IMG/VR virus record: IMGVR_UViG_3300027714_002832
Strand: one strand, 5' to 3'
Length of the DNA: 64,000 nt
DNA from: a virus
In this document: positions 1 through 64,000 of the stretch, in pieces
How the letters are laid out: the number at the start of each line of letters is the position of its first letter
Numbering within the stretch: the first letter of the stretch is position 1
Position numbers and translations under genes: made by a program
The notes under the pieces: generated by a model
The model's database searches: none
Seen by the model: the letters and a program-made list of their open reading frames with translations, nothing else
What the model was told of the DNA's origin: nothing

Positions 1-169
1 TCAAGGTGATATGTTCCCCGATTTAACCAATACGATACTGAGTGCATTAACTGCTCAAGTGGAAGAATTCGGTTATGATGATGATTTATTAACGATACAT
101 GAAAAATTAAAGTACAATAAGTAGGTTATTTTTATAGTATAAATAATACTATAGACAGGGAGAAAGATA

Positions 170-844
170 TTGTTCAAGGGAATATATAATCTTTTTAAGC
201 AGAAAGAAGAGCCTATAGCAGAGATGATTGAAATCCCTGTTAAAAAACCAGAATTACCTCATATTGTGTTTATACATGGTGCTGGATGTAGTCATCGCAG
301 TTGGAATTATATATTAGCAAAACTTAACCCTACTCGTTACACTATGTTAGAGTATTCGATAGATGATAAGTTTTATACTAATCTAAATAAACTGTCGACT
401 ATTGTTGGTCAAATACATGATAGGGATTTATTTATAATATCTCATTCTATGGGTGGCATATATGCATTGCATTTATGTCAGAGTTTTAGTCATAGAGTAA
501 TTGGTTCAATATCTATCGCGACTCCGTTTGCGGGATCTAGAACAGCAGATTTTGTAAAATATGTGTATCCATCGTACATGTTGTTTCGGGATGTTGGAGT
601 AAGAAGTGCGCCTATTATGAGGTGTCATGATATTACAATCAATGTACCTTGGACACAGATAGTTACGACAGATGGGTATGTACCGTGGCATAAGGGTGAG
701 AACGATGGTGTTGTGACGGTAGAAAGTCAGCGTCATCGTAAAGATATAGATTATGTAGAAATACATGTAACCCACCATGAAGCGTTGGTGAGTGATGAAG
801 CATTAGATATTATAAAAGAAAAATTAGATATCAAAAACGCTTGA
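170..844 (+). CDS. alpha/beta-fold hydrolase (esterase/lipase-like)
   Basis: 224-aa ORF with HG oxyanion motif (FIHGAG) and nucleophile elbow SHSMGG typical of alpha/beta hydrolases. Confidence 0.6.
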   Translation: MFKGIYNLFKQKEEPIAEMIEIPVKKPELPHIVFIHGAGCSHRSWNYILAKLNPTRYTMLEYSIDDKFYTNLNKLSTIVGQIHDRDLFIISHSMGGIYALHLCQSFSHRVIGSISIATPFAGSRTADFVKYVYPSYMLFRDVGVRSAPIMRCHDITINVPWTQIVTTDGYVPWHKGENDGVVTVESQRHRKDIDYVEIHVTHHEALVSDEALDIIKEKLDIKNA

Positions 845-869
845 CAGAACGCGTTACATAGTGTATAAT
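841..869 (+). promoter_or_regulatory. sigma70-like promoter upstream of tRNA cluster
   Basis: TTGACA 841-846, 17-nt spacer, TATAAT 864-869. Confidence 0.5.
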
Positions 870-918
870 AATTTATTAGATAAATAAAGTAGTAAGTATG
901 AAGTGGTTACATAACCGT

Positions 919-994
919 GGGGATATAGCTCAGTTGGGAGAGCGACTGCCTTGCACGCAGTAGGTCGTAGGTTCGATCCCTATTATCTCCACCA
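919..994 (+). tRNA. tRNA-Ala (anticodon UGC)
   Basis: 76 nt incl. CCA; acceptor GGGGATA/TATCTCC with G3:U70 Ala identity pair; anticodon loop CTTGCAC; T-loop TTCGATC. Confidence 0.85.
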
Positions 995-1043
995 TTATGT
1001 GACTATTAGTCTAATAAATAAAGTAGTAAGTATGAAGTACAAT

Positions 1044-1119
1044 GGGGATATAGCTCAGTTGGGAGAGCGACTGCCTTGCACGCAGTAGGTCGTAGGTTCG
1101 ATCCCTATTATCTCCACCA
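1044..1119 (+). tRNA. tRNA-Ala (anticodon UGC), second identical copy
   Basis: identical 76-nt sequence to 919-994. Confidence 0.85.
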
Positions 1120-1154
1120 TTTTAAAATTAAAGAGATATCAAATTTCTTTAAAA

Positions 1155-1230
<76 letters not shown>

Positions 1231-1241
1231 CTTATATAATA

Positions 1242-1263
1242 ACTCCCTTCGGGGAGTTTTTTG
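1242..1263 (+). terminator. rho-independent terminator after tRNA cluster
   Basis: ACTCCC-TTCG-GGGAGT hairpin followed by TTTTTTGTTT. Confidence 0.75.
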
Positions 1264-1308
1264 TTTCTGCAATAAATACAATTATGAAAATTTATAAGAA
1301 TAATCCGA

Positions 1309-2334
1309 ATGTATGACATTAAAACAATAGAATTGGAATTAGCAACTGTGTGCAATGCATATTGTCCCGTATGTATTCGCTATGATGCAAGAGACGAAGG
1401 TTTATTTTTAAACCCCAAAGCCAATCTTAATCAATTGATAGATCTAGATACTATCGACAAATGTTTTAAATCAGACAAAATACCCGATGACGTAGAAGTG
1501 AGTCTAGTTGGTACTTCTGGCGATCCACTTGCTCATCCTAAAATTTTAGATATTATCAAATTGATATTACATCATAAGTCGCATGCAACATTTAATATCC
1601 ATACTAATGGTGGACTTAGATCAACAAAATTATTCGCTGAACTTGCACATATATTAGGAGATGGCGATAGGTTTTGTTTTAGTTTAGATGGGTTAGCAGA
1701 TACCAACCATATATATCGAATAGGGGTTGACTTCAAGAAAGTAATATCTAATATGACTGCATTCATTGAAGCGGGCGGCACACCAATTTGGCAATTTGTG
1801 ATATTTGATTGGAACAAACATCAGATAGAAGAATGTAGAAAATATGCATTTGATTTAGGCTGTAGAGCATTTGAGTCTCGCGAAAATGTCAATCCCGGGC
1901 TTATAGATGTCGCCATCGCATCTGCAAATAAGCAGATAGTTAATGCTGTATCTCCATCGTTTTATTCTGATAGTATGGTCGAGTCTGATGACTATGATTA
2001 CATAGACGATGCGTGTATTCAAGAACAAGGAATATTCATGGCACCAGATGGTAAAGTATATCCTTGTTGTATGTTCTATGCGGAACGTGCGGGTCCAGGT
2101 TCTACATTGGTGTACGATACCATGTATAAGAAGTTTGGATATGATTGGAATGATTTAACTATATATTCACTAGATCAGATTCTAGATCATGCTTGGTGGG
2201 ATGAACTACATACCAGCATAGTTAAAAGTCCATGTGTTACATGCATCAATAACTGTGGTGCTGTTCGTGATGAACGTAGTAATTCTGACATAAACGAAAA
2301 GGCATATCAAAATATTTCAAGGACATTAATATGA
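1309..2334 (+). CDS. radical SAM enzyme with C-terminal SPASM/twitch-like Cys motifs
   Basis: CNAYCPVC (Cx3Cx2C) near N-term; C-terminal C..G....PCC and CVTCINNC; shares HTNG and DGLxDTxxIYR blocks with ORF 16049-17083. Confidence 0.8.
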   Translation: MYDIKTIELELATVCNAYCPVCIRYDARDEGLFLNPKANLNQLIDLDTIDKCFKSDKIPDDVEVSLVGTSGDPLAHPKILDIIKLILHHKSHATFNIHTNGGLRSTKLFAELAHILGDGDRFCFSLDGLADTNHIYRIGVDFKKVISNMTAFIEAGGTPIWQFVIFDWNKHQIEECRKYAFDLGCRAFESRENVNPGLIDVAIASANKQIVNAVSPSFYSDSMVESDDYDYIDDACIQEQGIFMAPDGKVYPCCMFYAERAGPGSTLVYDTMYKKFGYDWNDLTIYSLDQILDHAWWDELHTSIVKSPCVTCINNCGAVRDERSNSDINEKAYQNISRTLI

Positions 2335-2681
2335 CAGTACCATTATTCAATAAGACATTCAAATTATTTGTATTTAAGGGTGATAACGAAGTAAGTATAT
2401 CACTTAGAATCACCGATAAATGTTGTAGATCATTCATGATGCCATTAGAAGATTTCACGTATATCATTAACAATTGGCGCACAGGTGTTGATGGTAGAAA
2501 CATAGATGGTAATCGTTGGTGGTGGGAATACAGAGATTGTGGTCCGAGACCAGAAATAGCCCCAGCAGATTTTGTATCTATTAGTGTACATGGATGGAAC
2601 TGGCGCGTTACGGTAGCAGAGATGGAAGAGTTAGAAAGTGCATTTAATTTTCAGTTAATCAATAAAAATCATTGGGATTAA
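2331..2681 (+). CDS. hypothetical protein
   Basis: 116-aa ORF, ATGA overlap with upstream gene. Confidence 0.45.
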   Translation: MTVPLFNKTFKLFVFKGDNEVSISLRITDKCCRSFMMPLEDFTYIINNWRTGVDGRNIDGNRWWWEYRDCGPRPEIAPADFVSISVHGWNWRVTVAEMEELESAFNFQLINKNHWD

Positions 2682-2693
2682 CTAAATAAGTGT

Positions 2694-3185
2694 ATGGGAA
2701 AAATAATAAAATCAATTAGTCTAACACAACTCGTATTTACGTTGATATTTTTATCTATGTTTACGGCTATTGGCTTAAATATATATCTATATGTGAAGTT
2801 ACATCAAGCATGGCCATTAGAACATTTCAATGGTAATATAGAAACTCCTGTTGATATATCGGTTGATAAAACGATTGTTGCATCTGGTACATTTAATCGT
2901 CGTGTGGCATGTGAAATGTATAATTTCAGTTTGCAGTTACGAAATGTAGACACGAGAGATATAATTATATTAAATCCCGAACATTTAGCAACGGCACCTA
3001 CCACTACGATGTCACCAGCGAAAGATATAGATGTTAATTTTTCGCTACATATTCCAAGTAATCTATATGTTGGATTTTGGACACCTACATTCACTGGGCA
3101 CTATATCTGTAAAAGCGGTATGTTCACACAAAATAAGACTCAGCGCCTCGTCGTTGATTCATTCGAAGTAATCAAATCTAAATAA
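2694..3185 (+). CDS. hypothetical membrane-anchored protein
   Basis: 163 aa, N-terminal hydrophobic helix. Confidence 0.45.
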   Translation: MGKIIKSISLTQLVFTLIFLSMFTAIGLNIYLYVKLHQAWPLEHFNGNIETPVDISVDKTIVASGTFNRRVACEMYNFSLQLRNVDTRDIIILNPEHLATAPTTTMSPAKDIDVNFSLHIPSNLYVGFWTPTFTGHYICKSGMFTQNKTQRLVVDSFEVIKSK

Positions 3186-3202
3186 TCAAAAATAGGTAAT
3201 AT

Positions 3203-4066
3203 ATGAACTTATTAAAAAATATTGAATTGAAAGAAATTCAATCTACTGGTAGACCAGTGATTTTTAAGCACCCATCATTAATCGCCAACTTTCCTGACAG
3301 ACTAGACAAAGCAAAAACACTATTTGATCAGATGACAGTACCAATGTGTGAAAAATATAATAAATTTGATTTTGAAGATGAACATTTCAGAACAGATCAT
3401 TGGGAAGACGAAGAAGTACCTGATAAGATCTACGCACATCGCTATGGTGGTCCTGCATTCAGTTATGACATAGATACTATGGTAGGTCCTCAAGATTGGG
3501 AAGGTGATGGCGATGCTACCAAAGTAGGCGATCATGTGCTAAGACGTAAGATTTATCTGTATGATTGGACACGCGAGCGTATGAAAGATGGCAACATACA
3601 ACCAACCGCAGAAATGGAATATTTCTTGGACTTGCTTGATGTAGTTAAACCTATATTAGAACATTATAACAAAGAATGTTTATCAGATCAAACAGATAAA
3701 GTTAAGTTTTATCTTATTAAGATGATGTTGATCGAGTATAGCACACCGTGTGCGACAGATGATAATGTAGTAGAGCATAGGAAATTTAACACTGATCGTT
3801 TCGGTCCGTCTCATTGCGATGAAGCATTGTTGGGATTGCACGTTGGTGAGAGTATTAAAGAAATACAGACACGAAACCATGTTACTGGTGAATGGACTTA
3901 TTTACCAGATAATGAGACATCACTTCTATTGTTTGGCGAAGATGCTGCAAAGAGTGACTGGGACCCGACCTATCATCGTATGATTCACAATCCAAATGGT
4001 GGGTCATCAGATTCACGTTATGTGATTCTAATAGATTATCAAGCACGTTACAAAAATAATGATTAA
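3203..4066 (+). CDS. hypothetical protein
   Basis: 287-aa ORF, acidic, no motif recognised. Confidence 0.45.
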   Translation: MNLLKNIELKEIQSTGRPVIFKHPSLIANFPDRLDKAKTLFDQMTVPMCEKYNKFDFEDEHFRTDHWEDEEVPDKIYAHRYGGPAFSYDIDTMVGPQDWEGDGDATKVGDHVLRRKIYLYDWTRERMKDGNIQPTAEMEYFLDLLDVVKPILEHYNKECLSDQTDKVKFYLIKMMLIEYSTPCATDDNVVEHRKFNTDRFGPSHCDEALLGLHVGESIKEIQTRNHVTGEWTYLPDNETSLLLFGEDAAKSDWDPTYHRMIHNPNGGSSDSRYVILIDYQARYKNND

Positions 4067-4069
4067 GTG

Positions 4070-4098
4070 TTGACAAACAGCCACTTAGTTGATATAAT
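4070..4098 (+). promoter_or_regulatory. sigma70-like promoter upstream of clpP
   Basis: TTGACA 4070-4075, 17 nt, TATAAT 4093-4098. Confidence 0.55.
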
Positions 4099-4130
4099 AG
4101 TTCATAACCTAAATCGGAGTAGTAAATAAT

Positions 4131-4745
4131 ATGTTAGTACCAACAGTAGTAGAATCAACAGGACGTGGAGAACGCGCTTATGATATTTATAGTCGCTTGC
4201 TTCGTGATCGGATTATTATGCTCAATGGAGAAGTAAACGATCACACCGCAAACCTAATCGTAGCACAGATGTTATTTTTGGAATCAGAAAATCCATCAGA
4301 AGACATCAATTTTTACATCAATAGTGGCGGTGGTTCTGTCACCGCTGGACTTAGTATCTATGATACTATGCAGTATATCAATTCACCAGTGTCTACCATC
4401 GTAATGGGACAAGCGTGTTCAATGGGATCATTGTTATCGCAAGCGGGCGCTCCAGGAAAGCGATTTGTTTTACCTAACAGTCGTACTATGATTCATCGTG
4501 TTAGTTCGGGCACTCAGGGTACACGTGGTAGTATTCATGTACAAGAACTTGAGTTTGAAGATGCAAAGCGACATATGGATGAGTCAGTTAATTTGAACAA
4601 TCGTCTTACGCAGTTGTATGTAGATCATAGCAGCAAAGGAAAATCATTTGATGAGTTTTATGCTACTATGAAGCACGACACTTTCATGTCAGCACCAGAA
4701 GCAGTTGAATTTGGTCTTGCTGATAAAGTGATTGCTAAGATCTAG
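4131..4745 (+). CDS. clpP: ATP-dependent Clp protease proteolytic subunit ClpP
   Basis: [16 protein letters not shown]..., [21 protein letters not shown] (Ser), MIHRV (His) blocks of ClpP/S14. Confidence 0.9.
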
Positions 4746-4851
4746 ATTGATCAGAAGTTGGACAGTCAGTTCAACTTCATTTAGTCCCGCTAATGATAAA
4801 TATGTATATCAGTCATATTATTGTGACATTAATATAAAAGGAATTTAATCA

Positions 4852-5703
4852 ATGACGTACAGACACGACCACAAAGATCCAAATATGAGTGGATCACAAA
4901 AAGCATTAAAATATGACGTAGATGGTGAACCAACATTGCGCGTAAGCATTGAGGAGATGGCTTCTAATTTGGTTACGCCTGTTGGCTCAAACAAGCCATA
5001 CTTGCTAGAAGTAGCACAGGGATTAATTCCAGGATACGGTTGCAACCACAAGTTTGGTGCAGTGCCCACTATGAGTAATAACACCACAGGTAGTGTATGG
5101 GATGTTCCTAACACAGTATACCCATTTAACGCATTTGGTGCTGGTAGTGTTATCAACGTTGAACGTACTAATGCAGCAGATGTAGGTAGTGTAATTAGAA
5201 TGCAAGGCTTAGATGTAAACTTTAATTTCATCGAAGAAGACATCCCACTTAATGCGAGAGACCAAGTAGGCACACTGGTATTCATTAGATTAAACAGAGC
5301 GTTCATGGTTACTGATGGTGGATCAAACCTTGGCGACATTAATTTTGAAATTGGTGTACCAGGCGGTGTAACGATTGCTCGTATAACAGAAGGTTATGGA
5401 CAGACGCTTATGGCAGTGTACACAGTGCCTGCAGGCGTAACAGCATATTTACTTAATATTTCTGCTACTGCATCAGATGACGCAGATGCCACAATCTCAC
5501 TATTAAAACGTGAGCCTTCTAGTGACGTTTTTAGAATAATGACAACATTTGAATTACAACAACGTGGCGGCGGATTTACACAAGAGTTCCCTTGTGCACT
5601 AAAGATCGTAGAAATGACAGACATTGATTTGAGAGTTATTTCACGTGCAAGTGGCAAGCGTTTCACGGGAACATTTGATATGCTATTAGTAGATAATGTA
5701 TAA
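4852..5703 (+). CDS. hypothetical protein (possibly structural)
   Basis: 283-aa ORF, Gly/Val-rich, no catalytic motif. Confidence 0.45.
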   Translation: MTYRHDHKDPNMSGSQKALKYDVDGEPTLRVSIEEMASNLVTPVGSNKPYLLEVAQGLIPGYGCNHKFGAVPTMSNNTTGSVWDVPNTVYPFNAFGAGSVINVERTNAADVGSVIRMQGLDVNFNFIEEDIPLNARDQVGTLVFIRLNRAFMVTDGGSNLGDINFEIGVPGGVTIARITEGYGQTLMAVYTVPAGVTAYLLNISATASDDADATISLLKREPSSDVFRIMTTFELQQRGGGFTQEFPCALKIVEMTDIDLRVISRASGKRFTGTFDMLLVDNV

Positions 5704-5711
5704 ATAAGTAT

Positions 5712-6398
5712 ATGAGATTACATAATTTATTTGAAAACAACAAACCAATATTAGATGAGGGTCCAAAAGATCCTCATATCTTTAAATCAGTATTTCTTGC
5801 GGGCGGACCAGGTTCTGGTAAAAGTTTTGTAGCAGGTAAATTACTTAAAGGCGGCGGTCTTAAAGTAGTTAATTCTGATGATATTTACGAATACTTAATG
5901 AAACAGCAGAACTTAGAAATGGACCCAGAGACTATTTTTAGTCCTCAAGGTCAAGCAATTCGTGATAAAGCGAAAGGTCTAACAGGCATCCGTCAAGGCG
6001 GATTTCTAGATGGTCGTTTAGGTCTTGTTATAGACGGAACTGGTAAAGATACTGGTAAAGTAAAAAAGGAAAGTGATAAACTACGTGATTTAGGTTATGA
6101 TACGATGATGGTATTCGTTAATACTAGTTTAGAAGTAGCACAAGCGCGAAATCAAGCACGATCTAGAAAACTTGCACCAGAAGTAGTTGAGGCGATGTGG
6201 AATAAAGTTCAACAGAACATAATGAAATTCCAGCAAATCTTTGGCGCGGCGAACTTCCATGTTATTGATAATTCTGGTGGATTAGAAGACCCAGATAGAG
6301 CAGAGAATTTCGATACCGTATATAAAGAAATACAAAAGTTTATTAATACACCACCATCAAGTCATATTGCTAAAAAATGGCTAGATAATAATAAATAA
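5712..6398 (+). CDS. P-loop NTPase, nucleotide-kinase-like
   Basis: Walker A GGPGSGKSF near N-terminus, small size. Confidence 0.55.
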   Translation: MRLHNLFENNKPILDEGPKDPHIFKSVFLAGGPGSGKSFVAGKLLKGGGLKVVNSDDIYEYLMKQQNLEMDPETIFSPQGQAIRDKAKGLTGIRQGGFLDGRLGLVIDGTGKDTGKVKKESDKLRDLGYDTMMVFVNTSLEVAQARNQARSRKLAPEVVEAMWNKVQQNIMKFQQIFGAANFHVIDNSGGLEDPDRAENFDTVYKEIQKFINTPPSSHIAKKWLDNNK

Positions 6399-6502
6399 TT
6401 CTATAACATATTAAACCATCTTATAACTAAGAACTCATGTATTGCTAAATATAGATATATGGGTTTTTTTATGCCTGTAACATAATAAGAGGAACACATA
6501 TC

Positions 6503-6847
6503 ATGTATACATATCGTGTTAAATTAGTAAGAGTAATAGACGGTGACACCATTGATGCAGAAATCGATCTAGGCTTCAATGTGGTGATGAGACAGCGAAT
6601 TAGATTGTACGGTATAGCGACACCAGCGACTCACACAAAAGATTTAGAAGAAAAAGAGCGTGGTCTAGCATCAAAGCAGCGCCTGACCGAACTATTACCA
6701 AAAGAGTTTATTGTTGAAACAATATTAAACAAGCGTGGAAAGATTGGTAGAATAATGGGCATCGTGTATGTAGAAGAATATGATACGTCTATCAATATCA
6801 ATGATGTAATGGTTGAAGAAGGTCACGCAATTAGGTATAATAAGTAG
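6503..6847 (+). CDS. staphylococcal-nuclease (SNase/thermonuclease)-like protein
   Basis: VIDGDTID...RIRLYGIATPA resembles SNase V(I)DGDT and DTPE blocks. Confidence 0.5.
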   Translation: MYTYRVKLVRVIDGDTIDAEIDLGFNVVMRQRIRLYGIATPATHTKDLEEKERGLASKQRLTELLPKEFIVETILNKRGKIGRIMGIVYVEEYDTSININDVMVEEGHAIRYNK

Positions 6848-6857
6848 AGGATAAATT

Positions 6858-8414
6858 ATGAGATATTTTGGTATTTGGACAGTTTTTGTAGCATTAACTA
6901 TTAGCGTAGTAGCAGCGTATTATTCAATCATTGGACTAGTTGCTATATTCGCCGCATCAATGGTTCCTGTCATAATCATGGGCAGTGTATTAGAAGTAGG
7001 CAAAATAACAACCGCAGTATGGTTACATAAGTACTGGGATAAAGCAACATTCTTGATGAAATCTTATTTAACTATTGCTGTACTGTTACTCATGTTTATT
7101 ACTAGTATGGGTATTTTTGGTTTCCTATCTAAAGCACATATTGAACAGACAGCAATGGCTGGTGAAGGTGTAGCACAATTGGAACGTGTGGAAGCCGATA
7201 TTGCACGAAATCAATCAGTTATCGCTCGTGCAGATGATAAGATGATCAAACTAGAATCATCAGATGAAACAATAGATACCAATATTCAAACAAAGATTGC
7301 GACAGAAGAAAATCGTATCGCAGGGAAGTCACAGAGATTACAAACAGCAATAGCAGAACAAACAGCAGCGATAGAGTTAGCAGTTGCACCGTATATGACA
7401 CAGCAACAAGCAGCAGACAATGCACTCGCATTAATGAATGGGTTTGTTCAGAATAATGAAATTAAGAAGATACAAGGATTAATTGGCGAAGTACAAGATG
7501 GTTCATATGGAACAAAGACTGCCACTGGAGTTAAGGAATATAGAAATAACCTACTTGATGAACGTGCAACAGCCTTATCTATTGTCAATGAATTACGAGC
7601 AGATACCAGAACTGAAATCGCTAGACTACGTGCAAATTTTGAACAACAGGTAGAATCATCGAATGCACTGATTAGTCGAATGACAACTGAACTTAGCGTA
7701 GTTGAACGTGTAGACACAGAAGCAGACATAACTGCATTGCAATTGAAAATTAAGAATTCAGAAGAATCACTTGACAAACTCTATGAAACAAAGTATACTA
7801 TAGAGACTGAAAGCAGAAAGTTAGAAGCCGAAGTAGGACCTGTTAAATACATAGCAGCATTAATATATGGTGATGATCCTACTAAAGACACATTGGAAGA
7901 TGCTGTACGATGGATTATTATGATACTTGTAGTTGTGTTTGATCCGTTAGCCGTTGTATTAGTAATTGCGGGCATTTCTATTCTTGAGCAAAAGAAAGTG
8001 AACGTAGTACGTGATGATCAGGCTGAATACGATAGAGCAAGAGTACAGCGTATGGTTGATAATACACCTCATAAAGAAGTGGTGGTTGAGTCAATTGAAG
8101 TTGCTGAAAAAGAAACTTCAACAGTAGAAACAGAATTAGAGCGTGAGATTCGTGAATTAAATGAACAACGTGAATTAAATGAATCAAGTCGTAGCATACA
8201 AAAAGAAGCAAATCAGCAAGCATTATTGCTTGTTAAAGATATATCAAATCGCATGATTCAAAGCGGAAGTAATATCACATGTATCAGTGATGTAATAGCA
8301 TCAGACGATACAGGAACCCTGAAGCAGTTATTAGAGGGTGCTGATAAAGACACATTGAATGATGTACAAACTATTATAGCAAACACAATTAATCAAATAC
8401 AGGAAAGTAAATGA
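6858..8414 (+). CDS. membrane protein with long coiled-coil regions
   Basis: 518 aa; three N-terminal TM helices, heptad-rich middle, internal TM WIIMILVVVFDPLAVVLVIAGISIL, acidic C-term. Confidence 0.5.
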   Translation: MRYFGIWTVFVALTISVVAAYYSIIGLVAIFAASMVPVIIMGSVLEVGKITTAVWLHKYWDKATFLMKSYLTIAVLLLMFITSMGIFGFLSKAHIEQTAMAGEGVAQLERVEADIARNQSVIARADDKMIKLESSDETIDTNIQTKIATEENRIAGKSQRLQTAIAEQTAAIELAVAPYMTQQQAADNALALMNGFVQNNEIKKIQGLIGEVQDGSYGTKTATGVKEYRNNLLDERATALSIVNELRADTRTEIARLRANFEQQVESSNALISRMTTELSVVERVDTEADITALQLKIKNSEESLDKLYETKYTIETESRKLEAEVGPVKYIAALIYGDDPTKDTLEDAVRWIIMILVVVFDPLAVVLVIAGISILEQKKVNVVRDDQAEYDRARVQRMVDNTPHKEVVVESIEVAEKETSTVETELEREIRELNEQRELNESSRSIQKEANQQALLLVKDISNRMIQSGSNITCISDVIASDDTGTLKQLLEGADKDTLNDVQTIIANTINQIQESK

Positions 8415-8854
8415 AGCAAGACAACAGTAGTTATACAATAACAAATCCTGATCTATTTTTAACAAATGATGGGATTTCTGTATTAATCACGAGTACTAAC
8501 AAAGAATTCATTGACGAAGTAAAATTAATAGTAGAGCATCACATTGAACATAGTATTGTGTTTAATGTGCAGCCTTCTAGCACCACCGAAACAGGTGTTC
8601 CCTGGATGTGGTATGTGAGTCGTGCAGTTGACATTATGTTTGTTGATTTAGACACATGTGCTTGGGTAGACATTTGTACTGCATTGACAAAAGAACAGGA
8701 TGATAATCATGTTGTTGTGTTTTTTAGTGACAGGAACAAAAAACGCGATGCTATTAAATTGATAAATGCAACGAGTAAGTATATTATACTGAAAGATATT
8801 AAAGAGATCAGTGCATACATGGAAACACATGTTCAACTGTCTGCTCCTTTATGA
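8411..8854 (+). CDS. hypothetical protein
   Basis: 147-aa ORF, ATGA overlap. Confidence 0.45.
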   Translation: MKQDNSSYTITNPDLFLTNDGISVLITSTNKEFIDEVKLIVEHHIEHSIVFNVQPSSTTETGVPWMWYVSRAVDIMFVDLDTCAWVDICTALTKEQDDNHVVVFFSDRNKKRDAIKLINATSKYIILKDIKEISAYMETHVQLSAPL

Positions 8855-10080
8855 CAGAAATGTTAAAATGCGCATTTTGTCATAAGACACAAAAGCAAGT
8901 TTCTAAGTTACTTGCTGGTATAGACGAGCATATTTATATTTGTAATAAATGTGTTCATTTGTCACACAGCATTTTAGAGAAAGAAGATAAAACAAAAACA
9001 CTCAAAGATAAGAAACGTAAGTTACGTGATATTTTTGATACTGTCCCACCTAAACAAGTCCATGAATATTTAAACGAACATGTGATTGGTCAAGAAAAAG
9101 TTAAGAAAGGAATTAGTGTAGCAATATACAATCATTGTAAGAGAATCTTTAATGACACCGTTGTGCAAGTACAAAAATCAAATGTATTACTATTGGGTCC
9201 TACAGGTGTTGGTAAAACACTTATTGCACAAACGCTAGCAAGTTCAATGGATGTGCCATTCGTCATTACAGATGCAACTACGATTACTGAAAGTGGTTAT
9301 GCTGGAGATGATGCAGAAGTATTGATACATAAGTTATTCCAAAATTCTGATTATGATATTGCACGAACCGAGATTGGTATCATCTACGTAGATGAGATAG
9401 ACAAGAAAGCCAAGCGTAATGACATGGTAAGTTTAAGTCGTGATGTATCAGGCGAAGGTGTTCAACAAAGTTTACTGAAACTCATGGAAGGCACCACCAT
9501 CGCAGTACCTAATAAACATGATAGATCTCCTGAAAAAATAGATATAAATACAGAGAACATCTTATTCATTGTGGGCGGTGCTTTTATTGGATTAGAGAAA
9601 GTAGTTGAGCAGCGTCTAGGTAAATCAAAAATAGGATTTACTGGAAAAATGGCAAGCAAAGATTATAATTGGGAAGATGAACTTGAAACGAGTGATCTAG
9701 TTCAATATGGTCTAATACCAGAATTCTTAGGAAGATTACCATCAGTTAATGTATTACATGAATTATCTAAAGATGATTTGGTGCGTGTGTTGACTGAACC
9801 GAAAAATAGTATTGTAAAGCAATATCAAGCATTATTTGAATTAGATAATGTTAGTTTAGAATTTAAGCCATCTGCATTAAGAGCAATCGCAGAGACTTCT
9901 ATTAAGCAAGATCTAGGTGCAAGGGGATTACGCAAAATAATCGACAATGCACTCATTGATACACAATATGAATTACCCGACCTTGTAAGACAAGGCGTTC
10001 AGAAGATTATTATTAGTGAAGAAACTATAACTAGAGGAACAACACCACACATGATCAAAGGATCCATAAGTGAAAAATAA
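8851..10080 (+). CDS. clpX: ATP-dependent Clp protease ATP-binding subunit ClpX
   Basis: N-terminal C4 zinc finger CAFCHK...CNKC, Walker A LLGPTGVGKT, ClpX-type IGF/sensor blocks. Confidence 0.9.
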   Translation: MTEMLKCAFCHKTQKQVSKLLAGIDEHIYICNKCVHLSHSILEKEDKTKTLKDKKRKLRDIFDTVPPKQVHEYLNEHVIGQEKVKKGISVAIYNHCKRIFNDTVVQVQKSNVLLLGPTGVGKTLIAQTLASSMDVPFVITDATTITESGYAGDDAEVLIHKLFQNSDYDIARTEIGIIYVDEIDKKAKRNDMVSLSRDVSGEGVQQSLLKLMEGTTIAVPNKHDRSPEKIDINTENILFIVGGAFIGLEKVVEQRLGKSKIGFTGKMASKDYNWEDELETSDLVQYGLIPEFLGRLPSVNVLHELSKDDLVRVLTEPKNSIVKQYQALFELDNVSLEFKPSALRAIAETSIKQDLGARGLRKIIDNALIDTQYELPDLVRQGVQKIIISEETITRGTTPHMIKGSISEK

Positions 10081-10576
10081 AAAACCAATGTTGATGTTTA
10101 ATCAATTCATAACATTTCGCGAAGTACGTGTCAATTTTGAAGACGGCGAAAGTAAAGTACTAAATACAGTAGAGGCATTATCTATCGCAGAAGGTAGAGG
10201 ACTGGATTTGATTGTTATCAATGAAATTGCAGTTCCACCAGTATGTAAGATTGCTGATAAAAATAAGTTTTTGTATGAACAGAAACAAAAACAAAAAGAC
10301 ACTGCAAAAAAGGCAAGAGCCAGTACAGTAGAACATAAAGAAATCCGTATGGGTTTGAATATCGAAGAAAATGATATTACTGTTAAATCTAATAAGATTA
10401 AAACATTATTGGAAAAGAATTGCAGAGTTACTATTACCGTGACCTTGAAGGGTCGTGAACGAAGTAAGCAACATATAGCACGTGAACTAATCCAATCTAT
10501 TGCAGATCGATTAGGTGTTGAGTTGGAATTATTCGGTGCAAGTGGTAATAGAGTTAGTGCGAAAATAAAAGGTTAA
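10070..10576 (+). CDS. infC: translation initiation factor IF-3 homologue
   Basis: EVRVNFEDGE..VLNTVEALSIAEGRGLDLIVINEIAVPPVCKIADKNKFLYEQ and C-domain KEIRMGLNIEENDI...TLKGRE colinear with bacterial IF3. Confidence 0.8.
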   Translation: MKNKKPMLMFNQFITFREVRVNFEDGESKVLNTVEALSIAEGRGLDLIVINEIAVPPVCKIADKNKFLYEQKQKQKDTAKKARASTVEHKEIRMGLNIEENDITVKSNKIKTLLEKNCRVTITVTLKGRERSKQHIARELIQSIADRLGVELELFGASGNRVSAKIKG

Positions 10577-10578
10577 GA

Positions 10579-10821
10579 ATGGCATATAATAGAAATGAGC
10601 GTCAAGGTTTGACGGTTGCAGTATACAATGATAACATCGAACAAGCGTTGCGTAAATTTAAGAAGAAGATGACCACAGATGGTAAACTTCAAGAAGTAAA
10701 GGATCGCGCAGAATTTACACCAAAATTTGAAAAGCGTAAAGCATCACAAGCAGCAGCAAAGGCACGATTGCGCAAGCAATTGTCACAAGAGAATAATGTT
10801 ACTAAAAAGCGTTTATTCTAA
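10579..10821 (+). CDS. rpsU: ribosomal protein S21 homologue
   Basis: 80 aa, basic; ALRKFKKKMTTDGKLQEVKDRAEFTPKFEKRKASQAAAKARLRK matches bS21 pattern. Confidence 0.7.
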   Translation: MAYNRNERQGLTVAVYNDNIEQALRKFKKKMTTDGKLQEVKDRAEFTPKFEKRKASQAAAKARLRKQLSQENNVTKKRLF

Positions 10822-10850
10822 ATAGACAACTGGTAACTTTACACTAACAA

Positions 10851-10875
10851 AGGAGCATTAAATGCTCCTTTTTGC
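10851..10875 (+). terminator. rho-independent terminator
   Basis: AGGAGCAT-TAA-ATGCTCCT hairpin then TTTTG. Confidence 0.75.
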
Positions 10876-10904
10876 TTGCTTTATTATTAATTCCGTAGTA
10901 TAAT
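10876..10904 (+). promoter_or_regulatory. candidate sigma70-like promoter upstream of clpS
   Basis: TTGCTT 10876-10881, 17 nt, TATAAT 10899-10904. Confidence 0.4.
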
Positions 10905-10931
10905 ATATGTTAACCAATAAAGGAAATACCA

Positions 10932-11240
10932 ATGACACAATCATCAGCATCAACATCATCCGAACTAACACACACACGACTACGTGGCCCATCAAAGTAT
11001 AATGTTATCTTTTTAAATGATGACGCAACCTCTATGGAATTTGTTATTTCGGTACTAACTGCTATCTTTCATAAAGATGCAACAGAAGCAGCAGAAGTAG
11101 CAGTACACATTCATGAAAAAGGCAAGGCAATCGCTGGAACCTATCAGTATGAAGTAGCAGAACAGAAAGTAACTGAGACAGTATCTAATGCTCGTTCAGC
11201 AGGCTTTCCACTTTCATTAACGTTGGAAGAAGTTGAATAA
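10932..11240 (+). CDS. clpS: ClpS adaptor protein homologue
   Basis: YNVIFLNDDATSMEFVISVL...EAAEVAVHIHEKGKAIAGTYQYEVAEQKV matches ClpS core. Confidence 0.8.
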   Translation: MTQSSASTSSELTHTRLRGPSKYNVIFLNDDATSMEFVISVLTAIFHKDATEAAEVAVHIHEKGKAIAGTYQYEVAEQKVTETVSNARSAGFPLSLTLEEVE

Positions 11241-11244
11241 ACAC

Positions 11245-11273
11245 TTGACAAGTAAGAAGCCTTGGTATATAAT
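11245..11273 (+). promoter_or_regulatory. conserved phage promoter module
   Basis: ACACTTGACAAGTAAG..17 nt..TATAAT then GTTATATAAGTTAATTAAAG. Confidence 0.6.
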
Positions 11274-11307
11274 AGTTATATAAGTTAATTAAAGCAAGGA
11301 AGTTATT

Positions 11308-11673
11308 ATGGGTATGTTAGTCAGTGTTTATCGTAGTAATAAATTAGGCGATTGTACAAATGGCGGAGTATCTGCTAAGTTAGACCGATTCATCGTAGCG
11401 AATGTTGAAGGACCGTTTATGTCAGAACCGACTGCAACAGATGTGTTGGTTCTTGTACAAGGTCCGTTAGATAGTGCACGTTTAATTCCAGCAGTATATA
11501 ATGACTCAACTGATGCGTGGGAACCTATTAATAAGGCACTAGGTGAATGGGTAATGTTTGGTGGCAATTACGCTGGTACATCTGATTCACGATTCTGTGA
11601 GGCTACTAGTTTTCTCACTGGTGGTACACGACTTGATATTGTTAAAGTATTTGATAGGATTGAGGCTTTTTAA
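11308..11673 (+). CDS. hypothetical protein
   Basis: 121-aa ORF after promoter and RBS. Confidence 0.5.
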   Translation: MGMLVSVYRSNKLGDCTNGGVSAKLDRFIVANVEGPFMSEPTATDVLVLVQGPLDSARLIPAVYNDSTDAWEPINKALGEWVMFGGNYAGTSDSRFCEATSFLTGGTRLDIVKVFDRIEAF

Positions 11674-11894
11674 TGGAACAATCATTTAAGAAAGCAGTAT
11701 GTTATGCATTTCATGGCGAATCTGATGACGCTATTCTTGAAAGCGGATTCGTTGGCGATTTGATAGAAGTACATGAGTACGCACTAATGCTTGCTGAAAA
11801 ACTTTATGAAACAGATTATGATTTGCTTGAAGTATACGACTTTGTATATGCATGGTCTAAAAACGACGACATTAAATTTCCTTGGGAAACGTAA
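11673..11894 (+). CDS. hypothetical protein
   Basis: 73-aa acidic ORF, TAATG overlap. Confidence 0.45.
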   Translation: MEQSFKKAVCYAFHGESDDAILESGFVGDLIEVHEYALMLAEKLYETDYDLLEVYDFVYAWSKNDDIKFPWET

Positions 11895-11911
11895 TCAATT
11901 ACATTAAACCC

Positions 11912-11940
11912 TTGACAAGTAAGGCTTATTGTTATATAAT
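11912..11940 (+). promoter_or_regulatory. conserved phage promoter module
   Basis: CTTGACAAGTAAGG, 17 nt, TATAAT 11935-11940. Confidence 0.6.
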
Positions 11941-11971
11941 ATTTATATAATTTAATCAAAAGGAAGTTATC

Positions 11972-12115
11972 ATGGAATTATCAAACGCAGATCTTTTATC
12001 ATATGTAATGGTTTCAGCAATTCTTACGTATGCACTGTTTTGGATGCCTTATGTTATCATCAAGTCGATGTCGGCAAAGTGGAAACAAATCACTCAAGGA
12101 AAAGTAACAGAATAA
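11972..12115 (+). CDS. small membrane protein (47 aa)
   Basis: RBS AAGGAAG 6 nt before ATG; one predicted TM helix; below ORF-track cutoff. Confidence 0.4.
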   Translation: MELSNADLLSYVMVSAILTYALFWMPYVIIKSMSAKWKQITQGKVTE

Positions 12116-12143
12116 TGTACATTTTAACTCAAGGAATCATTTA

Positions 12144-13394
12144 ATGCAACCGTTTGAACTATTGGATAGGTTTGAACTGATGTACCCTAACAACAGTAAG
12201 TTATCAGATCTGCGTAGGGCATACATTGACAAAGATCTAAGTAGTATCTTTCGATTACTACCAGCAGGACATAACGACTTACGTAAGGCAGTGATAGAAC
12301 AAAACTTACATAGTATCTTTCGATTACTACCAGAAAAACATGAAGACTTACGTAAGGCGGTGATAGAACAAAACTTACATAGTATCTTTCGTTTGCTACC
12401 AGCAGAGCATGAAGAACTAGGCAGAGCAGTGATAGAACAAAACTTGCATAGTATCTTTCGATTACTACCAAATGTTAGTAATGATGATCTTGAAGACTTA
12501 CGTAAGGCAGTGATAGAACAAAACTTGCATAGTATCTTTCGTTTGCTACCAGACGAGCATGAAGAACTAGGTAGAGCAGCAATAGAACAAAACTTACATA
12601 GTATCTTTAGACTAGTAGACGATGAAGACTTGCGTAGAGCAGTGATAGAACAAAACTTGCATAGTATCTTTAGACTAGTAGATGATGAAGAATTACGCAA
12701 ACTACTATTAGAAGATAATATTTGGAAGTTATGGCCTGTGCTATCTAGATACACTGATACACAGTTCGTTGAAGCATTCAAAAACTTCTTTGTCAATGAT
12801 ACTGAGATATGGGATGATTGTTTCGCAAGAGGACAGTTAGAAAGTAAACTATGGTTAGTGCGTGAATTGCAACAATGTAATATACCACTAGGCACTGTGT
12901 TTATTTGTGCGGGCTGGTATGCAACTATCGCTACTATGTTGTTTGAGAGCGACATGGAAATAGATAAGATTCGCAGTTTTGATATTGATACTACTTGTGC
13001 AGAAATCGCAGAAGTGTTTAATAAGCCTTGGGTAGTAGATGGATGGAAGTTTAAAGCGGCTTACAAAGATATACACGATATTGATTTCACAGGAAAAACA
13101 CCCTATAGTGTTTATAAATCAAATGGCGAAGAGCAATTGTTATGTGATAGTCCAGACACTGTTATAAACACAAGTTGTGAGCATATTGATAACTTTGAAG
13201 CATGGTATTCCAAGATACCAGATGGTAAATTGGTGATATTACAAAGTAATAACTTCTATGAAGTGGATGAACACGTAAATTGTGTTGCAGATGTTGATGA
13301 ATTTATTGACACTGCGCCTATGAGTACTGTATTGTACAGTGGAGAATTAGAGTTGCCTAAGTATACTAGGTTTATGATAATTGGATATAAGTAA
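12144..13394 (+). CDS. tandem-repeat protein (N-terminal repeats of the AVIEQNLHSIFRLLP motif, C-terminal globular domain)
   Basis: 416 aa; RBS AAGGAA upstream; about 7 consecutive 21-22-aa repeats LRKAVIEQNLHSIFRLLPxxHE(D/E). Confidence 0.7.
   Translation: MQPFELLDRFELMYPNNSKLSDLRRAYIDKDLSSIFRLLPAGHNDLRKAVIEQNLHSIFRLLPEKHEDLRKAVIEQNLHSIFRLLPAEHEELGRAVIEQNLHSIFRLLPNVSNDDLEDLRKAVIEQNLHSIFRLLPDEHEELGRAAIEQNLHSIFRLVDDEDLRRAVIEQNLHSIFRLVDDEELRKLLLEDNIWKLWPVLSRYTDTQFVEAFKNFFVNDTEIWDDCFARGQLESKLWLVRELQQCNIPLGTVFICAGWYATIATMLFESDMEIDKIRSFDIDTTCAEIAEVFNKPWVVDGWKFKAAYKDIHDIDFTGKTPYSVYKSNGEEQLLCDSPDTVINTSCEHIDNFEAWYSKIPDGKLVILQSNNFYEVDEHVNCVADVDEFIDTAPMSTVLYSGELELPKYTRFMIIGYK
12213..12714 (+). repeat. 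in-frame tandem DNA repeats (about 63-66-bp units, about 7 copies) inside the CDS
   Basis: repeated GCAGTGATAGAACAAAACTT(A/G)CATAGTATCTTTCG(A/T)TT(A/G)CTACCAG units. Confidence 0.8.
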
Positions 13395-13517
13395 ATTAAT
13401 CAATAATATTGGAGAGTAACATGGATGACAAACATTTAATATGGGGTACTATTGTACTGTTTATTGCATTTTGGGGTGAGCCTGACTTGCTTGATAGTGC
13501 GATTTCTTATTTAACCT

Positions 13518-13859
13518 ATGCATCTGGCGGTAGGTAGTATGGACGAGTTAAAGAATGCAGGTGATGTGGTAGAGAGAGCATTATTACATGCATACCAGCA
13601 GTCGAGTCATAACATGGAGTCTACTATGCAAATAGACGCAATGTACCCACAAACTATCCATAATAGTGATGGTGTATCAGTTCAAAGATATACTGTCGTG
13701 GCTTCTACATTATCTGCATCTGGTAATACCACAGTGGTATGCTTTGGTATGGATTTACAGTATGTTATTACAACTCCTAATACCAAATTTTATAAAGACT
13801 TAAAAGATAATATATTGGTGCTGGATCAAGATGTTGCAGGATGGTTATATAATGATTGA
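13518..13859 (+). CDS. hypothetical protein
   Basis: 113-aa ORF. Confidence 0.4.
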   Translation: MHLAVGSMDELKNAGDVVERALLHAYQQSSHNMESTMQIDAMYPQTIHNSDGVSVQRYTVVASTLSASGNTTVVCFGMDLQYVITTPNTKFYKDLKDNILVLDQDVAGWLYND

Positions 13860-14136
13860 TCTAATGCAAGCGAATCCGCGATTAACTATTGTTTTACTTG
13901 CTACAATTGTATATGCATTGGCTTACTGGATGGGACGAAATTCTTGTCAAAGTATGATTGACGATGCGGTGCAAGCATCTGTTGCAGTCTCAATAAAAAT
14001 AACAACAGAAACGGTAGTCAATGAACTTATTGATGCTGGTTATATTTGCTGTCGTGAGGAAGAAGAAGATGGTGAGATTGTATCTTACATGATTACATAT
14101 GAAGAATATATTGCTTCAAATCCTCAAACTAAATAA
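13831..14136 (+). CDS. hypothetical small membrane protein
   Basis: 101 aa, one TM helix. Confidence 0.4.
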   Translation: MLQDGYIMIDLMQANPRLTIVLLATIVYALAYWMGRNSCQSMIDDAVQASVAVSIKITTETVVNELIDAGYICCREEEEDGEIVSYMITYEEYIASNPQTK

Positions 14137-14977
14137 TACTATGACAAGACTAGCAAAAGATAGTGTCGCACAAGATGACATTAAAGTAACCATTTTCAAT
14201 CCAACCGATATTACTGAAATAGCAGATACAGAGGAATTATATAATGCGTTTGAATCTGGTTGGCCCGTGGTCATATCTGGATTAAAGATCCCTGGCATTG
14301 ATTACGATTATTATAACGATTTGCCAGATTGGGTAATCGAAGATAATAAATGGATTGCACCTTGGTATCCAAGTGATATTCGTAAACGAGATAGGTTACG
14401 CAACGAGCGAGATTGGTCAGAAGAACAGATTGATGAATTCGCACAGCAACACAAAGAATCAAATAAAGCATGGAATAATTTCTTTGCTGAGTTGATGCCT
14501 CGTTATGCAAATGCAACGGGCAAAAGTGTTAGTCACCGATACAATATGTTAGTTGAAAACAATTTACACTTCGACGAACTAGACCAAGAGCATACTGGAC
14601 AAGAACAACAGATTCGTGTATTGACTAACATGGATAAACAACGCTGTCGTATTACTGCGGTAGGTCCTAACATAGAACAATTGTATAATAAATACTATGA
14701 TGAATTTAAGTTATGGGAATTAGATAAAGAAGACCCGCACGCATTCATTACAGAAATGCGCAATCGTTGTATTTGGAACGATAAAAATTGGTCACATTTC
14801 CACCACCCATTGCATTATATAACATGTGATCCAGGTGATATTTGGTTACTCAATGCACAGTGGGTATCACATCAAATTGTATTCGGAGCAAAGTTACAAG
14901 TATTCGAAGCAGATATTCAGAAAGAACACATGCTAAACCCAGAGTTGGTTATGGCAGAACGTATTAAAAATTTATAA
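14099..14977 (+). CDS. hypothetical protein
   Basis: 292-aa ORF; true start may be the internal ATG at 14141. Confidence 0.45.
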   Translation: MKNILLQILKLNNTMTRLAKDSVAQDDIKVTIFNPTDITEIADTEELYNAFESGWPVVISGLKIPGIDYDYYNDLPDWVIEDNKWIAPWYPSDIRKRDRLRNERDWSEEQIDEFAQQHKESNKAWNNFFAELMPRYANATGKSVSHRYNMLVENNLHFDELDQEHTGQEQQIRVLTNMDKQRCRITAVGPNIEQLYNKYYDEFKLWELDKEDPHAFITEMRNRCIWNDKNWSHFHHPLHYITCDPGDIWLLNAQWVSHQIVFGAKLQVFEADIQKEHMLNPELVMAERIKNL

Positions 14978-14987
14978 GGAATAACAT

Positions 14988-16052
14988 ATGAACGCAGTTA
15001 ACGCTTGGACAGAGTTTCAACCATTGAAGAAAGTAGTATTGGGTGCACCATTCCCAGAAACTGCATTTGATTGGCACGAAGATGAAGAGACACGAGACAC
15101 TATGCGACAAATCTTCCGTGAAACAGCCGAAGATATTGAAGTACTAGCACAACTATTAGAAGCACGTGGAATTGAAGTGGTACGTCCCAAGAACATCTTT
15201 ACAATCACTGGTGAAGAACAGATTCAATTACCGTGGGCTCATTGTGCGTTTCCGAACCATCCATTAATGCCGCGCGATACGTTGATGCCATATGGTCATT
15301 CAATTTTTGAATGCTTTACAGGCGGTGACAATCGTTACTTTGAAAACCTAGCATACTATGATCACGTAGTAGAATGGTTTAAACAAGGTGCTGATTGGAT
15401 TTCAATGCCTGGCTGCATGGTAGAAACTGGTAAAGGATATGATGAATACGTAGCAGAGCAGCGTGTACTGTATCATGCTGCAAATATGATCAAGTGTGGT
15501 GATACTATCTTATTCAGTCAACCATACGAAGGTGACAACAAGCGTGGACGTGGTACGAATTTGGGCAAGGAATGGATGCAAAGAGAAATCAAACAGCGTT
15601 ATCCTGATACTAAATTTATTGATATTCCAATTGGTGGTCACATAGATGGTAAGATTGCATTATTGAAGCCGGGTGTTCTTATGACGTGGAACAAAGCATG
15701 GGTCCCAGAAGAATTCAAGAATTGGACAATCATTGAAGTAGAAGATGATTTTGACATGCCAGCAGATTTTCAAAATACACGTAAGCGTAGATACTATAAA
15801 GAGTATGTACAGAAGTGGTTAAGTCATTGGGTAGGTTATGCAGACGAGTCTGTATTTGATGTTAATGTATTATCATTGGATGAAAAGACGGTAATCTGTA
15901 CAGGTAAAAACGATGCAGCATTTGCTGAAATGGAAGCAAACGGAATTGAACCAATTGTTTGGCGATTCCGTCATCAGTATTTTTGGGATGGTGGTATCCA
16001 TTGCTTGACTAGTGATATCGTACGTGAAGGTAATTGTGAGAATTATTTATGA
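14988..16052 (+). CDS. amidinotransferase / guanidino-group-modifying enzyme superfamily protein
   Basis: C-terminal GGIHCLTSDIVREG resembles the catalytic-Cys GGxHCxT motif of amidinotransferases/ADI/DDAH. Confidence 0.55.
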   Translation: MNAVNAWTEFQPLKKVVLGAPFPETAFDWHEDEETRDTMRQIFRETAEDIEVLAQLLEARGIEVVRPKNIFTITGEEQIQLPWAHCAFPNHPLMPRDTLMPYGHSIFECFTGGDNRYFENLAYYDHVVEWFKQGADWISMPGCMVETGKGYDEYVAEQRVLYHAANMIKCGDTILFSQPYEGDNKRGRGTNLGKEWMQREIKQRYPDTKFIDIPIGGHIDGKIALLKPGVLMTWNKAWVPEEFKNWTIIEVEDDFDMPADFQNTRKRRYYKEYVQKWLSHWVGYADESVFDVNVLSLDEKTVICTGKNDAAFAEMEANGIEPIVWRFRHQYFWDGGIHCLTSDIVREGNCENYL

Positions 16053-17083
16053 GTATGCTATGGCGTGATAATATACAAAGCCTACAAGTAGATGTTACTA
16101 GTTATTGTAATGCTAAGTGTGGTGGATGCGCTAGAAATGACGACGGTCATGAAACAAGACCGGGTCTTATTCTTGAAAACTTTGATGTTGATGTATGGAA
16201 TCGTATGGCAGAGCATGATACCAAAGATATTTTTATTAATGAACTGGTATTAAACGGGAATTGGGGTGACTCTATGATGCATCCTAAAATTAAAGATATG
16301 GTTACAACATTTGCAAAATTTCATCCAGAAGCGAGTTTATATATCCATACCAATGGCAGTATGCGCACGACCAAATTCTGGGCTTCTTTTGCCAAAGTTT
16401 GTCGTCAATTCTCAAATCATCGTGTAGTTTTTGCAGTAGACGGTCTAGAAGATACACATGCGATATATCGTCGTAATACCGACTTTCTTAAAATTATGGA
16501 GAATATTAAAGCATTCACCGATGCGAATGGACGAGCGAGTGTAACCATGACCCTATTTGAACACAATAAACATCAAGTAGAAGAAGTTAAAAAAATAGCA
16601 CAATCGCTTAATGCAGATTTTACCTTACGTTACAGTCATGGAGATGGACTAGAAGTAATTGCGCCTGGCGAAAATTATATGATATATGCATGTGATGAAT
16701 TGCCCGAAGAGGAGGTAGAAGTAGAGCATGATAATTATAGATTAAGTGATTTACCAAATTATATGGATAATCTAATTATATCAGATGCAATAGAACCTGT
16801 CGCATCAACATGTCCGTGGTTAGCAGATCGTCAAGTGCAAATTGATCCATGGGGTACGGTGTGGCCATGTTGTCATATTAGTAATCATGCAAATTCCTTT
16901 TCATCAGAGTATACTGGGATCGCCGCAACTGATGATAATTTCGATGAAGGTAAACTAGCAAATAACCTGAAGCATACGCCGTTATATGATATCCTTAGTA
17001 ATCGGTGGTATGCGGATGTGTTACCTGATGCGGTAAAACATGAAAAATGGCTAGTTTGTCGTGATTCATGCTTTAGTGATTAA
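16049..17083 (+). CDS. radical SAM enzyme with C-terminal SPASM/twitch-like motif
   Basis: CNAKCGGC (Cx3Cx2C); C-terminal CPW...GTVWPCCH and CRDSC; paralogue of ORF 1309-2334. Confidence 0.8.
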   Translation: MSMLWRDNIQSLQVDVTSYCNAKCGGCARNDDGHETRPGLILENFDVDVWNRMAEHDTKDIFINELVLNGNWGDSMMHPKIKDMVTTFAKFHPEASLYIHTNGSMRTTKFWASFAKVCRQFSNHRVVFAVDGLEDTHAIYRRNTDFLKIMENIKAFTDANGRASVTMTLFEHNKHQVEEVKKIAQSLNADFTLRYSHGDGLEVIAPGENYMIYACDELPEEEVEVEHDNYRLSDLPNYMDNLIISDAIEPVASTCPWLADRQVQIDPWGTVWPCCHISNHANSFSSEYTGIAATDDNFDEGKLANNLKHTPLYDILSNRWYADVLPDAVKHEKWLVCRDSCFSD

Positions 17084-17087
17084 AGTG

Positions 17088-17116
17088 TTGACATACACCA
17101 CCAATTGCTGTATAAT
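17088..17116 (+). promoter_or_regulatory. sigma70-like promoter
   Basis: TTGACA 17088-17093, 17 nt, TATAAT 17111-17116. Confidence 0.55.
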
Positions 17117-17146
17117 ATGTATATACATTAATAACTTGAGAGAAAT

Positions 17147-17500
17147 ATGAAGAAATATATAATAATTAACACTGTATTTGCACTCGCAATCTACTTAGGA
17201 TTATACAGTGGACTTGACAATGTGTTATCAAGTCTTGCGATTGGATACGCATATGCAAACGCATGGATCGTCATTGTGCTTGGTTTGCTTGTTGGTTGGT
17301 TTTTGTATGATGAAATGGTTGAACAAATACAAAATTCCGATGGTTGGAAACCACCTCTTTATTTTGATACATTATTCGACATAGCAGTTATCATAGCCTT
17401 TGCATATGTGGAATCTTATGTTACTGCGGTATTATATACGGCGCATTTACTTATGTGGAACGATATGCACAATACTGCAAGAAAATTAAATCTTAAATAG
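17147..17500 (+). CDS. hypothetical membrane protein
   Basis: 117 aa, 3 predicted TM helices. Confidence 0.5.
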   Translation: MKKYIIINTVFALAIYLGLYSGLDNVLSSLAIGYAYANAWIVIVLGLLVGWFLYDEMVEQIQNSDGWKPPLYFDTLFDIAVIIAFAYVESYVTAVLYTAHLLMWNDMHNTARKLNLK

Positions 17501-17513
17501 TATGTTATTAACT

Positions 17514-17541
17514 TGACATAATATATAAATAATAGTATAAT
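17514..17541 (+). promoter_or_regulatory. sigma70-like promoter
   Basis: TTGACA 17514-17519, 16 nt, TATAAT 17536-17541. Confidence 0.5.
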
Positions 17542-17564
17542 AACTTCTACGATAGGAATTACGA

Positions 17565-18011
17565 ATGGCATATTTTTCAAAAAAACACTATGGTCATAGC
17601 ATTGGGTTATCCTCAGTATTTAGACAGCCGAATGCAGATCATTCACATTGTCACCTACTACATGGGTATAGTTTAGCATTTACATTTACATTCGGTTGTA
17701 CAGAACTAGATGATAAGAACTGGGCTGTTGACTTCGGTGGATTAAAACCATTGAAGAAATGGCTTGAAGACAACTTTGATCATAAGACTGCAATTGACAA
17801 AGATGATCCGTTCTTAGCAAAGTTTATGGAACTTGAAGAATTAGGATTAGCAGAGATTGTAGTAATGAATGGTGTTGGTACAGAGAAGTTTGCTGAACAT
17901 GCATTTAACTTTGCAGATGATCTTGTTCGCAAGATGACTAGTGATCGTTGTTATTGTGTACGGGTAGAATGTGCAGAACATGACTCAAATTCAGCAGTAT
18001 ACGAACGATAG
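17565..18011 (+). CDS. 6-pyruvoyl-tetrahydropterin synthase / QueD-like protein
   Basis: HYGHS, HCHLLHGYS (Cys and His zinc ligands) and NWAVDFGGLKP blocks of PTPS/QueD family. Confidence 0.65.
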   Translation: MAYFSKKHYGHSIGLSSVFRQPNADHSHCHLLHGYSLAFTFTFGCTELDDKNWAVDFGGLKPLKKWLEDNFDHKTAIDKDDPFLAKFMELEELGLAEIVVMNGVGTEKFAEHAFNFADDLVRKMTSDRCYCVRVECAEHDSNSAVYER

Positions 18012-18045
18012 AAGTATTAATTAATAATATATTAGGAGAAGTAAA

Positions 18046-18267
18046 ATGTTACAAGCAATTTTAAAATGGTTAGGATTCCCATCAGCAAATACAATGGATA
18101 AGGTTGAACCTACATTCACATCATTACACACAGAAGATAGTTTATCTGGACTAACAAAGTCAAAATTAAAGACACTGGGTGAGACTAAATTTGATGTTGA
18201 ATTCAAATCAAGTGATCGTAAAGTTGAAATGATTATGCGTATCTTAGCAGCACAATCGGAAAAATAA
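18046..18267 (+). CDS. hypothetical protein
   Basis: 73-aa ORF with RBS GGAGAAG. Confidence 0.4.
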   Translation: MLQAILKWLGFPSANTMDKVEPTFTSLHTEDSLSGLTKSKLKTLGETKFDVEFKSSDRKVEMIMRILAAQSEK

Positions 18268-18633
18268 ATGACATATATCGTAGATGATTCTTGCATTAAA
18301 TGTAAGTACACGGACTGCGTAAGTGTGTGTCCCGTTGATTGCTTTTATGAAGGTGAAAACACTCTTGTAATTAATCCAGACGAATGTATCGACTGTGGTG
18401 TATGTGAACCCGAATGTCCAGCAGGTGCAATTCATCCTGATACTAACTTAGATCCCACGGGACCTGATTGGGTGGAGATTAATCGTAAGTATAGCGAAGA
18501 TCATAACTGGCCTGTTCTAACCGTACAGAAAGATGCATTACCAGATGCTGATTTGTTTAATCCAAAGAAAGGATACACGGGTCCAAGTAAGTTGATTGAT
18601 TTAATTGAAATGGCTGGTCCTGGAGATCAATAA
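18268..18633 (+). CDS. ferredoxin (2x[4Fe-4S] / 7Fe FdxA-like)
   Basis: [14 protein letters not shown] and [12 protein letters not shown] cluster motifs. Confidence 0.85.
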
Positions 18634-18923
18634 TGTCTAACAAAACTGATAATACAGATGTCTACGTAGGCGCATGGTTGCTTGTTACTGCGCTTATTCT
18701 CATACCTGCGTTGCTTCTCGGTGGCGGACCAGGTTGGTTGATAGGTGCACCAATCTTAGCGGCATGGGGCATGCTGATAGGTCACAGTGGCAACAATACT
18801 AATGATGACGATGATGATCATCGTGGACCTAGACGAAAATCATCATCTATAGGAAAAAAAGTTCTTATAGGTGGAGGTGCACTCGCAGCAGGATATGCGG
18901 TAGGTAAGAAATTAGAACTCTAA
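18633..18923 (+). CDS. hypothetical membrane protein
   Basis: 96 aa, Gly-rich TM helices, poly-Asp stretch. Confidence 0.45.
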   Translation: MSNKTDNTDVYVGAWLLVTALILIPALLLGGGPGWLIGAPILAAWGMLIGHSGNNTNDDDDDHRGPRRKSSSIGKKVLIGGGALAAGYAVGKKLEL

Positions 18924-18946
18924 GAGTTTATTAAGGTAGATCAGTA

Positions 18947-19468
18947 ATGAAATATAGTGACTTTATTAGAACAGTACCAAATTATCCAATTGATGGTGTT
19001 AATTTCTATGATGTGAATAGTCTATTCGCTGATAACAAATTGTTCAGTGTGATGATAGATGATATGGCAGATAAGTTATCACTTGTTGATGATAAGTACC
19101 CAACGCATATCGCAGGATTAGAAAGTCGTGGTTTTGTAATAGGTGCTGCATTGGCATACAAAATGGGATTACCATTCGTAATGATTCGAAAGAAAGGTGC
19201 GAAATATCCTGGCGATCTATTAGAACAAAGTTATGGTACAGAATATTCAACAGATACCATTGTATTACAAGAAGGGTTGCTAAGTCACACCGATCGTGTT
19301 ATACTAGCAGATGATCTAATCGCAACAGGCGGTAGTATGATGGCAGCACGCTCACTGGTTGAATCAACTGGCGCTAAAGTAGTAGGCATTGGTGTAATCA
19401 TTGATCTATTTTATGTGCATTGCAAAGAATATGACTTATTAAATGTCATAGCATTAGACACTGTATAA
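18947..19468 (+). CDS. apt: adenine phosphoribosyltransferase
   Basis: IAGLESRGFVIGAALA and PRPP-binding VILADDLIATGGSM motifs. Confidence 0.85.
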   Translation: MKYSDFIRTVPNYPIDGVNFYDVNSLFADNKLFSVMIDDMADKLSLVDDKYPTHIAGLESRGFVIGAALAYKMGLPFVMIRKKGAKYPGDLLEQSYGTEYSTDTIVLQEGLLSHTDRVILADDLIATGGSMMAARSLVESTGAKVVGIGVIIDLFYVHCKEYDLLNVIALDTV

Positions 19469-19503
19469 GGAAGACAGTGAGTAGTATATAAGGGAGAACG
19501 ATC

Positions 19504-19905
19504 ATGATTGAAATAACAAAAAAAGCACAAGAGTATATGACCACTATCGCGACAGGTGACAATGAAATAGTTAAACTTGCGCTTGAAGGTGGTGGTTGTT
19601 CTGGATTCCAATATTCGTGGAACATCATCGATAAAGATGGTATCGATGAAATGAGCGATGAGGTTATGACGTTTGAAGATGGTGGTGGACTAATCATAGA
19701 CGGTATGAGTCTGATGTATTTGTTCGGTAGTGAAATTTCATTAGAATCAAATCTAATGGGTACAAAACTAATCATAAGCAATCCACAAGTAACCAGTTCA
19801 TGTGGTTGTGGCGATAGCGTCAACATAGATACTGGAGCAGCATCTTGTCCCAAAGAAGAACCAGCAGCATATAATGCGGATATGTTTTACGATCCCTCAG
19901 AGTAG
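19504..19905 (+). CDS. IscA/HesB-family Fe-S cluster insertion protein
   Basis: GGGCSGFQY and C-terminal SCGCGDS Cys ligands. Confidence 0.8.
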   Translation: MIEITKKAQEYMTTIATGDNEIVKLALEGGGCSGFQYSWNIIDKDGIDEMSDEVMTFEDGGGLIIDGMSLMYLFGSEISLESNLMGTKLIISNPQVTSSCGCGDSVNIDTGAASCPKEEPAAYNADMFYDPSE

Positions 19906-19911
19906 TAAAAA

Positions 19912-20673
19912 ATGAAGAAAATAGCAATTATCGGTTGCTCACATAGTTATTATCTCGAATGTGATAAGAACTGGACAACTATGTTTCCAGAAGATTACAT
20001 TATTCACAACTATTCAGCGGCTGGTCATGGCGTTCAATATTTTGATTTTGTACTAAAGTATATTGTTGCAAATAAATTAGATTACGATTGCGTAATCATT
20101 CAACTGACAAGTAGTACACGTTGGCAATTTCCTATTACAGGACATACCTCAGATAAGTTACGAACAGATGAGATATCTGATAGATATATAAATTATTCAT
20201 TTAACTATGCACATGTACTCGCACATGAATCAATGGATTTTGAAGATTTATACGAAAATCATGAACTATCATTTCTCGATGACATTTCAATAATTAATGA
20301 CAGCATGATACAACCATGTGATAATATAGAAGATACCAATTTTAAAGAGTTCCCGATTAATAGGTCTACTAGCGACACATGGACCTCTGAATATTATAAT
20401 TTATTCACACAAACATTGCATATGTATGAACATCATTTTCCTAATGTATTTTGGTGGAGATTTGCAAATGAATCTATTAATAATATTGGTCATGATACCA
20501 CCGCATTAGAAACAGTAATAAAACATGAAGAATTATATGGTGATTTGAATGATATCATTGATGATACATTACATTTAACACCACTAGGATATCGTATTCT
20601 ATTTGATGAATACATAATGAAGAGTAAAATTGGCGATTACGTAAGGAGTAATACAAATGACAAATCCATTTAA
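19912..20673 (+). CDS. SGNH/GDSL-like hydrolase (paralogue 1)
   Basis: block I IAIIGCSHS, Gly block AAGHG, C-terminal DTLHLTPLGYRI (DxxH). Confidence 0.5.
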   Translation: MKKIAIIGCSHSYYLECDKNWTTMFPEDYIIHNYSAAGHGVQYFDFVLKYIVANKLDYDCVIIQLTSSTRWQFPITGHTSDKLRTDEISDRYINYSFNYAHVLAHESMDFEDLYENHELSFLDDISIINDSMIQPCDNIEDTNFKEFPINRSTSDTWTSEYYNLFTQTLHMYEHHFPNVFWWRFANESINNIGHDTTALETVIKHEELYGDLNDIIDDTLHLTPLGYRILFDEYIMKSKIGDYVRSNTNDKSI

Positions 20674-21013
20674 CGATGTAGACATGTTCCAAGAAGCATG
20701 TGATCAAGCACCAAGTGAAGCAAACTATAAAATGTATCTTGGTTTGATTGAAGAAGAAGTTGGTGAACTAAATGATGCGGTAGCAGATGATGATACTGTA
20801 GAACAATTAGATGCATTAGTAGACATTTTGGTCGTTACCATGGGCGCTATACGTGCCGCAGGGTGGGATGGCGAAGGTGCGTGGAAAGAAGTAATGAACA
20901 CTAACTTTGCGAAGGTAGATCCTACAACTGGTAAAGTTATTAAACGTGAAGACGGTAAAGTACTAAAACCAGAAGGCTGGTTAGCACCTCAACTTGCAAA
21001 ATTTGTATACTAA
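20657..21013 (+). CDS. MazG-like nucleotide pyrophosphohydrolase
   Basis: EEEVGELNDA...EQLDALVDILVV acidic helix pair typical of MazG/HisE NTP-PPase. Confidence 0.65.
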   Translation: MTNPFNDVDMFQEACDQAPSEANYKMYLGLIEEEVGELNDAVADDDTVEQLDALVDILVVTMGAIRAAGWDGEGAWKEVMNTNFAKVDPTTGKVIKREDGKVLKPEGWLAPQLAKFVY

Positions 21014-21022
21014 TACTAGATT

Positions 21023-21229
21023 ATGAAATTACTATCAGAGTATTATAGAGAAGATGGTGCAAGTGCAGAAGTACTTGCAATTGATGGTTTTTATGCTATA
21101 ATGTACTATAACGATGAAAACATGTTATGTGAACTATTAGAATTTAAAAACAGTTCATTGGTGCAAGTTGAAGAAGTCGCAGAAGATTGGGCTTTGGGAA
21201 TTAATAAGGAACCTATAGTACTATGTTAG
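21023..21229 (+). CDS. hypothetical protein
   Basis: 68-aa ORF. Confidence 0.4.
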   Translation: MKLLSEYYREDGASAEVLAIDGFYAIMYYNDENMLCELLEFKNSSLVQVEEVAEDWALGINKEPIVLC

Positions 21230-21492
21230 AATATGAAGGTAAACCACTTGATACATTATCATTAGAAGACACAATCGAGTTTGAGAAAGTTTTATTGAAA
21301 CGATTGCTTAGTGCTGGTATGATGAGTGAGCAAGTTCAAGATCAACTACAAATGTATGTTGAAGAAATTAGAATTCATAAGTCAGAGATGATTGCTCATT
21401 TACAATTTGATAATGTTACTACTAAAGATAAAGTAGAGACTACACTGAACATTGGCGATATCGATGGTGAATTCGATGATGATGAACAGTAA
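21223..21492 (+). CDS. hypothetical acidic protein
   Basis: 89-aa ORF. Confidence 0.4.
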   Translation: MLEYEGKPLDTLSLEDTIEFEKVLLKRLLSAGMMSEQVQDQLQMYVEEIRIHKSEMIAHLQFDNVTTKDKVETTLNIGDIDGEFDDDEQ

Positions 21493-21982
21493 TCAACAAA
21501 TGGTATTGACAGAGCGCGATGTAATTAGATCTTGGCTCTCAGATATACGCATCAACAAGGCGCAGTTTGAAGATATTGAACCAATTAATATCTATAATGA
21601 ATGGTGCACCGAGTATGAAATAGGAAATCCTATTGATGCTACCATAGCAGATGATTCAGATGGTTACGTTGAGAAATGCATTAACAATTGGCATATGCCC
21701 GATGAGTATCATCAATATAACATTCGCAATCATTTAGAGAATCTATGTAAAACAAAAGAAGAATTAACACGTGTTCGATATGAATTAGAATTGTATGAAG
21801 ATCGTGGATTGATAATTGCTCTTAATTTTCTAAGATATCTTGAACGAGTATGTGATGATAATGATATTGTATTGGGCGTAGGTCGTGGTAGTAGTGTATC
21901 TAGTTATTGTCTATATCTTCTAGGAATTCATAGAGTAAATAGTATTAAGTACGAACTAGACATAAAGGAGTTTTTAAAATGA
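21452..21982 (+). CDS. hypothetical protein
   Basis: 176-aa ORF. Confidence 0.45.
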   Translation: MAISMVNSMMMNSNQQMVLTERDVIRSWLSDIRINKAQFEDIEPINIYNEWCTEYEIGNPIDATIADDSDGYVEKCINNWHMPDEYHQYNIRNHLENLCKTKEELTRVRYELELYEDRGLIIALNFLRYLERVCDDNDIVLGVGRGSSVSSYCLYLLGIHRVNSIKYELDIKEFLK

Positions 21983-22437
21983 AAAGTGCAAAAACAGCGT
22001 TAGGTAGAACGATCAACATGGCAGCGTTAGCATCTAAAAATGAAACAACTCGTGCAGTGAGTAATATCCCTGTAAATGCGAGGGGTGATATTATTGATAA
22101 TCGTGGTAATGTTAAAATATCAAAAGAAACAATTGCTAAAGAATTCAATAAAGATGTTCTTACTGGTGTAGAAGAGAACATTAGCATCAAAGATGAAAAT
22201 TCAACTACCACACCTAAACAGAAAAAAACAGAATCCGCTATTGACACGGATGTGCTTGACGTGTATAATGATGATAGACTAAGTACACCAACTGATATAA
22301 GTAATTTATCACTTGATGAAACAGTTATCGAAGTGAATCGTACGCTACGTACACGTGAAGATGGTGCATCATATCATGAAATCGAATACTCAGATGGTAG
22401 CATGACAGAAGAGTTCTACACAGACGGTCCCATTTAA
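21979..22437 (+). CDS. hypothetical protein
   Basis: 152-aa ORF, ATGA overlap. Confidence 0.45.
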   Translation: MKSAKTALGRTINMAALASKNETTRAVSNIPVNARGDIIDNRGNVKISKETIAKEFNKDVLTGVEENISIKDENSTTTPKQKKTESAIDTDVLDVYNDDRLSTPTDISNLSLDETVIEVNRTLRTREDGASYHEIEYSDGSMTEEFYTDGPI

Positions 22438-23207
22438 TGACAAAGCGAATACTAATCGTTGGCACAAGTCATAGCATGGGTTGTTGTGAGGGGTATCGGT
22501 CTGACACTGAATACCTTAAACATGATGAGAGATGGCATGATTACTTTAAATCAGAGTTCGGATATGAAGTAGTAAATATTAGTATGAGCGGCTGTACTGC
22601 TCAACAACAAGTACTAGCAGTATACGCATATTTTCAAGATAATCCAACTGCTCATTTTGACTTAGCAATAGTTGAAGGTCGTGGAATTGAAGGAACTGTA
22701 TCAGACCCTATGCATTTTTTGGGCGGACCCCCATATGATATATTAAATCATCCGTCTGACGATGTATATGAGTTTGAAACGTATTATGCAAAGTGGTTAG
22801 ATTCATCAGTAGAAAACTTCTACTCTCCAACCACTGCATTGCCACCAGATCATGCTTATGATTATCAAAAGCGATACATGGCTTGGTATATTGAATATGT
22901 TTATAGCATGAATCATGCAGTTGATACATGGAGTGCAAATGTAACATTATGTAACTATATATCAAAATATAGCGATATAGTTAAATGGTTTACTTGGTCA
23001 TACTCAATAGATGAAGTGAGTGATCTAAAATTATCATTAGGTAAAGATTTATTATCCGAATATGCCATTGACTGGCCCATATTAGATAAAATGGAAGATA
23101 TTGGAACATATGATGTATCATGTGACTGTGGTCATTTCAATCCCGAAGGACATAAGATGGTTTGGGAACAAATTAAAGATAAACTAGAGAGAAGTAATAT
23201 ATTATGA
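22437..23207 (+). CDS. SGNH/GDSL-like hydrolase (paralogue 2)
   Basis: ILIVGTSHS block I, C-terminal DCGHFNPEGHKMV (DxxH). Confidence 0.5.
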   Translation: MTKRILIVGTSHSMGCCEGYRSDTEYLKHDERWHDYFKSEFGYEVVNISMSGCTAQQQVLAVYAYFQDNPTAHFDLAIVEGRGIEGTVSDPMHFLGGPPYDILNHPSDDVYEFETYYAKWLDSSVENFYSPTTALPPDHAYDYQKRYMAWYIEYVYSMNHAVDTWSANVTLCNYISKYSDIVKWFTWSYSIDEVSDLKLSLGKDLLSEYAIDWPILDKMEDIGTYDVSCDCGHFNPEGHKMVWEQIKDKLERSNIL

Positions 23208-23536
23208 AAGCAAAAGCAGTAGGTAATTGTGTGTTAGCGTCAATGGTTAAGGTAACTGGCGGACATAGAGTATTAGCAAGCGGTATTTTATTAGCAGATA
23301 AAGACATGACAGAATCGGGTATTCGTCCACGATGGTTTAAAGTAGAATCAGTTGGACCCGATGTGACATTCGTTGAGGAAGGACAGTTTGTATATGTTGA
23401 ACACGGTCGTTGGAGTAACGAGATCAAGATTCAACAGGGCAACGGTAACGAATCTACTAGCGTATGGTTATTAGATAATGAGAAGTGTCTGTTAGTATCA
23501 GATGATGACCCAGTAAACAGCGGATATGAGATGTAA
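23204..23536 (+). CDS. GroES/gp31-like co-chaperonin candidate
   Basis: 110 aa; SGILLADKDMTESGIRPR mobile-loop-like segment and VESVGPDV...EEGQFVYVEHGRWSNEIKI beta-core resemble GroES. Confidence 0.35.
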   Translation: MKAKAVGNCVLASMVKVTGGHRVLASGILLADKDMTESGIRPRWFKVESVGPDVTFVEEGQFVYVEHGRWSNEIKIQQGNGNESTSVWLLDNEKCLLVSDDDPVNSGYEM

Positions 23537-23538
23537 AT

Positions 23539-24219
23539 ATGCTATTTAATAAAGATGAAAAGAAGAAAAAGAAGTCACCAAAAAAAGAGATTCCTTCAGT
23601 AATTCCAGTACCCAAACAAGAACCAATGATGCCACCGCAGCCTGCTATGCCGATGCCTCCTGGACCTCCAAAGCAGCCGGGTGAACATTTACGCGATAAT
23701 GGTGTATTGTTCATGGATAAAGAATTCAATCAAGATAACTGTATGCCATTGGTAAAGATGATCATGGAATACAATCTCATGCCAGCAGATAAAGCACCAC
23801 AAGTTATTCACTTATATATCAATTCGCCTGGCGGGTATGTAGATTCGTGTATGCATCTGATTGATGTTGTAAAGCAATCCCGCATCCCTGTATATACATA
23901 CGGCATGGGTTCTATCGCTAGTTGTGGTGTAATGCTGATGATGTCTGGCGTTAAAGGACATCGTTATCTAACCCATAATACAGCAGTCATGTCACATGAA
24001 TTTAGTGGTGGCACTCGTGGTCAATATCACGATATGGTTGACAGTCAAAAACATATGGATTGGACAAATAAAAAATTGCTAGAACATTACAAGAAATGCA
24101 CTGGTAAGAATGAAAAATATATCCGTGAGTTTACACTAGCACCTAAGACAGATCATTGGTTAACACCAGAGCAAGCAGTAAAGCATGGTATCGCAGATCA
24201 TGTGATCGCAACATACTAA
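23539..24219 (+). CDS. ClpP-family (S14) serine peptidase, second paralogue with Pro-rich N-terminus
   Basis: INSPGGYVDS, GMGSIASCGVMLMMSG (Ser), AVMSHEFSGG (His); N-terminal KKKKK/PMMPPQPAMPMPPGPP. Confidence 0.75.
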   Translation: MLFNKDEKKKKKSPKKEIPSVIPVPKQEPMMPPQPAMPMPPGPPKQPGEHLRDNGVLFMDKEFNQDNCMPLVKMIMEYNLMPADKAPQVIHLYINSPGGYVDSCMHLIDVVKQSRIPVYTYGMGSIASCGVMLMMSGVKGHRYLTHNTAVMSHEFSGGTRGQYHDMVDSQKHMDWTNKKLLEHYKKCTGKNEKYIREFTLAPKTDHWLTPEQAVKHGIADHVIATY

Positions 24220-24229
24220 AGGTAGAATA

Positions 24230-24601
24230 ATGTTAAATAAAATATACAGCGTTATTGGTAACTTTTTTCTGAAACGTACTGATGAATATTGGCAAGAATG
24301 TGATTACGGCGAATGTGACGATGTTCCATTTAGTACTAGTAGGTTTGGGCGTAACGTTGGTGCCACTACTACGAAGTTGAAGAATCAAAGTCACCATCAA
24401 CTCACACCTGACACAGACCCATCATTCAATATCCGTATATATTCTGCAAAAGGTGGTCGCGTAGTTGAATGTCATACAACTACTAATCACGCTAATCAGC
24501 AATTCCAAGGTAGTAGTACAGACTTATATGTAATACCAGATGGTACTGATTTAGTTGATGAACTTGGTAAAATCTTAATGATGCACTCCTTGACAAAGTA
24601 G
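24230..24601 (+). CDS. hypothetical protein
   Basis: 123-aa ORF. Confidence 0.45.
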   Translation: MLNKIYSVIGNFFLKRTDEYWQECDYGECDDVPFSTSRFGRNVGATTTKLKNQSHHQLTPDTDPSFNIRIYSAKGGRVVECHTTTNHANQQFQGSSTDLYVIPDGTDLVDELGKILMMHSLTK

Positions 24602-24618
24602 TAAAACTAGTGTATAAT
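24590..24618 (+). promoter_or_regulatory. sigma70-like promoter
   Basis: TTGACA 24590-24595, 17 nt, TATAAT 24613-24618. Confidence 0.5.
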
Positions 24619-24650
24619 ATCTTATTAACAACTTAAATTAGGAATAGCAT

Positions 24651-25574
24651 ATGGCTAAGGAATTATGGGTAGAAAAGTATCGTCCCAATACAGTAAAAGA
24701 ATACGTATTCAAAGATAATACCCAACGTAAACAGGTACAGAACTGGATCAATGATGGTGGTATTCCACACTTATTGTTCAGTGGTAGTCCGGGAACTGGT
24801 AAGACGACAATTGCAAAAGTGCTTATCAATGAACTTTCTATTCAAGATGCTGATGTACTATATATTAACGCTAGTCGTGATAACGGTGTTGAAATGATTC
24901 GTAAGAAGATCACCGCATTCAGTGAGACTATGCCTTGGGGTGATTTCAAGGTTATCTTATTAGATGAGGCTGATCATATTTCACCAGAAGGTCAAGCAGC
25001 ATTGCGTGGCGTTATGGAACAATATCATGCGAGTGTTCGGTTTATCTTAACATGTAACTATCCTAACATGATTATTCCAGCATTGCATAGTCGTTGTCAA
25101 GGTTTCCATATTGAGAAACTAGATCAAACAGATTTCACAGTGCGTGTTGCAGAGATTTTAGCAGACAATGATGTTGAATTTGATATTGATACATTAGATG
25201 CAATGGTTCGTGCGAACTATCCCGACTTGCGTAAAACGATTAATACGGTACAGATGAGTATCGCAGACAATCTATTACAGAAGCCTGTTGATGATAGTGG
25301 TGCTAGTGCAGTCTGGCGTATGGAAATGATTGATCTATTCAAATCTGGTGACATCAAAAAAGCGCGTCAATTGATTGTGTCTAAAGCGCGTGCAGATGAG
25401 TATAATGAAATTTATACTTGGCTATATCGCAATATTGATTTGTATACATCAAATGATGACCAATATGATGCGTGTGTTCTTGCAATCCGTAATGGTTTAG
25501 TAAAGCATACTCAAGTGGCTGATGTAGAGATTAATTTATCTGCGACAATGATTGAACTAGCACGCGCATTATAA
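24651..25574 (+). CDS. clamp-loader ATPase subunit (T4 gp44 / RFC small-subunit homologue)
   Basis: WVEKYRP, Walker A GSPGTGKTT, DEAD-like LLDEADH, SRC motif; colinear with T4 gp44. Confidence 0.85.
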   Translation: MAKELWVEKYRPNTVKEYVFKDNTQRKQVQNWINDGGIPHLLFSGSPGTGKTTIAKVLINELSIQDADVLYINASRDNGVEMIRKKITAFSETMPWGDFKVILLDEADHISPEGQAALRGVMEQYHASVRFILTCNYPNMIIPALHSRCQGFHIEKLDQTDFTVRVAEILADNDVEFDIDTLDAMVRANYPDLRKTINTVQMSIADNLLQKPVDDSGASAVWRMEMIDLFKSGDIKKARQLIVSKARADEYNEIYTWLYRNIDLYTSNDDQYDACVLAIRNGLVKHTQVADVEINLSATMIELARAL

Positions 25575-25576
25575 TA

Positions 25577-26077
25577 ATGAAGTATGTAGATATCGTTAAA
25601 TCTTTCATTAGCAATCATACATTAAATGTGATCGCAAGCACCATGATGTTTATTTCTTTATGTATGATTGATGATAATAAAACTATTGTGTCATTATGGG
25701 ACGGGTTTGCATTTTTTATGTATATGCTAGGTATTATACTTATGATTAGCCCACTTCATTATAAATCATATAGAATATTATACAATATCTACAGTAGATT
25801 TCCAACTTGGTTACAGATTCATTCACCATCTATACCGATACATTTGCGTAGAACTTATCAGACTGACATACCTGATGCGTGGAGTACAGTTGTACTACCA
25901 GAAAGAAATATACATGATGATTACTTCTCGTACGCTGATTGGTGTGCTGAAAACGTGATAGGTAGATATTATGTGGGACAGTGTTATCTCAATCCAGATA
26001 ATGCAAGATTACATGGATTTAAGGTTTATTTTGAATGTGAAAAAGAAGCATTCATGTTTAGAATGGCAAATACATAA
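25577..26077 (+). CDS. hypothetical protein, member of the C-terminal FKMA-motif family
   Basis: 166 aa; N-terminal TM region; C-term ECEKEAFMFRMANT. Confidence 0.5.
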   Translation: MKYVDIVKSFISNHTLNVIASTMMFISLCMIDDNKTIVSLWDGFAFFMYMLGIILMISPLHYKSYRILYNIYSRFPTWLQIHSPSIPIHLRRTYQTDIPDAWSTVVLPERNIHDDYFSYADWCAENVIGRYYVGQCYLNPDNARLHGFKVYFECEKEAFMFRMANT

Positions 26078-26081
26078 CAAG

Positions 26082-26101
26082 GCTCCTACTGGAGTTTTTT
26101 T
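26082..26101 (+). terminator. weak rho-independent terminator candidate
   Basis: CTCC-TACT-GGAG short hairpin then TTTTTTT. Confidence 0.35.
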
Positions 26102-26141
26102 GCGTCTTAAACATAAATACTATTAACGGGAGAATATTGCA

Positions 26142-26579
26142 GTGACAAAAGATTTTTTATTATGGTGGTTGATTTTTGTAATTCAATTGCTTGCACTTGG
26201 TACGGCATACTATTATGATTTACATATATATGCATTTGAAAATGACCAAACATATATAACTTTTGTATTGTTGGCACTATGGTTTTTAACAAGTTTGAAA
26301 ATTGGTCATAGAATCTATAAAAATTCTACCACATCAGATGAAACATATTGGTTCATCGCAGAAACATGTATGTCTATTGGTATGATGGGCACAGTTCTTG
26401 GATTCATCCTCATGTTAGATGGTAGCGAATTAGGTTCGTTAGATCCATCAAATATTCAAGCAATGAAAGGCGTAATCGGACAATTGGCGAATGGCATGGC
26501 AACAGCATTGTTGACTACATTGGTTGGATTGATCGTGTCTGTTTCATTGCGATCTCAACTTATCTTACAGGATAGATAA
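26142..26579 (+). CDS. MotA/TolQ/ExbB-family proton-channel protein (short form)
   Basis: GMMGTVLGFI and GQLANGMATALLTTLVGLIVSV match the conserved TM2-TM3 core of ExbB/TolQ/MotA. Confidence 0.6.
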   Translation: MTKDFLLWWLIFVIQLLALGTAYYYDLHIYAFENDQTYITFVLLALWFLTSLKIGHRIYKNSTTSDETYWFIAETCMSIGMMGTVLGFILMLDGSELGSLDPSNIQAMKGVIGQLANGMATALLTTLVGLIVSVSLRSQLILQDR

Positions 26580-26581
26580 AA

Positions 26582-27205
26582 ATGAGAGAAAGATATAGTT
26601 CTAATCTCGCATTCAATGATATATTATTCAATGCATTGTTAGGCTTTGTAACTTTATTCATTCTAGTACTAGTTCTAGTAAATCCTATTTCAAAACAAAA
26701 TGATATACCTGCATATGCAGAAATAATGATAATACTTGAATGGGATGGTGAAGTGGTCGATGATCTAGATATATGGGTCATAGGTCCTGGCATGGAATTC
26801 CCATTGAGTTTCCAAAATAAAACTAGTGGCTTCATGCATCTTGATAGAGATGATTTGGGAACCTCATCTGATACAGTACTGATTGACGGTGTTACACAGA
26901 TAATAAAAATTAATAGAGAAGTAGTTAACATGCGTGGTATAATGCCAGGCGACTATTTTGTTAATGTACATGTATATAGTAGACCGACTACAACAGAACC
27001 AACATCATTCACAGTATCGTTAATAGATATTAATCCATATAAAGAAGCAATTCATGTACAGCATCATGTAACCATGCGTAACGAAGTATTCAAAATACCA
27101 GCGTTTACAGTAGACGCTGAAGGTAATATATCAGATATTTTTATTAGTGATAGGTTGATACCACGACTAAATGCTGCAAGTGAATCTTCAAATGGAAGGG
27201 GATAA
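26582..27205 (+). CDS. ExbD/TolR-like membrane protein with extended periplasmic domain
   Basis: N-terminal AFNDILFNALLGFVTLFILVLVLV resembles ExbD/TolR TM segment; adjacent to ExbB-like gene. Confidence 0.4.
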   Translation: MRERYSSNLAFNDILFNALLGFVTLFILVLVLVNPISKQNDIPAYAEIMIILEWDGEVVDDLDIWVIGPGMEFPLSFQNKTSGFMHLDRDDLGTSSDTVLIDGVTQIIKINREVVNMRGIMPGDYFVNVHVYSRPTTTEPTSFTVSLIDINPYKEAIHVQHHVTMRNEVFKIPAFTVDAEGNISDIFISDRLIPRLNAASESSNGRG

Positions 27206-27207
27206 TT

Positions 27208-27726
27208 ATGTATAATATAATAGACACAATGAATATAGATACCATGATCATGTTGTATGTAATTGGCTTGTTTTTATTAGTAGTAATATGTGTATATGCA
27301 TTAATACAGAGCAAAGCAAATAGATTATACACATTTATCATTATACCAGCATCACTGGTAATGTCACTATATAGTTGGCAAGCGATTACCGCGTTACAAG
27401 GACTCCCAATATACGGATTGCCATATGATAAAGAGATACAGATATTATATACATATGACGAAAAGCCTTGGATATACATCCTATTGTCAGAACCAAATAA
27501 AGGACCTATATTATATAAAACAGATTGGAGTAAAGCCAATTTGCAGAAGTTAAATGAATTATCAGGAGACAATGGTCAATCACAGGCTCAAGGTAAATTC
27601 AACAAAGGGTTAAATGGTGAAGCAGTATCATTTGAAATGTCAAACATATTGCCTAATGGTCAGAGCGCACTTAAACGACCACCCAAACCCCGTAGTATAA
27701 CAATAAACGAAGGAGGAGGTCTATAA
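27208..27726 (+). CDS. hypothetical membrane protein
   Basis: 172 aa, 2 TM helices. Confidence 0.45.
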   Translation: MYNIIDTMNIDTMIMLYVIGLFLLVVICVYALIQSKANRLYTFIIIPASLVMSLYSWQAITALQGLPIYGLPYDKEIQILYTYDEKPWIYILLSEPNKGPILYKTDWSKANLQKLNELSGDNGQSQAQGKFNKGLNGEAVSFEMSNILPNGQSALKRPPKPRSITINEGGGL

Positions 27727-27977
27727 TGGATGCACCACAAGCAGTATTATTAGTAGCACATTATGTAGTATCATTATTCGGAATGCAATTAGGCGGACCA
27801 GTAATGAAATCATATCCATATCCAACAATGGAAATTTGCGAAATATATAAAAAAGAGATGGAAGGTGATTTTAAACTTGACATGGAATATAGCCTAATCA
27901 CACGAACAGATTGTGTTACTATAGCAAAATTCAAAGAGATAACCGCGCCTAAGAAACAGGAGACTACTGATGAATAA
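27726..27977 (+). CDS. hypothetical small protein
   Basis: 83-aa ORF. Confidence 0.4.
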   Translation: MDAPQAVLLVAHYVVSLFGMQLGGPVMKSYPYPTMEICEIYKKEMEGDFKLDMEYSLITRTDCVTIAKFKEITAPKKQETTDE

Positions 27978-28854
27978 AATAATGAACGTATTCAAGATTG
28001 TGCTTGGATACATTAAACATATACCATTGGTTACATTGATAATCAGGTTATACAATAAAATATCACATAGTGTACCATTAGTAATAATGGCGATAATCAT
28101 ATTATTATTCTCTGCTAATCAAATACATACATGGTATTCCCATTACATGGTTCTTTATATTGAAGCAAATAAAGATAAAGAATCAGAAGAATCTAAGAAA
28201 GAACCTGGACTTGTATTCACTCAAATAGATGATAACTTATATACATTGACAGGCGCAGTGGGTGAAGGAGATTGCGAACGCATTGTTCCTGACTTACCAC
28301 AATCATTTACTGTTATTTTAGAAAGCCCAGGTGGTAGTCTATCAGAAGGTTCATGTCTTGCTGCACATTTTAAGTTACGTGATGTAGTTACAGTAGTACG
28401 TGGAACAGAAGTATTTAATGAAAATGGCAAAGTAATATACACGCCAGGCACAGTGAATTTAAACAGTGAAAATACAAAAGATAGCAACAAAGATAAGTCA
28501 ATGTGTGCATCTGCATGTGGTCTTTTATTTCTAGCAGGCGATAAACGATACTTAATAGGTGATGTCTTGTTCGGCATACACGGTCCACGCACACCATTAG
28601 AATCTATTACTAAAATGCACCCAGCAGCACTAGAAGCATCTGCATATCGCACAGCGGCAGCATTAATAAAACTATTAGAAAGACTAGGAGTTGATGAAGC
28701 ATTAAGATTGCTATTCATACAAATTCCATCCGCGTCAATGTATTGGTTACATCCAAGAGATTTTAACGCAAAACCAGAATTAGTTACAATTGCAACTAAT
28801 TACAAAAACTTCTGGAGTTATTCAGCATCAAACTCAGAAGCAGCCCTAAAATAG
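27970..28854 (+). CDS. membrane-anchored ClpP/S49-class (NfeD-like) serine protease candidate
   Basis: 2 N-terminal TM helices; ILESPGGSLSEG and SMCASACGLLFLAG blocks resemble ClpP-fold S49/NfeD proteases. Confidence 0.45.
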   Translation: MNKIMNVFKIVLGYIKHIPLVTLIIRLYNKISHSVPLVIMAIIILLFSANQIHTWYSHYMVLYIEANKDKESEESKKEPGLVFTQIDDNLYTLTGAVGEGDCERIVPDLPQSFTVILESPGGSLSEGSCLAAHFKLRDVVTVVRGTEVFNENGKVIYTPGTVNLNSENTKDSNKDKSMCASACGLLFLAGDKRYLIGDVLFGIHGPRTPLESITKMHPAALEASAYRTAAALIKLLERLGVDEALRLLFIQIPSASMYWLHPRDFNAKPELVTIATNYKNFWSYSASNSEAALK

Positions 28855-28865
28855 GAGAAGATTAA

Positions 28866-29930
28866 ATGTTAAAAAGTTTCTTTGGAACTAAAGAAAGCGC
28901 AGTATATGCATGGGTAATGCTTGCATTCTTGTTAGTTATTACTTGGTACAATGTACAAATATTAGTAGCATACAACTTGTGGAACAAAGAGTTCTATGAT
29001 TCAATTCAAACTCTTCAACAAGAAAGATTTTGGCAACTACTATGGGGATTTGATATGATCAGATTTACCGAGTTGCTAACATTAAAAGAAGACACCGTAC
29101 CATCATTCTTGGAAATTATAATCCTATATACACCAATGGCTACATACGTTATATGGCAGACACAGAGATATACATTCAGATGGCGTGAAGCGAATACACA
29201 TCACTATCTTAAACGATGGGAGAAATCTACCGCTAAGATAGAAGGTGGTTCACAGCGTATTCAAGAAGATTTAATGGTATTCGGTAAAACATTACAAGGT
29301 CTATTCACTGGATTCTTTAGTGCAATACTTGTATTATTTGCATTCTTACCTATCTTATGGGAATTATCAGAAGGTCTACCAGTTTGGAATGGTCAAATCA
29401 TTCCAGGATTCTTAGTGTGGGTAGCACTGACTATCTCAATCGGTGGCACATTGATCTCATTCATATTGGGTATGAAATTGCCTGGACTAGAATACAATAA
29501 CCAAGTGGTAGAAGCAAAATTCAGAAAGAAATTAGTTCATTCAGAAGATGATATAACGCAGCGTGTAACTGATGATTTATTTCCAATGTTCGCAGCAGTC
29601 AAGAAAAACTATTATCGCTTATTTAACTGGTATATGGGCTTTGGTGTATGGTCAACTGCATTCGGTTTAGCAGCGGGCAATATCGCAATCGTGGTATTAG
29701 CACCAAGTTACTTTGAGCAGTTAATCACATTAGGTGTTCTATTCCAAGTACTTAACGCATTTGGTAGAGTAGAAGGTTCAATGACATTCTTTATTGATAG
29801 ATGGACAACGATTGTTGACTTCCAATCAGTGATTAAACGATTGCGTGAATTCAACAAAGTATTGGATGAAGCAGAATTAAATCCTACACCACCAGTAAAG
29901 AAGAAACGAGCATATCGTAAGAAAGCATAA
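28866..29930 (+). CDS. SbmA/BacA-family inner-membrane peptide transporter homologue
   Basis: MLKSFF start, NLWNKEFYDSIQ, KIEGGSQRIQEDLMVF, LPGLEYNNQVVEAKFRKKLVHSEDD, VKKNYYRLFNWYMGF, VLNAFGRVEGS blocks colinear with E. coli SbmA. Confidence 0.75.
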   Translation: MLKSFFGTKESAVYAWVMLAFLLVITWYNVQILVAYNLWNKEFYDSIQTLQQERFWQLLWGFDMIRFTELLTLKEDTVPSFLEIIILYTPMATYVIWQTQRYTFRWREANTHHYLKRWEKSTAKIEGGSQRIQEDLMVFGKTLQGLFTGFFSAILVLFAFLPILWELSEGLPVWNGQIIPGFLVWVALTISIGGTLISFILGMKLPGLEYNNQVVEAKFRKKLVHSEDDITQRVTDDLFPMFAAVKKNYYRLFNWYMGFGVWSTAFGLAAGNIAIVVLAPSYFEQLITLGVLFQVLNAFGRVEGSMTFFIDRWTTIVDFQSVIKRLREFNKVLDEAELNPTPPVKKKRAYRKKA

Positions 29931-29946
29931 CACATCTTATGTAAAA

Positions 29947-29971
29947 AAAGACGCTAAATGCGTCTTTTTTA
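29947..29971 (+). terminator. rho-independent terminator
   Basis: AAGACGC-TAAAT-GCGTCTT hairpin then TTTTTT. Confidence 0.8.
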
Positions 29972-29994
29972 TTGCATTTATTTTACTCAAACAC

Positions 29995-30023
29995 TTGACA
30001 AGTAAGACGCATTGCGTTATAAT
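29995..30023 (+). promoter_or_regulatory. conserved phage promoter module
   Basis: ACACTTGACAAGTAAG, 17 nt, TATAAT then GTTACATAAGTTAATTAAAG. Confidence 0.6.
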
Positions 30024-30055
30024 AGTTACATAAGTTAATTAAAGCGAGAAAGATT

Positions 30056-30367
30056 ATGAAAGCAGTAGTTCGTATTGAAGTTTCAAAAGCCCATCCAACT
30101 GCAAAGTTTTTAACTGTTCGTGATTACCCTGTGCTAGTTGCAAATATCAAAGGCAAAGGTAAGGATGACATTCAGCGTAAAGTAGATCGTTTAACAGATA
30201 AAGTTCGTCGTGAAGAAGGTGTTCAGTATATGGGTTCTACTACTCTGTTCAACAAAGAAATGTCTGGGCTTGGCTTTATTAAGTACAGTAACAAAAACGG
30301 ATTTACTGGTAACTGGAGTAAGTGCAAAAAAGATTTGGAAATGTTTTCCACACTAAAGAGAGCATAA
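30056..30367 (+). CDS. hypothetical basic protein
   Basis: 103-aa ORF with RBS. Confidence 0.5.
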   Translation: MKAVVRIEVSKAHPTAKFLTVRDYPVLVANIKGKGKDDIQRKVDRLTDKVRREEGVQYMGSTTLFNKEMSGLGFIKYSNKNGFTGNWSKCKKDLEMFSTLKRA

Positions 30368-31251
30368 TGATAACAAATATTAATTCTAAAGACGATATCG
30401 CTAATCATAAAGATTACATACTTGAACAAGAACATTGGCTTGCTGATTTAAAAGATCCCGTCATACAACAACATATGGCAAAAAACTTTCAAAGTGCCGC
30501 AGTCTTTGACGAAGCATTCACCAAAGAAGAAATAGAGTGGATTTATGGCTTCGCTTTCAGTCGTTGTACCACAGTAAGACATAATGATAACGGTACTATG
30601 TTTATCAGTGGTAACTTACAAGGTGTTTATGAAAAGTTTGCTGATAGAATTAATCAAATGATTCCTGGAGCAGAAAACTCACCATGTGTAGGAGGTAACT
30701 TTTTCATTACTCCTAGTCAGTATGGTTTACACAATGATAGCACACGTGAAAGCGATTGGGTTCAAAGTTTAGAAAGAACACCTCGCGATAGCGATAGACG
30801 TAAATGGATTCCGTGGCGCAACATGATCATTCCACTATTTACTGCACCTAGTGGCATTGATAGTCATGCTACATTCTTTGATCAACGACATGCTGATTTT
30901 GCACACGTATATCATCATGGTAAGAAAGCAAATCAAACAGTTGCTACCACATATCCCATAGCAGATGATCACGGTAAACTAGATTTCCGCTTATTGGATG
31001 GTACAGTGCAATCAACAGAAGATAATCTACGTAAGTATAATGTTGAACACCATGAAGAGTATCTATATTATACCCCTTACAGGAGATTGACAGGACTTAC
31101 ACCAGAGTTAACATGCGAATGGAAACCAGCAAGTCCTATTGTATTTGATGCTGTACAATTACATGCAACCAATAAAGGATTCAAAGATCAAACTCATTGG
31201 ACTACTAAAATGGGATTGTTACTTACATTTATGAAAGAAGTACCACAATAA
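30367..31251 (+). CDS. hypothetical protein, possible cupin/2OG-Fe(II)-type oxygenase
   Basis: start moved to TAATG overlap (MITNINSKDD); GLHNDS (HxD) and later IDSHATFFD His; weak. Confidence 0.4.
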   Translation: MITNINSKDDIANHKDYILEQEHWLADLKDPVIQQHMAKNFQSAAVFDEAFTKEEIEWIYGFAFSRCTTVRHNDNGTMFISGNLQGVYEKFADRINQMIPGAENSPCVGGNFFITPSQYGLHNDSTRESDWVQSLERTPRDSDRRKWIPWRNMIIPLFTAPSGIDSHATFFDQRHADFAHVYHHGKKANQTVATTYPIADDHGKLDFRLLDGTVQSTEDNLRKYNVEHHEEYLYYTPYRRLTGLTPELTCEWKPASPIVFDAVQLHATNKGFKDQTHWTTKMGLLLTFMKEVPQ

Positions 31252-31269
31252 ATTAAAGAGAGCATTATT

Positions 31270-31509
31270 ATGACTGAATTTATATTATTAATTTTTTTGA
31301 CAGTGTCGTCCGAAGGGCATGATACCGCTTTAAACAAACCATATCCTCGTACGTTCGTGTCAAGAGAAGAATGTATCGCAATGACAGTCGATACTACCGC
31401 AAGAACACACCTTTATCGTTATTTGACAGAACAAATTATTGGTACTCAAACTATTGTTGATATGCGATTCAGTTGTCTACCAGTAACGAAGAAATCAGCC
31501 AATGGCTAG
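31270..31509 (+). CDS. hypothetical protein
   Basis: 79-aa ORF. Confidence 0.4.
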   Translation: MTEFILLIFLTVSSEGHDTALNKPYPRTFVSREECIAMTVDTTARTHLYRYLTEQIIGTQTIVDMRFSCLPVTKKSANG

Positions 31510-31865
31510 ATCTCCAAAAACTGATAAAAAGTTTTCAGTGTGTCGCACTATGGAAGAAGCACGTGGATAACATTAGAACACAATATATATGCAGACTATT
31601 CCCAAACGGTGTAATTAGAGAAGAGCAATGGGGATATGATCCGATAAATGCCGAGAATCATCGTGGAGACTATGAATACATAGTTAGGTGGCATCGCCTA
31701 GATGGACCGGCACATATCGTGTATAATAAGTTGGGTTATATCACGCGATATAAATGGTGGGTCAATGGTGAACTAATAACTAGTGACGTATTAGAAAAAT
31801 ACTTTGTGGATGCACTAAACCCAACAGACGAAGAGATATTTATATTTAAAATGGCTAAAGTATGA
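31473..31865 (+). CDS. hypothetical protein, WHxxDGPA/FKMA family
   Basis: WHRLDGPAHIVYNKLGYITRYKWWVNGE and C-term DEEIFIFKMAKV; paralogue of 59263-59514. Confidence 0.45.
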   Translation: MSTSNEEISQWLDLQKLIKSFQCVALWKKHVDNIRTQYICRLFPNGVIREEQWGYDPINAENHRGDYEYIVRWHRLDGPAHIVYNKLGYITRYKWWVNGELITSDVLEKYFVDALNPTDEEIFIFKMAKV

Positions 31866-32059
31866 TTAAAAATAAAATAAATCCTAGATGGTTTCGTGTA
31901 ACACGACCTATTGGTAGTTTGATAAGTCGTTCGGCAGATGTAGATGAGCATTGGTGCGAAAAAAATTGCATCGGTAAATTCACAAACTCTCCTATGGGAT
32001 CGAACTTCTGGTTTGAGAAAGAAGAAGATGCAATGATGTTTAAAATGGCAAACAGTTAA
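31862..32059 (+). CDS. hypothetical small protein, FKMA-motif family
   Basis: C-term FEKEEDAMMFKMANS matches 25577-26077 C-term. Confidence 0.45.
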   Translation: MIKNKINPRWFRVTRPIGSLISRSADVDEHWCEKNCIGKFTNSPMGSNFWFEKEEDAMMFKMANS

Positions 32060-32065
32060 AACTAG

Positions 32066-32094
32066 TTGACAAGTAACACTCGTCATGCTATAAT
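32066..32094 (+). promoter_or_regulatory. sigma70-like promoter upstream of prs
   Basis: TTGACAAGTAAC, 17 nt, TATAAT 32089-32094. Confidence 0.55.
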
Positions 32095-32127
32095 AACTGA
32101 CATCATGAATATAAAGGATTTAATAAA

Positions 32128-33099
32128 ATGAAAATTATTGCAGGTAACAGTAACAAAAAAATGGCACTTGCCATTGCAGAAAGGTGCTTTGCGTCACTCG
32201 TATCCGCAGATATCAAAACATTTGCAGATGGTGAATCAAGTGTACAGTTTAACGAGAACATTCGTGGCGAAGATGTTTTCATCATTCAATCAACGTCTAC
32301 TCCTGTTAATGACAATCTTATGGAATTGTTGGTTATGATTGACGCTGCAAAACGTAGCAGTGCAACTCGCATTACCGCAGTAATGCCATACTTTGGATAT
32401 GCACGCCAAGATCGTAAGAGTGCATCCCGTACTCCCATCACAGCAAAACTAGTAGCAGACTTACTAACAACAGCGGGCGCAGACAGAATCCTTACAATGG
32501 ACTTACACGCAGGACAAATACAGGGATTCTTTGATATTCCAGTCGATGATCTAACATCCCGTATTGCGTTTGCTAAAGATATTAAGAAGCAATTCTTCAA
32601 AGAAGGTGCTGACGTAACCGAGATTGAAACTGTATTTGTAAGCCCAGATGCAGGCGGTACAGTTCGTGCACGTAAGTTTGCTGACATGTTTGGTGGTGAT
32701 ATTGCCATTGTAGACAAGCGCAGACCACGTGCTGGTGAAAGTGAAGTTATGGGATTAATTGGCGATGTCAAAGGACAACACGCTATTCTAGTAGACGACA
32801 TTATTGACTCAGGTGGTACATTATGTAATGCTGCTCAAGCAATCATGGATGCTGGTGCACTTAGTGTTAGGGCATATATTACACATGGTGTACTTAGTGG
32901 TACTGCTTGTCAAAAAGTTGAAAAGAGTGTACTCACTGAACTAGTAATCACTGACAGCATTGAATTTAATTGTCCAGCAGATCATACAAAAACTAGAACA
33001 GTAAGTGTAAGTCAAATGTTTGGTGAAGCAATTCGTCGTGTCACTAACGAAGAAAGTGTCAGTAGTTTATTCACCCAACTAGTAAGACCTATAGTATGA
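32128..33099 (+). CDS. prs: ribose-phosphate pyrophosphokinase (PRPP synthetase)
   Basis: N-terminal [37 protein letters not shown] loop [11 protein letters not shown]. Confidence 0.9.
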
Positions 33100-33839
33100 A
33101 GATTAAGTATATGAGCGATCTTCATTTGGAGTTCGGTCAACTAAATGAAGAACCAACTGATAATGCAGATGTATTAATATTAGCAGGCGATATTAATATT
33201 AAGGGAAGAGTAGGTTGGATTAATGAACAAATTGAAAAATATAAGCACGTTATCTATGTTACTGGCAACCACGAATATTATAACTCTAATATTTCTCATC
33301 TCGATAGTAGATTAGAAGAAAATTTAGATCCACGTATACATTTCCTACAAAATAAATCAGTGAAGATAGAAGACACTATGTTTCATGGTTCTACTCTTTG
33401 GACTGATATGTCATCAGCTGATGAATACTTCATTAATAGAGGTATGTCGGATTTTAACGTCATTAGTATTAATAATGATGATGTAATTAATGATGGTTTT
33501 CGTAAATTCAGAACACATGACTCTAAAGTAGAACATTATGCTGCTATGGAATATCTAAAAGCGAATGTAAAGAAAGGTGATGTAGTGATTACTCACCATG
33601 CTCCATCATTCAAATCGTCGTTGGATTGCTTTATAGGAAGCACATTAAGTCCTGCTTTCGCAACTGATTTATCAGCATTCATTATGGACTACAGGCCTAA
33701 GTTCTGGATTCATGGTCATATGCATAATACATCAGATTATATGATTAGTGGCACTCGTATATTGTGTAATCCTAGAGGGTACATTCATGAAGAAAATCAT
33801 GAATTTGATGTTAACAAAACATTTGAAATAGGAGAATAG
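33096..33839 (+). CDS. calcineurin-like metallophosphoesterase
   Basis: [22 protein letters not shown] motifs. Confidence 0.75.
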
Positions 33840-33840
33840 T

Positions 33841-34056
33841 ATGATAACAATTTTTGAATTTTTAGCATTTGGTGTAGTTAGTGTTATGTGGTTTATGGTG
33901 GTTACATCATTAAGCACCATAATATATGGTAATAGGCCCACAGATAAACAAGTTCTTATTATATCAGTATTTGCAGGTCCATTTGCGTGGGCAATATTCG
34001 CCTCAATATACGCATATGAATATTATGATAAGATAGTATCAAAACTAGGTGAATAA
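33841..34056 (+). CDS. small membrane protein
   Basis: 71 aa, 2 TM helices. Confidence 0.45.
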   Translation: MITIFEFLAFGVVSVMWFMVVTSLSTIIYGNRPTDKQVLIISVFAGPFAWAIFASIYAYEYYDKIVSKLGE

Positions 34057-34294
34057 TCGTAGTAAAGCACGCAGTAAGAAACAAGAAAAACTACGTATTG
34101 AGCGAGAATATCCAATCATCATGGAAATTAATGTTGGTCAACATAGATCGATTGATTGGCGAGCAATTGATAAAGTAGTTGATTGTGTCTTTATATCTTA
34201 TGCATCTACTCGCATGCAGGCATCTTATCTACCATATGGTGTAATACGATTTAAAACAATACAAGATATGTTTCTAGTAAAACTAATATTATGA
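34049..34294 (+). CDS. hypothetical protein
   Basis: 81-aa ORF. Confidence 0.35.
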   Translation: MNNRSKARSKKQEKLRIEREYPIIMEINVGQHRSIDWRAIDKVVDCVFISYASTRMQASYLPYGVIRFKTIQDMFLVKLIL

Positions 34295-34312
34295 AAAAAG
34301 AGATATAATTTA

Positions 34313-34774
34313 ATGCACGATAAGATGTTTGACCACGTAGTTACTAGTACTATACTTGCTGATTTATGTGATGAAAGTTATTATGATGTATGTCCGTGTA
34401 CGATGACTGCTCCATTGATTAATACTAATGAGTGCCCATTATGTAATGGACATGGTGTGTTGATTATGACTGACTACGATGTCATATTAGCAGATACTTA
34501 TTTTACCAAAAAATCACTCACGCCAATTAACAAAGTGAGTCGCGCAGAAGTTGGTAGGTTTGATACGGTCACAATTGATGGTGTAGAACATGAATTTCAT
34601 AAACCTATATCCACTCATGAACAGACAGTGCGATTACGCATAGCGACAAGGGATGATGATATGGAACATATGTATCCAGAATTATTGAAAGAAAGTGAAA
34701 AACTAACAGCAGCAGAAAACGCATATAAGGATTTACTAGAAAAATGTGAATTACTTGAGAAATTAAAAAAATAG
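34313..34774 (+). CDS. hypothetical protein with CxxC/CxxH zinc-ribbon-like pair
   Basis: 153 aa; CPCT...CPLCNGH. Confidence 0.45.
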   Translation: MHDKMFDHVVTSTILADLCDESYYDVCPCTMTAPLINTNECPLCNGHGVLIMTDYDVILADTYFTKKSLTPINKVSRAEVGRFDTVTIDGVEHEFHKPISTHEQTVRLRIATRDDDMEHMYPELLKESEKLTAAENAYKDLLEKCELLEKLKK

Positions 34775-34776
34775 AC

Positions 34777-34805
34777 TTGACTTATCTTAAAGTCTTTGCT
34801 ATACT
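34777..34805 (+). promoter_or_regulatory. weaker sigma70-like promoter
   Basis: TTGACT 34777-34782, 17 nt, TATACT 34800-34805. Confidence 0.4.
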
Positions 34806-34847
34806 ACTACATGAGCAATATCGCTTATTAAAACTAAGGAATTAAAA

Positions 34848-35759
34848 ATGAACGAAACAACTCGAACACGTAGGTCCCCAGGAGCCAAAATCGCCATTGG
34901 TGCATTCACCGCAATCGTTGCAATTGTTGTGCTTATAGTCGCATTCAATGCATGGACAATTGTAGGTGTAGGTAAAGAGAAAGTAGGTGCTACTTTTGGT
35001 AAAGTGCACGAGTCTGCACTAGGATCAGGCTTCTATATTGTTAACCCACTTGCAGACTTTGAACGTTACGACTTGCAAGAAGTTACGTATACATGGGAAG
35101 ACTTGGGTGTACCAGCACAAGATAATCTAAAAACATCAATGGACGTTGCTATTACTGGTCATTTTATATCTGGTATGACAGCAAATGTACGTGAAAATAT
35201 TGGTTCTAGCGATGGATTTATGGCATCACAAGTAAATCGCAGGGTGCCTGCTATGATTGTTGAAGTAGGTAAAGAACTTGCTGTTGTTTCACAAGACTTT
35301 TATGGTGAAACTACTCTTGCACGTATGGAAACTGAAATCAAGTTCCGACTTAATAAAGAACTACAGCAACGTGGATATCAAATTACTACTGTGAAGTTCT
35401 CAGATATCAACTTACCACAAGTAGTAACAGCAGCAATCGTAAAAACTAAGCAACGTCAACAAGAAGTTAACGAGCAGTTGGCTAAGTTGAAAATCGCTGA
35501 CTTGCAAGCACAAGAGAAGACAGCAGAAGCACAGGCTGCATCTAAGTCTGCCGCATTTAATGCAACAGCAGCAGAGTTAACAGCAGATGCAGAATTATAT
35601 CGCATTCAACGGGTCGCAGAAGGTAACTTAGCACTATCAGCGTCAGTTACAGACAAATTGATTGAATTGAAAGAAGCAGAGGCAGGTCTATTGTGGAATG
35701 GTGTTATGCCAACTACCATGCTAGGTGCAACTCCAAATGTATTAATGAATCTTAAATAA
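34848..35759 (+). CDS. SPFH/band-7 (prohibitin/HflK-like) membrane protein
   Basis: N-terminal TM helix followed by SPFH-like core and C-terminal Ala/Gln coiled coil. Confidence 0.55.
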   Translation: MNETTRTRRSPGAKIAIGAFTAIVAIVVLIVAFNAWTIVGVGKEKVGATFGKVHESALGSGFYIVNPLADFERYDLQEVTYTWEDLGVPAQDNLKTSMDVAITGHFISGMTANVRENIGSSDGFMASQVNRRVPAMIVEVGKELAVVSQDFYGETTLARMETEIKFRLNKELQQRGYQITTVKFSDINLPQVVTAAIVKTKQRQQEVNEQLAKLKIADLQAQEKTAEAQAASKSAAFNATAAELTADAELYRIQRVAEGNLALSASVTDKLIELKEAEAGLLWNGVMPTTMLGATPNVLMNLK

Positions 35760-35773
35760 AAAGGAACTGTAAC

Positions 35774-36148
35774 ATGACAGAAGAGAATACCGTAGTTAAG
35801 TCAGTAGGTGAAATGATTAAAGAGGGTTCAATGAATCCTCGCGATATTCACTCAGAATGGGAAAATAACAAAGATGCACTCATTACAAAACTACAAGAAA
35901 GTATTGTAGAAGTTACATTCCTAAAAGTGAATGGTGACGAACGAGTTATGACGTGTACACTGCGCAACGATATTAAGCCTGCTGCAACTAAAAAAGATCC
36001 ATTGTCACAAGAAAAAGTTCGTAAGATTAGCGAAGAAGTTCTTAGTGTATGGGATGTTAAAGCAGAAGGTTGGCGATCATTTCGCTGGGGTTTAATTCGC
36101 GCTGTAAATGAAGCATCTAACGTAATTGTAGAAAAGGAACTAGTATAA
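35774..36148 (+). CDS. hypothetical protein
   Basis: 124-aa ORF. Confidence 0.45.
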   Translation: MTEENTVVKSVGEMIKEGSMNPRDIHSEWENNKDALITKLQESIVEVTFLKVNGDERVMTCTLRNDIKPAATKKDPLSQEKVRKISEEVLSVWDVKAEGWRSFRWGLIRAVNEASNVIVEKELV

Positions 36149-36393
36149 TGGGTAAAGTATTTACTATCATGAGTGAACAGAATCAGAATCCAGTGACTAC
36201 ACAATGTATTGACACTGATGATTCTACTAAATCTTGGACAGAAGCAGGTCAACAACGTACACGTAATGCACGTGACAAAATTCGTCTTGCACTAATTCAA
36301 GCTAGGAAAGACGGCGAAGCAGGTAACAAAGCGAAGGTATTAGAAGCAGCAGAATTGCGATTGCAACTAGTGGCATTTGATGCTGGTAAGTAA
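36148..36393 (+). CDS. hypothetical protein
   Basis: 81-aa ORF, ATGG overlap. Confidence 0.4.
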   Translation: MGKVFTIMSEQNQNPVTTQCIDTDDSTKSWTEAGQQRTRNARDKIRLALIQARKDGEAGNKAKVLEAAELRLQLVAFDAGK

Positions 36394-36908
36394 CCGTAAC
36401 ACATAAATTCGCAAAGAATTGCGATGTAATTAAATTAAAAAAGGTAGAATACAATGAACGAAATTCATCAACAAATCGTAGAAGCATATGAAGCATACTT
36501 AACAGAACATGCATCATGGGAAGATAAAGGCGTTAAGGCAGCAGCAGCGCGTGCACGTAAAGCACTTGGCGATCTTGGTAAACTTACCAAATCTCGACGC
36601 AGCGAAATCCAAGACAAAAAGAACGCAATGTAATTTACAGCAAATGATAAATATGAGGGTCAGTAATATGATCCTTATACAATCAAATTGCAACTCGACA
36701 CATTCGAGTGAAGGATCACTGATAATATAGTGAGGTTGAATTTAAAAAGGTTATGGGTTTGTTAGAAGTGGCATTTATGGTGTCTAGTTGTGGTGGAATT
36801 ATAGCATTACATGAGTATGTTATGTATAGAGAAGATGTCGATGAAAGCGATCGATACGATGAAGCAGATCAATACGAAGATTGATAAATAATTATATAGG
36901 TATACAAT

Positions 36909-37370
36909 ATGAAATTAAGTAAAAATTTCACAGTAAGTGAATACACAAAATCATCAACTGCAACTCGTAGGTGCATTGATAATTCAATGACTCCAGAACA
37001 TCTAGTAAGTGCTAAAGCCTTATTTGAAAATGTAGTTCAACCAGTAAGAGATCACTTTGGTCCTACTGTTATCACATCTGGATACCGATCAGATGCATTA
37101 AATGATGCAATTGGCGGTGCACGTGGTTCTCAACATTCAAAAGCAGAAGCCGCAGATTTTGAAACAAAATATTCTACAGTAGAAACTGCACAATGGATTG
37201 CAGATACTTTAGACTTTGATCAACTAATCTTGGAATTTTATGTTCCCGGTGACCCTAACTCAGGTTGGACTCATTGTAGTTATAAATCAAAGGCGGAAAA
37301 TAGAAACCAAATCTTAACCGCAGTCAAGGAAGATGGTAAAACCGTTTATAAACATGGAATCGTAACATAA
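36909..37370 (+). CDS. peptidase M15 family (L-Ala-D-Glu / D-Ala-D-Ala peptidase, endolysin-like)
   Basis: FTVSEY...ITSGYRS..LN..IGGARGSQHSKAEAADFE zinc-peptidase M15 motifs (H-x6-D ... H). Confidence 0.7.
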   Translation: MKLSKNFTVSEYTKSSTATRRCIDNSMTPEHLVSAKALFENVVQPVRDHFGPTVITSGYRSDALNDAIGGARGSQHSKAEAADFETKYSTVETAQWIADTLDFDQLILEFYVPGDPNSGWTHCSYKSKAENRNQILTAVKEDGKTVYKHGIVT

Positions 37371-37404
37371 TTAGAATTGGTATAATAACCCAAGGAAATA
37401 AAAT

Positions 37405-37611
37405 ATGAGTACATTAGATAGTTTAACACACCATAAAGAAGTACTAGAACAACGTCATCGTTTATTAGATAAGGTCATTGCTGACATGTATAAACAAAAT
37501 TCAGATGATGTATTACTACATACTATGAAAAAAGAAAAGTTACAACTACGTGACGAAATTGAAGTAATGAATATTCAATTGGAACAAAATAAATCAAAAA
37601 CTTTCAATTAA
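37405..37611 (+). CDS. hypothetical coiled-coil protein
   Basis: 68-aa ORF. Confidence 0.4.
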   Translation: MSTLDSLTHHKEVLEQRHRLLDKVIADMYKQNSDDVLLHTMKKEKLQLRDEIEVMNIQLEQNKSKTFN

Positions 37612-37614
37612 CAC

Positions 37615-37643
37615 TTGACAAGTAACTCATATTGTTATATAAT
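37615..37643 (+). promoter_or_regulatory. conserved phage promoter module
   Basis: ACACTTGACAAGTAAC, 17 nt, TATAAT 37638-37643. Confidence 0.6.
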
Positions 37644-37777
37644 ATCTATATTAAATAAGGAAGTAATTATGTTTTGGTTATTACACGCAGCAGCATTAAT
37701 CGTTATGCCTCTTGCATTATTTGTGACTATACCACTACATCTCATTTCTAATCAACTATAGTTAAGGAATTAACAAT

Positions 37778-38431
37778 ATGAAATTTTTACTTGTATGTTC
37801 ATTTTTGACGTTATTAGGTGCAGCGGCTTACGGTGAATTTGGAATGGCATCAGGAAAATTGCTCGTACCTGCAAAGATTGATTTATCAGAAGATGAGTCT
37901 TGGATAAAGATTCAAGGTCGTTCTGATAGAAAATTCTTTCTGACTAATCCAGAGAAGCATCCCCAAATCTTTTGCCTTGCAAAGAATATATATTTTGAAG
38001 CAGGTATTGATAGTCGCGCTGGCATGTACGCTGTGGCAGATGTAACATTAAATCGTGTAACAGACTCACGATGGGGTAATACAGTATGTGATGTTGTTCA
38101 TCATGGAGCAAAAAAAGAGAGTTGGAAAACAAAGCAAGATCCTACTCTTCCTGATTCATTACGAATATATTATCCTGTTAAGAACAAGTGTGCATTTTCA
38201 TGGTATTGTGACGGCAAGCCAGACACCATCCCTTATGGAAGCACCAACTGGATTAAATCACAACACATAGCATGGGATATTTACATGAATGGTAATTATA
38301 GTGGAATCACAGAAGGATCTACCCACTACCATGCATCGTATGCTACATTCGGACAAGGTGATTGGCGCAAAGATCGTGGCATGCAATTCATAAGTCTTAT
38401 AGGACAGCACATCTTTTATCGGTGGAACTAA
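37778..38431 (+). CDS. secreted cell-wall hydrolase (SleB/CwlJ Hydrolase_2 family)
   Basis: signal peptide MKFLLVCSFLTLLGAAAYG; CLAKNIYFEAG...GMYAVADVTLNRV...WGNTVCDVV blocks. Confidence 0.7.
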   Translation: MKFLLVCSFLTLLGAAAYGEFGMASGKLLVPAKIDLSEDESWIKIQGRSDRKFFLTNPEKHPQIFCLAKNIYFEAGIDSRAGMYAVADVTLNRVTDSRWGNTVCDVVHHGAKKESWKTKQDPTLPDSLRIYYPVKNKCAFSWYCDGKPDTIPYGSTNWIKSQHIAWDIYMNGNYSGITEGSTHYHASYATFGQGDWRKDRGMQFISLIGQHIFYRWN

Positions 38432-38589
38432 TTAATAAAGTGATCAAGTTAGTATATGGACAATGGTCACATTGGCGCAATACAACGAGACACCTTAATC
38501 AATTAAAAAATACATTATATGCATTAACATGCAGTGATAATGATAAATATTACTAAATACATCAGTATTACAATTTAAAGGAGAAACTT

Positions 38590-38907
38590 ATGTTTACTAG
38601 AACATCAACATATACTAACACAACAGGATCATGGACTACCATAGAAGAAGCACTCACAGAAATAGATGCACTATTATCCTCAACAAAAACTGATCAGGAT
38701 CAGATTAAGCTTGATGAGTTAAAGTCTACTAATGACTTGAGTTGGGCTGTGGAAACACTAAGTGAAGATAGAACAACCGTTTCTTGTGTTATAACGGCAA
38801 GTCAACATGCCCTAGATGTGTTTGAAGGATTAACAGCAACTGCTGGCAATATAGAGGCATCTTCAATTCACAAGTATCAGTCTGACTGGACACTAGTGGT
38901 CGAATAA
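38590..38907 (+). CDS. hypothetical protein
   Basis: 105-aa ORF with RBS GGAGAAA. Confidence 0.45.
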   Translation: MFTRTSTYTNTTGSWTTIEEALTEIDALLSSTKTDQDQIKLDELKSTNDLSWAVETLSEDRTTVSCVITASQHALDVFEGLTATAGNIEASSIHKYQSDWTLVVE

Positions 38908-39242
38908 TGACTCAATGGCATGGCGGCAAAGGTGATTTAAGACGCGCTTCTACCTACGGTTCTAAATTTGGTGATAATTATGACAAAATTTGGGGCAAAA
39001 AAGAAGCGACATTTGAGAAGACGAAGTCATCAGTGTCAGATGATGACTTACGTCCAATCGATGGAAGACTTGTCGAAGCAGATGAATGTGTGTGTCATAA
39101 ATGTATTACGGACAATAAATTAATTGATTCTAGTGGATTCTTAATAAGCGTCTCTGGTAGGGTAGTATGCCCAGAGTGCAAATCAACACGATGTGCTCAC
39201 GCACAAGATCATAATAACAAATGTGGTGGTTGGTCACTGTAA
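38907..39242 (+). CDS. hypothetical zinc-ribbon protein
   Basis: CVCHKC...CPECKSTRC; C-terminal codons lie in the 31-bp direct repeat. Confidence 0.45.
   Translation: MTQWHGGKGDLRRASTYGSKFGDNYDKIWGKKEATFEKTKSSVSDDDLRPIDGRLVEADECVCHKCITDNKLIDSSGFLISVSGRVVCPECKSTRCAHAQDHNNKCGGWSL
39208..39238 (+). repeat. 31-bp perfect direct repeat, copy 1
   Basis: ATCATAATAACAAATGTGGTGGTTGGTCACT, identical to 39886-39916. Confidence 0.9.
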
Positions 39243-39287
39243 TAGGTACCGTGACAGTACACCATGTATGAATAATGGGAAATTAGT

Positions 39288-39851
39288 ATGCAAGGAAGAA
39301 CAGAATACACGCACGACAAATTACATGAGACAATTCGATGCCAACGAAATTGGGATTGGGATAATCAAGTAACACCAGAGCATTTAGCAATTCTTGATGA
39401 ATATGTAGCAAAGCCTGCGCAACAACAAGGTGAACGAATGTTTAGTGTTGCACGAATTCATAATGATATGGAAAAAATATCTGACATACATGACAATTTA
39501 AACAAAAGTAATACTCAAGTACTGGCCCCTTTGGTGTATATTTGGTTTCCACTTGACGAACACGTCTGGGATCACCACCTTCAAGCAGGGTTTCATGCAG
39601 GAATTATATCTAAATTAGCAAACGAGTTGGGGTATGCTACTGGGTTTTGTGGTTGTGGAGCAAGTGAAAATAGTGAATGGTCTAGTATTACAGAAAAATA
39701 TAACCTAACACCAGTAGAAGATTATAAAAATCCTATTTTTATATTAAGTATAGGACACGGAAAACCTGATACTCCATACAACAAAGACCATCTTGAAAAT
39801 TTTATTCATACGCACCATCGATATGATCACGCACCAGTAAAAACAGTATAA
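39288..39851 (+). CDS. hypothetical protein (bracketed by 31-bp direct repeats)
   Basis: 187-aa ORF with RBS. Confidence 0.5.
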   Translation: MQGRTEYTHDKLHETIRCQRNWDWDNQVTPEHLAILDEYVAKPAQQQGERMFSVARIHNDMEKISDIHDNLNKSNTQVLAPLVYIWFPLDEHVWDHHLQAGFHAGIISKLANELGYATGFCGCGASENSEWSSITEKYNLTPVEDYKNPIFILSIGHGKPDTPYNKDHLENFIHTHHRYDHAPVKTV

Positions 39852-39885
39852 TTTAATATAGGCATATGCTACGTGACACTAGTAT

Positions 39886-39916
39886 ATCATAATAACAAAT
39901 GTGGTGGTTGGTCACT
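39886..39916 (+). repeat. 31-bp perfect direct repeat, copy 2
   Basis: identical to 39208-39238. Confidence 0.9.
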
Positions 39917-39970
39917 TTAAGATAAGTGGTCGACGATTCACAAAATTCGCAGTTACTAATGGAGATTAAA

Positions 39971-41185
39971 ATGTCGAATCCAACATATATGGATTATTCA
40001 TCAACGACCCCAGTAGATCCACAGGTCGCCAAAAAAATGGCAGATTGTTTAACAATGGAAGGCAACTTTGGCAATCCTGCATCACGTTCACATACGTACG
40101 GATGGGAAGCAGAAGCAGCCGTTGATAAAGCACGTAAACAAGTAGCAGATTTGATTGGAGCAGATACACGAGAGATTGTATGGACATCAGGCGCAACTGA
40201 ATCAAACAATCTAGCACTTAAAGGCATTGCTCAGTTTTATGCAAAACGTGGTAAGCATATTATTACGTTACGAACAGAACATAAAGCAATACTAGATACT
40301 TGTCGTCAACTAGAACGAGAAGGGTTTGAAGTAACTTACTTAGACCCAATGCCCAACGGTTTACTAGACATTGAAGTGTTTAAAAATACAATCAGAGAAG
40401 ACACCATTTTAGCATCATTTATGCATGTTAATAATGAGATTGGTGTTATACAAGACTTACACGCCATTGGTGATATCTGTAGAGAACATAAAGTATTCTT
40501 CCATGTTGACGCTGCTCAATCAGTAGGCAAAATGCCAATTGACTTAGCAACGCTCCCAGTAGATTTAATGAGTTTTTCCGCACATAAGATATACGGACCT
40601 AAAGGCATGGGTGCATTGTATGTATCACGTAAACCTAGAGTTCGTCTTGAAGCACAAATGCATGGTGGTGGACACGAACGCGGTATGCGATCTGGTACAT
40701 TAGCAACACATCAAATTGTTGGAATGGGTGAAGCATTTGCTATTGCACAAGAAATGATGGCAGAGGAAGAAGTTAGAACACGCGCACTCAGAGATAGGTT
40801 ATACGCGGGATTCTCAGATATGGAAGAAGTAGTAGTCAATGGTGATTTTGAACAGCGTATTGGCAGCAACTTAAATATCAGTTTCAATTACGTAGAGGGT
40901 GAATCTCTATTAATGGCAATCTCTAATATTGCAGTATCTTCTGGTTCTGCATGTACATCTGCAAGTCTTGAACCATCATACGTTCTTAGAGCGTTAGGAC
41001 TTAGTGACGAATTAGCACACAGTTCAATTCGATTTAGTGTTGGTCGTTATACAACAGAAAAAGATGTAGATGATGCAATTATTCTAGTACGACAGAAAGT
41101 AGAAAAATTAAGAGACTTATCACCATTATGGGACATGTACAAAGATGGTGTTGATTTAAGTACGGTACAATGGGCTGCTCACTAA
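39971..41185 (+). CDS. iscS: cysteine desulfurase IscS/NifS
   Basis: start set at [16 protein letters not shown] (RBS GGAGA); PLP Lys block [16 protein letters not shown]; active-site SSGSACTS. Confidence 0.9.
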
Positions 41186-41228
41186 TAAGCAACCCTAAAT
41201 AATAGTAAATTAACTAAGGAATATAATT

Positions 41229-41612
41229 ATGGCATACTCAGAAAAAGTGCTAGATCATTACGAAAACCCACGCAACGTAGGTAAGATGGATGAATCTGAT
41301 GAAAATGTAGGTACAGGAATGGTAGGTGCACCAGCATGTGGTGACGTAATGCGTCTACAAATCAAGGTTAGCGATGAAGGCATCATTGAAGATGCTAAGT
41401 TCAAAACCTATGGGTGTGGTTCTGCAATTGCATCAAGTTCATTGGTGACAGAAATATTAAAAGGTATGGATTTAGACGAAGCAGTTTCTATTTCTAATAG
41501 TGAAATTGCACAAGAACTTGCATTACCACCTGTTAAAATTCACTGTTCTGTATTAGCAGAAGACGCTATCAAAGCAGCAGTCGCAGATTATAAAGAAAAG
41601 CACGCCATCTAA
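41229..41612 (+). CDS. iscU: Fe-S cluster scaffold IscU/NifU
   Basis: YENPRNVG, GAPACGDVM, KTYGCGSAIASSS, LPPVKIHCS motifs. Confidence 0.9.
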   Translation: MAYSEKVLDHYENPRNVGKMDESDENVGTGMVGAPACGDVMRLQIKVSDEGIIEDAKFKTYGCGSAIASSSLVTEILKGMDLDEAVSISNSEIAQELALPPVKIHCSVLAEDAIKAAVADYKEKHAI

Positions 41613-41908
41613 TGTGGGACATCATACAAAGCATGTCATCAGATAGACTCTGGATATGGACTGCATTGGCTGGTAGTATTTTCGGTGCATTGTTTATAGC
41701 ATGGATTACTGATACTCGTGTCGCTCTATGGACTTATGGTAAATGGTCTACATTACTAAATTATCTAGTAACTAAATGGGGTTGGACATGGTTTCAAGAA
41801 GATCCCAATGCATGGAAAAAACTAAACCCTAACCTATCTAATAAGATAGTTGATCTAGAATCTCGCATTATCGAACTAGAAAACAAAAAAACATTAGAGG
41901 ACAAGTAA
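41612..41908 (+). CDS. hypothetical membrane protein
   Basis: 98 aa, 1 TM helix, ATGTGG overlap. Confidence 0.4.
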   Translation: MWDIIQSMSSDRLWIWTALAGSIFGALFIAWITDTRVALWTYGKWSTLLNYLVTKWGWTWFQEDPNAWKKLNPNLSNKIVDLESRIIELENKKTLEDK

Positions 41909-42691
41909 TTGGCAACCACATATGAAACTGTGTTAGAAGTAATTCATTACACAGACGAATTATTTTATTTCAAAACAACACGTAATCCAGGATTCAGATT
42001 TAAAGATGGTGAATTCGTTATGATGGGTTTAGATCATTTCTCAGAAAAACTTCAAAAGAATAAACCTATATTGAGAGCATACAGTATTGCTTCTCCATCG
42101 TACGCTGAATACTTAGAATTCTATAGTATCAAAGTACAAGATGGTCCGTTAACAAGTAAATTACAGCATGTTAAAGTAGGTGACAAAATCCTAGTAGGTA
42201 CTAAACCAACTGGTACATTAGTCCCAGATAATGTCAAGCCAGGTCGTAATCTATATATGTTAAGTTCGGGCACTGGCGTAGCACCATTTATGGGGTTAGC
42301 ACGTAGTCTTGATATTTACGACAACTATGATAATGTAATATTGGTACACGGTACTAGAAAGATCGAAGATTTAGTTTGGAAAGATATGTGGTTAGGTCTT
42401 AACGAACACGAATTGTATGGTGAGTTAGTGCAGAATAAATTCCATTATTACGCAACGGTTTCTCGTGAAGAATATGAGAATGAAGGCAGAGTAACTACCG
42501 CACTATTCGATCATTCGATAGAAGACAAGTTACAGTTACCACATCTTGATTCTGAATTCGATAGAGTTATGATTTGCGGGTCTATTCCATTCAATGAGGA
42601 TTTACAAAATCATCTACTTGAAAAAGGATTCGTTGAAGGTAACATGAGTGATCCAGGCACATTCGTAGTAGAACGTGCATTCGTAGGATAA
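41909..42691 (+). CDS. ferredoxin/flavodoxin-NADP(+) reductase (Fpr-like)
   Basis: FAD-binding RAYSIASP, NAD-binding LYMLSSGTGVAPF blocks of plant-type FNR family. Confidence 0.75.
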   Translation: MATTYETVLEVIHYTDELFYFKTTRNPGFRFKDGEFVMMGLDHFSEKLQKNKPILRAYSIASPSYAEYLEFYSIKVQDGPLTSKLQHVKVGDKILVGTKPTGTLVPDNVKPGRNLYMLSSGTGVAPFMGLARSLDIYDNYDNVILVHGTRKIEDLVWKDMWLGLNEHELYGELVQNKFHYYATVSREEYENEGRVTTALFDHSIEDKLQLPHLDSEFDRVMICGSIPFNEDLQNHLLEKGFVEGNMSDPGTFVVERAFVG

Positions 42692-42695
42692 CAAT

Positions 42696-42720
42696 AGCCC
42701 AGTTTAACTGGGCTTTTTTA
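42696..42720. terminator. bidirectional rho-independent terminator between convergent genes
   Basis: AGCCCAGTT-TAA-CTGGGCT hairpin flanked by A and T runs. Confidence 0.75.
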
Positions 42721-43524
42721 TTTGCGTTGTTTAATCTTTTCAATATAATTAGTACTTAGGTGATCATAAATCCCATCAAAAAATTGAAACTTACTCCATG
42801 CTTTAAATGTACCTTTTACTTTATCAACAAATCGTTGCCACCAAGTAAGATCAGTTAATATTTTAAAATCATAAGTTATATAATTTAACTGTCCAACATG
42901 ACGATAATATCCTAATATCGGAACTTGTGGTATAATGTCATTATTGTTTACGAAGCGATATGCTTCTATGTTATCAAACTGTACACCCCATTCCTTATTG
43001 CCTGTTCTTGGGCATCCATATGTATACAATACCAAATCTGCGTCTAATTTAGCCACCCTACTTGCAAGGATAGTTGCCATTGCAGCACCTAGACTATGTC
43101 CTGTTATAACAAGTTTTTTAGTGGTTACTCGCTTACCTAACCATTTAATAATTGATGGGTATAACTTATCAATTTCTGTTTTAAATCCATAGTGTACATA
43201 ACCAACTGTTTCACTATCGGATGGCCATGCTTTAATGTCTGCTAACATATCTTTTGCTTGTGTTGGCTCGGTTCCTCGTAATGCTATAACTATATAGTCT
43301 GGCATAACAATACCATATCCTTGTGCACTATCGTTTGTAAAAAACTTGATACTAGAATATTTTATATTATTATCTTTTAAGTATGCAGACATTCTTGCTT
43401 TATCATAATATGCTTCATCGCATAAATGTGCACATAATTCTGCAATTTTCCAATCTACTTCTTTATTTTGTGGCATGTAATATCTCCAATTATGTATATA
43501 TTTAGTCAAATAAAGTGTTGACAA
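42718..43524 (-). CDS. class-3 lipase (alpha/beta hydrolase)
   Basis: nucleophile elbow ITGHSLGAAMATILA, Lipase_3-like context. Confidence 0.7.
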   Translation of the reverse strand: MSTLYLTKYIHNWRYYMPQNKEVDWKIAELCAHLCDEAYYDKARMSAYLKDNNIKYSSIKFFTNDSAQGYGIVMPDYIVIALRGTEPTQAKDMLADIKAWPSDSETVGYVHYGFKTEIDKLYPSIIKWLGKRVTTKKLVITGHSLGAAMATILASRVAKLDADLVLYTYGCPRTGNKEWGVQFDNIEAYRFVNNNDIIPQVPILGYYRHVGQLNYITYDFKILTDLTWWQRFVDKVKGTFKAWSKFQFFDGIYDHLSTNYIEKIKQRK

Positions 43525-43546
43525 GTAAGGCTTCTTATTGTATAAT
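43518..43546 (+). promoter_or_regulatory. conserved phage promoter module
   Basis: GTGTTGACAAGTAAGG, 17 nt, TATAAT then GGTTACATAAGTTAAT. Confidence 0.6.
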
Positions 43547-43577
43547 GGTTACATAAGTTAATAAAGAGAGCAAGACT

Positions 43578-43718
43578 ATGAACAATGAAGAAATCATGCA
43601 GAAGATTGAACAGGCTGAACGTTACGTAAATTCATTACATGGCAATACATCTGATATTAAGATGAAGAAGTATGCTATCAACAAAAAAATTAATAAATTA
43701 AAAGCACAATTAGTATAA
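43578..43718 (+). CDS. small hypothetical protein (46 aa)
   Basis: RBS AAGAGAG upstream; below ORF-track cutoff. Confidence 0.35.
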   Translation: MNNEEIMQKIEQAERYVNSLHGNTSDIKMKKYAINKKINKLKAQLV

Positions 43719-43725
43719 TTAGGGG

Positions 43726-43754
43726 TTGACACGTAAGGCTCCTTATAGTATAAT
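43726..43754 (+). promoter_or_regulatory. conserved phage promoter module
   Basis: GGTTGACACGTAAGG, 17 nt, TATAAT then GGTTACATAAGTTAATTAAT. Confidence 0.6.
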
Positions 43755-43793
43755 GGTTACATAAGTTAATTAATGAAAGAAAGAGAGAACGAT

Positions 43794-44186
43794 ATGAGTA
43801 CTAGAAGCGCAATTGGTTACATGACTCCAAACGGTAGTGTTCGTGCAGTATATTGTCATTTCGATGGCTACGTTACTAACGGTGTTGGCGAAACACTAGT
43901 TACCGAATGGCAGTCGGCTTATCGTGTAGCACAGTTAGTTGAATCAGGTGATATGAGTGAACTAGGATACGATCTTACAGATTGCATCATATATGGTCGT
44001 GATCGTGGTGAAACTGATGCATCTACTAATGAATTTGAGTCAGTACTTGAATACATCAAGTTTTATGATGATTGTGAATACTTCTACTTATATACTCGTG
44101 ACGGTTGGTTAGTTCAGACTGAGGCAGGCGGAAGATTTACTCGCGTTGACACATATCTACAAGCAGAAAAAAACATGGCGGTATAA
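43794..44186 (+). CDS. hypothetical protein
   Basis: start chosen at MSTRSAIGY (RBS AAGAGAG); ORF-track start 43773 is too close to the promoter. Confidence 0.5.
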   Translation: MSTRSAIGYMTPNGSVRAVYCHFDGYVTNGVGETLVTEWQSAYRVAQLVESGDMSELGYDLTDCIIYGRDRGETDASTNEFESVLEYIKFYDDCEYFYLYTRDGWLVQTEAGGRFTRVDTYLQAEKNMAV

Positions 44187-44188
44187 TA

Positions 44189-44743
44189 ATGAGTAAAGAA
44201 ATCTTGGCAGAAACGGTTGCTCACACTGCTCATGCAGCAGTCGGACAATTAAGGAAATACAGTGATGAACCATACATTGTTCATCCTCGTGAAGTAGCAG
44301 AGATTGTTAGGTTTTACGGTGGATCTACTATTCAAATTCAAGCCGCATTCCTTCATGACGTGGTAGAAGATACTTCACTTACAGTTGATTTCATATCTAA
44401 AATGTTTGGTACAGAAGTCGCTACAATGGTAGATTGGCTAACTGATGTATCTGTTCCCGACGATGGTAACAGGAAAATTAGAAAAGCACTTGATCGCGCA
44501 CACTTAGCAGATGCTCCTTTAGAGGCTCAATTTGTAAAAGTTGCTGACTTGATTTCAAACACCAAATCTATATGCGAGGCTAATGAAGGGTTCGCAATAG
44601 TCTATATGCAAGAAAAAGAATTATTGTTACGTGACATGACCAAAATTCACGGGACTGACATATACAATCGTGCAATGCGATTACTAGAACAATATTATGT
44701 GGGAACACCACATGAACCGTTATTAACAGGAGAACTCAAATGA
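44189..44743 (+). CDS. HD-domain (p)ppGpp hydrolase (small alarmone hydrolase / Mesh1-like)
   Basis: YIVHPREVAEIV and AAFLHDVVEDT: canonical RelA/SpoT-type HD hydrolase motif, no synthetase domain. Confidence 0.7.
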   Translation: MSKEILAETVAHTAHAAVGQLRKYSDEPYIVHPREVAEIVRFYGGSTIQIQAAFLHDVVEDTSLTVDFISKMFGTEVATMVDWLTDVSVPDDGNRKIRKALDRAHLADAPLEAQFVKVADLISNTKSICEANEGFAIVYMQEKELLLRDMTKIHGTDIYNRAMRLLEQYYVGTPHEPLLTGELK

Positions 44744-44988
44744 CTAAACTAGAAGAACTTAAAGCTGCTCGTGATGCTTATGTTGCTCGTGATGCTGTTT
44801 ATGATGCTTATTATGCTGTTCGTGATTCTGATGCGCGTGATGCTTTTGCAGATAACCAAGAACTTCCAAAAATAACTCGTGTAGAAGTTATTGGAAATGA
44901 TGGTAGATTGCTTGTTAAGTATGTTAAGAATGCTAGAATCAGTATGCAAGATGATTACAGCACTTTAAAGATATTCTTAGAAGAATGA
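44740..44988 (+). CDS. hypothetical protein with ARDA-type internal repeats
   Basis: ARDAYVARDAVYDAYYAVRDSDARDAF encoded by imperfect 12-nt GCTCGTGATGCT repeats. Confidence 0.4.
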   Translation: MTKLEELKAARDAYVARDAVYDAYYAVRDSDARDAFADNQELPKITRVEVIGNDGRLLVKYVKNARISMQDDYSTLKIFLEE

Positions 44989-45033
44989 GCATGATGCAGA
45001 AAGAGTTTAAACTCAAAGCAAAAAGAAGAAACA

Positions 45034-45477
45034 ATGGGGAAATTTTTAATGACTATGTCACTAGTAGGTCCAGGACTAACAACTACATCTTATAAGAAGC
45101 GTAAGCAAACTAATCGTACTAAAGTGCAGCAATCTATATTTGAAAACCAACATCGAGATCACAATAAGCGTATGAAGCAAAGTGGTGCACATGATCAAAT
45201 GATGTCGTTAGCAGAATATGATTTGTATGTACGTGGTAACTACAAACCTAAAGCAAAGAAGTTCAAGGAACTTGTTCCATCGGCTGCATTTCAGCGTGAT
45301 ACAAAACAATATCCTAGCAAGGGAACTGGCATTGGTGTAGCATCTAAAAAAGAATCGCCTGCGTATACTGGTGAACAAAAACTACTTGGCATCGCTACAA
45401 TGCATAAAAGTAACATGGTTCCTATATTTGAAGATAACAAACAGATGGCAATTGAAATTGCAAGGATGAGACGATGA
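45034..45477 (+). CDS. hypothetical basic protein
   Basis: 147-aa ORF. Confidence 0.45.
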   Translation: MGKFLMTMSLVGPGLTTTSYKKRKQTNRTKVQQSIFENQHRDHNKRMKQSGAHDQMMSLAEYDLYVRGNYKPKAKKFKELVPSAAFQRDTKQYPSKGTGIGVASKKESPAYTGEQKLLGIATMHKSNMVPIFEDNKQMAIEIARMRR

Positions 45478-45698
45478 GCGATATTAAATTTACAACAGCA
45501 GGTGATTATATGAAGGATGTAGACATGATCGAAGAAGAAACAATTAATGAAGTAATGACAGAAAAGGCAGCAGCAGAACGTTTGCGCAAAAGTGAAGCGG
45601 CTCGTGCTAAACGCAAAGCAGTAAAAGAAAAAAAGGAATTAAACCGTGGTGTTTTTGATAAATCAAAACTAACCTATACAGATGGAGATAACACATAA
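45474..45698 (+). CDS. hypothetical protein
   Basis: 74-aa ORF, ATGA overlap. Confidence 0.4.
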   Translation: MSDIKFTTAGDYMKDVDMIEEETINEVMTEKAAAERLRKSEAARAKRKAVKEKKELNRGVFDKSKLTYTDGDNT

Positions 45699-45946
45699 TG
45701 ATACAAACTATTTTTGGGGTAATGTTGCTAGTTGGTGTGGGATTCGTATTTGGCGTTAGCGAATCAACAGTTAGAACTACACTACCAGATTACGAAATGG
45801 CAGTTGGTTTATGCGTTTTCAACGATGGTGTCGATTTCATGACAATTAATAGCGAAGCTAATAACGATGATTATATGGAATTAGTTACTTGCAACAACGG
45901 TGCTGAATTCAAACTGAAGCCACCATCGAAATATTTTGATGAATAA
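45698..45946 (+). CDS. hypothetical protein
   Basis: 82-aa ORF, TAATG overlap. Confidence 0.4.
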   Translation: MIQTIFGVMLLVGVGFVFGVSESTVRTTLPDYEMAVGLCVFNDGVDFMTINSEANNDDYMELVTCNNGAEFKLKPPSKYFDE

Positions 45947-46661
45947 AGATCAAGTAATTAAATCAAATTGGTTTGATAAATTTCATATCGGCAATGACAA
46001 ACCCGGCACTTATCACTTTCGTGAAGAAGGAGAAAAACGTGTCTGGGAATCAAATAAAATAGAAGCAACTAAATTAGGATGGAGTGAACACAATGTTACG
46101 TACAATATTAACGAACATGGTTATAGAGGCGCAATTGAACCAGGAGTGGGTGTTGCTGCCGCTTTCGGTTGTAGTTTTACATTTGGTTCAAGCGTAGACG
46201 AAAATCAACATTGGCCCTATATATTAGACATTGCAAACTGTGGTCAACCCGGCAGTTCTAATGACAAAATTGCACGACTCGCAATTAGTTATATAAATAC
46301 TTTTAAGCCTACTGATATCTATGTCTGCTGGACATTTCCACAACGTAGAGAATGGGTAGATGAAAAAGGCAATGTGATTGCATTTAAGAATGTAACACCC
46401 GTAGAAGCCTCTCAAATGTTATCACAAACTTGGGTAAGTTGGGATAACGCACTATTGTATCTTAGTAATGATTTGTGGGATGAATATAATTATATCAAGA
46501 ACATAATGCTACTAGAAGGTGTTTGTTCTATGAATAATATCAAATTACACCAAACAAGTGTATTAGATATGAACCACACACAATACCCATACGGAAGGGA
46601 TTTAACCCATCCAGGACCTGATTGGCATGTTATCATCGCAGAACAATTTCTCAATAATTAA
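45936..46661 (+). CDS. SGNH/GDSL-like hydrolase candidate (paralogue 3)
   Basis: AAFGCSFTFGSS block I-like, C-terminal DLTHPGPDWH (DxxH) aligning with DTLHLTPLGY of ORF 19912. Confidence 0.4.
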   Translation: MMNKDQVIKSNWFDKFHIGNDKPGTYHFREEGEKRVWESNKIEATKLGWSEHNVTYNINEHGYRGAIEPGVGVAAAFGCSFTFGSSVDENQHWPYILDIANCGQPGSSNDKIARLAISYINTFKPTDIYVCWTFPQRREWVDEKGNVIAFKNVTPVEASQMLSQTWVSWDNALLYLSNDLWDEYNYIKNIMLLEGVCSMNNIKLHQTSVLDMNHTQYPYGRDLTHPGPDWHVIIAEQFLNN

Positions 46662-47310
46662 TAACTGGTTTAATAACCATATCTCATTAGGTGGCAGTGT
46701 TCATATAGTACATGACACTGTTTCACTTATCGGTTCGCCCAAACCATATCTAACTGATATCTATGATAGATTCTCAAAACTAACATTCGAAGATGTAGAG
46801 CATTTCATGGGCTCTCGTATCTTAGACAATTCAATGCCCAATCGTGCATTGATCGAAGATGCAACTAAGTTGTATTATCTAGAAGAACAAATCAAACAAG
46901 ACAAACTAATATTCAAACCGCAACTATTACACGAACCTTGGGCAGATAGATATCGTGTTCATCCTGGTTCGGGTCGTATCGCAGCAATGTGGAAATGTGA
47001 TCCCATAAAACCTATAGAAAGCATCTATATTCACTTCAATGAAGACATATTTACTATCCCTCAGAATAGCACCGAAGTGAGGTCCTCAGAGGCTTTCTTA
47101 GACGCAATCACGTATAAGGCGACTAATAGCATAGATTGTACAGTGGAAACAGCGTTAAAACGTACGGAACGAGACACCGAATGGAATCCAACAATAGTAA
47201 GTACCGTAAATTGGGAATTCATTCGTTATAGTGAAGGGAAATATTTCTTGGAATATAAGCAAGCATGGCGTGACTACGCACTCGACTTATGGTTACTACT
47301 TAATCGCTAG
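46627..47310 (+). CDS. hypothetical protein
   Basis: 227-aa ORF. Confidence 0.45.
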   Translation: MLSSQNNFSIINNWFNNHISLGGSVHIVHDTVSLIGSPKPYLTDIYDRFSKLTFEDVEHFMGSRILDNSMPNRALIEDATKLYYLEEQIKQDKLIFKPQLLHEPWADRYRVHPGSGRIAAMWKCDPIKPIESIYIHFNEDIFTIPQNSTEVRSSEAFLDAITYKATNSIDCTVETALKRTERDTEWNPTIVSTVNWEFIRYSEGKYFLEYKQAWRDYALDLWLLLNR

Positions 47311-48000
47311 ATTAGATCTAACCCAGTCATGCATTTCAGGCGTGTTATGCGCATTGATAACTAACCAATAACTATCTTTAGTACTTGCATTAAATAATGC
47401 ATGCTCTAATGTAGTGTTCACTGCATATAGTTGGCCCATTTCAAAATAAAGCGGCTTATCTTCTAACATAAATCTAAACCACGGATTTGTAGTATTAGAT
47501 AACGCCATTATTAATCTAAACGTATCCACATTTTCACCACGACTATCTCGATGTGGTGGGAAATAACCGCCTGGCGATACTCTCAATATATGCGTTCTAC
47601 CACATAAATGTAATATATCACCAAGTAACTCTTTCATTGAAGTGAGATCATACACAGGGGTAGTTTTATCAAAATCTTTTTCACTGTAATCTGTATTATA
47701 TTTTCTATTCCATTCATACAGACTATTCAATGCGGGACCAGATTGATTTAAACCACTTTCATTTATTACACATAGACCGTCTCGCTTAATATGTGGTTTA
47801 AATTCATTGTATTGTTCCCATTTATCGTCAAACTGTGATAGTTCTTCCATAAATCTGCTAGTATTAATACTCTTATCTAATAAGATTTGATTTCCTAAAT
47901 TAAAAATTACAGACATATAACTATTCCTTAAAAGATTTATCGCCGGGAAACAATGGTAATTGTGTACCTGGCGCACGCTTAGGTATCTTACTATCTGCAC
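47296..48000 (-). CDS. cupin / 2OG-Fe(II)-oxygenase-like protein (candidate)
   Basis: GGYFPPHRDSRGE (HxD) and downstream LEHALFN His; first gene of minus-strand island. Confidence 0.4.
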   Translation of the reverse strand: MQIVRYLSVRQVHNYHCFPAINLLRNSYMSVIFNLGNQILLDKSINTSRFMEELSQFDDKWEQYNEFKPHIKRDGLCVINESGLNQSGPALNSLYEWNRKYNTDYSEKDFDKTTPVYDLTSMKELLGDILHLCGRTHILRVSPGGYFPPHRDSRGENVDTFRLIMALSNTTNPWFRFMLEDKPLYFEMGQLYAVNTTLEHALFNASTKDSYWLVINAHNTPEMHDWVRSNLAIK

Positions 48001-49090
48001 TACTCACGCACGCATTAGTCGTACATACTGTGGGTGCATCAAATAACTTGAAACCTGTTTCTATATTTCCTAACGGCTGATCTACGCAACTATAACTACG
48101 CTTCACACTACCATCTGGTTCTCTGATAATAATACTACGATGACCAGATGAACATTCCCAGCCCTTGAATTTATTAAAACCAAATGCGTTGAATCGTTCA
48201 GCCTGATCCATGAACCAATGCTTGTTATCTTTATCCATGAACTCAACTTGAAAATGCTGAGGCACTGTTACATTCTCTTCCCAATACAACGGATCCCCAT
48301 CTTTCTTAAATGTAGGTGTCGGGCGTGTAACCAACTGAGTCTTTTTCGCTTTATCTTCTGTATAACCACGCTGTGGCATACCGTTGTGTAATCGCTCCAT
48401 CTGCTCTGCGGTGTAACCATCTACTATCTTACTAGCAGTAGGATCAGACATAGGCTTTAATGTACAGTTGATTCCCTGATTATGAAAGAATAACGCATTA
48501 TCCCAATCTCGCTCAAACCATTCTGGAACCATCACTTGATTGATAGTTACTTGTACATCATGTTCTTGACAGAATATTAACTTATCAGCAAAGACTTGCA
48601 TCTTTTCTCTAGTGTCTAAATGCTCTGTGTGCAAACTTGCTGTAATACTTGCTCTATGAAATGGTGCGACATTCTTAACATAAGTCTCAAACCACTTCAT
48701 GGGACGTGACATATTAGTTGTCATGTGAACTGATGTGTAATTAGTGTTATCTACATCATCTGCAAGGTGTTTCATTATATCCAAATATCCCGGATGGAAT
48801 GTTGGTTCACCCCCGCTTAAACTAAAGTGAAAACTATTGAAACCATTGTCTCGTGCTTGACGCTTAATCTCGTCAACTGTACGTAAACATAACTCAGTAG
48901 GTCTAAAGTCTTTCTTATCACTACGAGCGTAAGGCCAGCAGTAACTACAACGATAGTTACAATAGCGTCCCAGTAACCAACTAATACTGAATAAATCGCG
49001 ATGAAGCATTGTGCGTTGCCCTACTCTTACTAAATCATCAAATGGTATTTTAGTAAAATCGTATGTACTGTATTTTAAATCTTCGCTCAT
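47921..49090 (-). CDS. radical SAM enzyme with C-terminal twitch/SPASM-like Cys region
   Basis: CNYRCSYC (Cx3Cx2C); C-terminal WECSSGHRS...SYSCVD...CTTNAC; start set at MSEDLKY (49090) 1 nt after upstream stop; ORF-track start is 49138. Confidence 0.75.
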   Translation of the reverse strand: MSEDLKYSTYDFTKIPFDDLVRVGQRTMLHRDLFSISWLLGRYCNYRCSYCWPYARSDKKDFRPTELCLRTVDEIKRQARDNGFNSFHFSLSGGEPTFHPGYLDIMKHLADDVDNTNYTSVHMTTNMSRPMKWFETYVKNVAPFHRASITASLHTEHLDTREKMQVFADKLIFCQEHDVQVTINQVMVPEWFERDWDNALFFHNQGINCTLKPMSDPTASKIVDGYTAEQMERLHNGMPQRGYTEDKAKKTQLVTRPTPTFKKDGDPLYWEENVTVPQHFQVEFMDKDNKHWFMDQAERFNAFGFNKFKGWECSSGHRSIIIREPDGSVKRSYSCVDQPLGNIETGFKLFDAPTVCTTNACVSSADSKIPKRAPGTQLPLFPGDKSFKE

Positions 49091-49091
49091 T

Positions 49092-49529
49092 TTAGATGCA
49101 CCATGAAATCTTTTTATCGCCATAATATTCTCTAGCAAAGCCTTCTGCTATGAGCATGTGTCTTAAACTCTTGCCATCTATAATGATATCACCAAGTACT
49201 CGACCACCATACTTGTCCCATTTATAAATGGCTACTTGTATAACCGTTGCTGCATTTAACATATCTTTAGTAAACTGTGACGCTTCTTCACCCCATGCTG
49301 CTTCTTTAGGACATTCTGCTCTCCAACTTTTTTCTGGAGTATCTACACCATATACACGAATACTTAATTCCTGCTTCAATGGTGCTGGTAAAAAGGTAGC
49401 TTCAAATGCAACGGTGTCGCCATCAATCACTCTTGTAATATTATAATCGTAGATGGTCATCTCTACTTCTTTTGCCATTGCTGGCATTGTTGATAGTATT
49501 GCAATTAATAAAATTATAATCGTTCTCAT
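49092..49529 (-). CDS. secreted staphylococcal-nuclease (SNase)-like nuclease
   Basis: signal peptide MRTIIILLIAILSTMPAMA; VIDGDTVAF...RVYGVDTPE SNase catalytic blocks. Confidence 0.6.
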   Translation of the reverse strand: MRTIIILLIAILSTMPAMAKEVEMTIYDYNITRVIDGDTVAFEATFLPAPLKQELSIRVYGVDTPEKSWRAECPKEAAWGEEASQFTKDMLNAATVIQVAIYKWDKYGGRVLGDIIIDGKSLRHMLIAEGFAREYYGDKKISWCI

Positions 49530-50464
49530 GCTGTCTCTCCGTTAATGTAGTATTTATTATAAAGTATATCGTATGCGTCTACGACCTGTTTGTAACGCCT
49601 ACCATATATCTGTGCTGCTTCTTTTAATATATCACTGTTACTTACACCTAAGTAATCAAGTATAACATCTGTATTTTTAAACCATTCAACGTCTACTACT
49701 AAATGATCAATTTTATCTTCTTCTATATAGGATAATGACTCATTTTGAACAAACACATCTTCGTAATCGTGTTTTTCTTCAAATAGCCTATGGAACGAAT
49801 ACTCAAATTCAAAAATACCATCACCAGTGTTATCGTCTATGTGACTTAGCGATTTCTTCAAATCCCAATGTGCAAAATTTAATTGCCACATATATTTCAA
49901 CTTACCATCGTGAAAATCCTCTATACATTTGTCGTGATAATCTCTATACCAAACTTCTTTCCATTTGCCAATAATATCTCCGTCCATTAGCATGTGATCT
50001 TCCCACCACAACTGCGTTTGTTCAATTATCTCATCTTCTGTTAATTCAATAAATGCATATTGCGTTATATAGAACATTGCACTTTGTTCGGTTGTGACTT
50101 GGGTGAATATGAGTTTGTCAGCAATTGGTGCGAACCTTGAATCATATGTAGCACCGAAATAATTACTCCACACTTTATATTGAAAATCTTCATTAAATTT
50201 AAAATATTCGGAAAGGCAATCAATCCCACCATCTGTTTCTGTTTTATTTTCCATCATTCTAAGCGTTTCTTGATGACTATAATATAAATCTTGATCAATA
50301 AGATGGGTATATCGGTTCTCTTCAACTATGGTTCCAATTGCTAGTCGTTCAGGTGTTGGCTTTAATCCAGAATAGATTTGAGGACCAAATCTATGATCTT
50401 GTGCAAGCCACCAATGAATCGCAGGTGCATGTGCATTTACTACTTGATATATTCCGATGTTCAT
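49526..50464 (-). CDS. hypothetical protein
   Basis: 312 aa, acidic, Trp/Tyr-rich, no motif recognised. Confidence 0.5.
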   Translation of the reverse strand: MNIGIYQVVNAHAPAIHWWLAQDHRFGPQIYSGLKPTPERLAIGTIVEENRYTHLIDQDLYYSHQETLRMMENKTETDGGIDCLSEYFKFNEDFQYKVWSNYFGATYDSRFAPIADKLIFTQVTTEQSAMFYITQYAFIELTEDEIIEQTQLWWEDHMLMDGDIIGKWKEVWYRDYHDKCIEDFHDGKLKYMWQLNFAHWDLKKSLSHIDDNTGDGIFEFEYSFHRLFEEKHDYEDVFVQNESLSYIEEDKIDHLVVDVEWFKNTDVILDYLGVSNSDILKEAAQIYGRRYKQVVDAYDILYNKYYINGETA

Positions 50465-50580
50465 AGTGCAAGGTAATTAGGCATAGCCATGATAGGCGAT
50501 GATGTTAAAATTATAGCCAATGTGACTGTCGCCACTTTAGCCAATAGCACTACTGCTTGCTTAATATATATTTTCATAAT
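50461..50580 (-). CDS. small hydrophobic peptide (39 aa)
   Basis: MKIYIKQAVVLLAKVATVTLAIILTSSPIMAMPNYLAL; below ORF-track cutoff. Confidence 0.25.
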   Translation of the reverse strand: MMKIYIKQAVVLLAKVATVTLAIILTSSPIMAMPNYLAL

Positions 50581-50586
50581 TATTCC

Positions 50587-51237
50587 TTAATTTTTTGAAC
50601 GGTTAATCCATTCTTCATCTGTCACCTGTATAGGATCAATACTTAATTCATTCAATGACAAATGTTCAGGCAATATCATCGCATATTCAATACAATCAAC
50701 CGCTTCTTCAAATGTCATCAACTTGCGTCCTGGATGCTTGTCTGCGTTATTCGGCAATGTACCAAACGTAACATAACTCACCTTTGGGCCACCTTGCCAG
50801 ATACTTTTCAATCCCATAGCGTTACTCGCACTACGTAATGCTTTCTTCTCTTGTTGATATGTCCAATCCGACCCTTTTGTTGCCCTGTCCGTGGTGGACC
50901 CGACAGACACTATATGTAGGGATTTCCGGGCACTCTGTGCGGTTTTATATACTACATCTAGTAGCAGTGCCTGATGGTACTGCCATAGTGCACTACAGTT
51001 AATAAAAATGTCGTATTCTAGTGCTTTATTTGCAACAGTTTTTTTCACATGATTCAATGTTAGATCATGGTCACTGATGCTTTGACTAATAAAATCTGTC
51101 TGTGGATATCGTTTTAATATCTCACTCGCTAGACCAATCTCTGGATTACCTGTACATAATATTTTCTTATTAGTTAAATCAATCACTTTACTTTCCTTTT
51201 TACTACTGGACGCAACGTCCATATTTCTTTTGTACAT
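50587..51237 (-). CDS. short-chain dehydrogenase/reductase-like NAD(P)-binding protein
   Basis: ILCTGNPEIGLA Rossmann turn, INCSAL (NNAG-like), YQQEK (YxxxK). Confidence 0.45.
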   Translation of the reverse strand: MYKRNMDVASSSKKESKVIDLTNKKILCTGNPEIGLASEILKRYPQTDFISQSISDHDLTLNHVKKTVANKALEYDIFINCSALWQYHQALLLDVVYKTAQSARKSLHIVSVGSTTDRATKGSDWTYQQEKKALRSASNAMGLKSIWQGGPKVSYVTFGTLPNNADKHPGRKLMTFEEAVDCIEYAMILPEHLSLNELSIDPIQVTDEEWINRSKN

Positions 51238-51288
51238 CGGTGTGGCATATCGTCAACGTAGGTACCACAATATGGGCATAGAATCTGA

Positions 51289-52551
51289 TTAGTTATTGTC
51301 ATTGATTTGTCCTTTAAATTCTGGACATGATTCTACTAACGTACCACGTTGCAATTCATCCATCTTCAAATTATAATCAATAAATTCTTGCCAGTGTTCA
51401 GCATGTGTATTCCCAGCATTTAAATACTTAATCACATCGTCTACCTTAGGCCATGCTTTATGACTTTTTAAATTATACAATGCCAACGTCTTTAAATGAT
51501 GTGGCAATACTTGTATATTCATACTACGCGGATGGTTTAATATATTGAAATATAACTGATCATGTTCTAATCCACGTGATTCCGCAAACTCGATAACCTC
51601 GTGTAGTGCACATACATTCAATGCTTGTACCGTACAATGAATCTGAATATATACATTATCCAATTTAGATAATTCATCAAAATTCTTTTCTACTATATGC
51701 CAATGACTAGGGTAACGAATATATCTGTCACGCGCACCAATTGCATCAATTGAGCAATTTAATTGTACACGCTTGAAATGTGACCAATATTCGATCATCT
51801 TCGGTGGCACATTAGTTAGGTTGGTGTTGTACTTTAAACGAATGCCCGATGCAAGATCATTTTCAATACAATAGTCTAACAACTTATATTGACTAACTGC
51901 CAATGTAGGCTCACCACCAGTTAAATAAATTTCTTCAACCGTATGAGCAATTTCAGTGAATGTAATACCTGTCTTTTCCCAATCTGGCCATTCAGTCATG
52001 GTATTCATGAATTCTAATGTGTCTTCATCCAATTTCTTTGGTGGATCTAAATATGCTGCATCAACTACTTTATTCCAATCTTTAACCCACATGCTACTTG
52101 CCCACGGATTACACATGCGACATTTTAGGTTACATAAGTTACCCAAACGTAAGTCAACATATTTCACATCAACTGGAATTTCAACATCTATCTTCACATC
52201 TTCTTTCAGCCACTTTTCATTAAATCCTGCTCGCGCACTACGAATGCCAGCATCTTCTTCTCTGAAACAACGCGCACACATATCTGGTCGCTCACCATCG
52301 ATGAACTGTTTTCTGATAGTTGTATAGGTTGGGCTATTCCATACTTCATCTAAATCATGCTTGTAGATTTTATATGGCTTGCCATTCTCTTGTAATATTG
52401 TGTTCTCACCGGGCGTGCTATTACAGCATACTCGATAAGATCCCGCAGCATTAGTTGCTACGTGCATAAAGGGTAAAACACAGAACGTGTCACTTACTTT
52501 TTTTGTCATTTGTTTAAATCCATTTTGTATAATCTTTGCCATCACTATCAT
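51289..52551 (-). CDS. radical SAM enzyme with N-terminal twitch-like Cys motif
   Basis: N-term CVLPFMHVATNAAGSYRVCCNS ... CARCF then CNLKCRMC (Cx3Cx2C). Confidence 0.8.
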   Translation of the reverse strand: MIVMAKIIQNGFKQMTKKVSDTFCVLPFMHVATNAAGSYRVCCNSTPGENTILQENGKPYKIYKHDLDEVWNSPTYTTIRKQFIDGERPDMCARCFREEDAGIRSARAGFNEKWLKEDVKIDVEIPVDVKYVDLRLGNLCNLKCRMCNPWASSMWVKDWNKVVDAAYLDPPKKLDEDTLEFMNTMTEWPDWEKTGITFTEIAHTVEEIYLTGGEPTLAVSQYKLLDYCIENDLASGIRLKYNTNLTNVPPKMIEYWSHFKRVQLNCSIDAIGARDRYIRYPSHWHIVEKNFDELSKLDNVYIQIHCTVQALNVCALHEVIEFAESRGLEHDQLYFNILNHPRSMNIQVLPHHLKTLALYNLKSHKAWPKVDDVIKYLNAGNTHAEHWQEFIDYNLKMDELQRGTLVESCPEFKGQINDNN

Positions 52552-53446
52552 CTAGTATCATTACATGATCAATCAATTGTTGTTTATTATCTTGATCATC
52601 CAATGCACCCGGAGCCATGTATGCGGGACTAATCAAATCACTCGCTCTATTGAAGTGAATATCGTGACTTGTCGCCCAATCATTCACTTCGTGAATGTTA
52701 TTAATATTTAGTACACTTGGTAAACACGTAATACATATACTCGTATTATCAGGTGAACTCTTGTGTATGTCAATGATATTATTACTTACTTGTTCCCAGT
52801 TTGCTCCTCGTCTAAGGTATTCAAAACGCTCACCTATGGCATCTACACTTGCAACTATTATAACACGTTTAAACGATTCGAACAAGGGATAATATGCATT
52901 AATATCTATTGTTCCATTAGTAATGAATTGTAATTCAATCGTAGATGAAACGTCTGCATCGATCAGATATTTAATTATCTTCTTTACTTGTGGTATCATG
53001 AATGGTTCACCACCTGTAAATTTAAGAATCTTTGCAAAATGCAATTGTGGGTATATCTGCTCAATATCTTTGTGCCAACCTGTATTTGCTTTGCGCTTAC
53101 CAGTTTTTACTGCCCACGAACTTGAACTATAACTATCACATGAGACGCACGTGAGATTACACGTGTTGTTAATCTTTAAGTCCCATTGCTCTGTGCCAAT
53201 GCTATCTGCTAGTACATCATTCATATACATTCGATAACTCTTACCATTTGATTCTTCATCTTGTTGGCACTCTATGCATTCAGGCAACCAACCTCGCAAT
53301 GACTCAACATAGTATTTGTTGTGCAACGATTCCCAATCATCGGTAATTGCAACACCAGATGATGCCGCATTCCAAGCACAGCATGGTCTAACTTCGCCTG
53401 TTACGCCTATCGTTACTGCATGTTTAAACGCCAAGCATTTTGGCAT
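52514..53446 (-). CDS. radical SAM enzyme with N-terminal twitch-like Cys motif
   Basis: N-term CLAFKHAVTIGVTGEVRPCCAW ... CIEC then CNLTCVSC. Confidence 0.8.
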   Translation of the reverse strand: MPKCLAFKHAVTIGVTGEVRPCCAWNAASSGVAITDDWESLHNKYYVESLRGWLPECIECQQDEESNGKSYRMYMNDVLADSIGTEQWDLKINNTCNLTCVSCDSYSSSSWAVKTGKRKANTGWHKDIEQIYPQLHFAKILKFTGGEPFMIPQVKKIIKYLIDADVSSTIELQFITNGTIDINAYYPLFESFKRVIIVASVDAIGERFEYLRRGANWEQVSNNIIDIHKSSPDNTSICITCLPSVLNINNIHEVNDWATSHDIHFNRASDLISPAYMAPGALDDQDNKQQLIDHVMILDDSDGKDYTKWI

Positions 53447-54179
53447 AGCCGCGATTCACCTGTTGTTTAAATTCATCACTAGGACCACCATCAAAGATCA
53501 TATGTATCCTTGGTTCTTCACTTTTATTCCATACAGAATGCTTATATCCTGTATTCAATTTCATCACTGAACCTGCTTCAAATGGAACAATACCCATACC
53601 TTCAAATACGAATTCGCATCCATCTGGATTGTTTAATGCTACATTAGTTGCACCTACTCCAACTGGATTAGGTCTATCGTTGTGAATGCCCAACCAACCA
53701 TCTGGTAACAGTGCCATGAACCTTACACGAGCAAACTGGTTGTACAACATTTCATCTTGCATCCATTGTACTGTTTTAGGGCAAAATTTAGCAATATCAG
53801 TCCAGTCACTATGGGTTTCTTCATAATCATCTGGTAAGTTATAATCTTCTGCACAATTAGTATGTACACTGCTTATTCCATGAATCGACAAACTCAACCA
53901 CCCCGAACTACAAGGACGGTGTGCAGTAAAGCATGACGTATATAACAAATGATTTGCTTCTTCAAACAAATCCTTGTGTGGTACATTAATTTCTGGTATC
54001 GATATATATGGAAAACGGGTATTGTCCATGATGTAATCAACATCGTGCTCACTTTCTTCTAAAAAATTCCCTGCATCTAATATTTTAAAATCAGGTTTAA
54101 TAATTCTATTTTCTTCATGCCATATAATTGATTCATCATCAATTTCTTCCCTATCTAAAGGTGATCCTTCAAACCACAT
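53424..54179 (-). CDS. aspartyl/asparaginyl beta-hydroxylase-like cupin oxygenase (candidate)
   Basis: WLGIHNDRPNP (HxD) and YKHSVWN (distal His) in a beta-rich C-terminal half. Confidence 0.45.
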   Translation of the reverse strand: MWFEGSPLDREEIDDESIIWHEENRIIKPDFKILDAGNFLEESEHDVDYIMDNTRFPYISIPEINVPHKDLFEEANHLLYTSCFTAHRPCSSGWLSLSIHGISSVHTNCAEDYNLPDDYEETHSDWTDIAKFCPKTVQWMQDEMLYNQFARVRFMALLPDGWLGIHNDRPNPVGVGATNVALNNPDGCEFVFEGMGIVPFEAGSVMKLNTGYKHSVWNKSEEPRIHMIFDGGPSDEFKQQVNRGYAKMLGV

Positions 54180-54189
54180 AATTTATCTC

Positions 54190-55749
54190 CTATTGTTCAA
54201 ATGTTAATGTTTCATTATTGGTTGTACTTATAATAGCCCTTGATGGACATGTTAAGTCGTTATCGTTTATATCAGTGCCCGAAAACCAACAATCATCATG
54301 CAATTCATTTAATTTAGTTATTAAACTAATGAAACTCAATTCCATTGCAAACGGTTTACTAAGCATCTTTGGCACAATATAACTATAGATATTAGATGTC
54401 CACATCAATGTTCTTTTATTTTCTACTGCTTCAAATAATTTATCATGTCCATATATTAAATCACATTCAATTACTTCCCAGTTGCTCTGTCTGATTCTAT
54501 CCCATACTGATAACCAATTAGTATCTCCATCAAATTGCTGTATTACGTTAGGCCATCTCTCAACAGTCAAGTCTCTTAAATTTCCATTTGCATCTGGATG
54601 CTGTTCAATCCATGCATCGACAAACTCAGGATAGTTTATACCATTCCATTGTTCTAGCATATCTCGTTTAAATTTACAACTCAATGGATCAAAATCATAT
54701 AACACAAATTTCGTGTCTTTTGTAAAACCATACTTGTATGCATAGTAGAATAATTTAAAGCCCGCAGTGGCACCGACATATTGATCAAATACCGTTCCTT
54801 CAATTTGTTCTGCAATACCAGGCTGACTAGATTCTGTATTTACAAAATATATAGGACTATCTGGTGCGAACATCTCTCTTATCATTCGATTTGCTTGAAA
54901 TGTTAGTTTATCACTGTCAAACGGTAAACCTTGTATAGCCTTCTCAAATTCAATTGAACCAACATGCGGCTTCATCGTGGCTAAACAATTCATAAAATCT
55001 GCACTCAATCCTGGGACAATTAGTTCTTGTCGCAATGACCATGTCAATAACGGATTGCACAATTTATGATGGTATTGTTCATTAAATTCTTCGTGTGTTA
55101 TCCACGGATTCCATGTAGCATGTTTGATATTTAATCGTGCAGCGCCTAGTTTTACAATACCAAATAAACTATCCTCAAAATCTTCAACTATTCCTTGTTT
55201 TCTAGTAACCCAATTGTCACTTGGCTTTTCATGTCGTGTACCTTGACGAGAATACCGATCTGCGGGATCTTGATTGTATAATACATCAGCGGGATCTTGT
55301 GCACCTTGCTCATACCACGTATCTAAATTAATCAGTATGATGTTTCTTTCAAAATGAGAATATCTTTCATCATCGGTTTGTAATATATTTCCTGCAACTA
55401 TCCATTTAGTGATATCAAATTCTTCATTAATACGATTTATTTCATCAAGTAATTTTAAGTTAACATCATCAGATGCTGACCAAGTGCCGTCAAACCACAT
55501 ACATACATAACGATATCCTAATTTGCGCATAGCGATCATCCAACTAATTTCGGATTGTCCTACAATGTTAACTATGCCTCCACGAAGATGATTATTATGT
55601 TCTACCTCTGCTATTTCACGTAACTTTTGCTTTAATATAGGTGTGTCACTTAATTCAATACTATCAGTGTTATTTGAATTGAATGCGTGAACTATTGGCC
55701 ATGAATTTTCTCCATGATAATAATTCCACAGACTCTGTCCTTTCTTCAT
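54190..55749 (-). CDS. large hypothetical protein (possible Rossmann/methyltransferase-like segment)
   Basis: 519 aa; Gly-rich YVGATAGFKLFYYAYKYG followed by acidic LYDFDPL, weak. Confidence 0.5.
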   Translation of the reverse strand: MKKGQSLWNYYHGENSWPIVHAFNSNNTDSIELSDTPILKQKLREIAEVEHNNHLRGGIVNIVGQSEISWMIAMRKLGYRYVCMWFDGTWSASDDVNLKLLDEINRINEEFDITKWIVAGNILQTDDERYSHFERNIILINLDTWYEQGAQDPADVLYNQDPADRYSRQGTRHEKPSDNWVTRKQGIVEDFEDSLFGIVKLGAARLNIKHATWNPWITHEEFNEQYHHKLCNPLLTWSLRQELIVPGLSADFMNCLATMKPHVGSIEFEKAIQGLPFDSDKLTFQANRMIREMFAPDSPIYFVNTESSQPGIAEQIEGTVFDQYVGATAGFKLFYYAYKYGFTKDTKFVLYDFDPLSCKFKRDMLEQWNGINYPEFVDAWIEQHPDANGNLRDLTVERWPNVIQQFDGDTNWLSVWDRIRQSNWEVIECDLIYGHDKLFEAVENKRTLMWTSNIYSYIVPKMLSKPFAMELSFISLITKLNELHDDCWFSGTDINDNDLTCPSRAIISTTNNETLTFEQ

Positions 55750-55758
55750 TTTTCGTCC

Positions 55759-56985
55759 TTATATATCATTATTGATGTCTATTAAAAAATCAGTAAGTGG
55801 CATATCAAGATATTGTTCTATCATCTCACTTAATTTAATCTTAGGATTGTATCTATTTTCTAAATCACGTGTGTACTTACGCATCTTAGTATATTGTATA
55901 TAATCTCGTTGATTATTTTCCATATAAGTAGCAAATGTATCCATCTCTGGATGTTCTTTTTCATGCTTTCGTAATTTATTAATAATAGCCGATCTATAAG
56001 GCTCAGGCCATATCGCTGGGCTTAGTATCTTTGGTGTATGTAATATGTTAGCAGTAATGAATGTCAATTCAATGTCACTCTGCTTCCAGTATTCATAAAA
56101 TTCTGGCATCTGAAATATATTATGTGCTTGTATAGTAATACCCAATGCTAAGTCTATATGCTCTATGTCATTCAATACACTCAGATTAGATTCTACTGTA
56201 CTCCAATCACCACCTTCACGAATGTAATCATAAACATCATTGACACCATCAAGTGATACTTTGATATTAACATGCTTGAATTGACTCCAAATTTCTAGCA
56301 AATTATATTTTTTAAATGTTAGATGACTCAGATTAGTAGCATATCGCAATTTGATCGTAGATCGTAGATGCTCTGGTATCGATTCAAGTAAGTCGTAATG
56401 CTCTTGATTAATGATAGGTTCGCCACCAGTGAATTGTAATACTTTAACTGTATCCCAGAACCCATCCCATTTGCCTATGCTATCAAACAACGTAGTTGGT
56501 CGTAGGAGACGTGTTTCGTGATGCTCTGTACCCATATACTTCTCAATGATGTCTAAGTCCTGTACGCGCTTGTACGAACTATGTGTACTACACATAATAC
56601 ATTTCAAATTACAGAAGTTAGAAACCTTCAACTCTATCCACAATGGTGGATTATCTACAGAGTAATCATCATTGAGTTTGATCAAGTCTTTATAATTATC
56701 CCAATCATCGTCAAACCATTGCTGTCTATTTGATACAACACCACTTGCTTCATTATGCCAACATACATCACACTCTGATGGTATCTCATTGCTAGTGAGT
56801 GCCCTACGAAGTTCTTTGTAGTTGTCATTATTCCATGTGTCTTCAATAGCAGCACCCGGCTCATTGAAAATCTTAGTTTGTGCTTCACAGCAAGGTACTA
56901 TATCGCCGCCCGCTGAACCGTACGTATGCATGAATGGTATCATACAAAATGATGTTGTTTTGGCTAGTTCATTAATATCTTTCAT
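55759..56985 (-). CDS. radical SAM enzyme with N-terminal twitch-like Cys motif
   Basis: N-term CMIPFMHTYGSAGGDIVPCCEA ... CDVC then CNLKCIMC. Confidence 0.8.
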   Translation of the reverse strand: MKDINELAKTTSFCMIPFMHTYGSAGGDIVPCCEAQTKIFNEPGAAIEDTWNNDNYKELRRALTSNEIPSECDVCWHNEASGVVSNRQQWFDDDWDNYKDLIKLNDDYSVDNPPLWIELKVSNFCNLKCIMCSTHSSYKRVQDLDIIEKYMGTEHHETRLLRPTTLFDSIGKWDGFWDTVKVLQFTGGEPIINQEHYDLLESIPEHLRSTIKLRYATNLSHLTFKKYNLLEIWSQFKHVNIKVSLDGVNDVYDYIREGGDWSTVESNLSVLNDIEHIDLALGITIQAHNIFQMPEFYEYWKQSDIELTFITANILHTPKILSPAIWPEPYRSAIINKLRKHEKEHPEMDTFATYMENNQRDYIQYTKMRKYTRDLENRYNPKIKLSEMIEQYLDMPLTDFLIDINNDI

Positions 56986-58105
56986 TTAATAATTTCTTAT
57001 ATCCTTGTATATATTCTTCTGCATCATTATTACGTAAATCAAACAATTCGTACATTTGATCTAAATAAATTTTACTATTATCTTCTGCGTTATTTGTTTT
57101 ACACAATGAAATTAATAATGTATATGCTTTCTTTAATTTCCAGTGACAGTCTTTATATTGCTCTTCTACTATCAATCTCAAATTATTCTTGAATGTATCT
57201 GTCTGATGTGCGATACTCAACCAGTCTGGCTCATGTATAGTTTGCAACATTACCTGCACACCTATCTCAAATCTTGCCCATCTCATTAGATCTATTAACA
57301 CTGGTGCATTTAATACACCAACTGTGCAAGCGACAAATACTTCTACCTTGTCGTATTTAGTTCCCAATTCTGTCCATTGCTTCAGTACAGATTCAATAGC
57401 AGGGAATTTGGATGGGTGACGTAATATATCGTTTAATTCGCCAACTGCATCTATACTATTCGTAATTCGCAAGTTATTGAATTCTAATAGATAATCTAAG
57501 TTCATCTTCGCTGGCCAGTATGTGCAATTCGTAAATATCTCAATATCGATCTGAGGTGCAATACCACTATCTACCAATCGTTTAATGAATCGTAAAAACT
57601 GCTTATGCATGAACGGCTCACCACCTGTCACTTTCATATATTTCAAATGAGATAGTTGATCCATGGATAGTGCATCTAAATCATATTCTCTATTCTTTGC
57701 AAAATGTTCTAATACTTCAACCATCACTAAATCAATCGCTAGTGCGTCTTTATCCCATGTATGACTATACTCAGGTCCGCAACCAACACATGCAAGATTA
57801 CATAGATTGCCCACTGTAATCTCTAGATATTCTAATTGGATTGAATCTGTGAAATCATCAAAGAATTCGTCTGCTTCTGTTCGCATACTAGTAAGACCAG
57901 TATCTTCATCGGCTTTGCATTTCCAGCAACCCTCATGCCATTCGTTCCTTAACATCGTCTCGCGAATATCTTTAAACACATACTTGTTATCATCATCAGA
58001 TAAGTAACGATCATGAAATTTACAACATGGTGTAGCGGGAGTACCGTTTGCAAGCATTGCTGCTTTGAACGGATATGCACAAGCGTTACTCGGCAAATTT
58101 GCCAT
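56972..58105 (-). CDS. radical SAM enzyme with N-terminal twitch-like Cys motif
   Basis: N-term CAYPFKAAMLANGTPATPCCKF ... CWKC then CNLACVGC. Confidence 0.8.
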   Translation of the reverse strand: MANLPSNACAYPFKAAMLANGTPATPCCKFHDRYLSDDDNKYVFKDIRETMLRNEWHEGCWKCKADEDTGLTSMRTEADEFFDDFTDSIQLEYLEITVGNLCNLACVGCGPEYSHTWDKDALAIDLVMVEVLEHFAKNREYDLDALSMDQLSHLKYMKVTGGEPFMHKQFLRFIKRLVDSGIAPQIDIEIFTNCTYWPAKMNLDYLLEFNNLRITNSIDAVGELNDILRHPSKFPAIESVLKQWTELGTKYDKVEVFVACTVGVLNAPVLIDLMRWARFEIGVQVMLQTIHEPDWLSIAHQTDTFKNNLRLIVEEQYKDCHWKLKKAYTLLISLCKTNNAEDNSKIYLDQMYELFDLRNNDAEEYIQGYKKLLNERY

Positions 58106-59003
58106 TATTTTTATACCTCTTTAGTGCTTTCGCTAAGTTGATGCGATTGTATGCGCGATCACGATGGAACATATCCCATTCTGGTGTATCAGGTGCTTGG
58201 GCAATATGTATCGTATTAGTCTCTTGCAATCCATAATGTTCACATACAATTTTATGTGCTTCTCTATATTTGTTAGGCATAGTATCTGGGCTGAACTTTT
58301 TCATTAACGCATTAGACAATGCTACATTCAAATGAATACCGTGATTCCATTCTGTCTGCACTCGCATACCACAACGCTCTTCATCTAAACGACTGAACAC
58401 AATACCAGCACGCCAGTTACCACCACTTAATCCTTTACCAGTGCTGAATGCAACCATCTTAATACAATCATGTGACAAATCAACATCAATATCAAAACAA
58501 GTTCCAAACCATGCACAATCTACCAGAATAGGAATATTCTTTGCTGTACACTCTTCAATCAACCAATCCCATCGCTCGTGCTTGCGTCCGTTACCACTGA
58601 ATGGAATACTAACGATAACCGCATCACCTACGGATAACCCAGTATCGTCAATGCTATCTGACCAATTCATTTCTGGTCCCAACCATACATCACGGTTATA
58701 CGGATATTCACCACGGAACACCTTTAAGTTCTGTCCAGTAGCGATGCACCAATACTGCCACCATTCTAATGCTTGTGTAGTACCTAAACTAACATAACGA
58801 TCAGGATATGTATCTAACCCAGTAAAGTTATTTAATTTGCTGCTTTGTATCCATTTGGGATATAATTCTAAGAATTCTGCTGGGGCTGTACCAACTCCTG
58901 CTAAATTCATATTTGGCAATACTTCATCTTGTATATAGTCAATAAATGGTTGATTCCAAATACTGTTGCCTGTCTTACCAAAATCGGGGTTGTTACTCAT
59001 CAT
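58086..59003 (-). CDS. truncated PLP-dependent aminotransferase-like protein
   Basis: AFSTGKGLSGGNWRAGIVFS resembles fold-type-I aminotransferase SxSKxxGxxGxRxG block; only 305 aa. Confidence 0.4.
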   Translation of the reverse strand: MMSNNPDFGKTGNSIWNQPFIDYIQDEVLPNMNLAGVGTAPAEFLELYPKWIQSSKLNNFTGLDTYPDRYVSLGTTQALEWWQYWCIATGQNLKVFRGEYPYNRDVWLGPEMNWSDSIDDTGLSVGDAVIVSIPFSGNGRKHERWDWLIEECTAKNIPILVDCAWFGTCFDIDVDLSHDCIKMVAFSTGKGLSGGNWRAGIVFSRLDEERCGMRVQTEWNHGIHLNVALSNALMKKFSPDTMPNKYREAHKIVCEHYGLQETNTIHIAQAPDTPEWDMFHRDRAYNRINLAKALKRYKNNGKFAE

Positions 59004-59263
59004 GTATTCCTTGTTAGTCCTAGTGCTATTGCATTATCAAATGTAATAGGATGTGCGCTTACAACGAGCATAAAGAAATCTCTCGCTTCATCGTAATCAT
59101 TAAATATAGATTCAAATACTATTTCACTTGTTGTACCACTAAGTGTAACACTATATTTGTCTGTAATTGTTTCATCCGAATATGTGAGTATAACTAAATC
59201 GTTATTAGCACCCATATTGTCTTTGAAGTCTTCTGTCGTTTTTATATATTGTCGTTTTATCAT
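59000..59263 (-). CDS. hypothetical small protein
   Basis: 87-aa ORF, ATGA overlap. Confidence 0.4.
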   Translation of the reverse strand: MIKRQYIKTTEDFKDNMGANNDLVILTYSDETITDKYSVTLSGTTSEIVFESIFNDYDEARDFFMLVVSAHPITFDNAIALGLTRNT

Positions 59264-59514
59264 TATAAATATGCCATCTTTAATAAAAATATTTCTTCAT
59301 CTGGTAGGTCAACTAGAGTAACCCATTCATTGAATGTATAATTAATTCCATCAATCCACCATGCAGCGTGACCATCAGGCCATATAACCGCAGGTCCAAT
59401 CTCATTATGCCATATACACTCATCGTCGTATATGTAGCCGCAATATTCTCTATGATGTACGATCACGATACCATCGGTTGTTACTACAAATGTGCAAGTT
59501 GCACTATCTGACAT
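59263..59514 (-). CDS. hypothetical small protein, WHxxDGPA/FKMA family
   Basis: WHNEIGPAVIWPDGHAAWWIDGINYTFNEW and C-term DEEIFLLKMAYL; paralogue of 31473-31865. Confidence 0.45.
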   Translation of the reverse strand: MSDSATCTFVVTTDGIVIVHHREYCGYIYDDECIWHNEIGPAVIWPDGHAAWWIDGINYTFNEWVTLVDLPDEEIFLLKMAYL

Positions 59515-60754
59515 AACTCTCGATTTCTGGTATATACTGCAATGTGTCTGTTTTTCGTAATCTATCTAAATCGTCAGTGTACCTTAGAAACCAATTCCAT
59601 TGCTTATCAGATTCTTGATCATCTTCGTTTGAAAACATTAACCCATTACGAATGGATTCAATACCTGTCTGATATCCACCTTCATCTGAGTTTGCACTAG
59701 TAAGTGGCCACATTTCTAAATTAGGGATATGCTTTATTTTATCATACGCCAATGCTTTCAACTCTTCTGGCATATTTCCTATATTCAAATAGCCAGGATG
59801 AACTACCACGTTACTCATCGAAATACTTGCACGATGCGCATGATGGGTAGCAAACCATTCCCAGACTTTATCTAAATTAAATATATTGGTAATCATTACC
59901 GTAACAGCAAACACTACCTCTACATTTGGGATATCGTAGAATTTTTCTATGTTCTCGTTCAATTGATCCCATGTGTAACTAGGACCGCCACGAATAATAC
60001 TATATAATTCATCAGTTGCTTCTACACTAATTAATAATTCTACATGCTTAAAGTGACTGAATAATTCTCTAAATTCTTCTTTGAATACGGTTGCATTTGT
60101 ACTGATGTCTAATGATACGCTACTTGCAATACCATTGTCTACAAACCATTGCAATACTGATAAACAGATTTCATCATACAACGGCTCACCACCACGCAGT
60201 GCCACCCATTGCAGATTGCGAAAATACTCTGGATTCTTAAATAGATTATCCATGAAGTCTATACTTGCACCATGATAACCTATTGGCTGTTTACTCCAAT
60301 ATTCTGGCTTTTCTCTATTAAGAGATTTACCATCTTTAGTCCAGCCTGTACTTACGAACGGATCACAATGAATACATGCTAGATTACATTTATTACTAAG
60401 AGTAAAATCAAGATACCTAATATCAGGAACAGAATCTACTGTAAGATCTTTACTCGCAACCTTTGTTTCATGATCAATTCTATCCCAGAAATATAAACGA
60501 CGACTGCGCCCAACTTTCTCTTTCTTCACGCAACCCTGACATGATTCTGGAATCTCACGCTTACGATGTGATTCTCTCAATTCAGTGTATGCATCTCCCT
60601 CTAGTATTTCACGCAATGATTGCTTACCAATATTACCTAATTTACCTTTATAGATAATGTCTGGGATGACGTTACCACCCCATTTAACAGTTAATGCGTG
60701 CCAAGGTGCTAAACAGGTAGGTAGATCTTTTCTATTTACGAATGTGTTTTTCAT
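59504..60754 (-). CDS. radical SAM enzyme with N-terminal Cys-rich region
   Basis: N-term CLAPWH...CQGC then CNLACIHC (Cx3Cx2C). Confidence 0.8.
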   Translation of the reverse strand: MKNTFVNRKDLPTCLAPWHALTVKWGGNVIPDIIYKGKLGNIGKQSLREILEGDAYTELRESHRKREIPESCQGCVKKEKVGRSRRLYFWDRIDHETKVASKDLTVDSVPDIRYLDFTLSNKCNLACIHCDPFVSTGWTKDGKSLNREKPEYWSKQPIGYHGASIDFMDNLFKNPEYFRNLQWVALRGGEPLYDEICLSVLQWFVDNGIASSVSLDISTNATVFKEEFRELFSHFKHVELLISVEATDELYSIIRGGPSYTWDQLNENIEKFYDIPNVEVVFAVTVMITNIFNLDKVWEWFATHHAHRASISMSNVVVHPGYLNIGNMPEELKALAYDKIKHIPNLEMWPLTSANSDEGGYQTGIESIRNGLMFSNEDDQESDKQWNWFLRYTDDLDRLRKTDTLQYIPEIESYVR

Positions 60755-61519
60755 TTAATTTATAGAACCTATGTTACGCCTGTTTATTTCCTTTAATTTT
60801 TCATAAGATATACGTGCTGCTGTTTCTATGTTAATCTCACAATCATCTAATACAGTATTATACGTTAATTTTTTATAAACGTCATATGTACTATTATAAT
60901 ACTCAAACAGCAAATTATAGTCAGCGCCAATCTTTGCGGCTTCATACAAAGTTTCTACAGCATCTATTACTAGGCATTCACCTATGTATTGTGAATCGTG
61001 AATTTGACCAAGAATGCAATCATCCCAATCAATAATAATCCAATCACCAATATCAAACTGCAATATATTACTACGTCCGCCGTCAACATTACAATAAGGA
61101 AATATCTTCAGATTTGTTTCTATATATTTTGGAAATACGTGTTTATTATACATATCCATATCGTTGTATATTGAGGATAATGGGTTAGAGTCATTCTCCA
61201 ACCAAGATAAATTTTTGTCTAATTCAAACCCGTAAGGAACTCTTGTCATTTTATACTTAATAAAAGAATTTGAGTTTGACTCATTACCATTCCAAGAATA
61301 ATCTAGTCTTTCAATAATTTCCCAATCATCATGTATTAGTTTTTTAGGGTGTAATGAATTTATTAGATCAATTTGTCCTTGAATACATTCTTCACCAATA
61401 GCTGCAGGTATTATTTTTACAATAAAATTACCATCGTCATATGCCCACCTTGGCATATGACATGATCTCTCATTAGGATCACCGGGTTCGAACTTATCTG
61501 GCATTAATTTCTTATACAT
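60755..61519 (-). CDS. hypothetical protein, possible APH/choline-kinase-like fold
   Basis: 254 aa; NVDGGRSNILQFD and IIDWDDCILGQ loosely resemble kinase catalytic and DFG-like loops. Confidence 0.35.
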   Translation of the reverse strand: MYKKLMPDKFEPGDPNERSCHMPRWAYDDGNFIVKIIPAAIGEECIQGQIDLINSLHPKKLIHDDWEIIERLDYSWNGNESNSNSFIKYKMTRVPYGFELDKNLSWLENDSNPLSSIYNDMDMYNKHVFPKYIETNLKIFPYCNVDGGRSNILQFDIGDWIIIDWDDCILGQIHDSQYIGECLVIDAVETLYEAAKIGADYNLLFEYYNSTYDVYKKLTYNTVLDDCEINIETAARISYEKLKEINRRNIGSIN

Positions 61520-61521
61520 TA

Positions 61522-61752
61522 TTAAAACAGTTCTCTTAATAATTTCTCTTCTGCTTTCTTCTTTGTACGACGATTTACGTCTGCTGCTGCAATTTCTCGC
61601 TGCATGTAATCTTCAAACATATTTTTCAGTTCATTCTCTTCTAAATTCACAATCTGTGATTTAATTGAAGATAACACTTTTGTTACACTCATATCTGTAC
61701 TTTTATTAATCTCATCTTGGATGATATTTGTTACTACGTCTGCATTAATCAT
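61522..61752 (-). CDS. hypothetical small protein
   Basis: 76 aa, first gene downstream of candidate minus-strand promoter. Confidence 0.4.
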   Translation of the reverse strand: MINADVVTNIIQDEINKSTDMSVTKVLSSIKSQIVNLEENELKNMFEDYMQREIAAADVNRRTKKKAEEKLLRELF

Positions 61753-61807
61753 GGTAATCCCCTATAAGTTTTATATATGTATATGTATGTATTATAACAT
61801 TGATACT

Positions 61808-61838
61808 ATTATATACTATGTTTATATGTTCTGTCAAG
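61808..61838 (-). promoter_or_regulatory. candidate sigma70-like promoter for minus-strand island
   Basis: minus-strand TTGACA (61838-61833), 16-18 nt, TATATAAT (about 61815-61808). Confidence 0.4.
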
Positions 61839-61842
61839 GTAT

Positions 61843-62844
61843 TTATTTACGAATTATTACTTCAAATGGCGTGATACCATCTCTCCAGGTCCCAGCAAAA
61901 TCTTTTATAATTACATCACAATTATTAGATTCCATAAATTTAGTTACACCATCTAGATCTGCTACTACTTCGGATAGTGTAATTAAATAACAAGGATCTG
62001 CATTCTTATCTGCTGCTAAGAACATCATATGTTCTATACCATTGTATCGCCAGTTATATCCTATACGGGTATCTTCATACTGCACAAATCCATCATGTCG
62101 TATAGAATCCCATAAGTAGAATCTGATATCTGCGACATCTGCTGACATAATATCATTCATTGTAGTACCTACTACATTCATGTTATCATCTACAACTACT
62201 GCACACCCATCAAACACTGTAGTGCCAGACTGTGTCAATATCTTAAACTGATCTGCACATACGTCAACCTTATGGATGAACTCGCCAGATACACTCCTAA
62301 ATTCTACCACTTCGCCACGAACAATAATATTCAATCGTACACCGTCCATCATCTGTTGTACCACGCAAGGAAACGAGATGTTTTTCATATTCTCTTCCGT
62401 GTATTCACTAGCACATTGCACTGGATAACCTTTTATTAAATTATTCCATACAGTGTTGATAGTATCTGCATCAAGTCCCCAATCGCATTCGTTTTTCATG
62501 ATTGCGACAAATATTGGCACTTCTTGATCGTTCATATGTGTCACTGCTAGATTACATGCGAATTTTGCTTCTGATGGTGTGTATTTGTTATTTAAAATTT
62601 CTTCAAATAAATGCATGAATCTTGGGATTCCCATGCCATGCATTTTGCCAGCGTTCAGTGGTGTCCAATCTTTCATATCAAATTGAAGCATTGGATCATA
62701 TGCAAAGGTAACTAACATTTTGATCAATGAGTTTTCTTCATATTTTTCTAATATTAATAATTTTTCTTCTTGAGTTGTCGCTAATGTCAATGCATCTGCG
62801 ACTCTACGTATTGTTGCTATTCTATTCATAACAGTATTTAGCAT
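61843..62844 (-). CDS. ATP-dependent DNA ligase, T4 gp30 homologue (motif-I Lys replaced by Met)
   Basis: N-term MLNTVMNRIATIRRVADA...KLLILEKYEENSLIKML parallels T4 Lig start; FPCVVQQMMDGVRL at the KxDG position; motif III VFDGCAVV; motif V DVIIKDFAGTWRDG. Confidence 0.7.
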   Translation of the reverse strand: MLNTVMNRIATIRRVADALTLATTQEEKLLILEKYEENSLIKMLVTFAYDPMLQFDMKDWTPLNAGKMHGMGIPRFMHLFEEILNNKYTPSEAKFACNLAVTHMNDQEVPIFVAIMKNECDWGLDADTINTVWNNLIKGYPVQCASEYTEENMKNISFPCVVQQMMDGVRLNIIVRGEVVEFRSVSGEFIHKVDVCADQFKILTQSGTTVFDGCAVVVDDNMNVVGTTMNDIMSADVADIRFYLWDSIRHDGFVQYEDTRIGYNWRYNGIEHMMFLAADKNADPCYLITLSEVVADLDGVTKFMESNNCDVIIKDFAGTWRDGITPFEVIIRK

Positions 62845-62881
62845 GAATAAATACCTATATAATTATAGGAGATAAACTATA

Positions 62882-63160
62882 TTGAAATATTATATTTTGA
62901 TTGACCCACACAAACCAGACTACTGTAAATTGGGTATCACGAAAGATCCAGAACAACGCATAAAGGCATACCGAACGGCTGCGCCAGATTGTTACTTCAA
63001 GAAAATATATGACATCCCCGACATTATACATGAGCGTACAATACTAAAACTATTGAAAGAATCATTCAAAGTTAATAGAGAGTATGTACATTGTAACCCT
63101 ATCATCGTACAGAATATAATAGAAGGTTATTTTACCGATGTTGATATAGCATACACTTAA
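62882..63160 (+). CDS. GIY-YIG / T5orf172-like small protein (TTG start)
   Basis: YYILIDPHKPDYCKLGITKDPEQRIKAYRT resembles GIY...YIG...R core; RBS AGGAG 10 nt upstream of TTG. Confidence 0.4.
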   Translation: MKYYILIDPHKPDYCKLGITKDPEQRIKAYRTAAPDCYFKKIYDIPDIIHERTILKLLKESFKVNREYVHCNPIIVQNIIEGYFTDVDIAYT

Positions 63161-63282
63161 TTTAAAGACGAGAGAATGCACTTAGTAGTTAATCTGATTG
63201 ATGACAAAAAATAGACAATAAAAAAGGCGCAATAAGCACCTATTTTTTAAATTCGTTTATATCAGTAATGATTTACACGTTT

Positions 63283-63429
63283 CTGATATGGCGCAGAACC
63301 ACGTTGAATGTTTTGCTGTCTATGTTCAAGATTAGATAAACTAGATGCACTTGACAGATACTGCTCTTCCTGTGTTGGTGTATGTAATTTTTTATTCAAT
63401 CGCTTCAGTACTCGTTTGATTCTACTCAT
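63283..63429 (-). CDS. small hypothetical basic protein (48 aa)
   Basis: minus-strand ORF MSRIKRVLKRLNKKLHTPTQEEQYL..., TAATG overlap with upstream small ORF. Confidence 0.3.
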
Positions 63430-63602
63430 TATGATAATTCCTCTTTTGATGGGGCTTTGCCCTTGTTGTTTAACATATGGTTATATACCATTTGCCAATC
63501 GTTCTTGTATTCAATTCTCGCCCAGCTTTCCAATTCTCTATTAGCCTTGGTAATAGCAGAGCGTTTTGCGAATTTTGTTCGCACTCTTTGTAATATTGAC
63601 AT
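63429..63602 (-). CDS. small hypothetical protein (57 aa)
   Basis: minus-strand ORF MSILQRVRTKFAKRSAITKANRELESWARIEYK...; below ORF-track cutoff. Confidence 0.3.
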   Translation of the reverse strand: MSILQRVRTKFAKRSAITKANRELESWARIEYKNDWQMVYNHMLNNKGKAPSKEELS

Positions 63603-64000
63603 TGTATGTCCCTCCAGTATGATTTAATAATCAGTACACATTACAGCATACTAACACCTTTATTTATACTAAAGTATTACATAAATGGTAGTTATATAGT
63701 ATATACTTGTTATTCATACCATTTATATAGACTGAGAATATCATGTTTTTTATTTTACTAAATACAAGTGATGATTTAAGAACATGTTTCTAAGAAAATC
63801 AGACATCTATGCAAAGCGCAATATAACACCAACTCGGGAGGTGAGAACCGCACGCGCTTTTGTAGTCACATATGTTGATCTCGCATAGATGTTACTTCTC
63901 ACGCAATATAGAAGGAAGTATGTTTTCAAAATGCTCTACCACCAATATATTTTGTTGATGGTATTTCTCTATCGTATTACATATATCTTTTAATTCAACC

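Follow-up and report, generated by a model that had tools for sequence, protein, structure and literature searches.

Few auxiliary genes are commoner in ocean viromes than those for iron-sulfur (Fe-S) assembly, which there usually occur singly (IscU, an A-type carrier or SufE) and where their clients have been guesswork. In a 64,000-nt stretch of viral DNA (IMG/VR record IMGVR_UViG_3300027714_002832, hereafter the window), a cysteine desulfurase, an IscU-type scaffold and a ferredoxin/flavodoxin-NADP+ reductase (FNR) are encoded in succession on the + strand, with a gene for a 98-aa membrane protein (ORF98) preceding the reductase. The locus raises the question of whether this is a bacterial isc operon carried by a phage, and which enzymes such a set would serve. 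An ORF check found all four genes, and the terminator hairpin behind them, where a sequence-only reading of the DNA had placed them.

The cysteine desulfurase gene, iscS, occupies positions 39971–41185 (+) with an ATG start; a GTG at 39926 is also in open frame, and the alignment with E. coli IscS begins at residue 2 of the ATG form. The product scores 733.9 bits against the IscS equivalog NF010611 (cut-off 548) and 719.6 bits against TIGR02006 (cut-off 643.2), and it is colinear without gaps with E. coli IscS 2–404. The IscU scaffold (41229–41612, +) scores 223.3 bits against the equivalog TIGR01999 (cut-off 192.4) and is likewise colinear with its E. coli counterpart. The first assignment of both proteins had been tied to a PLP lysine and an active-site cysteine in IscS and to three cysteines in IscU, and it holds: IscS keeps the HK motif with the PLP-binding Lys206 and the loop of the persulfide-forming Cys328, and IscU keeps Cys37, Asp39, Cys63, LPPVK, His105 and Cys106.

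The reductase gene (41909–42691, +, TTG start) had been proposed to encode an Fpr-type FNR, and its product is a subclass-I bacterial-type Fpr. It matches PDB entries 6rr3, 2qdx, 1a8p and 2bgi over its full length (E = 1e-71 to 1e-78) and Pfam NAD_binding_1 (E = 1.4e-10). The translation shows RAYS, GTGVAPF, CGS and a C-terminal VVERAFVG, corresponding to the RxYS and GTGxAP motifs and the C-terminal A-F-V extension of subclass I, with no terminal aromatic residue. Against NCBIfam PRK10926, which we take to be a model built on the E. coli subclass-II enzyme, it reaches 104 bits, far under the cut-off of 390, and its identity to E. coli-type enzymes is about 30%. All three genes are under purifying selection within phage genomes (dN/dS = 0.07 for IscS, 0.058 for IscU and 0.075 for Fpr), and their phage setting, cellular origin and dN/dS range of 0.06–0.08 place the isc genes among viral auxiliary metabolic genes.

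The genes are closely packed: iscS and iscU are 43 nt apart, iscU overlaps ORF98 by 1 nt (TAATG), and the FNR start follows the ORF98 stop directly (0 nt). An operon starting at iscS, as the sequence-only reading had it, is not borne out: no promoter-like site was found in the 119-nt gap upstream of iscS, and the nearest strong promoter lies at 37615–37643 (+), a perfect sigma-70 consensus (TTGACA-N17-TATAAT). Promoter and terminator calls here are consensus matches. The window holds 14 perfect (12/12) sigma-70 sites, 13 of them on the + strand, where about 0.05 would be expected by chance according to our own base-composition estimate. From the 37615 promoter to iscS, no + strand match of at least 10/12 occurs in the inter-ORF gaps; a single 10/12 match lies inside iscS (40365–40392), and no + strand terminator occurs between the promoter and 42696. 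The late-promoter motif TATAAATA is absent near the locus. Because of the tight spacing and the absence of internal promoter and terminator matches, we infer that iscS, iscU, ORF98 and fpr are co-transcribed. The transcription unit probably begins at the 37615 promoter, in which case a cell-wall hydrolase, two small ORFs and the gene p187 would also be aboard. The hydrolase (37778–38431, +; Hydrolase_2/SleB-like, PF07486, E = 1.7e-15), with an N-terminal hydrophobic segment, would be its first sizeable gene.

Behind fpr, between the convergent FNR and lipase genes, lies a predicted intrinsic terminator (42696–42719), a hairpin (AGCCCAG-TTTAA-CTGGGCT, 42696–42714) followed by the tail TTTTTTATTT. 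Its 8-bp stem has 5 GC pairs, and its folding energy of −17.1 kcal/mol (z = −4.1) was equalled by none of 200 shuffled sequences. The claim of a terminator after fpr stands. The identical hairpin is kept in a relative (L132) despite diverged flanking genes. By sequence criteria the hairpin qualifies as an intrinsic terminator on both strands, but its minus-strand tail, ATTGTTAT, is weak; the bidirectional function attributed to it is thus plausible, not strong.

The DNA just upstream of iscS carries a trace of rearrangement. The last 35 nt of p111, a gene for a small Cys-rich protein (38907–39242, +), recur upstream of iscS. Copy 1 (39208–39242, +) is the 3′ end of p111, encoding NNKCGGWSL and the stop; copy 2 (39886–39920, +) is a non-coding remnant of that end, 34/35 identical at a spacing of 678 nt. 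As the 35-nt motif is confined to the window's own lineage, it appears to be a local recombination scar rather than a widespread element. The two copies bracket p187 (39288–39851, +), which has no Pfam, NCBIfam or PHROG match and has a predicted divergent nitroreductase (FMN oxidoreductase) fold: all of the top 50 Foldseek PDB matches of its AF2 model (pLDDT 61, pTM 0.67) are FMN nitroreductases (E ~1e-6). In another phage, a p187 homolog stands in an operon that opens with a radical-SAM gene. No family match was obtained for p105, p111 or p187, the ORFs upstream of iscS, and hence none of them matches IscR.

The sequence-only reading had called IscS, IscU and FNR together on a phage rare, and the searches agree. 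Among 50,697 phage records, a DNA search with the locus returned no match and no genuine phage record contained this IscS or this FNR. Protein matches to IscS or FNR in those records were rejected as precedents, being mostly fragmentary or mislabelled and resembling host DNA (Acinetobacter 'phage MD-2021a', Listeria and Staphylococcus fragments). IMG/VR contains contigs identical or related to the window in sequence, and there no lineage but the window's own (L001, L022/L212) has the three genes adjacent.

The implied picture of a bacterial isc operon interrupted by a foreign gene is not supported, since IscS, IscU and FNR differ in history and their linkage varies. IscS is 86–87% identical to Pseudothioglobus, versus 72–75% to other Gammaproteobacteria. 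In the tree it is nested in the Thioglobaceae, the phage clade being sister to Pseudothioglobus (SUP05 group; bootstrap 98, relevant nodes 97/98/100). IscU is 76–77% identical to Pseudothioglobus and up to 86% identical to Oceanospirillales-type sequences, with which this short protein groups in a neighbor-joining tree without bootstrap. Fpr belongs to an old family that many marine phages carry; IMG/VR has 43 viral loci, with the nearest relatives on contigs of up to about 250 kb. IscS adjoins IscU in the window and in L214 and L216, and lies apart from it in L213, L215 and L020. A close relative (L132/L002) carries IscU-ORF98-FNR without IscS and p187, and has a p111 homolog directly upstream of IscU. 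Given the different affinities of IscS and IscU, this relative and the repeat scar, we propose that the set was assembled piecemeal within the phage lineage from a long-established phage Fpr, an IscU of Oceanospirillales-like type and a later IscS, whose donor would be Pseudothioglobus-like (SUP05 group); this donor also suggests a candidate host. By gene content, too, the locus departs from the canonical operon, with no iscR upstream, ORF98 and Fpr downstream, and the carrier gene at 19504.

ORF98 (41612–41908, +) had been singled out as having no counterpart in bacterial isc operons, and none was found in the 80 bacterial isc loci examined. The special isc role that this implied fares worse, for ORF98 is an abundant phage gene in unrelated contexts. 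It had no match in phage records (tblastn, E up to 1) or in Pfam, NCBIfam, PHROGs, PADLOC or PDB sequences; among viral contigs its family is common, with copies in at least 584 stretches. By hydropathy the protein has one TM helix, a single hydrophobic 19-mer above 1.6 (residues 13–33, Kyte-Doolittle 1.77); it also has a core rich in Trp (WGWTWF..DPxAW..NP) and a C-terminal helix, and the AF2 model is of low confidence (pLDDT 63.5). It is usually found beside endolysin, spanin-like and holin-like genes, DnaJ/PDF/ClpB, or DNA polymerase; in many relatives it sits between endolysin/spanin-like genes and 2-TM holin-like genes, and the slots flanking it hold many unrelated, variable cargo genes. 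These neighbours led us to consider a role as i-spanin, holin or antiholin, but the charges flanking the TM helix (−1 / +1) are uninformative, the neighbours are variable and the window has no homologs of the spanin-like and holin-like neighbour families, and we keep to the description of a conserved phage membrane protein.

We read ORF98 as a putative backbone membrane gene of these phages that flanks a cargo slot, not as a new isc component. That it takes an active part in the module, for instance as a membrane tether or as an iron-delivery or organising partner for IscU and Fpr, strikes us as very unlikely, even though its gene abuts iscU and fpr closely enough for translational coupling on both sides. 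An independent lineage (L203/L206) also has IscU as the gene immediately before ORF98, and in lineages whose ORF98 is 49–55% identical (L176, L188, L209, L211) an FNR lies one to three genes downstream. Most of 80 further viral ORF98 loci, however, have no Isc or FNR gene within 10 kb (IscU in 8, FNR in 5), and ORF98 is absent within that distance from all 29 other FNR loci that span at least 12 kb. The protein also lacks Cys or His ligands and a known fold, and the lysis, chaperone and polymerase neighbours and the mixed cargo of the adjacent slots point away from a dedicated function.

What the set would serve is suggested by the rest of the window, which encodes further Fe-S proteins. An FdxA-type 7Fe ferredoxin (18268–18633, +; FdxA_Protbact equivalog, 150.8 bits, cut-off 135; Fer4 and DUF3470) and an A-type Fe-S carrier of the ErpA/IscA/SufA family (19504–19905, +; PF01521, E = 3e-14; TIGR00049, 68 bits, cut-off 58.8) lie about 20 kb from the iscS-fpr locus in other transcription units. 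There are eight radical-SAM genes in the 64 kb: a minus-strand cluster of six (47921–60754), five of which are N-terminal-twitch paralogs, and two on the + strand (1309–2334 and 16049–17083), all candidate clients. The phage also carries tRNA genes, and its clamp loader best matches that of jumbo phage PA5oct (53%). Elsewhere, a radical-SAM gene or IscS stands beside the FNR in L008, L015 and L020. With FdxA excluded and shared ancestry uncorrected, radical-SAM, IscU, IscS or carrier genes lie within 10 kb in 16 of 20 dereplicated phage FNR neighbourhoods, versus 12 of 41 ORF98-anchored control neighbourhoods (Fisher p = 3e-4). This association appears only after excluding FdxA and dereplicating; when FdxA is counted, Fe-S genes lie within 10 kb of 76% of FNR loci and 73% of controls, a lack of difference that stems from the synteny of FdxA with ORF98.

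We think it reasonably likely that this is an early operon, transcribed by the host RNA polymerase, that adds Fe-S cluster-building and reducing capacity mainly for the phage's radical-SAM enzymes. The region would be the distal part of an early phage operon running from the promoter near 37615 to the terminator at 42696. IscS would take sulfur from cysteine as a persulfide and pass it to the IscU scaffold, and Fpr with NADPH would reduce a small electron carrier, most likely the phage 7Fe FdxA (18268). Every radical-SAM [4Fe-4S] cluster needs a one-electron reduction before SAM cleavage. The reduced carrier could provide that electron, and could also supply electrons for cluster formation on IscS/IscU, to which ferredoxin, NADPH and FNR are known to pass electrons (PMC4547094). 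The usual partner of IscS/IscU, a [2Fe-2S] isc ferredoxin, was found in no window ORF by motif scan, and the 7Fe FdxA is a candidate substitute. Delivery of clusters may fall to the A-type carrier of the phage (19504) together with the HscAB chaperones of the host, with the eight radical-SAM enzymes and FdxA as the main clients.

Two other functions have to be weighed against radical-SAM supply. The set might serve general host maintenance, that is, Fe-S repair and NADPH/ferredoxin balance for host metabolism or against oxidative damage, with no specific tie to radical-SAM enzymes; host metabolism here means respiration, sulfur oxidation and nucleotide synthesis. Bacterial Fpr belongs to oxidative-stress regulons, and such general roles in oxidative stress and NADPH balance would explain Fpr without any link to isc. 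The fprB gene has been linked to stress protection (PMC4521836), virome studies read viral Fe-S assembly genes in this way (PMC8940887; PMC5332604), and the sigma-70 consensus promoter upstream suggests early expression. We nevertheless hold this to be the less probable explanation, and an unlikely one, in view of the phage's own client load, unusually large with its eight radical-SAM genes and a 7Fe ferredoxin, and of the enrichment of radical-SAM and Fe-S genes (FdxA excluded) around the FNR of other phages. Host maintenance and radical-SAM supply are not mutually exclusive.

More improbable still is a reading in which IscS chiefly donates sulfur for thio-modification, with IscU and Fpr as functionally separate neighbours; the targets envisaged are tRNA s2U/s4U, DNA phosphorothioation as with DndA, and thio-cofactors. 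IscS is the general sulfur donor in Gammaproteobacteria, the phage has tRNA genes of its own, and host IscS-dependent tRNA thiolation is reported to affect phage lambda (PMC3296357). The 430 bits that the phage IscS scores against the DndA model fall below the cut-off of 480, whereas the IscS equivalog cut-off is passed, and no DndBCDE, TusA, ThiI or MnmA family match occurs among the ORFs scanned near the locus. The separation of IscS from IscU in three relatives would suit a donor working alone; its adjacency to IscU here and in two others would not, and in L215, one of the three, IscS lies among Fe-S assembly partners, in a DUF59 / FdxA / Nfu-like ... PRTase / carrier block syntenic with window positions 18268–19905. 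At the other extreme, we give little credence to a self-contained, host-independent phage line from NADPH through Fpr to FdxA, combined with IscS, IscU and the carrier and with ORF98 as its membrane organiser. The organiser reading goes back to the recurrence of ORF98 beside IscU or FNR across lineages with only about 50% identity.

With sulfur donor, scaffold, carrier, ferredoxin, NADPH reductase and eight radical-SAM genes in one genome, the question of clients becomes testable. The IscS tree also yields a host hypothesis, the Pseudothioglobus/SUP05 group, for uncultured PA5oct-like large marine phages. A bacterial-looking 'operon' apparently rebuilt in phage genomes from mixed origins is in addition a caution against annotating such loci as single captures.

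Compared with the bacterial ISC operon (iscRSUA-hscBA-fdx-iscX, as in E. coli and Pseudothioglobus), the phage locus shares iscS followed by iscU across a short spacer, and its IscS and IscU keep all catalytic residues of the colinear E. coli proteins. It differs in lacking IscR, HscB/HscA, the [2Fe-2S] Fdx and IscX at the locus, in the apparently different donor lineages of IscS and IscU, and in a carrier 20 kb away. Its iscU is followed instead by a phage membrane gene and Fpr, and the unit sits behind an early-type promoter alongside a cell-wall hydrolase. In T4-type phages, genes are shuffled by means of promoter/stem-loop cassettes (PeSLs). The window resembles them in its many identical early-type promoters flanking small gene cassettes, in the repeat scar around p187 and in variable gene content between conserved anchors; here, however, what is repeated is the end of a gene rather than a promoter-stem-loop unit.

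Among characterized reductases, Fpr is closest to the cellular subclass-I enzymes of A. vinelandii (FPR, 1A8P), P. aeruginosa (2QDX) and R. capsulatus (2BGI), with about 50% identity over the full length and the same RxYS, GTGxAP and C-terminal AFV features; it is phage-encoded and has six extra residues relative to 6rr3, at 44–49. The 7Fe FdxA is the partner-type ferredoxin in Azotobacter and Pseudomonas, and an FdxA is co-encoded in the window too. P. aeruginosa fprB, an IscR-regulated FNR required for [4Fe-4S] biogenesis, is functionally coupled to the ISC pathway, as we propose for the phage enzyme (PMC4521836). By sequence the phage Fpr goes with the FprA/subclass-I type (2QDX) rather than with the E. 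coli-like second type (~30% identity), and the fprB coupling is regulatory while that of the phage would be physical, through a shared operon.

We found no description of a phage IscS-IscU-Fpr set in the literature, including a marine jumbo-phage survey (PMC9123017), subscription journals lying mostly outside the coverage of this search. The nearest published genomes are those of marine T4-like viruses that encode IscU or a carrier and as many as 12 radical-SAM enzymes (Nishimura et al. 2017, PMC5332604); in the main text of that paper 'cysteine desulfurase' and 'ferredoxin' never occur. Those genomes are likewise large, myovirus-type and marine and combine IscU and an A-type carrier with numerous radical-SAM genes, and their IscU also groups with gammaproteobacterial sequences; the donor named there is SAR86, whereas the IscS donor here would be the SUP05 group. 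Viral IscU or carrier genes alongside many radical-SAM genes are thus already on record. IscS and Fpr extend that picture: together with FdxA they bring sulfur donor, scaffold, carrier and electron source into one genome.

The sequence-only reading had named four genes, iscS, iscU, a membrane ORF and fpr, and all four are present on the + strand between 39971 and 42691. IscS (39971-41185, +) scored 734 bits against a cut-off of 548 with the NCBIfam IscS equivalog model, and its alignment with residues 2-404 of E. coli IscS contains no indels, which leaves in place the catalytic residues on which that reading depended, the PLP lysine (SFSAHK) and the Cys328 loop. IscU (41229-41612, +) passed TIGR01999 (223 bits vs 192) and retains its three cysteines (Cys37, Cys63 and Cys106) as expected, together with Asp39, LPPVK and His105. 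Fpr, or FNR (41909-42691, +), has a TTG start preceded by GAGGA and is a full-length subclass-I bacterial ferredoxin-NADP+ reductase with RAYS and GTGVAPF motifs and a C-terminal ERAFVG tail, matching the solved Fpr structures 6rr3, 2qdx, 1a8p and 2bgi (E 1e-71 to 1e-78). It falls far under the cut-off of NCBIfam PRK10926 (104 bits vs 390) and has no PHROG match. Within phages, IscS, IscU and Fpr (dN/dS 0.06-0.08) and the membrane ORF, ORF98 (0.08-0.24), are under purifying selection.

The four genes are tightly spaced, with a 43-nt gap between iscS and iscU, a 1-nt overlap between iscU and ORF98 and a 0-nt gap between ORF98 and fpr. A promoter scan of the 119-nt gap upstream of iscS found no + strand promoter-like site; the closest strong promoter is a perfect TTGACA-N17-TATAAT consensus at 37615-37643 (+), and from there to 42696 the + strand has no terminator. 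A start of the operon at iscS is therefore not supported. From these motifs, we infer a longer transcription unit that would comprise, in order, a 30-aa membrane peptide, a SleB-type cell-wall hydrolase, the small ORFs p105 and p111, then p187, IscS, IscU, ORF98 and Fpr. At its end, the hairpin at 42696-42714 and its T-run (-17.1 kcal/mol, z = -4.1) had been called a bidirectional terminator: the + strand has a good intrinsic terminator here, and the - strand also scores as one in the scan, though with a poor tail. The identical hairpin is found in a related viral locus (L132) despite diverged flanking genes. Converging on fpr is an isolated minus-strand gene for a class-3 lipase (42718-43524), whose stop codon overlaps the T-run of the terminator.

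The 98 residues of ORF98 (41612-41908, +) include 10 tryptophans and a single transmembrane segment at 13-33. It is absent from all 80 bacterial isc loci examined, as had been asserted. The special isc role that this seemed to imply is not supported by the homology search, which recovered at least 177 protein clusters on at least 584 viral-contig stretches, mostly beside lysis, DnaJ or polymerase genes. Thirteen residues are invariant in the family (L13, W14, T17, G21, G25, A26, W40, K44, G57, W58, W60, W68 and P73). Two neighbour patterns are usual in the 86 loci examined: one with an endolysin, a Cys-rich small protein, a TM-plus-coiled-coil protein and a lipoprotein upstream and 2-TM proteins, DnaJ, peptide deformylase and ClpB downstream, the other with DNA polymerase B downstream. 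Many unrelated genes, lipase, IscU and FNR among them, occupy the slots directly on either side of ORF98. Lipase homologs lie directly upstream of it in three loci (L165, L167, L178) and one gene away in L163, and in L203 two different IscU copies (7994-8422 and 9592-9960; 56% and 79% identity to the window IscU) lie between a lipoprotein gene and ORF98. We read ORF98 as a probable conserved backbone gene next to cargo slots. We consider it unlikely, despite an adjacency that is seen again in distantly related lineages, that ORF98 is functionally linked to IscU or Fpr.

A captured bacterial isc operon with a foreign gene wedged in had also been implied, and the separate affinities and variable linkage of IscS, IscU and Fpr argue against it. 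Compared with the 80 bacterial isc loci, phage IscS shares 86-87% identity with Pseudothioglobus (SUP05/Thioglobaceae) vs 72-75% with other Gammaproteobacteria, and in a neighbor-joining tree the IscS sequences of phages form a clade (bootstrap 97) sister to Pseudothioglobus (98) inside Thioglobaceae (100). The neighboring IscU shares just 76-77% identity with its Pseudothioglobus counterpart; it is closer to Oceanospirillales-type sequences (up to 86%) and falls among them in a tree without bootstrap. Fpr belongs to a large family (43 IMG/VR loci) with about 50% identity to bacterial enzymes; its nearest members (54-92%) lie on contigs of up to ~250 kb. A close relative (L132/L002, FNR 92%) has the order p111-IscU-ORF98-(245-aa gene)-FNR without IscS or p187; FNR adjoins IscS in L020, and in L215 IscS lies within a DUF59/FdxA/Nfu-like ... 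PRTase/carrier block. Thus the locus does not appear to have been captured as one operon, and the iscS-iscU pair was probably put together piecemeal inside phages.

Traces of recombination are visible nearby. As FNR and lipase of the near-identical relative L001 are 100% identical to those of the window and its ORF98 only 84%, a breakpoint lies at the ORF98/FNR junction. In L001 (1110-1562), ORF98 reaches 150 aa through an added Cys-rich domain at its C-terminus (CPxC..RCxHAxDH..C), which resembles the p111 C-terminus. A 35-nt direct repeat (39208-39242 and 39886-39920; 34/35 identical) brackets p187 (39288-39851); copy 1 is the 3′ end of the Cys-rich p111 and copy 2 a non-coding remnant directly upstream of iscS. 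The repeat, found in the window's own phage lineage only, marks a recombination event. p187 has no sequence-family match and belongs to an orphan family of 10 viral clusters in which Cys18, Cys121 and Cys123 are invariant. Its structural model (pTM 0.67) predicts an FMN nitroreductase fold, the best 50 PDB matches all being FMN-dependent nitroreductases. A homolog in another phage (L219-L221, 6001-6585) lies within an operon opening with a radical-SAM gene.

A search of 50,697 deposited phage genomes returned no match to the window DNA; several IMG/VR viral contigs (117-192 kb) are identical or closely related. These relatives, a clamp loader closest to that of Pseudomonas jumbo phage PA5oct (53%), the promoters, three tRNA genes and several cell-wall hydrolases together point to a large, uncultured marine myovirus-type phage. 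The window contains 14 perfect TTGACA-N17-TATAAT promoters (13 on the + strand, 841-43754; one on the - strand, 61837-61808) against a chance expectation of ~0.05 by our base-composition estimate. An extended motif (TTGACAagtaaG...TATAATagttacataagttaattaa) is common to several of them, and the set, far beyond chance, looks like a repeated early-promoter cassette. Directly downstream of the promoter at 841 is the tRNA cluster (919-1230, +; two tRNA-Ala(TGC), one tRNA-Thr(TGT)). GC and AT skew flip sign at ~46000-48000, where gene orientation turns from + to -. An SbmA/BacA-family inner-membrane transporter (28866-29930, +; Pfam E 4e-80) seems an unusual gene for a phage.

The window encodes further Fe-S genes: FdxA, a proteobacterial-type 7Fe ferredoxin (150.8 bits vs cut-off 135), an A-type Fe-S carrier and eight radical-SAM enzymes, five over the cut-off for N-terminal-twitch radical-SAM proteins. 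The block QueD/PTPS ... FdxA - 96-aa ORF - phosphoribosyltransferase - A-type carrier (17565-19905, +) is syntenic with L215 5311-11125; there, FdxA follows a DUF59/PaaD-like gene and is separated from the phosphoribosyltransferase by an Nfu-like gene, IscS and a 319-aa ORF. A - strand cluster (47296-60754) holds six radical-SAM genes, five of them N-terminal-twitch paralogs, with two Asp/Asn-hydroxylase-like cupins (the match at 47296-48000 weak and under the Pfam cut-off), an SNase-like nuclease and an aminotransferase-like ORF (also a weak, sub-cut-off Pfam match).

The physiological reductant of E. coli radical-SAM clusters is Fpr with flavodoxin or ferredoxin. Ferredoxin, NADPH and FNR supply electrons to IscS/IscU (PMC4547094), and [4Fe-4S] biogenesis in P. 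aeruginosa requires an FNR (PMC4521836). In other phages, radical-SAM, IscU, IscS or carrier genes occur in 16/20 dereplicated FNR neighborhoods vs 12/41 controls (p = 3e-4, ignoring phylogeny), an enrichment that holds only with FdxA excluded. Given the co-encoded genes, the FNR precedents and this enrichment, these genes most likely make up a phage-borne chain for assembling and reducing Fe-S clusters, which would serve the phage's own Fe-S enzymes. That the Fe-S genes instead provide general host maintenance seems rather improbable, and we give still less credence to IscS acting as a sulfur donor for thio-modification.

IscS-like and NifU-like families are already in PHROGs. In the searchable literature we found no description of IscS and Fpr together in a phage, of a piecemeal build-up of the iscS-iscU pair inside phages or of a SUP05-group affinity of phage IscS. 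Marine T4-like viral genomes that encode IscU, an A-type carrier or both, along with as many as 12 radical-SAM genes, were described by Nishimura et al. 2017 (PMC5332604). The window has IscU, the A-type carrier and many radical-SAM genes in common with these genomes, and adds IscS and Fpr, giving a near-complete Fe-S chain within one genome.

Follow-up and report, generated by a model that had tools for sequence, protein, structure and literature searches.

Phage clusters of radical-SAM (rSAM) genes are already known from Campylobacter phages CP220 and CPt10 (2010). These phages carry 11-12 rSAM genes, five of which form a module with an amidinotransferase (PMC2853527). The CP220 module also holds two proteins with a nucleotide-diphospho-sugar-transferase fold and a PAP2 phosphatase. 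In Vibrio jumbo phage K566, four rSAMs resembling those with an N-terminal twitch domain (N-twitch) are clustered. We found no functional study of such rSAM clusters in the literature. Here, we describe an analogous system in an uncultured marine jumbo phage, of which the Campylobacter phage clusters are a simpler form. We analyzed a stretch of 64,000 nucleotides, referred to as the window. The original prediction for this DNA, that no phage carries rSAM genes in such number, is contradicted by CP220 and CPt10.

The system is centered on an island of 17 ORFs on the minus strand (47296-61752), one fewer than first counted. The predicted ORFs are present at their predicted coordinates and closely packed; neighbours overlap by 1-47 nt or are separated by 0-122 nt. 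GC skew changes sign at ~47 kb, the strand-switch point. A single candidate promoter had been placed at 61808-61838, and a perfect match to the sigma-70-type consensus TTGACA-18-TATAAT (12/12) is present on the minus strand at 61837-61808. This putative promoter, a consensus match only, lies upstream of the island's first ORF, in the 90-nt gap between the stop of a DNA ligase gene (61843) and the ORF at 61752, and is the sole perfect match within 46.5-63.5 kb (17 kb). Promoter-like sites overall were not enriched (68 seen, 86 expected).

Profile searches with PF04055 and NF033640 revealed that all six predicted rSAMs are genuine. Five reach the Pfam gathering score for PF04055 (29.5 bits); the sixth, rSAM-A (59504-60754), scores only 26.4 bits but matches NF033640 (N_Twi_rSAM; curated NCBIfam cut-off 170 bits) with 255 bits. 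Members of NF033640, which is uncharacterised, carry a BtrN-like twitch domain at the N-terminus. Five island rSAMs belong to this family, and none of the six belongs to a housekeeping family (for example QueE, NrdG or RlmN). Besides rSAM-A, these are rSAM-B (56972-58105; 224 bits), rSAM-C (55759-56985; 313 bits), the short rSAM-D (52514-53446; 186 bits) and rSAM-E (51289-52551), the top family match (375 bits). The five are deep paralogs, with pairwise identities of 21-27%. At the N-terminus they match the twitch domain of BtrN (E 2e-9); for the core, the top PDB match is the sactisynthase SkfB. Many of the weak matches in NCBIfam are RiPP maturases. In rSAM-A, which also matches SPASM (41.6 bits), Pro-Asp replaces the twitch-domain Cys-Cys, and PD is conserved at this position in its subfamily. 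rSAM-F (47921-49138) is a different rSAM with a C-terminal Cys-rich segment, scoring 50 bits against PF04055 and just 42.7 bits against NF033640.

The paralog lines are individually kept, in the same order, in contigs L004, L008 and L091 (41-78% identity). Orthologues in these relatives are 63% (L091) and 69% (L008) identical for rSAM-A, 45-54% for rSAM-B at the same position, 64% for rSAM-C and 41-51% for rSAM-D, which is duplicated in L004. rSAM-E has 2,757 homologues (E<=1e-10) and is 60-76% identical in contigs up to 249 kb. rSAM-F is very conserved (78% in L008, 73% in L091, 73-75% in L011/L012, and 56-62% in the closest of 36 genome-scan loci), with no match among the cultured phages searched. 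For subfamilies A, C, E and F, orthologues extend to Bdellovibrionota (32-36% for A, 36% for C and 30-46% for E). Together, the separate orthologous lines and the Bdellovibrionota orthologues indicate that the paralogs have distinct, ancient roles, and five rSAMs of one family in separate lines fit a shared multi-step pathway.

Not all of the island takes part in this conservation. In marine jumbo-phage contigs related to this one (up to 322 kb), an 11-gene core keeps its order; from rSAM-A to rSAM-F it runs A, PLP enzyme, B, C, GT-A/methyltransferase-like protein, AspH, D, E, SDR, F. The other 6 of the 17 ORFs occur only in near-identical contigs, so that the single 18-gene pathway first envisaged reduces to a core with lineage-specific additions. 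The six are a secreted SNase-like protein and five ORFs of 312 aa (49526-50464), 254 aa (60755-61519), 87 aa (59000-59263), 83 aa (59263-59514) and 76 aa (61522-61752). The 312- and 254-aa ORFs are absent from related loci, and the 87- and 83-aa ORFs are fillers with no homologue there; the 76-aa ORF has homologues only in the near-identical L001-L003. No family match was found for the 312- and 76-aa ORFs, nor for the 254-aa ORF in Pfam, PHROG or NCBIfam. A paralog of the 83-aa ORF lies at 31473-31865 of the window. Such turnover, together with the gain or duplication of rSAMs in relatives, would be expected if there were no single pathway, only a hypervariable region that gathers independent rSAM cassettes, each acting on host metabolism by itself; for Campylobacter phages, such action in low-oxygen metabolism was suggested. 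In addition, rSAM 'cassettes' differ among related pelagimyophages (PMC7029224), and the CP220 and CPt10 modules are interchangeable (PMC2853527). We nevertheless regard this explanation as very improbable. The core order is kept though the proteins are only 41-78% identical between contigs, the same families co-occur in Bdellovibrionota, and the gene overlaps suggest translational coupling. Moreover, tandem N-twitch/N-twitch fusion proteins of ~800 aa are common, consistent with paralogs acting jointly.

We characterized the other island enzymes. The ORF at 53424-54179, a predicted oxygenase, is an AspH-family Fe/2OG-type hydroxylase (PF05118, 44.2 bits), with orthologues in relatives (58-63%) and in Bdellovibrionota loci (32-38%). 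For the second predicted oxygenase (47296-47916; 206 aa from a likely ATG start at 47916), the PF05118 match is below the cut-off (19.6 versus 22.6 bits), but it has homologues in L050, L025 and L011 and links to the AspH cluster, that is, to AspH-family homologues of related loci; we call it a divergent AspH/cupin-like protein. The reductase at 50587-51237 was confirmed as a classical SDR of 216 aa by profile comparison with the PDB, in which it matched farnesol dehydrogenase (E 3e-10) and numerous other SDRs. Its Tyr127 and Lys131 are invariant, with YxxxK spacing, and orthologues in relatives are 59-63% identical. The aminotransferase-like call at 58086-59003 is supported by an AF2 model (pLDDT 94.3) of a short (305 aa) PLP fold-type-I, class I/II aminotransferase-like enzyme. 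Foldseek matched it to Plu4, MppP, GntC and Asp/aromatic aminotransferases in the PDB (E 1e-10 to 1e-8), Lys190 and Asp162 are invariant, and some homologues carry PF00155. This enzyme is conserved beside rSAMs in 18 clustered loci, 15 of them from the genome scan. Among the proteins first listed without a function, the conserved 519-aa protein (54190-55749) can now be modelled as an N-terminal GT-A glycosyltransferase-like domain followed by a class-I SAM-methyltransferase-like fold. Its structural neighbours include viral enzymes of glycan synthesis or modification, among them PBCV-1 A64R, mimivirus R699 and GT25/Fringe-like proteins; the 312- and 254-aa proteins stay without a family. The SNase-like protein (49092-49529; PF00565, E 3e-13; phrog_452), encoded by an inserted gene absent from related loci and outside the conserved core, starts with a hydrophobic segment where a signal peptide had been predicted; no other protein of the island has one at its N-terminus. 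Since no core enzyme contains a hydrophobic segment, the substrate is likely cytoplasmic.

The system is not confined to the island. A plus-strand module (12144-17083) is contiguous with the core in L091. It begins with a protein carrying 23-aa tandem repeats (12144-13394; 69-bp repeats at 12242-12671) and a putative methyltransferase-like C-terminal domain, the fold being suggested by motifs only. Over its C-terminal 235 aa, this protein shows 48% identity to a family present in 8 rSAM loci, and the orthologue adjoins the core in L091. The module also encodes a 292-aa protein (14099-14977) without a match in family searches, whose 63% orthologue lies within the L091 cluster. An AGAT/StrB1-family amidinotransferase is encoded at 14988-16052. 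Its best solved relative is the inosamine-phosphate amidinotransferase StrB1 (2e-41, profile versus PDB), followed by HsvA (6e-41), SxtG (4e-39) and AGAT (1e-34). An 82% orthologue lies beside rSAM-A in L091, and 39-47% orthologues occur in Bdellovibrionota clusters; identity to CP220 gp086 is 27%. The module ends with an rSAM with a C-terminal SPASM domain (16049-17083; PF04055 and PF13186) of a family found in 23 rSAM loci. A further SPASM-type paralog on the plus strand (1309-2334), 28% identical to it, is the one that matches CP220 rSAMs.

Related clusters outside phages favour a tailoring pathway. The same families cluster in predatory Bdellovibrionota, with up to 11 rSAMs per 20 kb, adjoining genes for GT2, carbamoyltransferase and membrane HTTM proteins. 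In 80 genome-scan loci, from a scan built on two peptide patterns that bias the taxonomic picture, partners of N-twitch rSAMs were GT2 (13 and 9 loci), GT1 (L013), a NodU/TobZ-type carbamoyltransferase (8 loci), SDR (9), AspH (9), HTTM-domain proteins (9) and amidinotransferase (6). Our best explanation, which we hold tentatively, is soluble multi-step tailoring of a glycoconjugate or of a guanidino sugar- or amino-acid-derived product. The molecule that the operon tailors probably contains a sugar or guanidino group and is not a peptide. Of the two branches offered originally, the better supported is the one that invokes multi-step C-H chemistry with a glycan or small molecule as its target.

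The other branch, a RiPP-like product, is part of an explanation in which the target is a peptide or protein, including phage structural or host proteins. The twitch rSAMs would crosslink, epimerise or methylate it, with Asp/Asn hydroxylation by AspH, protein glycosylation by the GT-A domain and conversion of Lys/Orn side chains by the amidinotransferase. To our knowledge, most characterised SPASM/twitch enzymes act on peptides, which, like the SkfB match, counts against tailoring of a small molecule; the SPASM/twitch and weak RiPP-maturase matches also fit a peptide target. Proteins are established targets of AspH-family hydroxylases and of the glycosyltransferases Fringe, GT25 and LH3; glycosyltransferases of these three types are among the structural neighbours of the 519-aa protein. 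The HTTM-domain proteins fit as well, and virions of cyanophage S-SCSM2R were found to contain an amidinotransferase and a prolyl-hydroxylase-like protein (PMC12801897). However, the three small ORFs (59000, 59263 and 61522), once proposed as precursors, are not conserved, and one belongs to a repeated filler family. As they are lineage-specific, there is no conserved precursor peptide. No conserved small ORF was found near rSAMs in phage or genome-scan loci, and searches of the island detected neither an RRE/PqqD domain nor a leader peptidase or an ABC exporter. We therefore disfavour a RiPP and consider peptide or protein modification as a whole unlikely, although the substrate may be a structural or other protein encoded elsewhere.

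Hypermodification of phage DNA or nucleotide precursors against restriction, in which rSAM, PLP, glycosyltransferase and methyltransferase enzymes would decorate a base, seems less plausible still. Phage thymidine hypermodification pathways do employ rSAM and PLP enzymes, and guanine is fully substituted in Campylobacter phages with similar rSAM/amidinotransferase modules. A PTPS/QueD-like gene directly follows the second module, the DNA ligase gene is immediately upstream of the island, and the operon contains a nuclease gene. However, that nuclease, the SNase, is lineage-specific, and none of the base-activating enzymes (hydroxymethylase, DpdA/TGT, 5-HMU kinase, QueC or QueE) was detected among the scanned ORFs. 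The chromosomal Bdellovibrionota clusters, beside GT2, carbamoyltransferase and HTTM genes, also have a context unlike DNA modification.

For the tailoring of a glycoconjugate or guanidino product, the data directly support the assignment of the enzyme families, a conserved and syntenic core, its link to the second module and the families that co-occur in cells; the steps that follow are read from enzyme classes. The island would be the larger half of a conserved, phage-borne multi-enzyme pathway. Its substrate would be soluble, of low molecular weight and derived from a sugar, cyclitol or amino acid, not a ribosomal peptide, and its end would be a glycoconjugate. rSAM A-E and F may each abstract hydrogen at a different unactivated carbon, leading to oxidation, epimerisation, dehydration or C-C bond formation; BtrN, a twitch enzyme that acts on an aminocyclitol, is the model for this step. 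As rSAM chemistry is not predictable from sequence, this point weighs against the explanation. The SDR and the two AspH-type hydroxylases would set the oxidation state, and the PLP enzyme would install or move an amino group. That enzyme resembles alpha-amino-acid aminotransferases and the arginine-modifying Plu4, MppP and GntC, in contrast to DegT-type sugar aminotransferases, and no biosynthetic enzyme for a nucleotide sugar, inositol or 2-deoxy-scyllo-inosose was found in the island or annotated neighbourhoods; both points argue against the tailoring pathway. The StrB1-like amidinotransferase could then convert the amine to a guanidine, and the GT-A/methyltransferase-like protein could couple the product to an acceptor or add a sugar, and methylate it. 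Possible destinations are a virion protein glycan, a host envelope glycan or a diffusible metabolite.

As predicted, the phage encodes its own Fe-S genes, which would load and reduce the clusters and so supply the rSAMs. On the plus strand, profile matches identified an IscS cysteine desulfurase (Aminotran_5, 283 bits), an IscU scaffold (NifU_N, 182 bits) and an FNR-like reductase (NAD_binding_1, 42 bits) at 39926-42691. A ferredoxin (18268-18633; Fer4/DUF3470) and IscA (19504-19905; Fe-S_biosyn) are encoded within 18268-19905, also on the plus strand. An APRT-like gene (18947-19468; Pribosyltran match) lies between these two.

The island comprises 17 minus-strand ORFs of 76-519 aa within positions 47296-61752, in which neighbors overlap by up to 47 nt or are separated by up to 122 nt. 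The sign of the GC skew reverses at ~47 kb, at the end of the plus-strand block. The upstream neighbor is a DNA ligase gene (61843-62844; phrog_114), and the 90-nt gap between this gene and the first island ORF contains a perfect TTGACA-18-TATAAT. This site is the sole 12/12 match in 17 kb, and promoter-like sites overall were not enriched. We found no convincing minus-strand terminator within the island. At the nucleotide level, the island matched none of the 50,697 cultured-phage records searched.

All six radical SAM (rSAM) enzymes that had been called in the island from CxxxCxxC motifs are real by Pfam and NCBIfam, with both motif and core present. Five of them passed the curated cut-off (170 bits, full model length) of NCBIfam NF033640, "twitch domain-containing radical SAM protein" (N_Twi_rSAM): rSAM-E (51289; 375 bits), rSAM-C (55759; 313 bits), rSAM-A (59504; 255 bits), rSAM-B (56972; 224 bits), and rSAM-D (52514; 186 bits). 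Pairwise identity among these five paralogs is only 21-27%, while CNLxCxxC (C140, C144, and C147) and GGEP are invariant and PF04055 matches. Their N-terminal ~75 residues (profile positions 3-76) align with the twitch domain at the C terminus of BtrN (residues 158-236; E 2e-9), PF13186 matches at residues 14-95, and the closest PDB matches to their core are SkfB, MoaA, and BlsE. By this combination of an N-terminal match to a C-terminal twitch domain with a SkfB/MoaA/BlsE-like core, the five N-twitch rSAMs are permuted twitch enzymes, predicted to bind an auxiliary Fe-S cluster. In comparisons with housekeeping and defense rSAM families, viperin, QueE, MoaA, and NrdG identities were rejected (best score at most 59 bits versus cut-offs of 131-650). 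The sixth enzyme, rSAM-F (47921), is a different rSAM with a Cys-rich C-terminal tail and does not belong to NF033640 (42.7 bits versus 170).

In the rSAM-A line, a conserved Pro-Asp replaces the twitch Cys-Cys in both phage and Bdellovibrionota copies (59504-60754 in the window, L091:5192-6469 in a related contig, and L015:4267-5514, L018:3024-4223, and L038:16850-18100 among the other loci compared). Because of this swap, the auxiliary cluster of rSAM-A may be bound by three Cys and Asp or may have a site left open. With E<=1e-30, an exhaustive profile search recovered 6,559 clusters (50% identity). Among the best matches to the five-paralog profile were many ~800-aa tandem N-twitch/N-twitch proteins (representatives P0357-P0383), and these two-unit proteins are natural paralog fusions. 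The NF033640 family carries a descriptive name only, and no characterized member was found in the literature. With tblastn, rSAM-F had no match in phages and rSAM-E none in plasmids; an exact-protein look-up found no record for rSAM-E. PDB profile searches returned nothing specific for rSAM-F, the 519-aa protein family, or the SPASM rSAM.

We examined the other island proteins. The original prediction had named two candidate oxygenases: 53424 (minus strand) is an AspH-family hydroxylase, and 47296 (minus strand; start probably 47916) is a divergent AspH relative that scored below threshold. Its assignments of an SDR, a PLP enzyme, and an SNase-like nuclease were upheld. The SDR (50587, minus strand) is of the classical type, and the staphylococcal-type nuclease (49092, minus strand) has the sole N-terminal hydrophobic segment among the island proteins. 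The short PLP fold-type-I enzyme (58086, minus strand; model pLDDT 94) has invariant Lys190 and Asp162. Its structural neighbors are Plu4, MppP, GntC, and amino-acid aminotransferases, and by fold it falls among the class I/II amino-acid aminotransferases rather than the DegT/BtrS type.

For the 519-aa protein (54190-55749, minus strand), which matched no Pfam domain, a good model (pLDDT 86.8) shows a putative GT-A glycosyltransferase-like domain and, C-terminal to it, a class-I methyltransferase-like domain. Four uncharacterized phage proteins in BFVD align over almost the whole length of this protein (three of the four with TM 0.55-0.63), and the next structural neighbors are viral GT25 and Fringe-like glycosyltransferases. 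The GT-A-like domain is without a clear DxD motif.

The window derives from a marine jumbo phage. IMG/VR has three contigs nearly identical to it, of up to 117 kb, and the clamp loader is closest to that of Pseudomonas jumbo phage PA5oct (53%), followed by Phosso, XacN1, and Atu_ph07. Homologs of rSAM-E number 2,757 at E<=1e-10, many of them 60-76% identical and carried on 100-249 kb contigs. The window holds eight rSAM genes per 64 kb, together with its own Fe-S assembly and reductant genes (ferredoxin, IscA, IscS, IscU, and an FNR-like reductase).

We compared gene order with three related contigs: L004 (Tara, 137 kb), L008 (174 kb), and L091 (a 322-kb contig from an NCBI "bacterium" MAG). 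Each core gene has its own ortholog (41-78% identical) in all three, in the same order: rSAM-A, PLP enzyme, rSAM-B, rSAM-C, GT-A/methyltransferase-like protein (plus paralog), AspH, rSAM-D, rSAM-E, SDR, and rSAM-F. The nuclease, the 312-aa and 254-aa ORFs, and three small ORFs are restricted to the near-identical contigs. Thus, 11 of the 17 island genes form a conserved system, and the other six are lineage-specific insertions. Against this background of conserved order, we regard it as very improbable that the island is a set of unrelated cassettes. Searches of the lineage-specific ORFs against Pfam at E<=1 gave only noise, and a guess that the 254-aa ORF is kinase-like, made from its IIDWDD motif, was dropped as it had no support in Pfam or NCBIfam searches. 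Cluster versions near that of the window, with rSAM-F 73-75% identical, occur in L011 (Crocinitomicaceae MAG), L012 (Gammaproteobacteria MED685), and L091, and L055 (Rickettsiales MED657) has several cluster families in common with the window. All four are possibly jumbo-phage contigs that were mis-binned, and L091 could represent the near-complete genome of a relative.

The small ORFs of 76, 83, and 87 aa had been proposed as possible substrates or precursor peptides. The comparison did not support this idea, as they are without homologs in L004, L008, L091, and the loci from our genome scan. The 83-aa ORF (59263-59514) does have a paralog, a 130-aa ORF 28 kb away (31473-31865; 34% identity, E 5e-5), with which it has the C-terminal motif W..G.A.I…WW.DG…DEEIF.KMA in common; the two form a small repeated gene family of this phage. 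Across the loci compared, we found no recurrent small ORF beside the rSAMs, and no island ORF had a Pfam or NCBIfam match to an RRE (PqqD-like), leader peptidase, or exporter. Although the rSAMs carry an auxiliary Fe-S (SPASM/twitch) domain, as RiPP maturases do, this feature is not RiPP-specific. With no precursor gene found conserved beside a maturase, we consider modification of a protein or peptide unlikely.

On the plus strand, 12-17 kb into the window, lies a second module made of families that adjoin N-twitch rSAMs at other loci. It encodes a repeat protein whose C-terminal domain we read as methyltransferase-like (12144-13394), a 292-aa protein of no assigned function, an amidinotransferase (14988-16052), and a SPASM rSAM (16049-17083). 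The last of these and 1309 are the two additional rSAMs of the window, both with a C-terminal SPASM domain. At the N terminus of the methyltransferase-like protein, six copies of a 69-bp tandem repeat (12242-12671) encode 23-aa repeats (…DLRKAVIEQNLHSIFRLLP…). The nearest solved structures to the amidinotransferase are StrB1, HsvA, SxtG, and AGAT (2e-41 to 1e-34); the profile match to the StrB1 structure 1bwd (E 2e-41) makes it StrB1 type by sequence. It lies ~31 kb from the island in the window and is contiguous with the core in L091. There, the second-module orthologs immediately precede rSAM-A, and the two amidinotransferases share 82% identity. Because of this arrangement in L091, the system of this phage is one that is split into two modules.

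Directly downstream of the second module is a PTPS/QueD-like gene (17565-18011; PF01242, 58 bits). It is the only candidate we detected for a pathway that hypermodifies DNA or nucleotides; dNMP hydroxymethylase, DpdA/TGT, 5-HMU kinase, QueC, and QueE were not detected in the scanned window ORFs, which makes such a pathway quite improbable. FolE was likewise not seen among these ORFs.

We scanned one genome per species with two peptide motifs from the rSAM-E ortholog alignment, a biased search that recovered 80 loci, nearly all in MAGs of Bdellovibrionota (Bdellovibrionales, Pseudobdellovibrionaceae, Bacteriovoracaceae, Halobacteriovoraceae, and Oligoflexia). Multiple loci per genome were common, including on Mb-scale contigs. 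With a few phage loci added, the 84 clustered loci contained 300 rSAMs of these families; one Pseudobdellovibrionaceae locus had 11 rSAMs in 20 kb plus a PLP enzyme, an amidinotransferase, an AspH fusion, and a relative of the 519-aa protein. Clear orthologs of subfamilies A, C, E, and F occur in Bdellovibrionota loci, so the divergence of the paralogs predates the separation of phage and cell copies.

The same accessory enzymes recur in these loci: SPASM rSAM (23), PLP enzyme (18), SDR (9), AspH (9), and amidinotransferase (6). Also present were GT2 glycosyltransferases (13 and 9), one GT1, HTTM membrane proteins (9), and a NodU/TobZ-type carbamoyltransferase (8). A truncated class-II aminoacyl-tRNA-synthetase-like protein (PF00152) was found in eight genome-scan loci and phage contig L004 (L004:16388-17218, L063:3012-4238, and seven more loci) and is absent from the window. 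Nine loci encode a ~50-aa hydrophobic ORF (L021:14623-14772 and eight others), which directly adjoins the carbamoyltransferase gene in the loci checked (L021, L022, L030, and L031) and looks like a membrane partner, not a precursor. The gene for a conserved ~72-aa protein (…NKQAHHNSQNWY…YGDLPSKxGPGKD…) immediately follows that of the methyltransferase-like protein in L012 (3678-3902), L055 (6494-6715), and L058 (5171-5386), and is also found in L011 (114-335) and L098 (788-1006). We considered this protein as a carrier or precursor; it is missing from the window.

It had also been claimed that no phage carries this number of rSAMs. Campylobacter phages CP220 and CPt10 refute this, as each genome has 11-12 rSAM genes, and an interchangeable 10-12-gene module contains five of them with a putative amidinotransferase (Timms et al., 2010; PMC2853527). 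The CP220 locus additionally encodes two nucleotide-diphospho-sugar-transferase-fold proteins and a PAP2 phosphatase. The resemblance to our phage lies in the clustering of at least five rSAMs with an AGAT-family amidinotransferase (27% identical between CP220 and 14988-16052) and in the GT-A-fold proteins. The rSAMs of CP220, unlike those of the island, fall into the C-terminal-SPASM family that also includes 1309 and 16049 (E 1e-17 to 1309; marginal to the N-twitch paralogs). CP220 is also without the PLP enzyme, AspH, SDR, and 519-aa protein, and differs in host and phage lineage. The marine cyanophage (myovirus) S-SCSM2R has "antibiotic synthesis genes" in which a PLP enzyme, an rSAM, and an inosamine amidinotransferase cluster (PMC12801897), and its amidinotransferase is a partial match to that of the window (34% over 38% of the query). 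It differs in that its set has three genes only, the PLP enzyme is of AHBA_syn/DegT type, and N-twitch paralogs are absent. Four N-twitch-like rSAMs are clustered in Vibrio jumbo phage K566, and host-recognition clusters of pelagimyophages contain rSAM cassettes (PMC7029224). All genes in the neighborhood examined in Ralstonia phage RsoM2USA are annotated "hypothetical protein". We found no functional study in the literature of the rSAM sets of CP220/CPt10, K566, S-SCSM2R, or pelagimyophages, nor of the N-twitch family, Bdellovibrio rSAM paralogs, jumbo-phage rSAMs, or phage Isc genes.

Rather than founding a new class, the island belongs to an already-known, unexplained one, rSAM-rich and amidinotransferase-linked phage modules. 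What is new here is the battery of five N-twitch paralogs, the split two-module layout, the predicted GT-A/methyltransferase-like assignment of the 519-aa protein, and the homologous Bdellovibrionota clusters. The five ORFs resemble NF033640 members generally in CNLxCxxC and the Cys-rich, BtrN-twitch-like N-terminal domain, and differ in being five deeply diverged paralogs within one operon, one line of which has lost the Cys-Cys.

Our preferred reading, held tentatively, is that the island and second module form a multi-step tailoring pathway that would convert a soluble substrate to a glycoconjugate, with each chemical step proposed from enzyme class. We favor it because the paralogs stay distinct lines in a fixed order, the twitch domain is BtrN-like, the putative GT-A/methyltransferase-like protein is conserved, the clusters in cells include glycosyltransferase and carbamoyltransferase genes, CP220 has GT-A proteins, the amidinotransferase is StrB1-like, the enzymes are without hydrophobic segments, and no conserved precursor peptide was found. 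BtrN is the 2-deoxy-scyllo-inosamine dehydrogenase of butirosin synthesis, with a twitch domain that is not N-terminal and is permuted here; StrB1 is the inosamine-phosphate amidinotransferase of streptomycin synthesis. The PLP enzyme, SDR, and glycosyltransferase-like proteins add to the likeness to these two pathways. Carbamoyltransferases accompany the genome-scan clusters, as in aminoglycoside pathways. These resemblances are of enzyme class, not orthology. PBCV-1 A064R is a multi-domain capsid-glycan glycosyltransferase with a methyltransferase domain; it has no detectable sequence similarity to the 519-aa protein, for which glycosyltransferase activity and an acceptor are putative, and A064R has no rSAM association.

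Several weak points count against the tailoring pathway. No cyclitol-forming enzyme (2-DOI synthase or inositol-phosphate synthase) was found in the island, second module, or annotated neighborhoods, nor any sugar-nucleotide synthase or DegT/BtrS-type sugar aminotransferase; the PLP enzyme resembles an amino-acid aminotransferase, and the GT-A-like domain has no clear DxD. Moreover, twitch/SPASM enzymes act more often on peptides.

A broader and more doubtful possibility is that an unrecognized biosynthetic system is common to marine jumbo phages and predatory Bdellovibrionota, in which N-twitch batteries would make a new class of heavily C-H-functionalized, guanidinylated glycoconjugates or metabolites. 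The phage would deploy the product during infection, for example as virion decoration, in host envelope remodeling, or as a toxin. Enzymes of the rSAM type carry out chemistry otherwise hard to do, and ~6,500 clusters (50% identity, E<=1e-30) with no characterized member found are a large blind spot. If the shared system exists, it would give the first chemistry for this family of >6,500 sequence clusters and would show the benefit of so costly a pathway to a virus. An abundant marine jumbo-phage clade, whose members bring Fe-S assembly and reductant genes of their own, keeps five N-twitch rSAMs, a sixth rSAM, and matching accessory enzymes together, and the operon is compact and expressible, so it offers a handle on what the pathway consumes and makes. 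A single answer could serve all three systems, given the ties to the clusters of Bdellovibrionota and to the CP220/CPt10 modules, which have stood unexplained for 15 years.

Elsewhere in the window, tool-supported genes encode ClpP (4131-4745), ClpX (8851-10080), IF3 (10070-10576), and ClpS (10932-11240), and 23539-24219 reads by eye as a second ClpP-like ORF. Positions 28866-29930 and 26142-27205 cover an SbmA/BacA-family inner-membrane transporter (270 bits) and neighboring small membrane ORFs that are MotA/ExbB- and ExbD-like by eye only. A PRPP synthase (32128-33099), a phosphoribosyltransferase-domain (APRT-like) protein (18947-19468), and three clustered tRNA genes (Ala, Ala, and Thr; 919-1230) are also present.

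Follow-up and report, generated by a model that had tools for sequence, protein, structure and literature searches.

Twitch-first radical SAM paralogues in a viral gene cassette that probably tailors a non-peptide substrate

The window analysed here (64,000 nucleotides of viral DNA, IMG/VR record IMGVR_UViG_3300027714_002832) encodes five radical SAM paralogues in which a set of cysteines stands ahead of the core motif CNLxCxxC. Published SPASM/twitch enzymes carry their auxiliary-cluster domain behind the barrel, on the C-terminal side: the locus raises the question of whether this module has here been placed first and, if so, on what kind of substrate such enzymes act. The five open reading frames and their coordinates, taken from a preliminary description made from the sequence alone, were confirmed, all on the minus strand:

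51289-52551, minus strand: rS1, N_Twi_rSAM paralogue, 420 aa; twitch domain at about residues 20-110 (nt 52222-52494); C24, C42C43, C92xxC95; core C140/144/147
52514-53446, minus strand: rS2, short N_Twi_rSAM paralogue, 310 aa; twitch domain at residues 1-75 (nt 53222-53446); C4, C22C23, C57xxC60; core 96/100/103
55759-56985, minus strand: rS3, N_Twi_rSAM paralogue, 408 aa; twitch domain at about residues 10-90 (nt 56716-56958); C14, C32C33, C72xxC75; core 125/129/132
56972-58105, minus strand: rS4, N_Twi_rSAM paralogue, 377 aa; twitch domain at about residues 5-78 (nt 57872-58093); C9, C27C28, C60xxC63; core 102/106/109
59504-60754, minus strand: rS5, N_Twi_rSAM paralogue of an Asp-variant subfamily, 416 aa; twitch domain at about residues 10-90 (nt 60485-60727); C14, C72xxC75, no CC doublet; core 123/127/130

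CNLxCxxC is invariant in the five proteins, which are otherwise diverged (pairwise identity 23-29%), and in each the twitch part lies upstream of it, within residues 4-95. In rS1-rS4 alike, the CC doublet begins exactly 18 positions after the first cysteine. The preliminary description had read this stretch as C-x2-P...P-C-C: the doublet is there in all four, but not every one has both prolines (rS1 has V before CC, rS2 has F at +3). Its spacings needed correction. The CxxC pair follows the doublet after 32-49 aa, not about 25; in rS5, which indeed lacks the PCC doublet (P-D32-I33 stands in its place), the pair is 58 aa beyond the first cysteine, not about 40; and the pattern does precede the core, with the first cysteine 92-116 aa away as against the 80-100 aa given earlier.

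Alignments revealed no further conserved cysteine among the five paralogues or among 36 family members. Because cysteines beyond the N-terminal set and the core are not conserved, the C-termini are not Cys-rich, in agreement with the preliminary description. The CX2CX5CX3C motif is likewise absent and just three to five conserved cysteines lie outside the core, which does not correspond to a full SPASM domain with its seven or eight cysteines and two auxiliary clusters. The family conserves five cysteines in its N-terminal domain, one more than the four that a cluster would need, the extra one being the second of the CC doublet. A C-terminal SPASM hidden by a frameshift was also considered and is excluded: the neighbouring genes abut or overlap the reading frames of rS1-rS5, and therefore leave no space for it. 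The AlphaFold2 model of rS1 (pLDDT 90.3, pTM 0.85) has a beta-hairpin and helices ahead of beta1; rS2 lacks the C-terminal helical region.

The N-terminal arrangement has a curated model of its own, NCBIfam NF033640 (“N_Twi_rSAM, twitch domain-containing radical SAM protein”; profile length 398; curated cut-off 170 bits), whose family numbers about 6,900 clusters when clustered at 50% identity. All five paralogues exceed the cut-off (rS1 375.2, rS2 186.1, rS3 313.1, rS4 224.4 and rS5 255.0 bits; E 1e-54 to 4e-112). Each match starts at profile position 1-5, so that the twitch part is covered as well as the core, and in four cases it ends at position 387-397, nearly full length; rS2 matches positions 5-332, about 65 C-terminal positions being missing. 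Comparison with Pfam SPASM (PF13186) gave scores above gathering at the N-terminus (residues 14-95) in three of the five: rS1 (residues 24-95), rS3 (residues 14-76) and rS5 (E 1.6e-10). The CX3CX2C motif together with matches to PF04055 (26.4-42.3 bits, rS5 falling slightly under the gathering score) identifies all five as members of the radical SAM superfamily. Across the family of thousands the N-terminal cysteines are more than 90% conserved, and C-x16-20-CC followed by CxxC precedes the core in 194 of 268 family ORFs (78 loci); this shared pattern and the full-start matches show that the N-terminal motif is not a product of chance. It was also considered whether the cysteines belong to an unrelated zinc-ribbon or B12-binding domain: neither is matched in the N-termini (Pfam, NCBIfam), and PF02310 (B12-binding) is matched by none of the five proteins (Pfam). 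Thus rS1-rS5 belong to NF033640, a catalogued yet uncharacterised family: we found neither a solved structure in the PDB nor a paper mentioning NF033640 N_Twi_rSAM in the literature. Since a curated model already exists, the N-terminal twitch arrangement is not new.

The nature of the N-terminal domain is indicated by its relatives. An 82-position profile of the domain, run against the whole PDB, had BtrN as its sole match (E 3.2e-6). The alignment pairs the first cysteine, the first cysteine of the doublet and the CxxC pair with BtrN C169, C187, C232 and C235, the reported auxiliary-cluster ligands of BtrN (Goldman et al. 2013). All four positions are cysteine in rS1-rS4; in rS5 the second is Asp. 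When N_Twi proteins were compared by hhalign with a co-occurring family of C-terminal-twitch radical SAM enzymes, core aligned with core (E 2e-14) and N-terminus with C-terminus, and the two alignments together indicate a permuted domain order. The window itself holds three radical SAM proteins outside the paralogue group, for which a conventional C-terminal arrangement had been described and was borne out by their cysteine motifs:

1309-2334, plus strand: second comp1-type radical SAM protein; C-terminal twitch with C236, C253C254, C309/312/316
16049-17083, plus strand: comp1-family radical SAM protein; Pfam Radical_SAM, and SPASM at residues 255-341
47921-49138, minus strand: radical SAM protein of 405 aa outside N_Twi; C-terminal C329, C351, C372, C377

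The last reaches 42.7 bits against NF033640, through the core only, and falls outside the family. The comp1 family, present in 75 of 80 viral loci, is the conventional-order counterpart of N_Twi: the protein at 16049 carries the same CC doublet (C255, C274C275, C337, C341), and its family matches the N-twitch profile (hhalign, E 8e-6). In each of rS1-rS5 a BtrN-type twitch domain comes first and is followed by a radical SAM (beta/alpha)6 core. The family model, Pfam SPASM, the BtrN match and hhalign all support, at the level of sequence, the earlier proposal that an auxiliary-cluster module homologous to twitch (half-SPASM) has been placed before the barrel. In rS1 it is most likely that C24, C42, C92 and C95 ligate an auxiliary [4Fe-4S] cluster; twitch domains can also carry [2Fe-2S], as in SkfB.

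Clues to what the enzymes act on come from the genes around them, both in the cassette (first five lines) and elsewhere in the window:

47296-48000, minus strand: second cupin, 234 aa, weakly Asp_Arg_Hydrox-like (Pfam E 9e-4); family in 24 of 80 viral loci
50587-51237, minus strand: SDR-like Rossmann protein, 216 aa, conserved cassette partner; family in 29 of 80 viral loci
53424-54179, minus strand: Asp/Arg-hydroxylase-type cupin, 251 aa (Pfam PF05118, E 2e-11), conserved in the cassette; family found in 29 of 80 viral loci and in 9 of 76 cellular ones
54190-55749, minus strand: 519-aa protein conserved in the cassette, homologues in 18 loci; no Pfam, PHROG or PDB match
58086-59003, minus strand: PLP-dependent fold-type I protein (class I/II aminotransferase fold), 305 aa; gene end overlaps the rS4 start
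12144-13394, plus strand: comp2-family protein; family in 63 of 80 viral loci
14988-16052, plus strand: StrB1-type amidinotransferase (family profile vs StrB1, 1bwd, E 8e-69; further matches to HsvA, SxtG and AGAT)
39926-41185, plus strand: IscS (Aminotran_5, E 4e-84)
41229-41612, plus strand: IscU (E 1e-65)
41909-42691, plus strand: ferredoxin-NADP reductase, FNR (E 2e-78)

The gene set of the cassette is repeated on a syntenic Tara scaffold, and its partner families recur among the 80 viral and 76 cellular loci. The SDR-like protein falls into a family in which the Bdellovibrionota member gives a weak match to adh_short_C2. One member of the 519-aa protein alignment (733 aa) also matches Asp_Arg_Hydrox; judged by its length it is probably a Bdellovibrionales ORF (locus L067), and would be a fusion. 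The comp2 protein, which has no PDB or Pfam match, has about six tandem 23-aa repeats (12242-12671, period 69) ahead of a C-terminal domain that by eye looks like a methyltransferase fold.

We consider rS1-rS5 to be diverged, twitch-first N_Twi_rSAM paralogues in a cassette that probably tailors a non-peptide substrate: most likely a sugar, a cyclitol or an amino-acid-derived small molecule rather than a peptide. N_Twi_rSAM genes occur above all in large phages and in Bdellovibrionota, where they usually form tandem arrays of paralogues, and separate B12-rSAM genes lie near them in other loci. The cellular contexts point to a non-peptide substrate: in Poseidonocella sedimentorum an N_Twi gene lies among genes for FdtA-like, NDP-hexose 2,3-dehydratase, EryCIII-like GT and B12-rSAM proteins – a deoxysugar context – and in Bdellovibrionota GT2 glycosyltransferase genes are neighbours. 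So do the StrB1-type amidinotransferase in the window, the PLP-fold partner adjacent to rS4 and the lack of a conserved small ORF in the cassette. Two observations count against it: the PDB sequences closest to the N_Twi core, SkfB and TigE, are peptide maturases, and the amidinotransferase is 35 kb from the paralogues, on the other strand block. As to a sugar in particular, the fold of the PLP partner counts against it: sugar aminotransferases have the DegT fold, and the class I/II fold seen here is typical of amino-acid enzymes.

If the enzymes instead matured peptides or proteins, either in a RiPP-like way or with a virion or host protein as target, the auxiliary cluster would play the part known from sactisynthases or epimerases, and the polypeptide would also be hydroxylated by the Asp/Arg-hydroxylase cupins. 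The SkfB and TigE matches fit this, as does the presence of Asp_Arg_Hydrox cupins, enzymes that classically modify protein residues, and in 18 viral loci other than this one a conserved 74-aa ORF accompanies the genes for comp2 and C-twitch proteins. That family is, however, absent from the window and conserved from end to end, which a leader-plus-core peptide would not be; for the two small ORFs in the cassette, 87 and 83 aa long, no homologues occur beyond the source contig; no RRE or precursor-recognition domain is matched in rS1-rS5 (Pfam, NCBIfam); and the cellular contexts are of sugar type. A maturase role is therefore unlikely.

Still less likely is hypermodification of phage DNA or nucleotides, in which the radical SAM enzymes would tailor a base-appended group. 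The known thymidine hypermodification uses radical SAM and PLP enzymes, and a PLP enzyme with transferases is what this reading supposes here; the phage setting, the PRPP synthetase and phosphoribosyltransferase also encoded in the window, and a nearby ThyX gene in 15 viral loci speak for it. Yet the same families occur in large chromosomal arrays of Bdellovibrionota beside GT2 genes and in a deoxysugar cluster of Rhodobacteraceae, and no hmU kinase or pyrophosphorylase-type gene was identified among the scanned ORFs.

That the N-terminal cysteines bind zinc in a structural role or are a degenerate remnant, leaving single-cluster enzymes, is hardly credible: a C...C...CxxC pattern can bind Zn, one cysteine is lost in rS5 and Pfam SPASM is below threshold in rS2 and rS4, but the domain's sole PDB match aligns four cysteines with the BtrN twitch, zinc-ribbon families are unmatched, the family-wide conservation is high, and the substitute in rS5 is no random residue but a strictly conserved Asp, a known Fe-S cluster ligand.

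D32 of rS5, in place of a ligand cysteine, is characteristic of its subfamily, in which Asp always replaces that one cysteine and ‘PD’ is conserved in about 108 homologues. The Asp suggests an Asp-ligated or open iron site. A homologue with 64% identity to rS5 bears the NCBI name ‘twitch domain-containing radical SAM protein’, in keeping with family membership. Auxiliary clusters of MoaA and PqqE include a three-Cys open site and an Asp-ligated AuxII. They are precedents for rS5, with its three remaining cysteines and conserved Asp at the fourth ligand position; the comparison is drawn at superfamily level, and their clusters are in C-terminal domains whereas the rS5 site is N-terminal.

For twitch-first enzymes acting on a non-peptide substrate we propose that the canonical cluster would cleave SAM, and that the resulting 5'-deoxyadenosyl radical would abstract hydrogen from the substrate; by analogy with BtrN and anSME, the auxiliary cluster may act as an electron conduit or sink. 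The PLP-fold enzyme, the SDR-like protein, the cupins, the 519-aa protein and the paralogues would then carry out successive tailoring steps. The carrier is a large T4-like marine phage, whose IscS, IscU and FNR could load and reduce the clusters. A bolder reading, which we regard as doubtful, is that the cassette encodes a pathway, borne by phages and predators, whose new product is a sugar, cyclitol or amino-acid compound decorated with amino or guanidino groups. If it were true, the product might resemble an aminoglycoside or form a unit of a surface glycan, the N-twitch radical SAM enzymes would perform serial oxidations coupled to transamination by the PLP enzyme and to amidino transfer, and the open or Asp-ligated cluster of the rS5 subfamily would serve a chemically distinct step. 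With the twitch at the N-terminus, the C-terminus would also be free to form a helical cap that selects the substrate, which would explain the explosive diversification of paralogues.

Compared with NF033640 at large, rS1-rS5 show the same order of N-terminal twitch and radical SAM core, with no difference in kind. BtrN (2-deoxy-scyllo-inosamine dehydrogenase, the prototype twitch enzyme; PDB 4m7s/4m7t) has a homologous twitch with identical C-x17-C spacing followed by CxxC, and a core of the same SPASM/twitch group. Its twitch is C-terminal (residues 168-237 of about 250), and N_Twi proteins differ further in the extra conserved cysteine of the doublet, in 20-50 aa inserted behind the hairpin and in a helical region that takes up about 90 aa at the C-terminus. 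With anSME, SkfB, BlsE and EpeE, whose auxiliary-cluster domains are C-terminal, about 200 residues (the barrel) align and nothing beyond; anSME has two auxiliary clusters with seven or eight cysteines, which N_Twi proteins lack. In gene content there is a likeness to an interchangeable block of five radical SAM genes and an amidinotransferase gene in Campylobacter phages CP220 and CPt10 (Timms et al. 2010, PMC2853527). All radical SAM proteins in the part of CP220 that was examined are of the C-terminal-twitch type, none matching the N_Twi model, and they belong to the same C-twitch family as the window ORFs at 1309 and 16049. Like the window, the CP220 module is phage-borne and combines radical SAM genes with a StrB1/AGAT-type amidinotransferase; it also contains sugar transferases, and this association of C-twitch enzymes, amidinotransferase and sugar transferases again indicates a non-peptide substrate.

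The five radical-SAM (rSAM) open reading frames lie at the positions named in the preliminary description, on the minus strand:

51289-52551, minus strand, rS1
52514-53446, minus strand, rS2
55759-56985, minus strand, rS3
56972-58105, minus strand, rS4
59504-60754, minus strand, rS5

When their cysteines were listed mechanically, the first Cys and the CC doublet were found to be separated by exactly 18 residues in all four of rS1-rS4. The doublet is followed after 32-49 residues by a CxxC pair (not after about 25, as had been described), and the CxxC after a further 39-53 by the CNLxCxxC core motif. The regular expression originally offered captures this pattern, but is slightly too strict: rS1 has V before the CC and rS2 has F at +3. 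In rS5 the first Cys and the CxxC are kept, 58 residues apart as against the 40 or so first given, and P-D-I takes the place of the P-C-C of rS1-rS4, the doublet being absent as reported. Pairwise identity among the five paralogues is 23-29%, and the sole cysteines invariant across their alignment are the first one, the CxxC pair and the core triplet. Over 36 aligned family members, conservation of the doublet exceeds 90%, and none of the C-terminal Cys is conserved. Listing and alignment together show that the N-terminal Cys feature ahead of the core is real, and that these proteins have no Cys-rich C-terminus. Counting the second Cys of the doublet, five Cys are conserved, where a [4Fe-4S] cluster needs four; that second Cys is common to the N-terminal-twitch proteins (all but rS5) and to the C-terminal-twitch family of this neighborhood, including the protein at 16049-17083.

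All five proteins score 186-375 bits against NF033640 (N_Twi_rSAM), the curated NCBIfam family in which a twitch (half-SPASM) domain precedes the radical-SAM barrel (curated cut-off 170 bits; product name "twitch domain-containing radical SAM protein"), with matches starting at profile positions 1-5. The Pfam SPASM family (PF13186) is above its gathering score in rS1, rS3 and rS5, within residues 14-95. A profile of the N-terminal domain only (44 diverse sequences, 82 positions) gave a single significant match among all PDB sequences: BtrN, the enzyme on which the twitch domain was first defined (E = 3.2e-6, BtrN residues 168-237). On recomputed numbering, BtrN C169, C187, C232 and C235 – residues that we take, after Goldman et al. 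2013, to be its four cluster ligands – align with the first Cys, the first Cys of the doublet and the CxxC of the family, and the first spacing is the same, 18. These results identify the N-terminal module as twitch-type. A zinc-ribbon or B12-binding domain, the alternative named at the outset, is rejected on the NF033640, Pfam and BtrN searches, in which no family of either kind matched the N-terminus.

No solved structure from the N_Twi family is present among PDB sequences, a single-sequence PDB search returning only a spurious 36-residue match. An AlphaFold2 model of rS1 based on the 36-sequence alignment (mean pLDDT 90.3, pTM 0.85) is predicted with high confidence across residues 20-120: the modeled N-terminus comprises a beta-hairpin (30-33, 38-40) and helices at 67-114, within which the CxxC falls, barrel strand beta1 begins at 131, and residues 350-408, past beta6, are helical. 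About 20 phage proteins in BFVD match the model over its full length (TM 0.7-0.8).

The rSAM proteins at 1309 and 16049 are members of a second family of about 363 aa (comp1), in which the core cysteines C20/24/27 are followed by conserved C255, C274C275, C337 and C341: the twitch here is C-terminal and likewise carries the CC doublet. The conventional order ascribed to the other rSAMs of the window was borne out in these two. Aligned by hhalign, N_Twi positions 120-321 match comp1 positions 13-192 core to core (probability 98%, E = 2e-14), and an alternative alignment places N_Twi positions 19-86 on comp1 positions 268-353, a match for which the dedicated N-domain profile gives probability 83.5% and E = 8e-6. 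Together these alignments look like a swapped domain order, in keeping with the suggestion that the auxiliary-cluster module is permuted to the N-terminus. The swap could stem either from true circular permutation or from fusion of a separate twitch/SPASM gene; rS5 also matches TIGR04304, a family of stand-alone SPASM proteins (E = 2e-7). A C-terminal SPASM concealed by a frameshift, which had been put forward as the other explanation, is ruled out because each ORF runs up to or into the gene downstream of it (rS2 overlaps the start of rS1 and rS4 that of rS3; 10 nt separate the end of rS3 from the 519-aa gene, and 52 nt the end of rS1 from the next gene) and because the end of the NF033640 profile is reached in four of the five proteins.

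The Asp of rS5 (D32) is not peculiar to this protein. Asp takes the place of the second ligand Cys in every one of some 108 homologues ("PD[IVA...]"; identity down to 35%), and rS5-type proteins have only three Cys ahead of the core. Judged from sequence, strict conservation marks the Asp as a subfamily trait and not decay, and an Asp-ligated or open iron site is predicted.

Searching 1.84 billion representatives with a profile returned 6,941 N_Twi clusters at E <= 1e-30, the clusters being those at 50% identity. Many representatives (P0361-P0417) span 770-1,400 aa and match the profile over its full length two or three times; these are tandem units fused together or else merged gene calls. 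Relatives of rS1 number 2,768 in a 90%-identity database. No fewer than 578 IMG/VR loci encode relatives, and 80 of these loci, when examined, held 1-8 copies per ~20 kb (median 3). In cellular genomes, matches are overwhelmingly to Bdellovibrionota MAGs (as many as 10 copies in 21 kb), and further carriers are a few other MAGs and Poseidonocella sedimentorum, which is in culture. Phage carriers in culture include Vibrio phage K566, with four copies, and Ralstonia phage RsoM2USA. In the genome scan, a single-protein query confirmed no relatives, but an alignment query did find them. An exact-protein look-up of rS1 found no record, and a near-identity DNA search of INPHARED phages, with positions 47-62 kb of the window as query, gave no match. 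The distribution is striking: large phages and predatory Bdellovibrionota carry the paralogues in arrays of 2-10.

Neighboring genes were clustered over 78 loci and, separately, over 80 viral loci. A fixed set of partner enzymes accompanies the arrays.

Recurrent partners of N_Twi arrays: family; number of the 80 viral loci; position in the window
C-terminal-twitch rSAM (comp1); 75; 1309 and 16049
comp2, ~280 aa; 63; 12144-13394
comp3, ~240 aa; 48; absent
SDR-like protein; 29; 50587-51237
Asp/Arg-hydroxylase cupins; 29 and 24; 53424-54179 and 47296-48000
519-aa family; ~25; 54190-55749
~310-aa PLP-type protein; 15; 58086-59003
Amidinotransferase; 8; 14988-16052

The ~310-aa partner is a fold-type I PLP enzyme (AF2 model pLDDT 93.3; invariant D162, S187, K190 and R198). 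Neither PDB nor Pfam yielded a match to the profiles of comp2, comp3 or the 519-aa family; motif inspection gives comp2 a methyltransferase-like and comp3 a GT-A-like appearance, assignments that we do not claim. The comp2 protein of the window carries about six tandem 69-nt repeats (12242-12671, 77% matches), which encode "..LRKAVIEQNLHSIFRLLP.." repeats at its N-terminus; other members, of ~280 aa, are without them. Related viral contigs carry the 519-aa family as two paralogues. One member of its alignment, 733 aa long, also matches Asp_Arg_Hydrox and, judged by that length, is probably the Bdellovibrionales ORF at 2383-4584 of locus L067; if so, the fusion would link the two families functionally. 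A highly conserved 74-aa ORF ("..ATNNNI..HHNSQNWY..YGxLPS..GP..") lies between the comp2 and C-twitch rSAM genes in 18 of the 80 viral loci (including L087, L090, L091 and L094; e.g. L090 2708-2929) and is absent from the window.

The window itself belongs to a T4-like large marine phage (gp44-type clamp loader, T4-like ligase, ClpP/X/S, IF3, S21), in which two ClpP, ClpX, ClpS, IF3 and S21 (4131-11240, 23539-24219) are host-like genes, unusual for a phage. The contig from which it comes is the 117-kb IMGVR_UViG_3300031612_000002. Other genes encode SbmA/BacA (28866-29930), PRPP synthetase (32128-33099), a phosphoribosyltransferase (18947-19468) and a class-3 lipase (42718-43524). At 39926-42691 are IscS (cysteine desulfurase), an IscU very close to that of bacteria (E = 1e-65 against solved IscU) and a bacterial-type ferredoxin-NADP reductase (FNR; E = 2e-78): plausibly an in-house supply of clusters and electrons for the phage's eight rSAM enzymes. 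On a related Tara scaffold the same cassette adjoins SufE.

Gene contexts bear on the substrate. In P. sedimentorum the surroundings of the two N_Twi genes include two B12-rSAMs, an FdtA-like isomerase, an NDP-hexose 2,3-dehydratase and an EryCIII-type glycosyltransferase; in Bdellovibrionota N_Twi genes neighbor GT2 enzymes; and in Campylobacter phage CP220, C-twitch relatives accompany an amidinotransferase, two nucleotide-sugar transferases and a PAP2 phosphatase. These contexts argue for a non-peptide substrate. Against a pure sugar stand the amino-acid-type fold of the PLP partner and the nearest solved cores, which are those of peptide maturases. A role in RiPP maturation is disfavored in turn: no RRE domain was found in rS1-rS5, and the small ORFs of the cassette are not conserved, for which reason the 87-aa and 83-aa ORFs were rejected as precursor peptides. 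With evidence against both readings, we therefore commit ourselves to no more than this: a small molecule would be tailored in a series of radical steps, and the auxiliary cluster, by analogy with BtrN, would act as an electron conduit.

The N-terminal twitch is already encoded in a curated NCBI model (NF033640) and in NCBI product names, so the sequence observation by itself adds little. The searchable literature yielded no paper on an N-terminal twitch/SPASM or NF033640, and no relevant one on Bdellovibrio rSAM expansions. A large family without solved structure or described function is territory for experiment, and the window offers a compact, complete example, with the cassette alongside the phage's own IscS-IscU-FNR. 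Since cultured carriers exist, both the structural role of the N-terminal twitch and the product of the cassette are accessible to experiment; these carriers are Vibrio phage K566, Ralstonia phage RsoM2USA and P. sedimentorum.

A parallel among known systems concerns the amidinotransferase (profile E = 8e-69 against StrB1). In the window this StrB1-type inosamine-phosphate amidinotransferase gene overlaps that of the C-terminal-twitch rSAM by 4 nt (14988-17083). The CP220 block has been described as an interchangeable module of five rSAMs and an amidinotransferase, role unknown (Timms et al. 2010, PMC2853527), and a similar trio has been noted in cyanophage S-SCSM2R (PMC12801897). The core of the CP220 module is the same pair of families: amidinotransferase and C-twitch rSAM.
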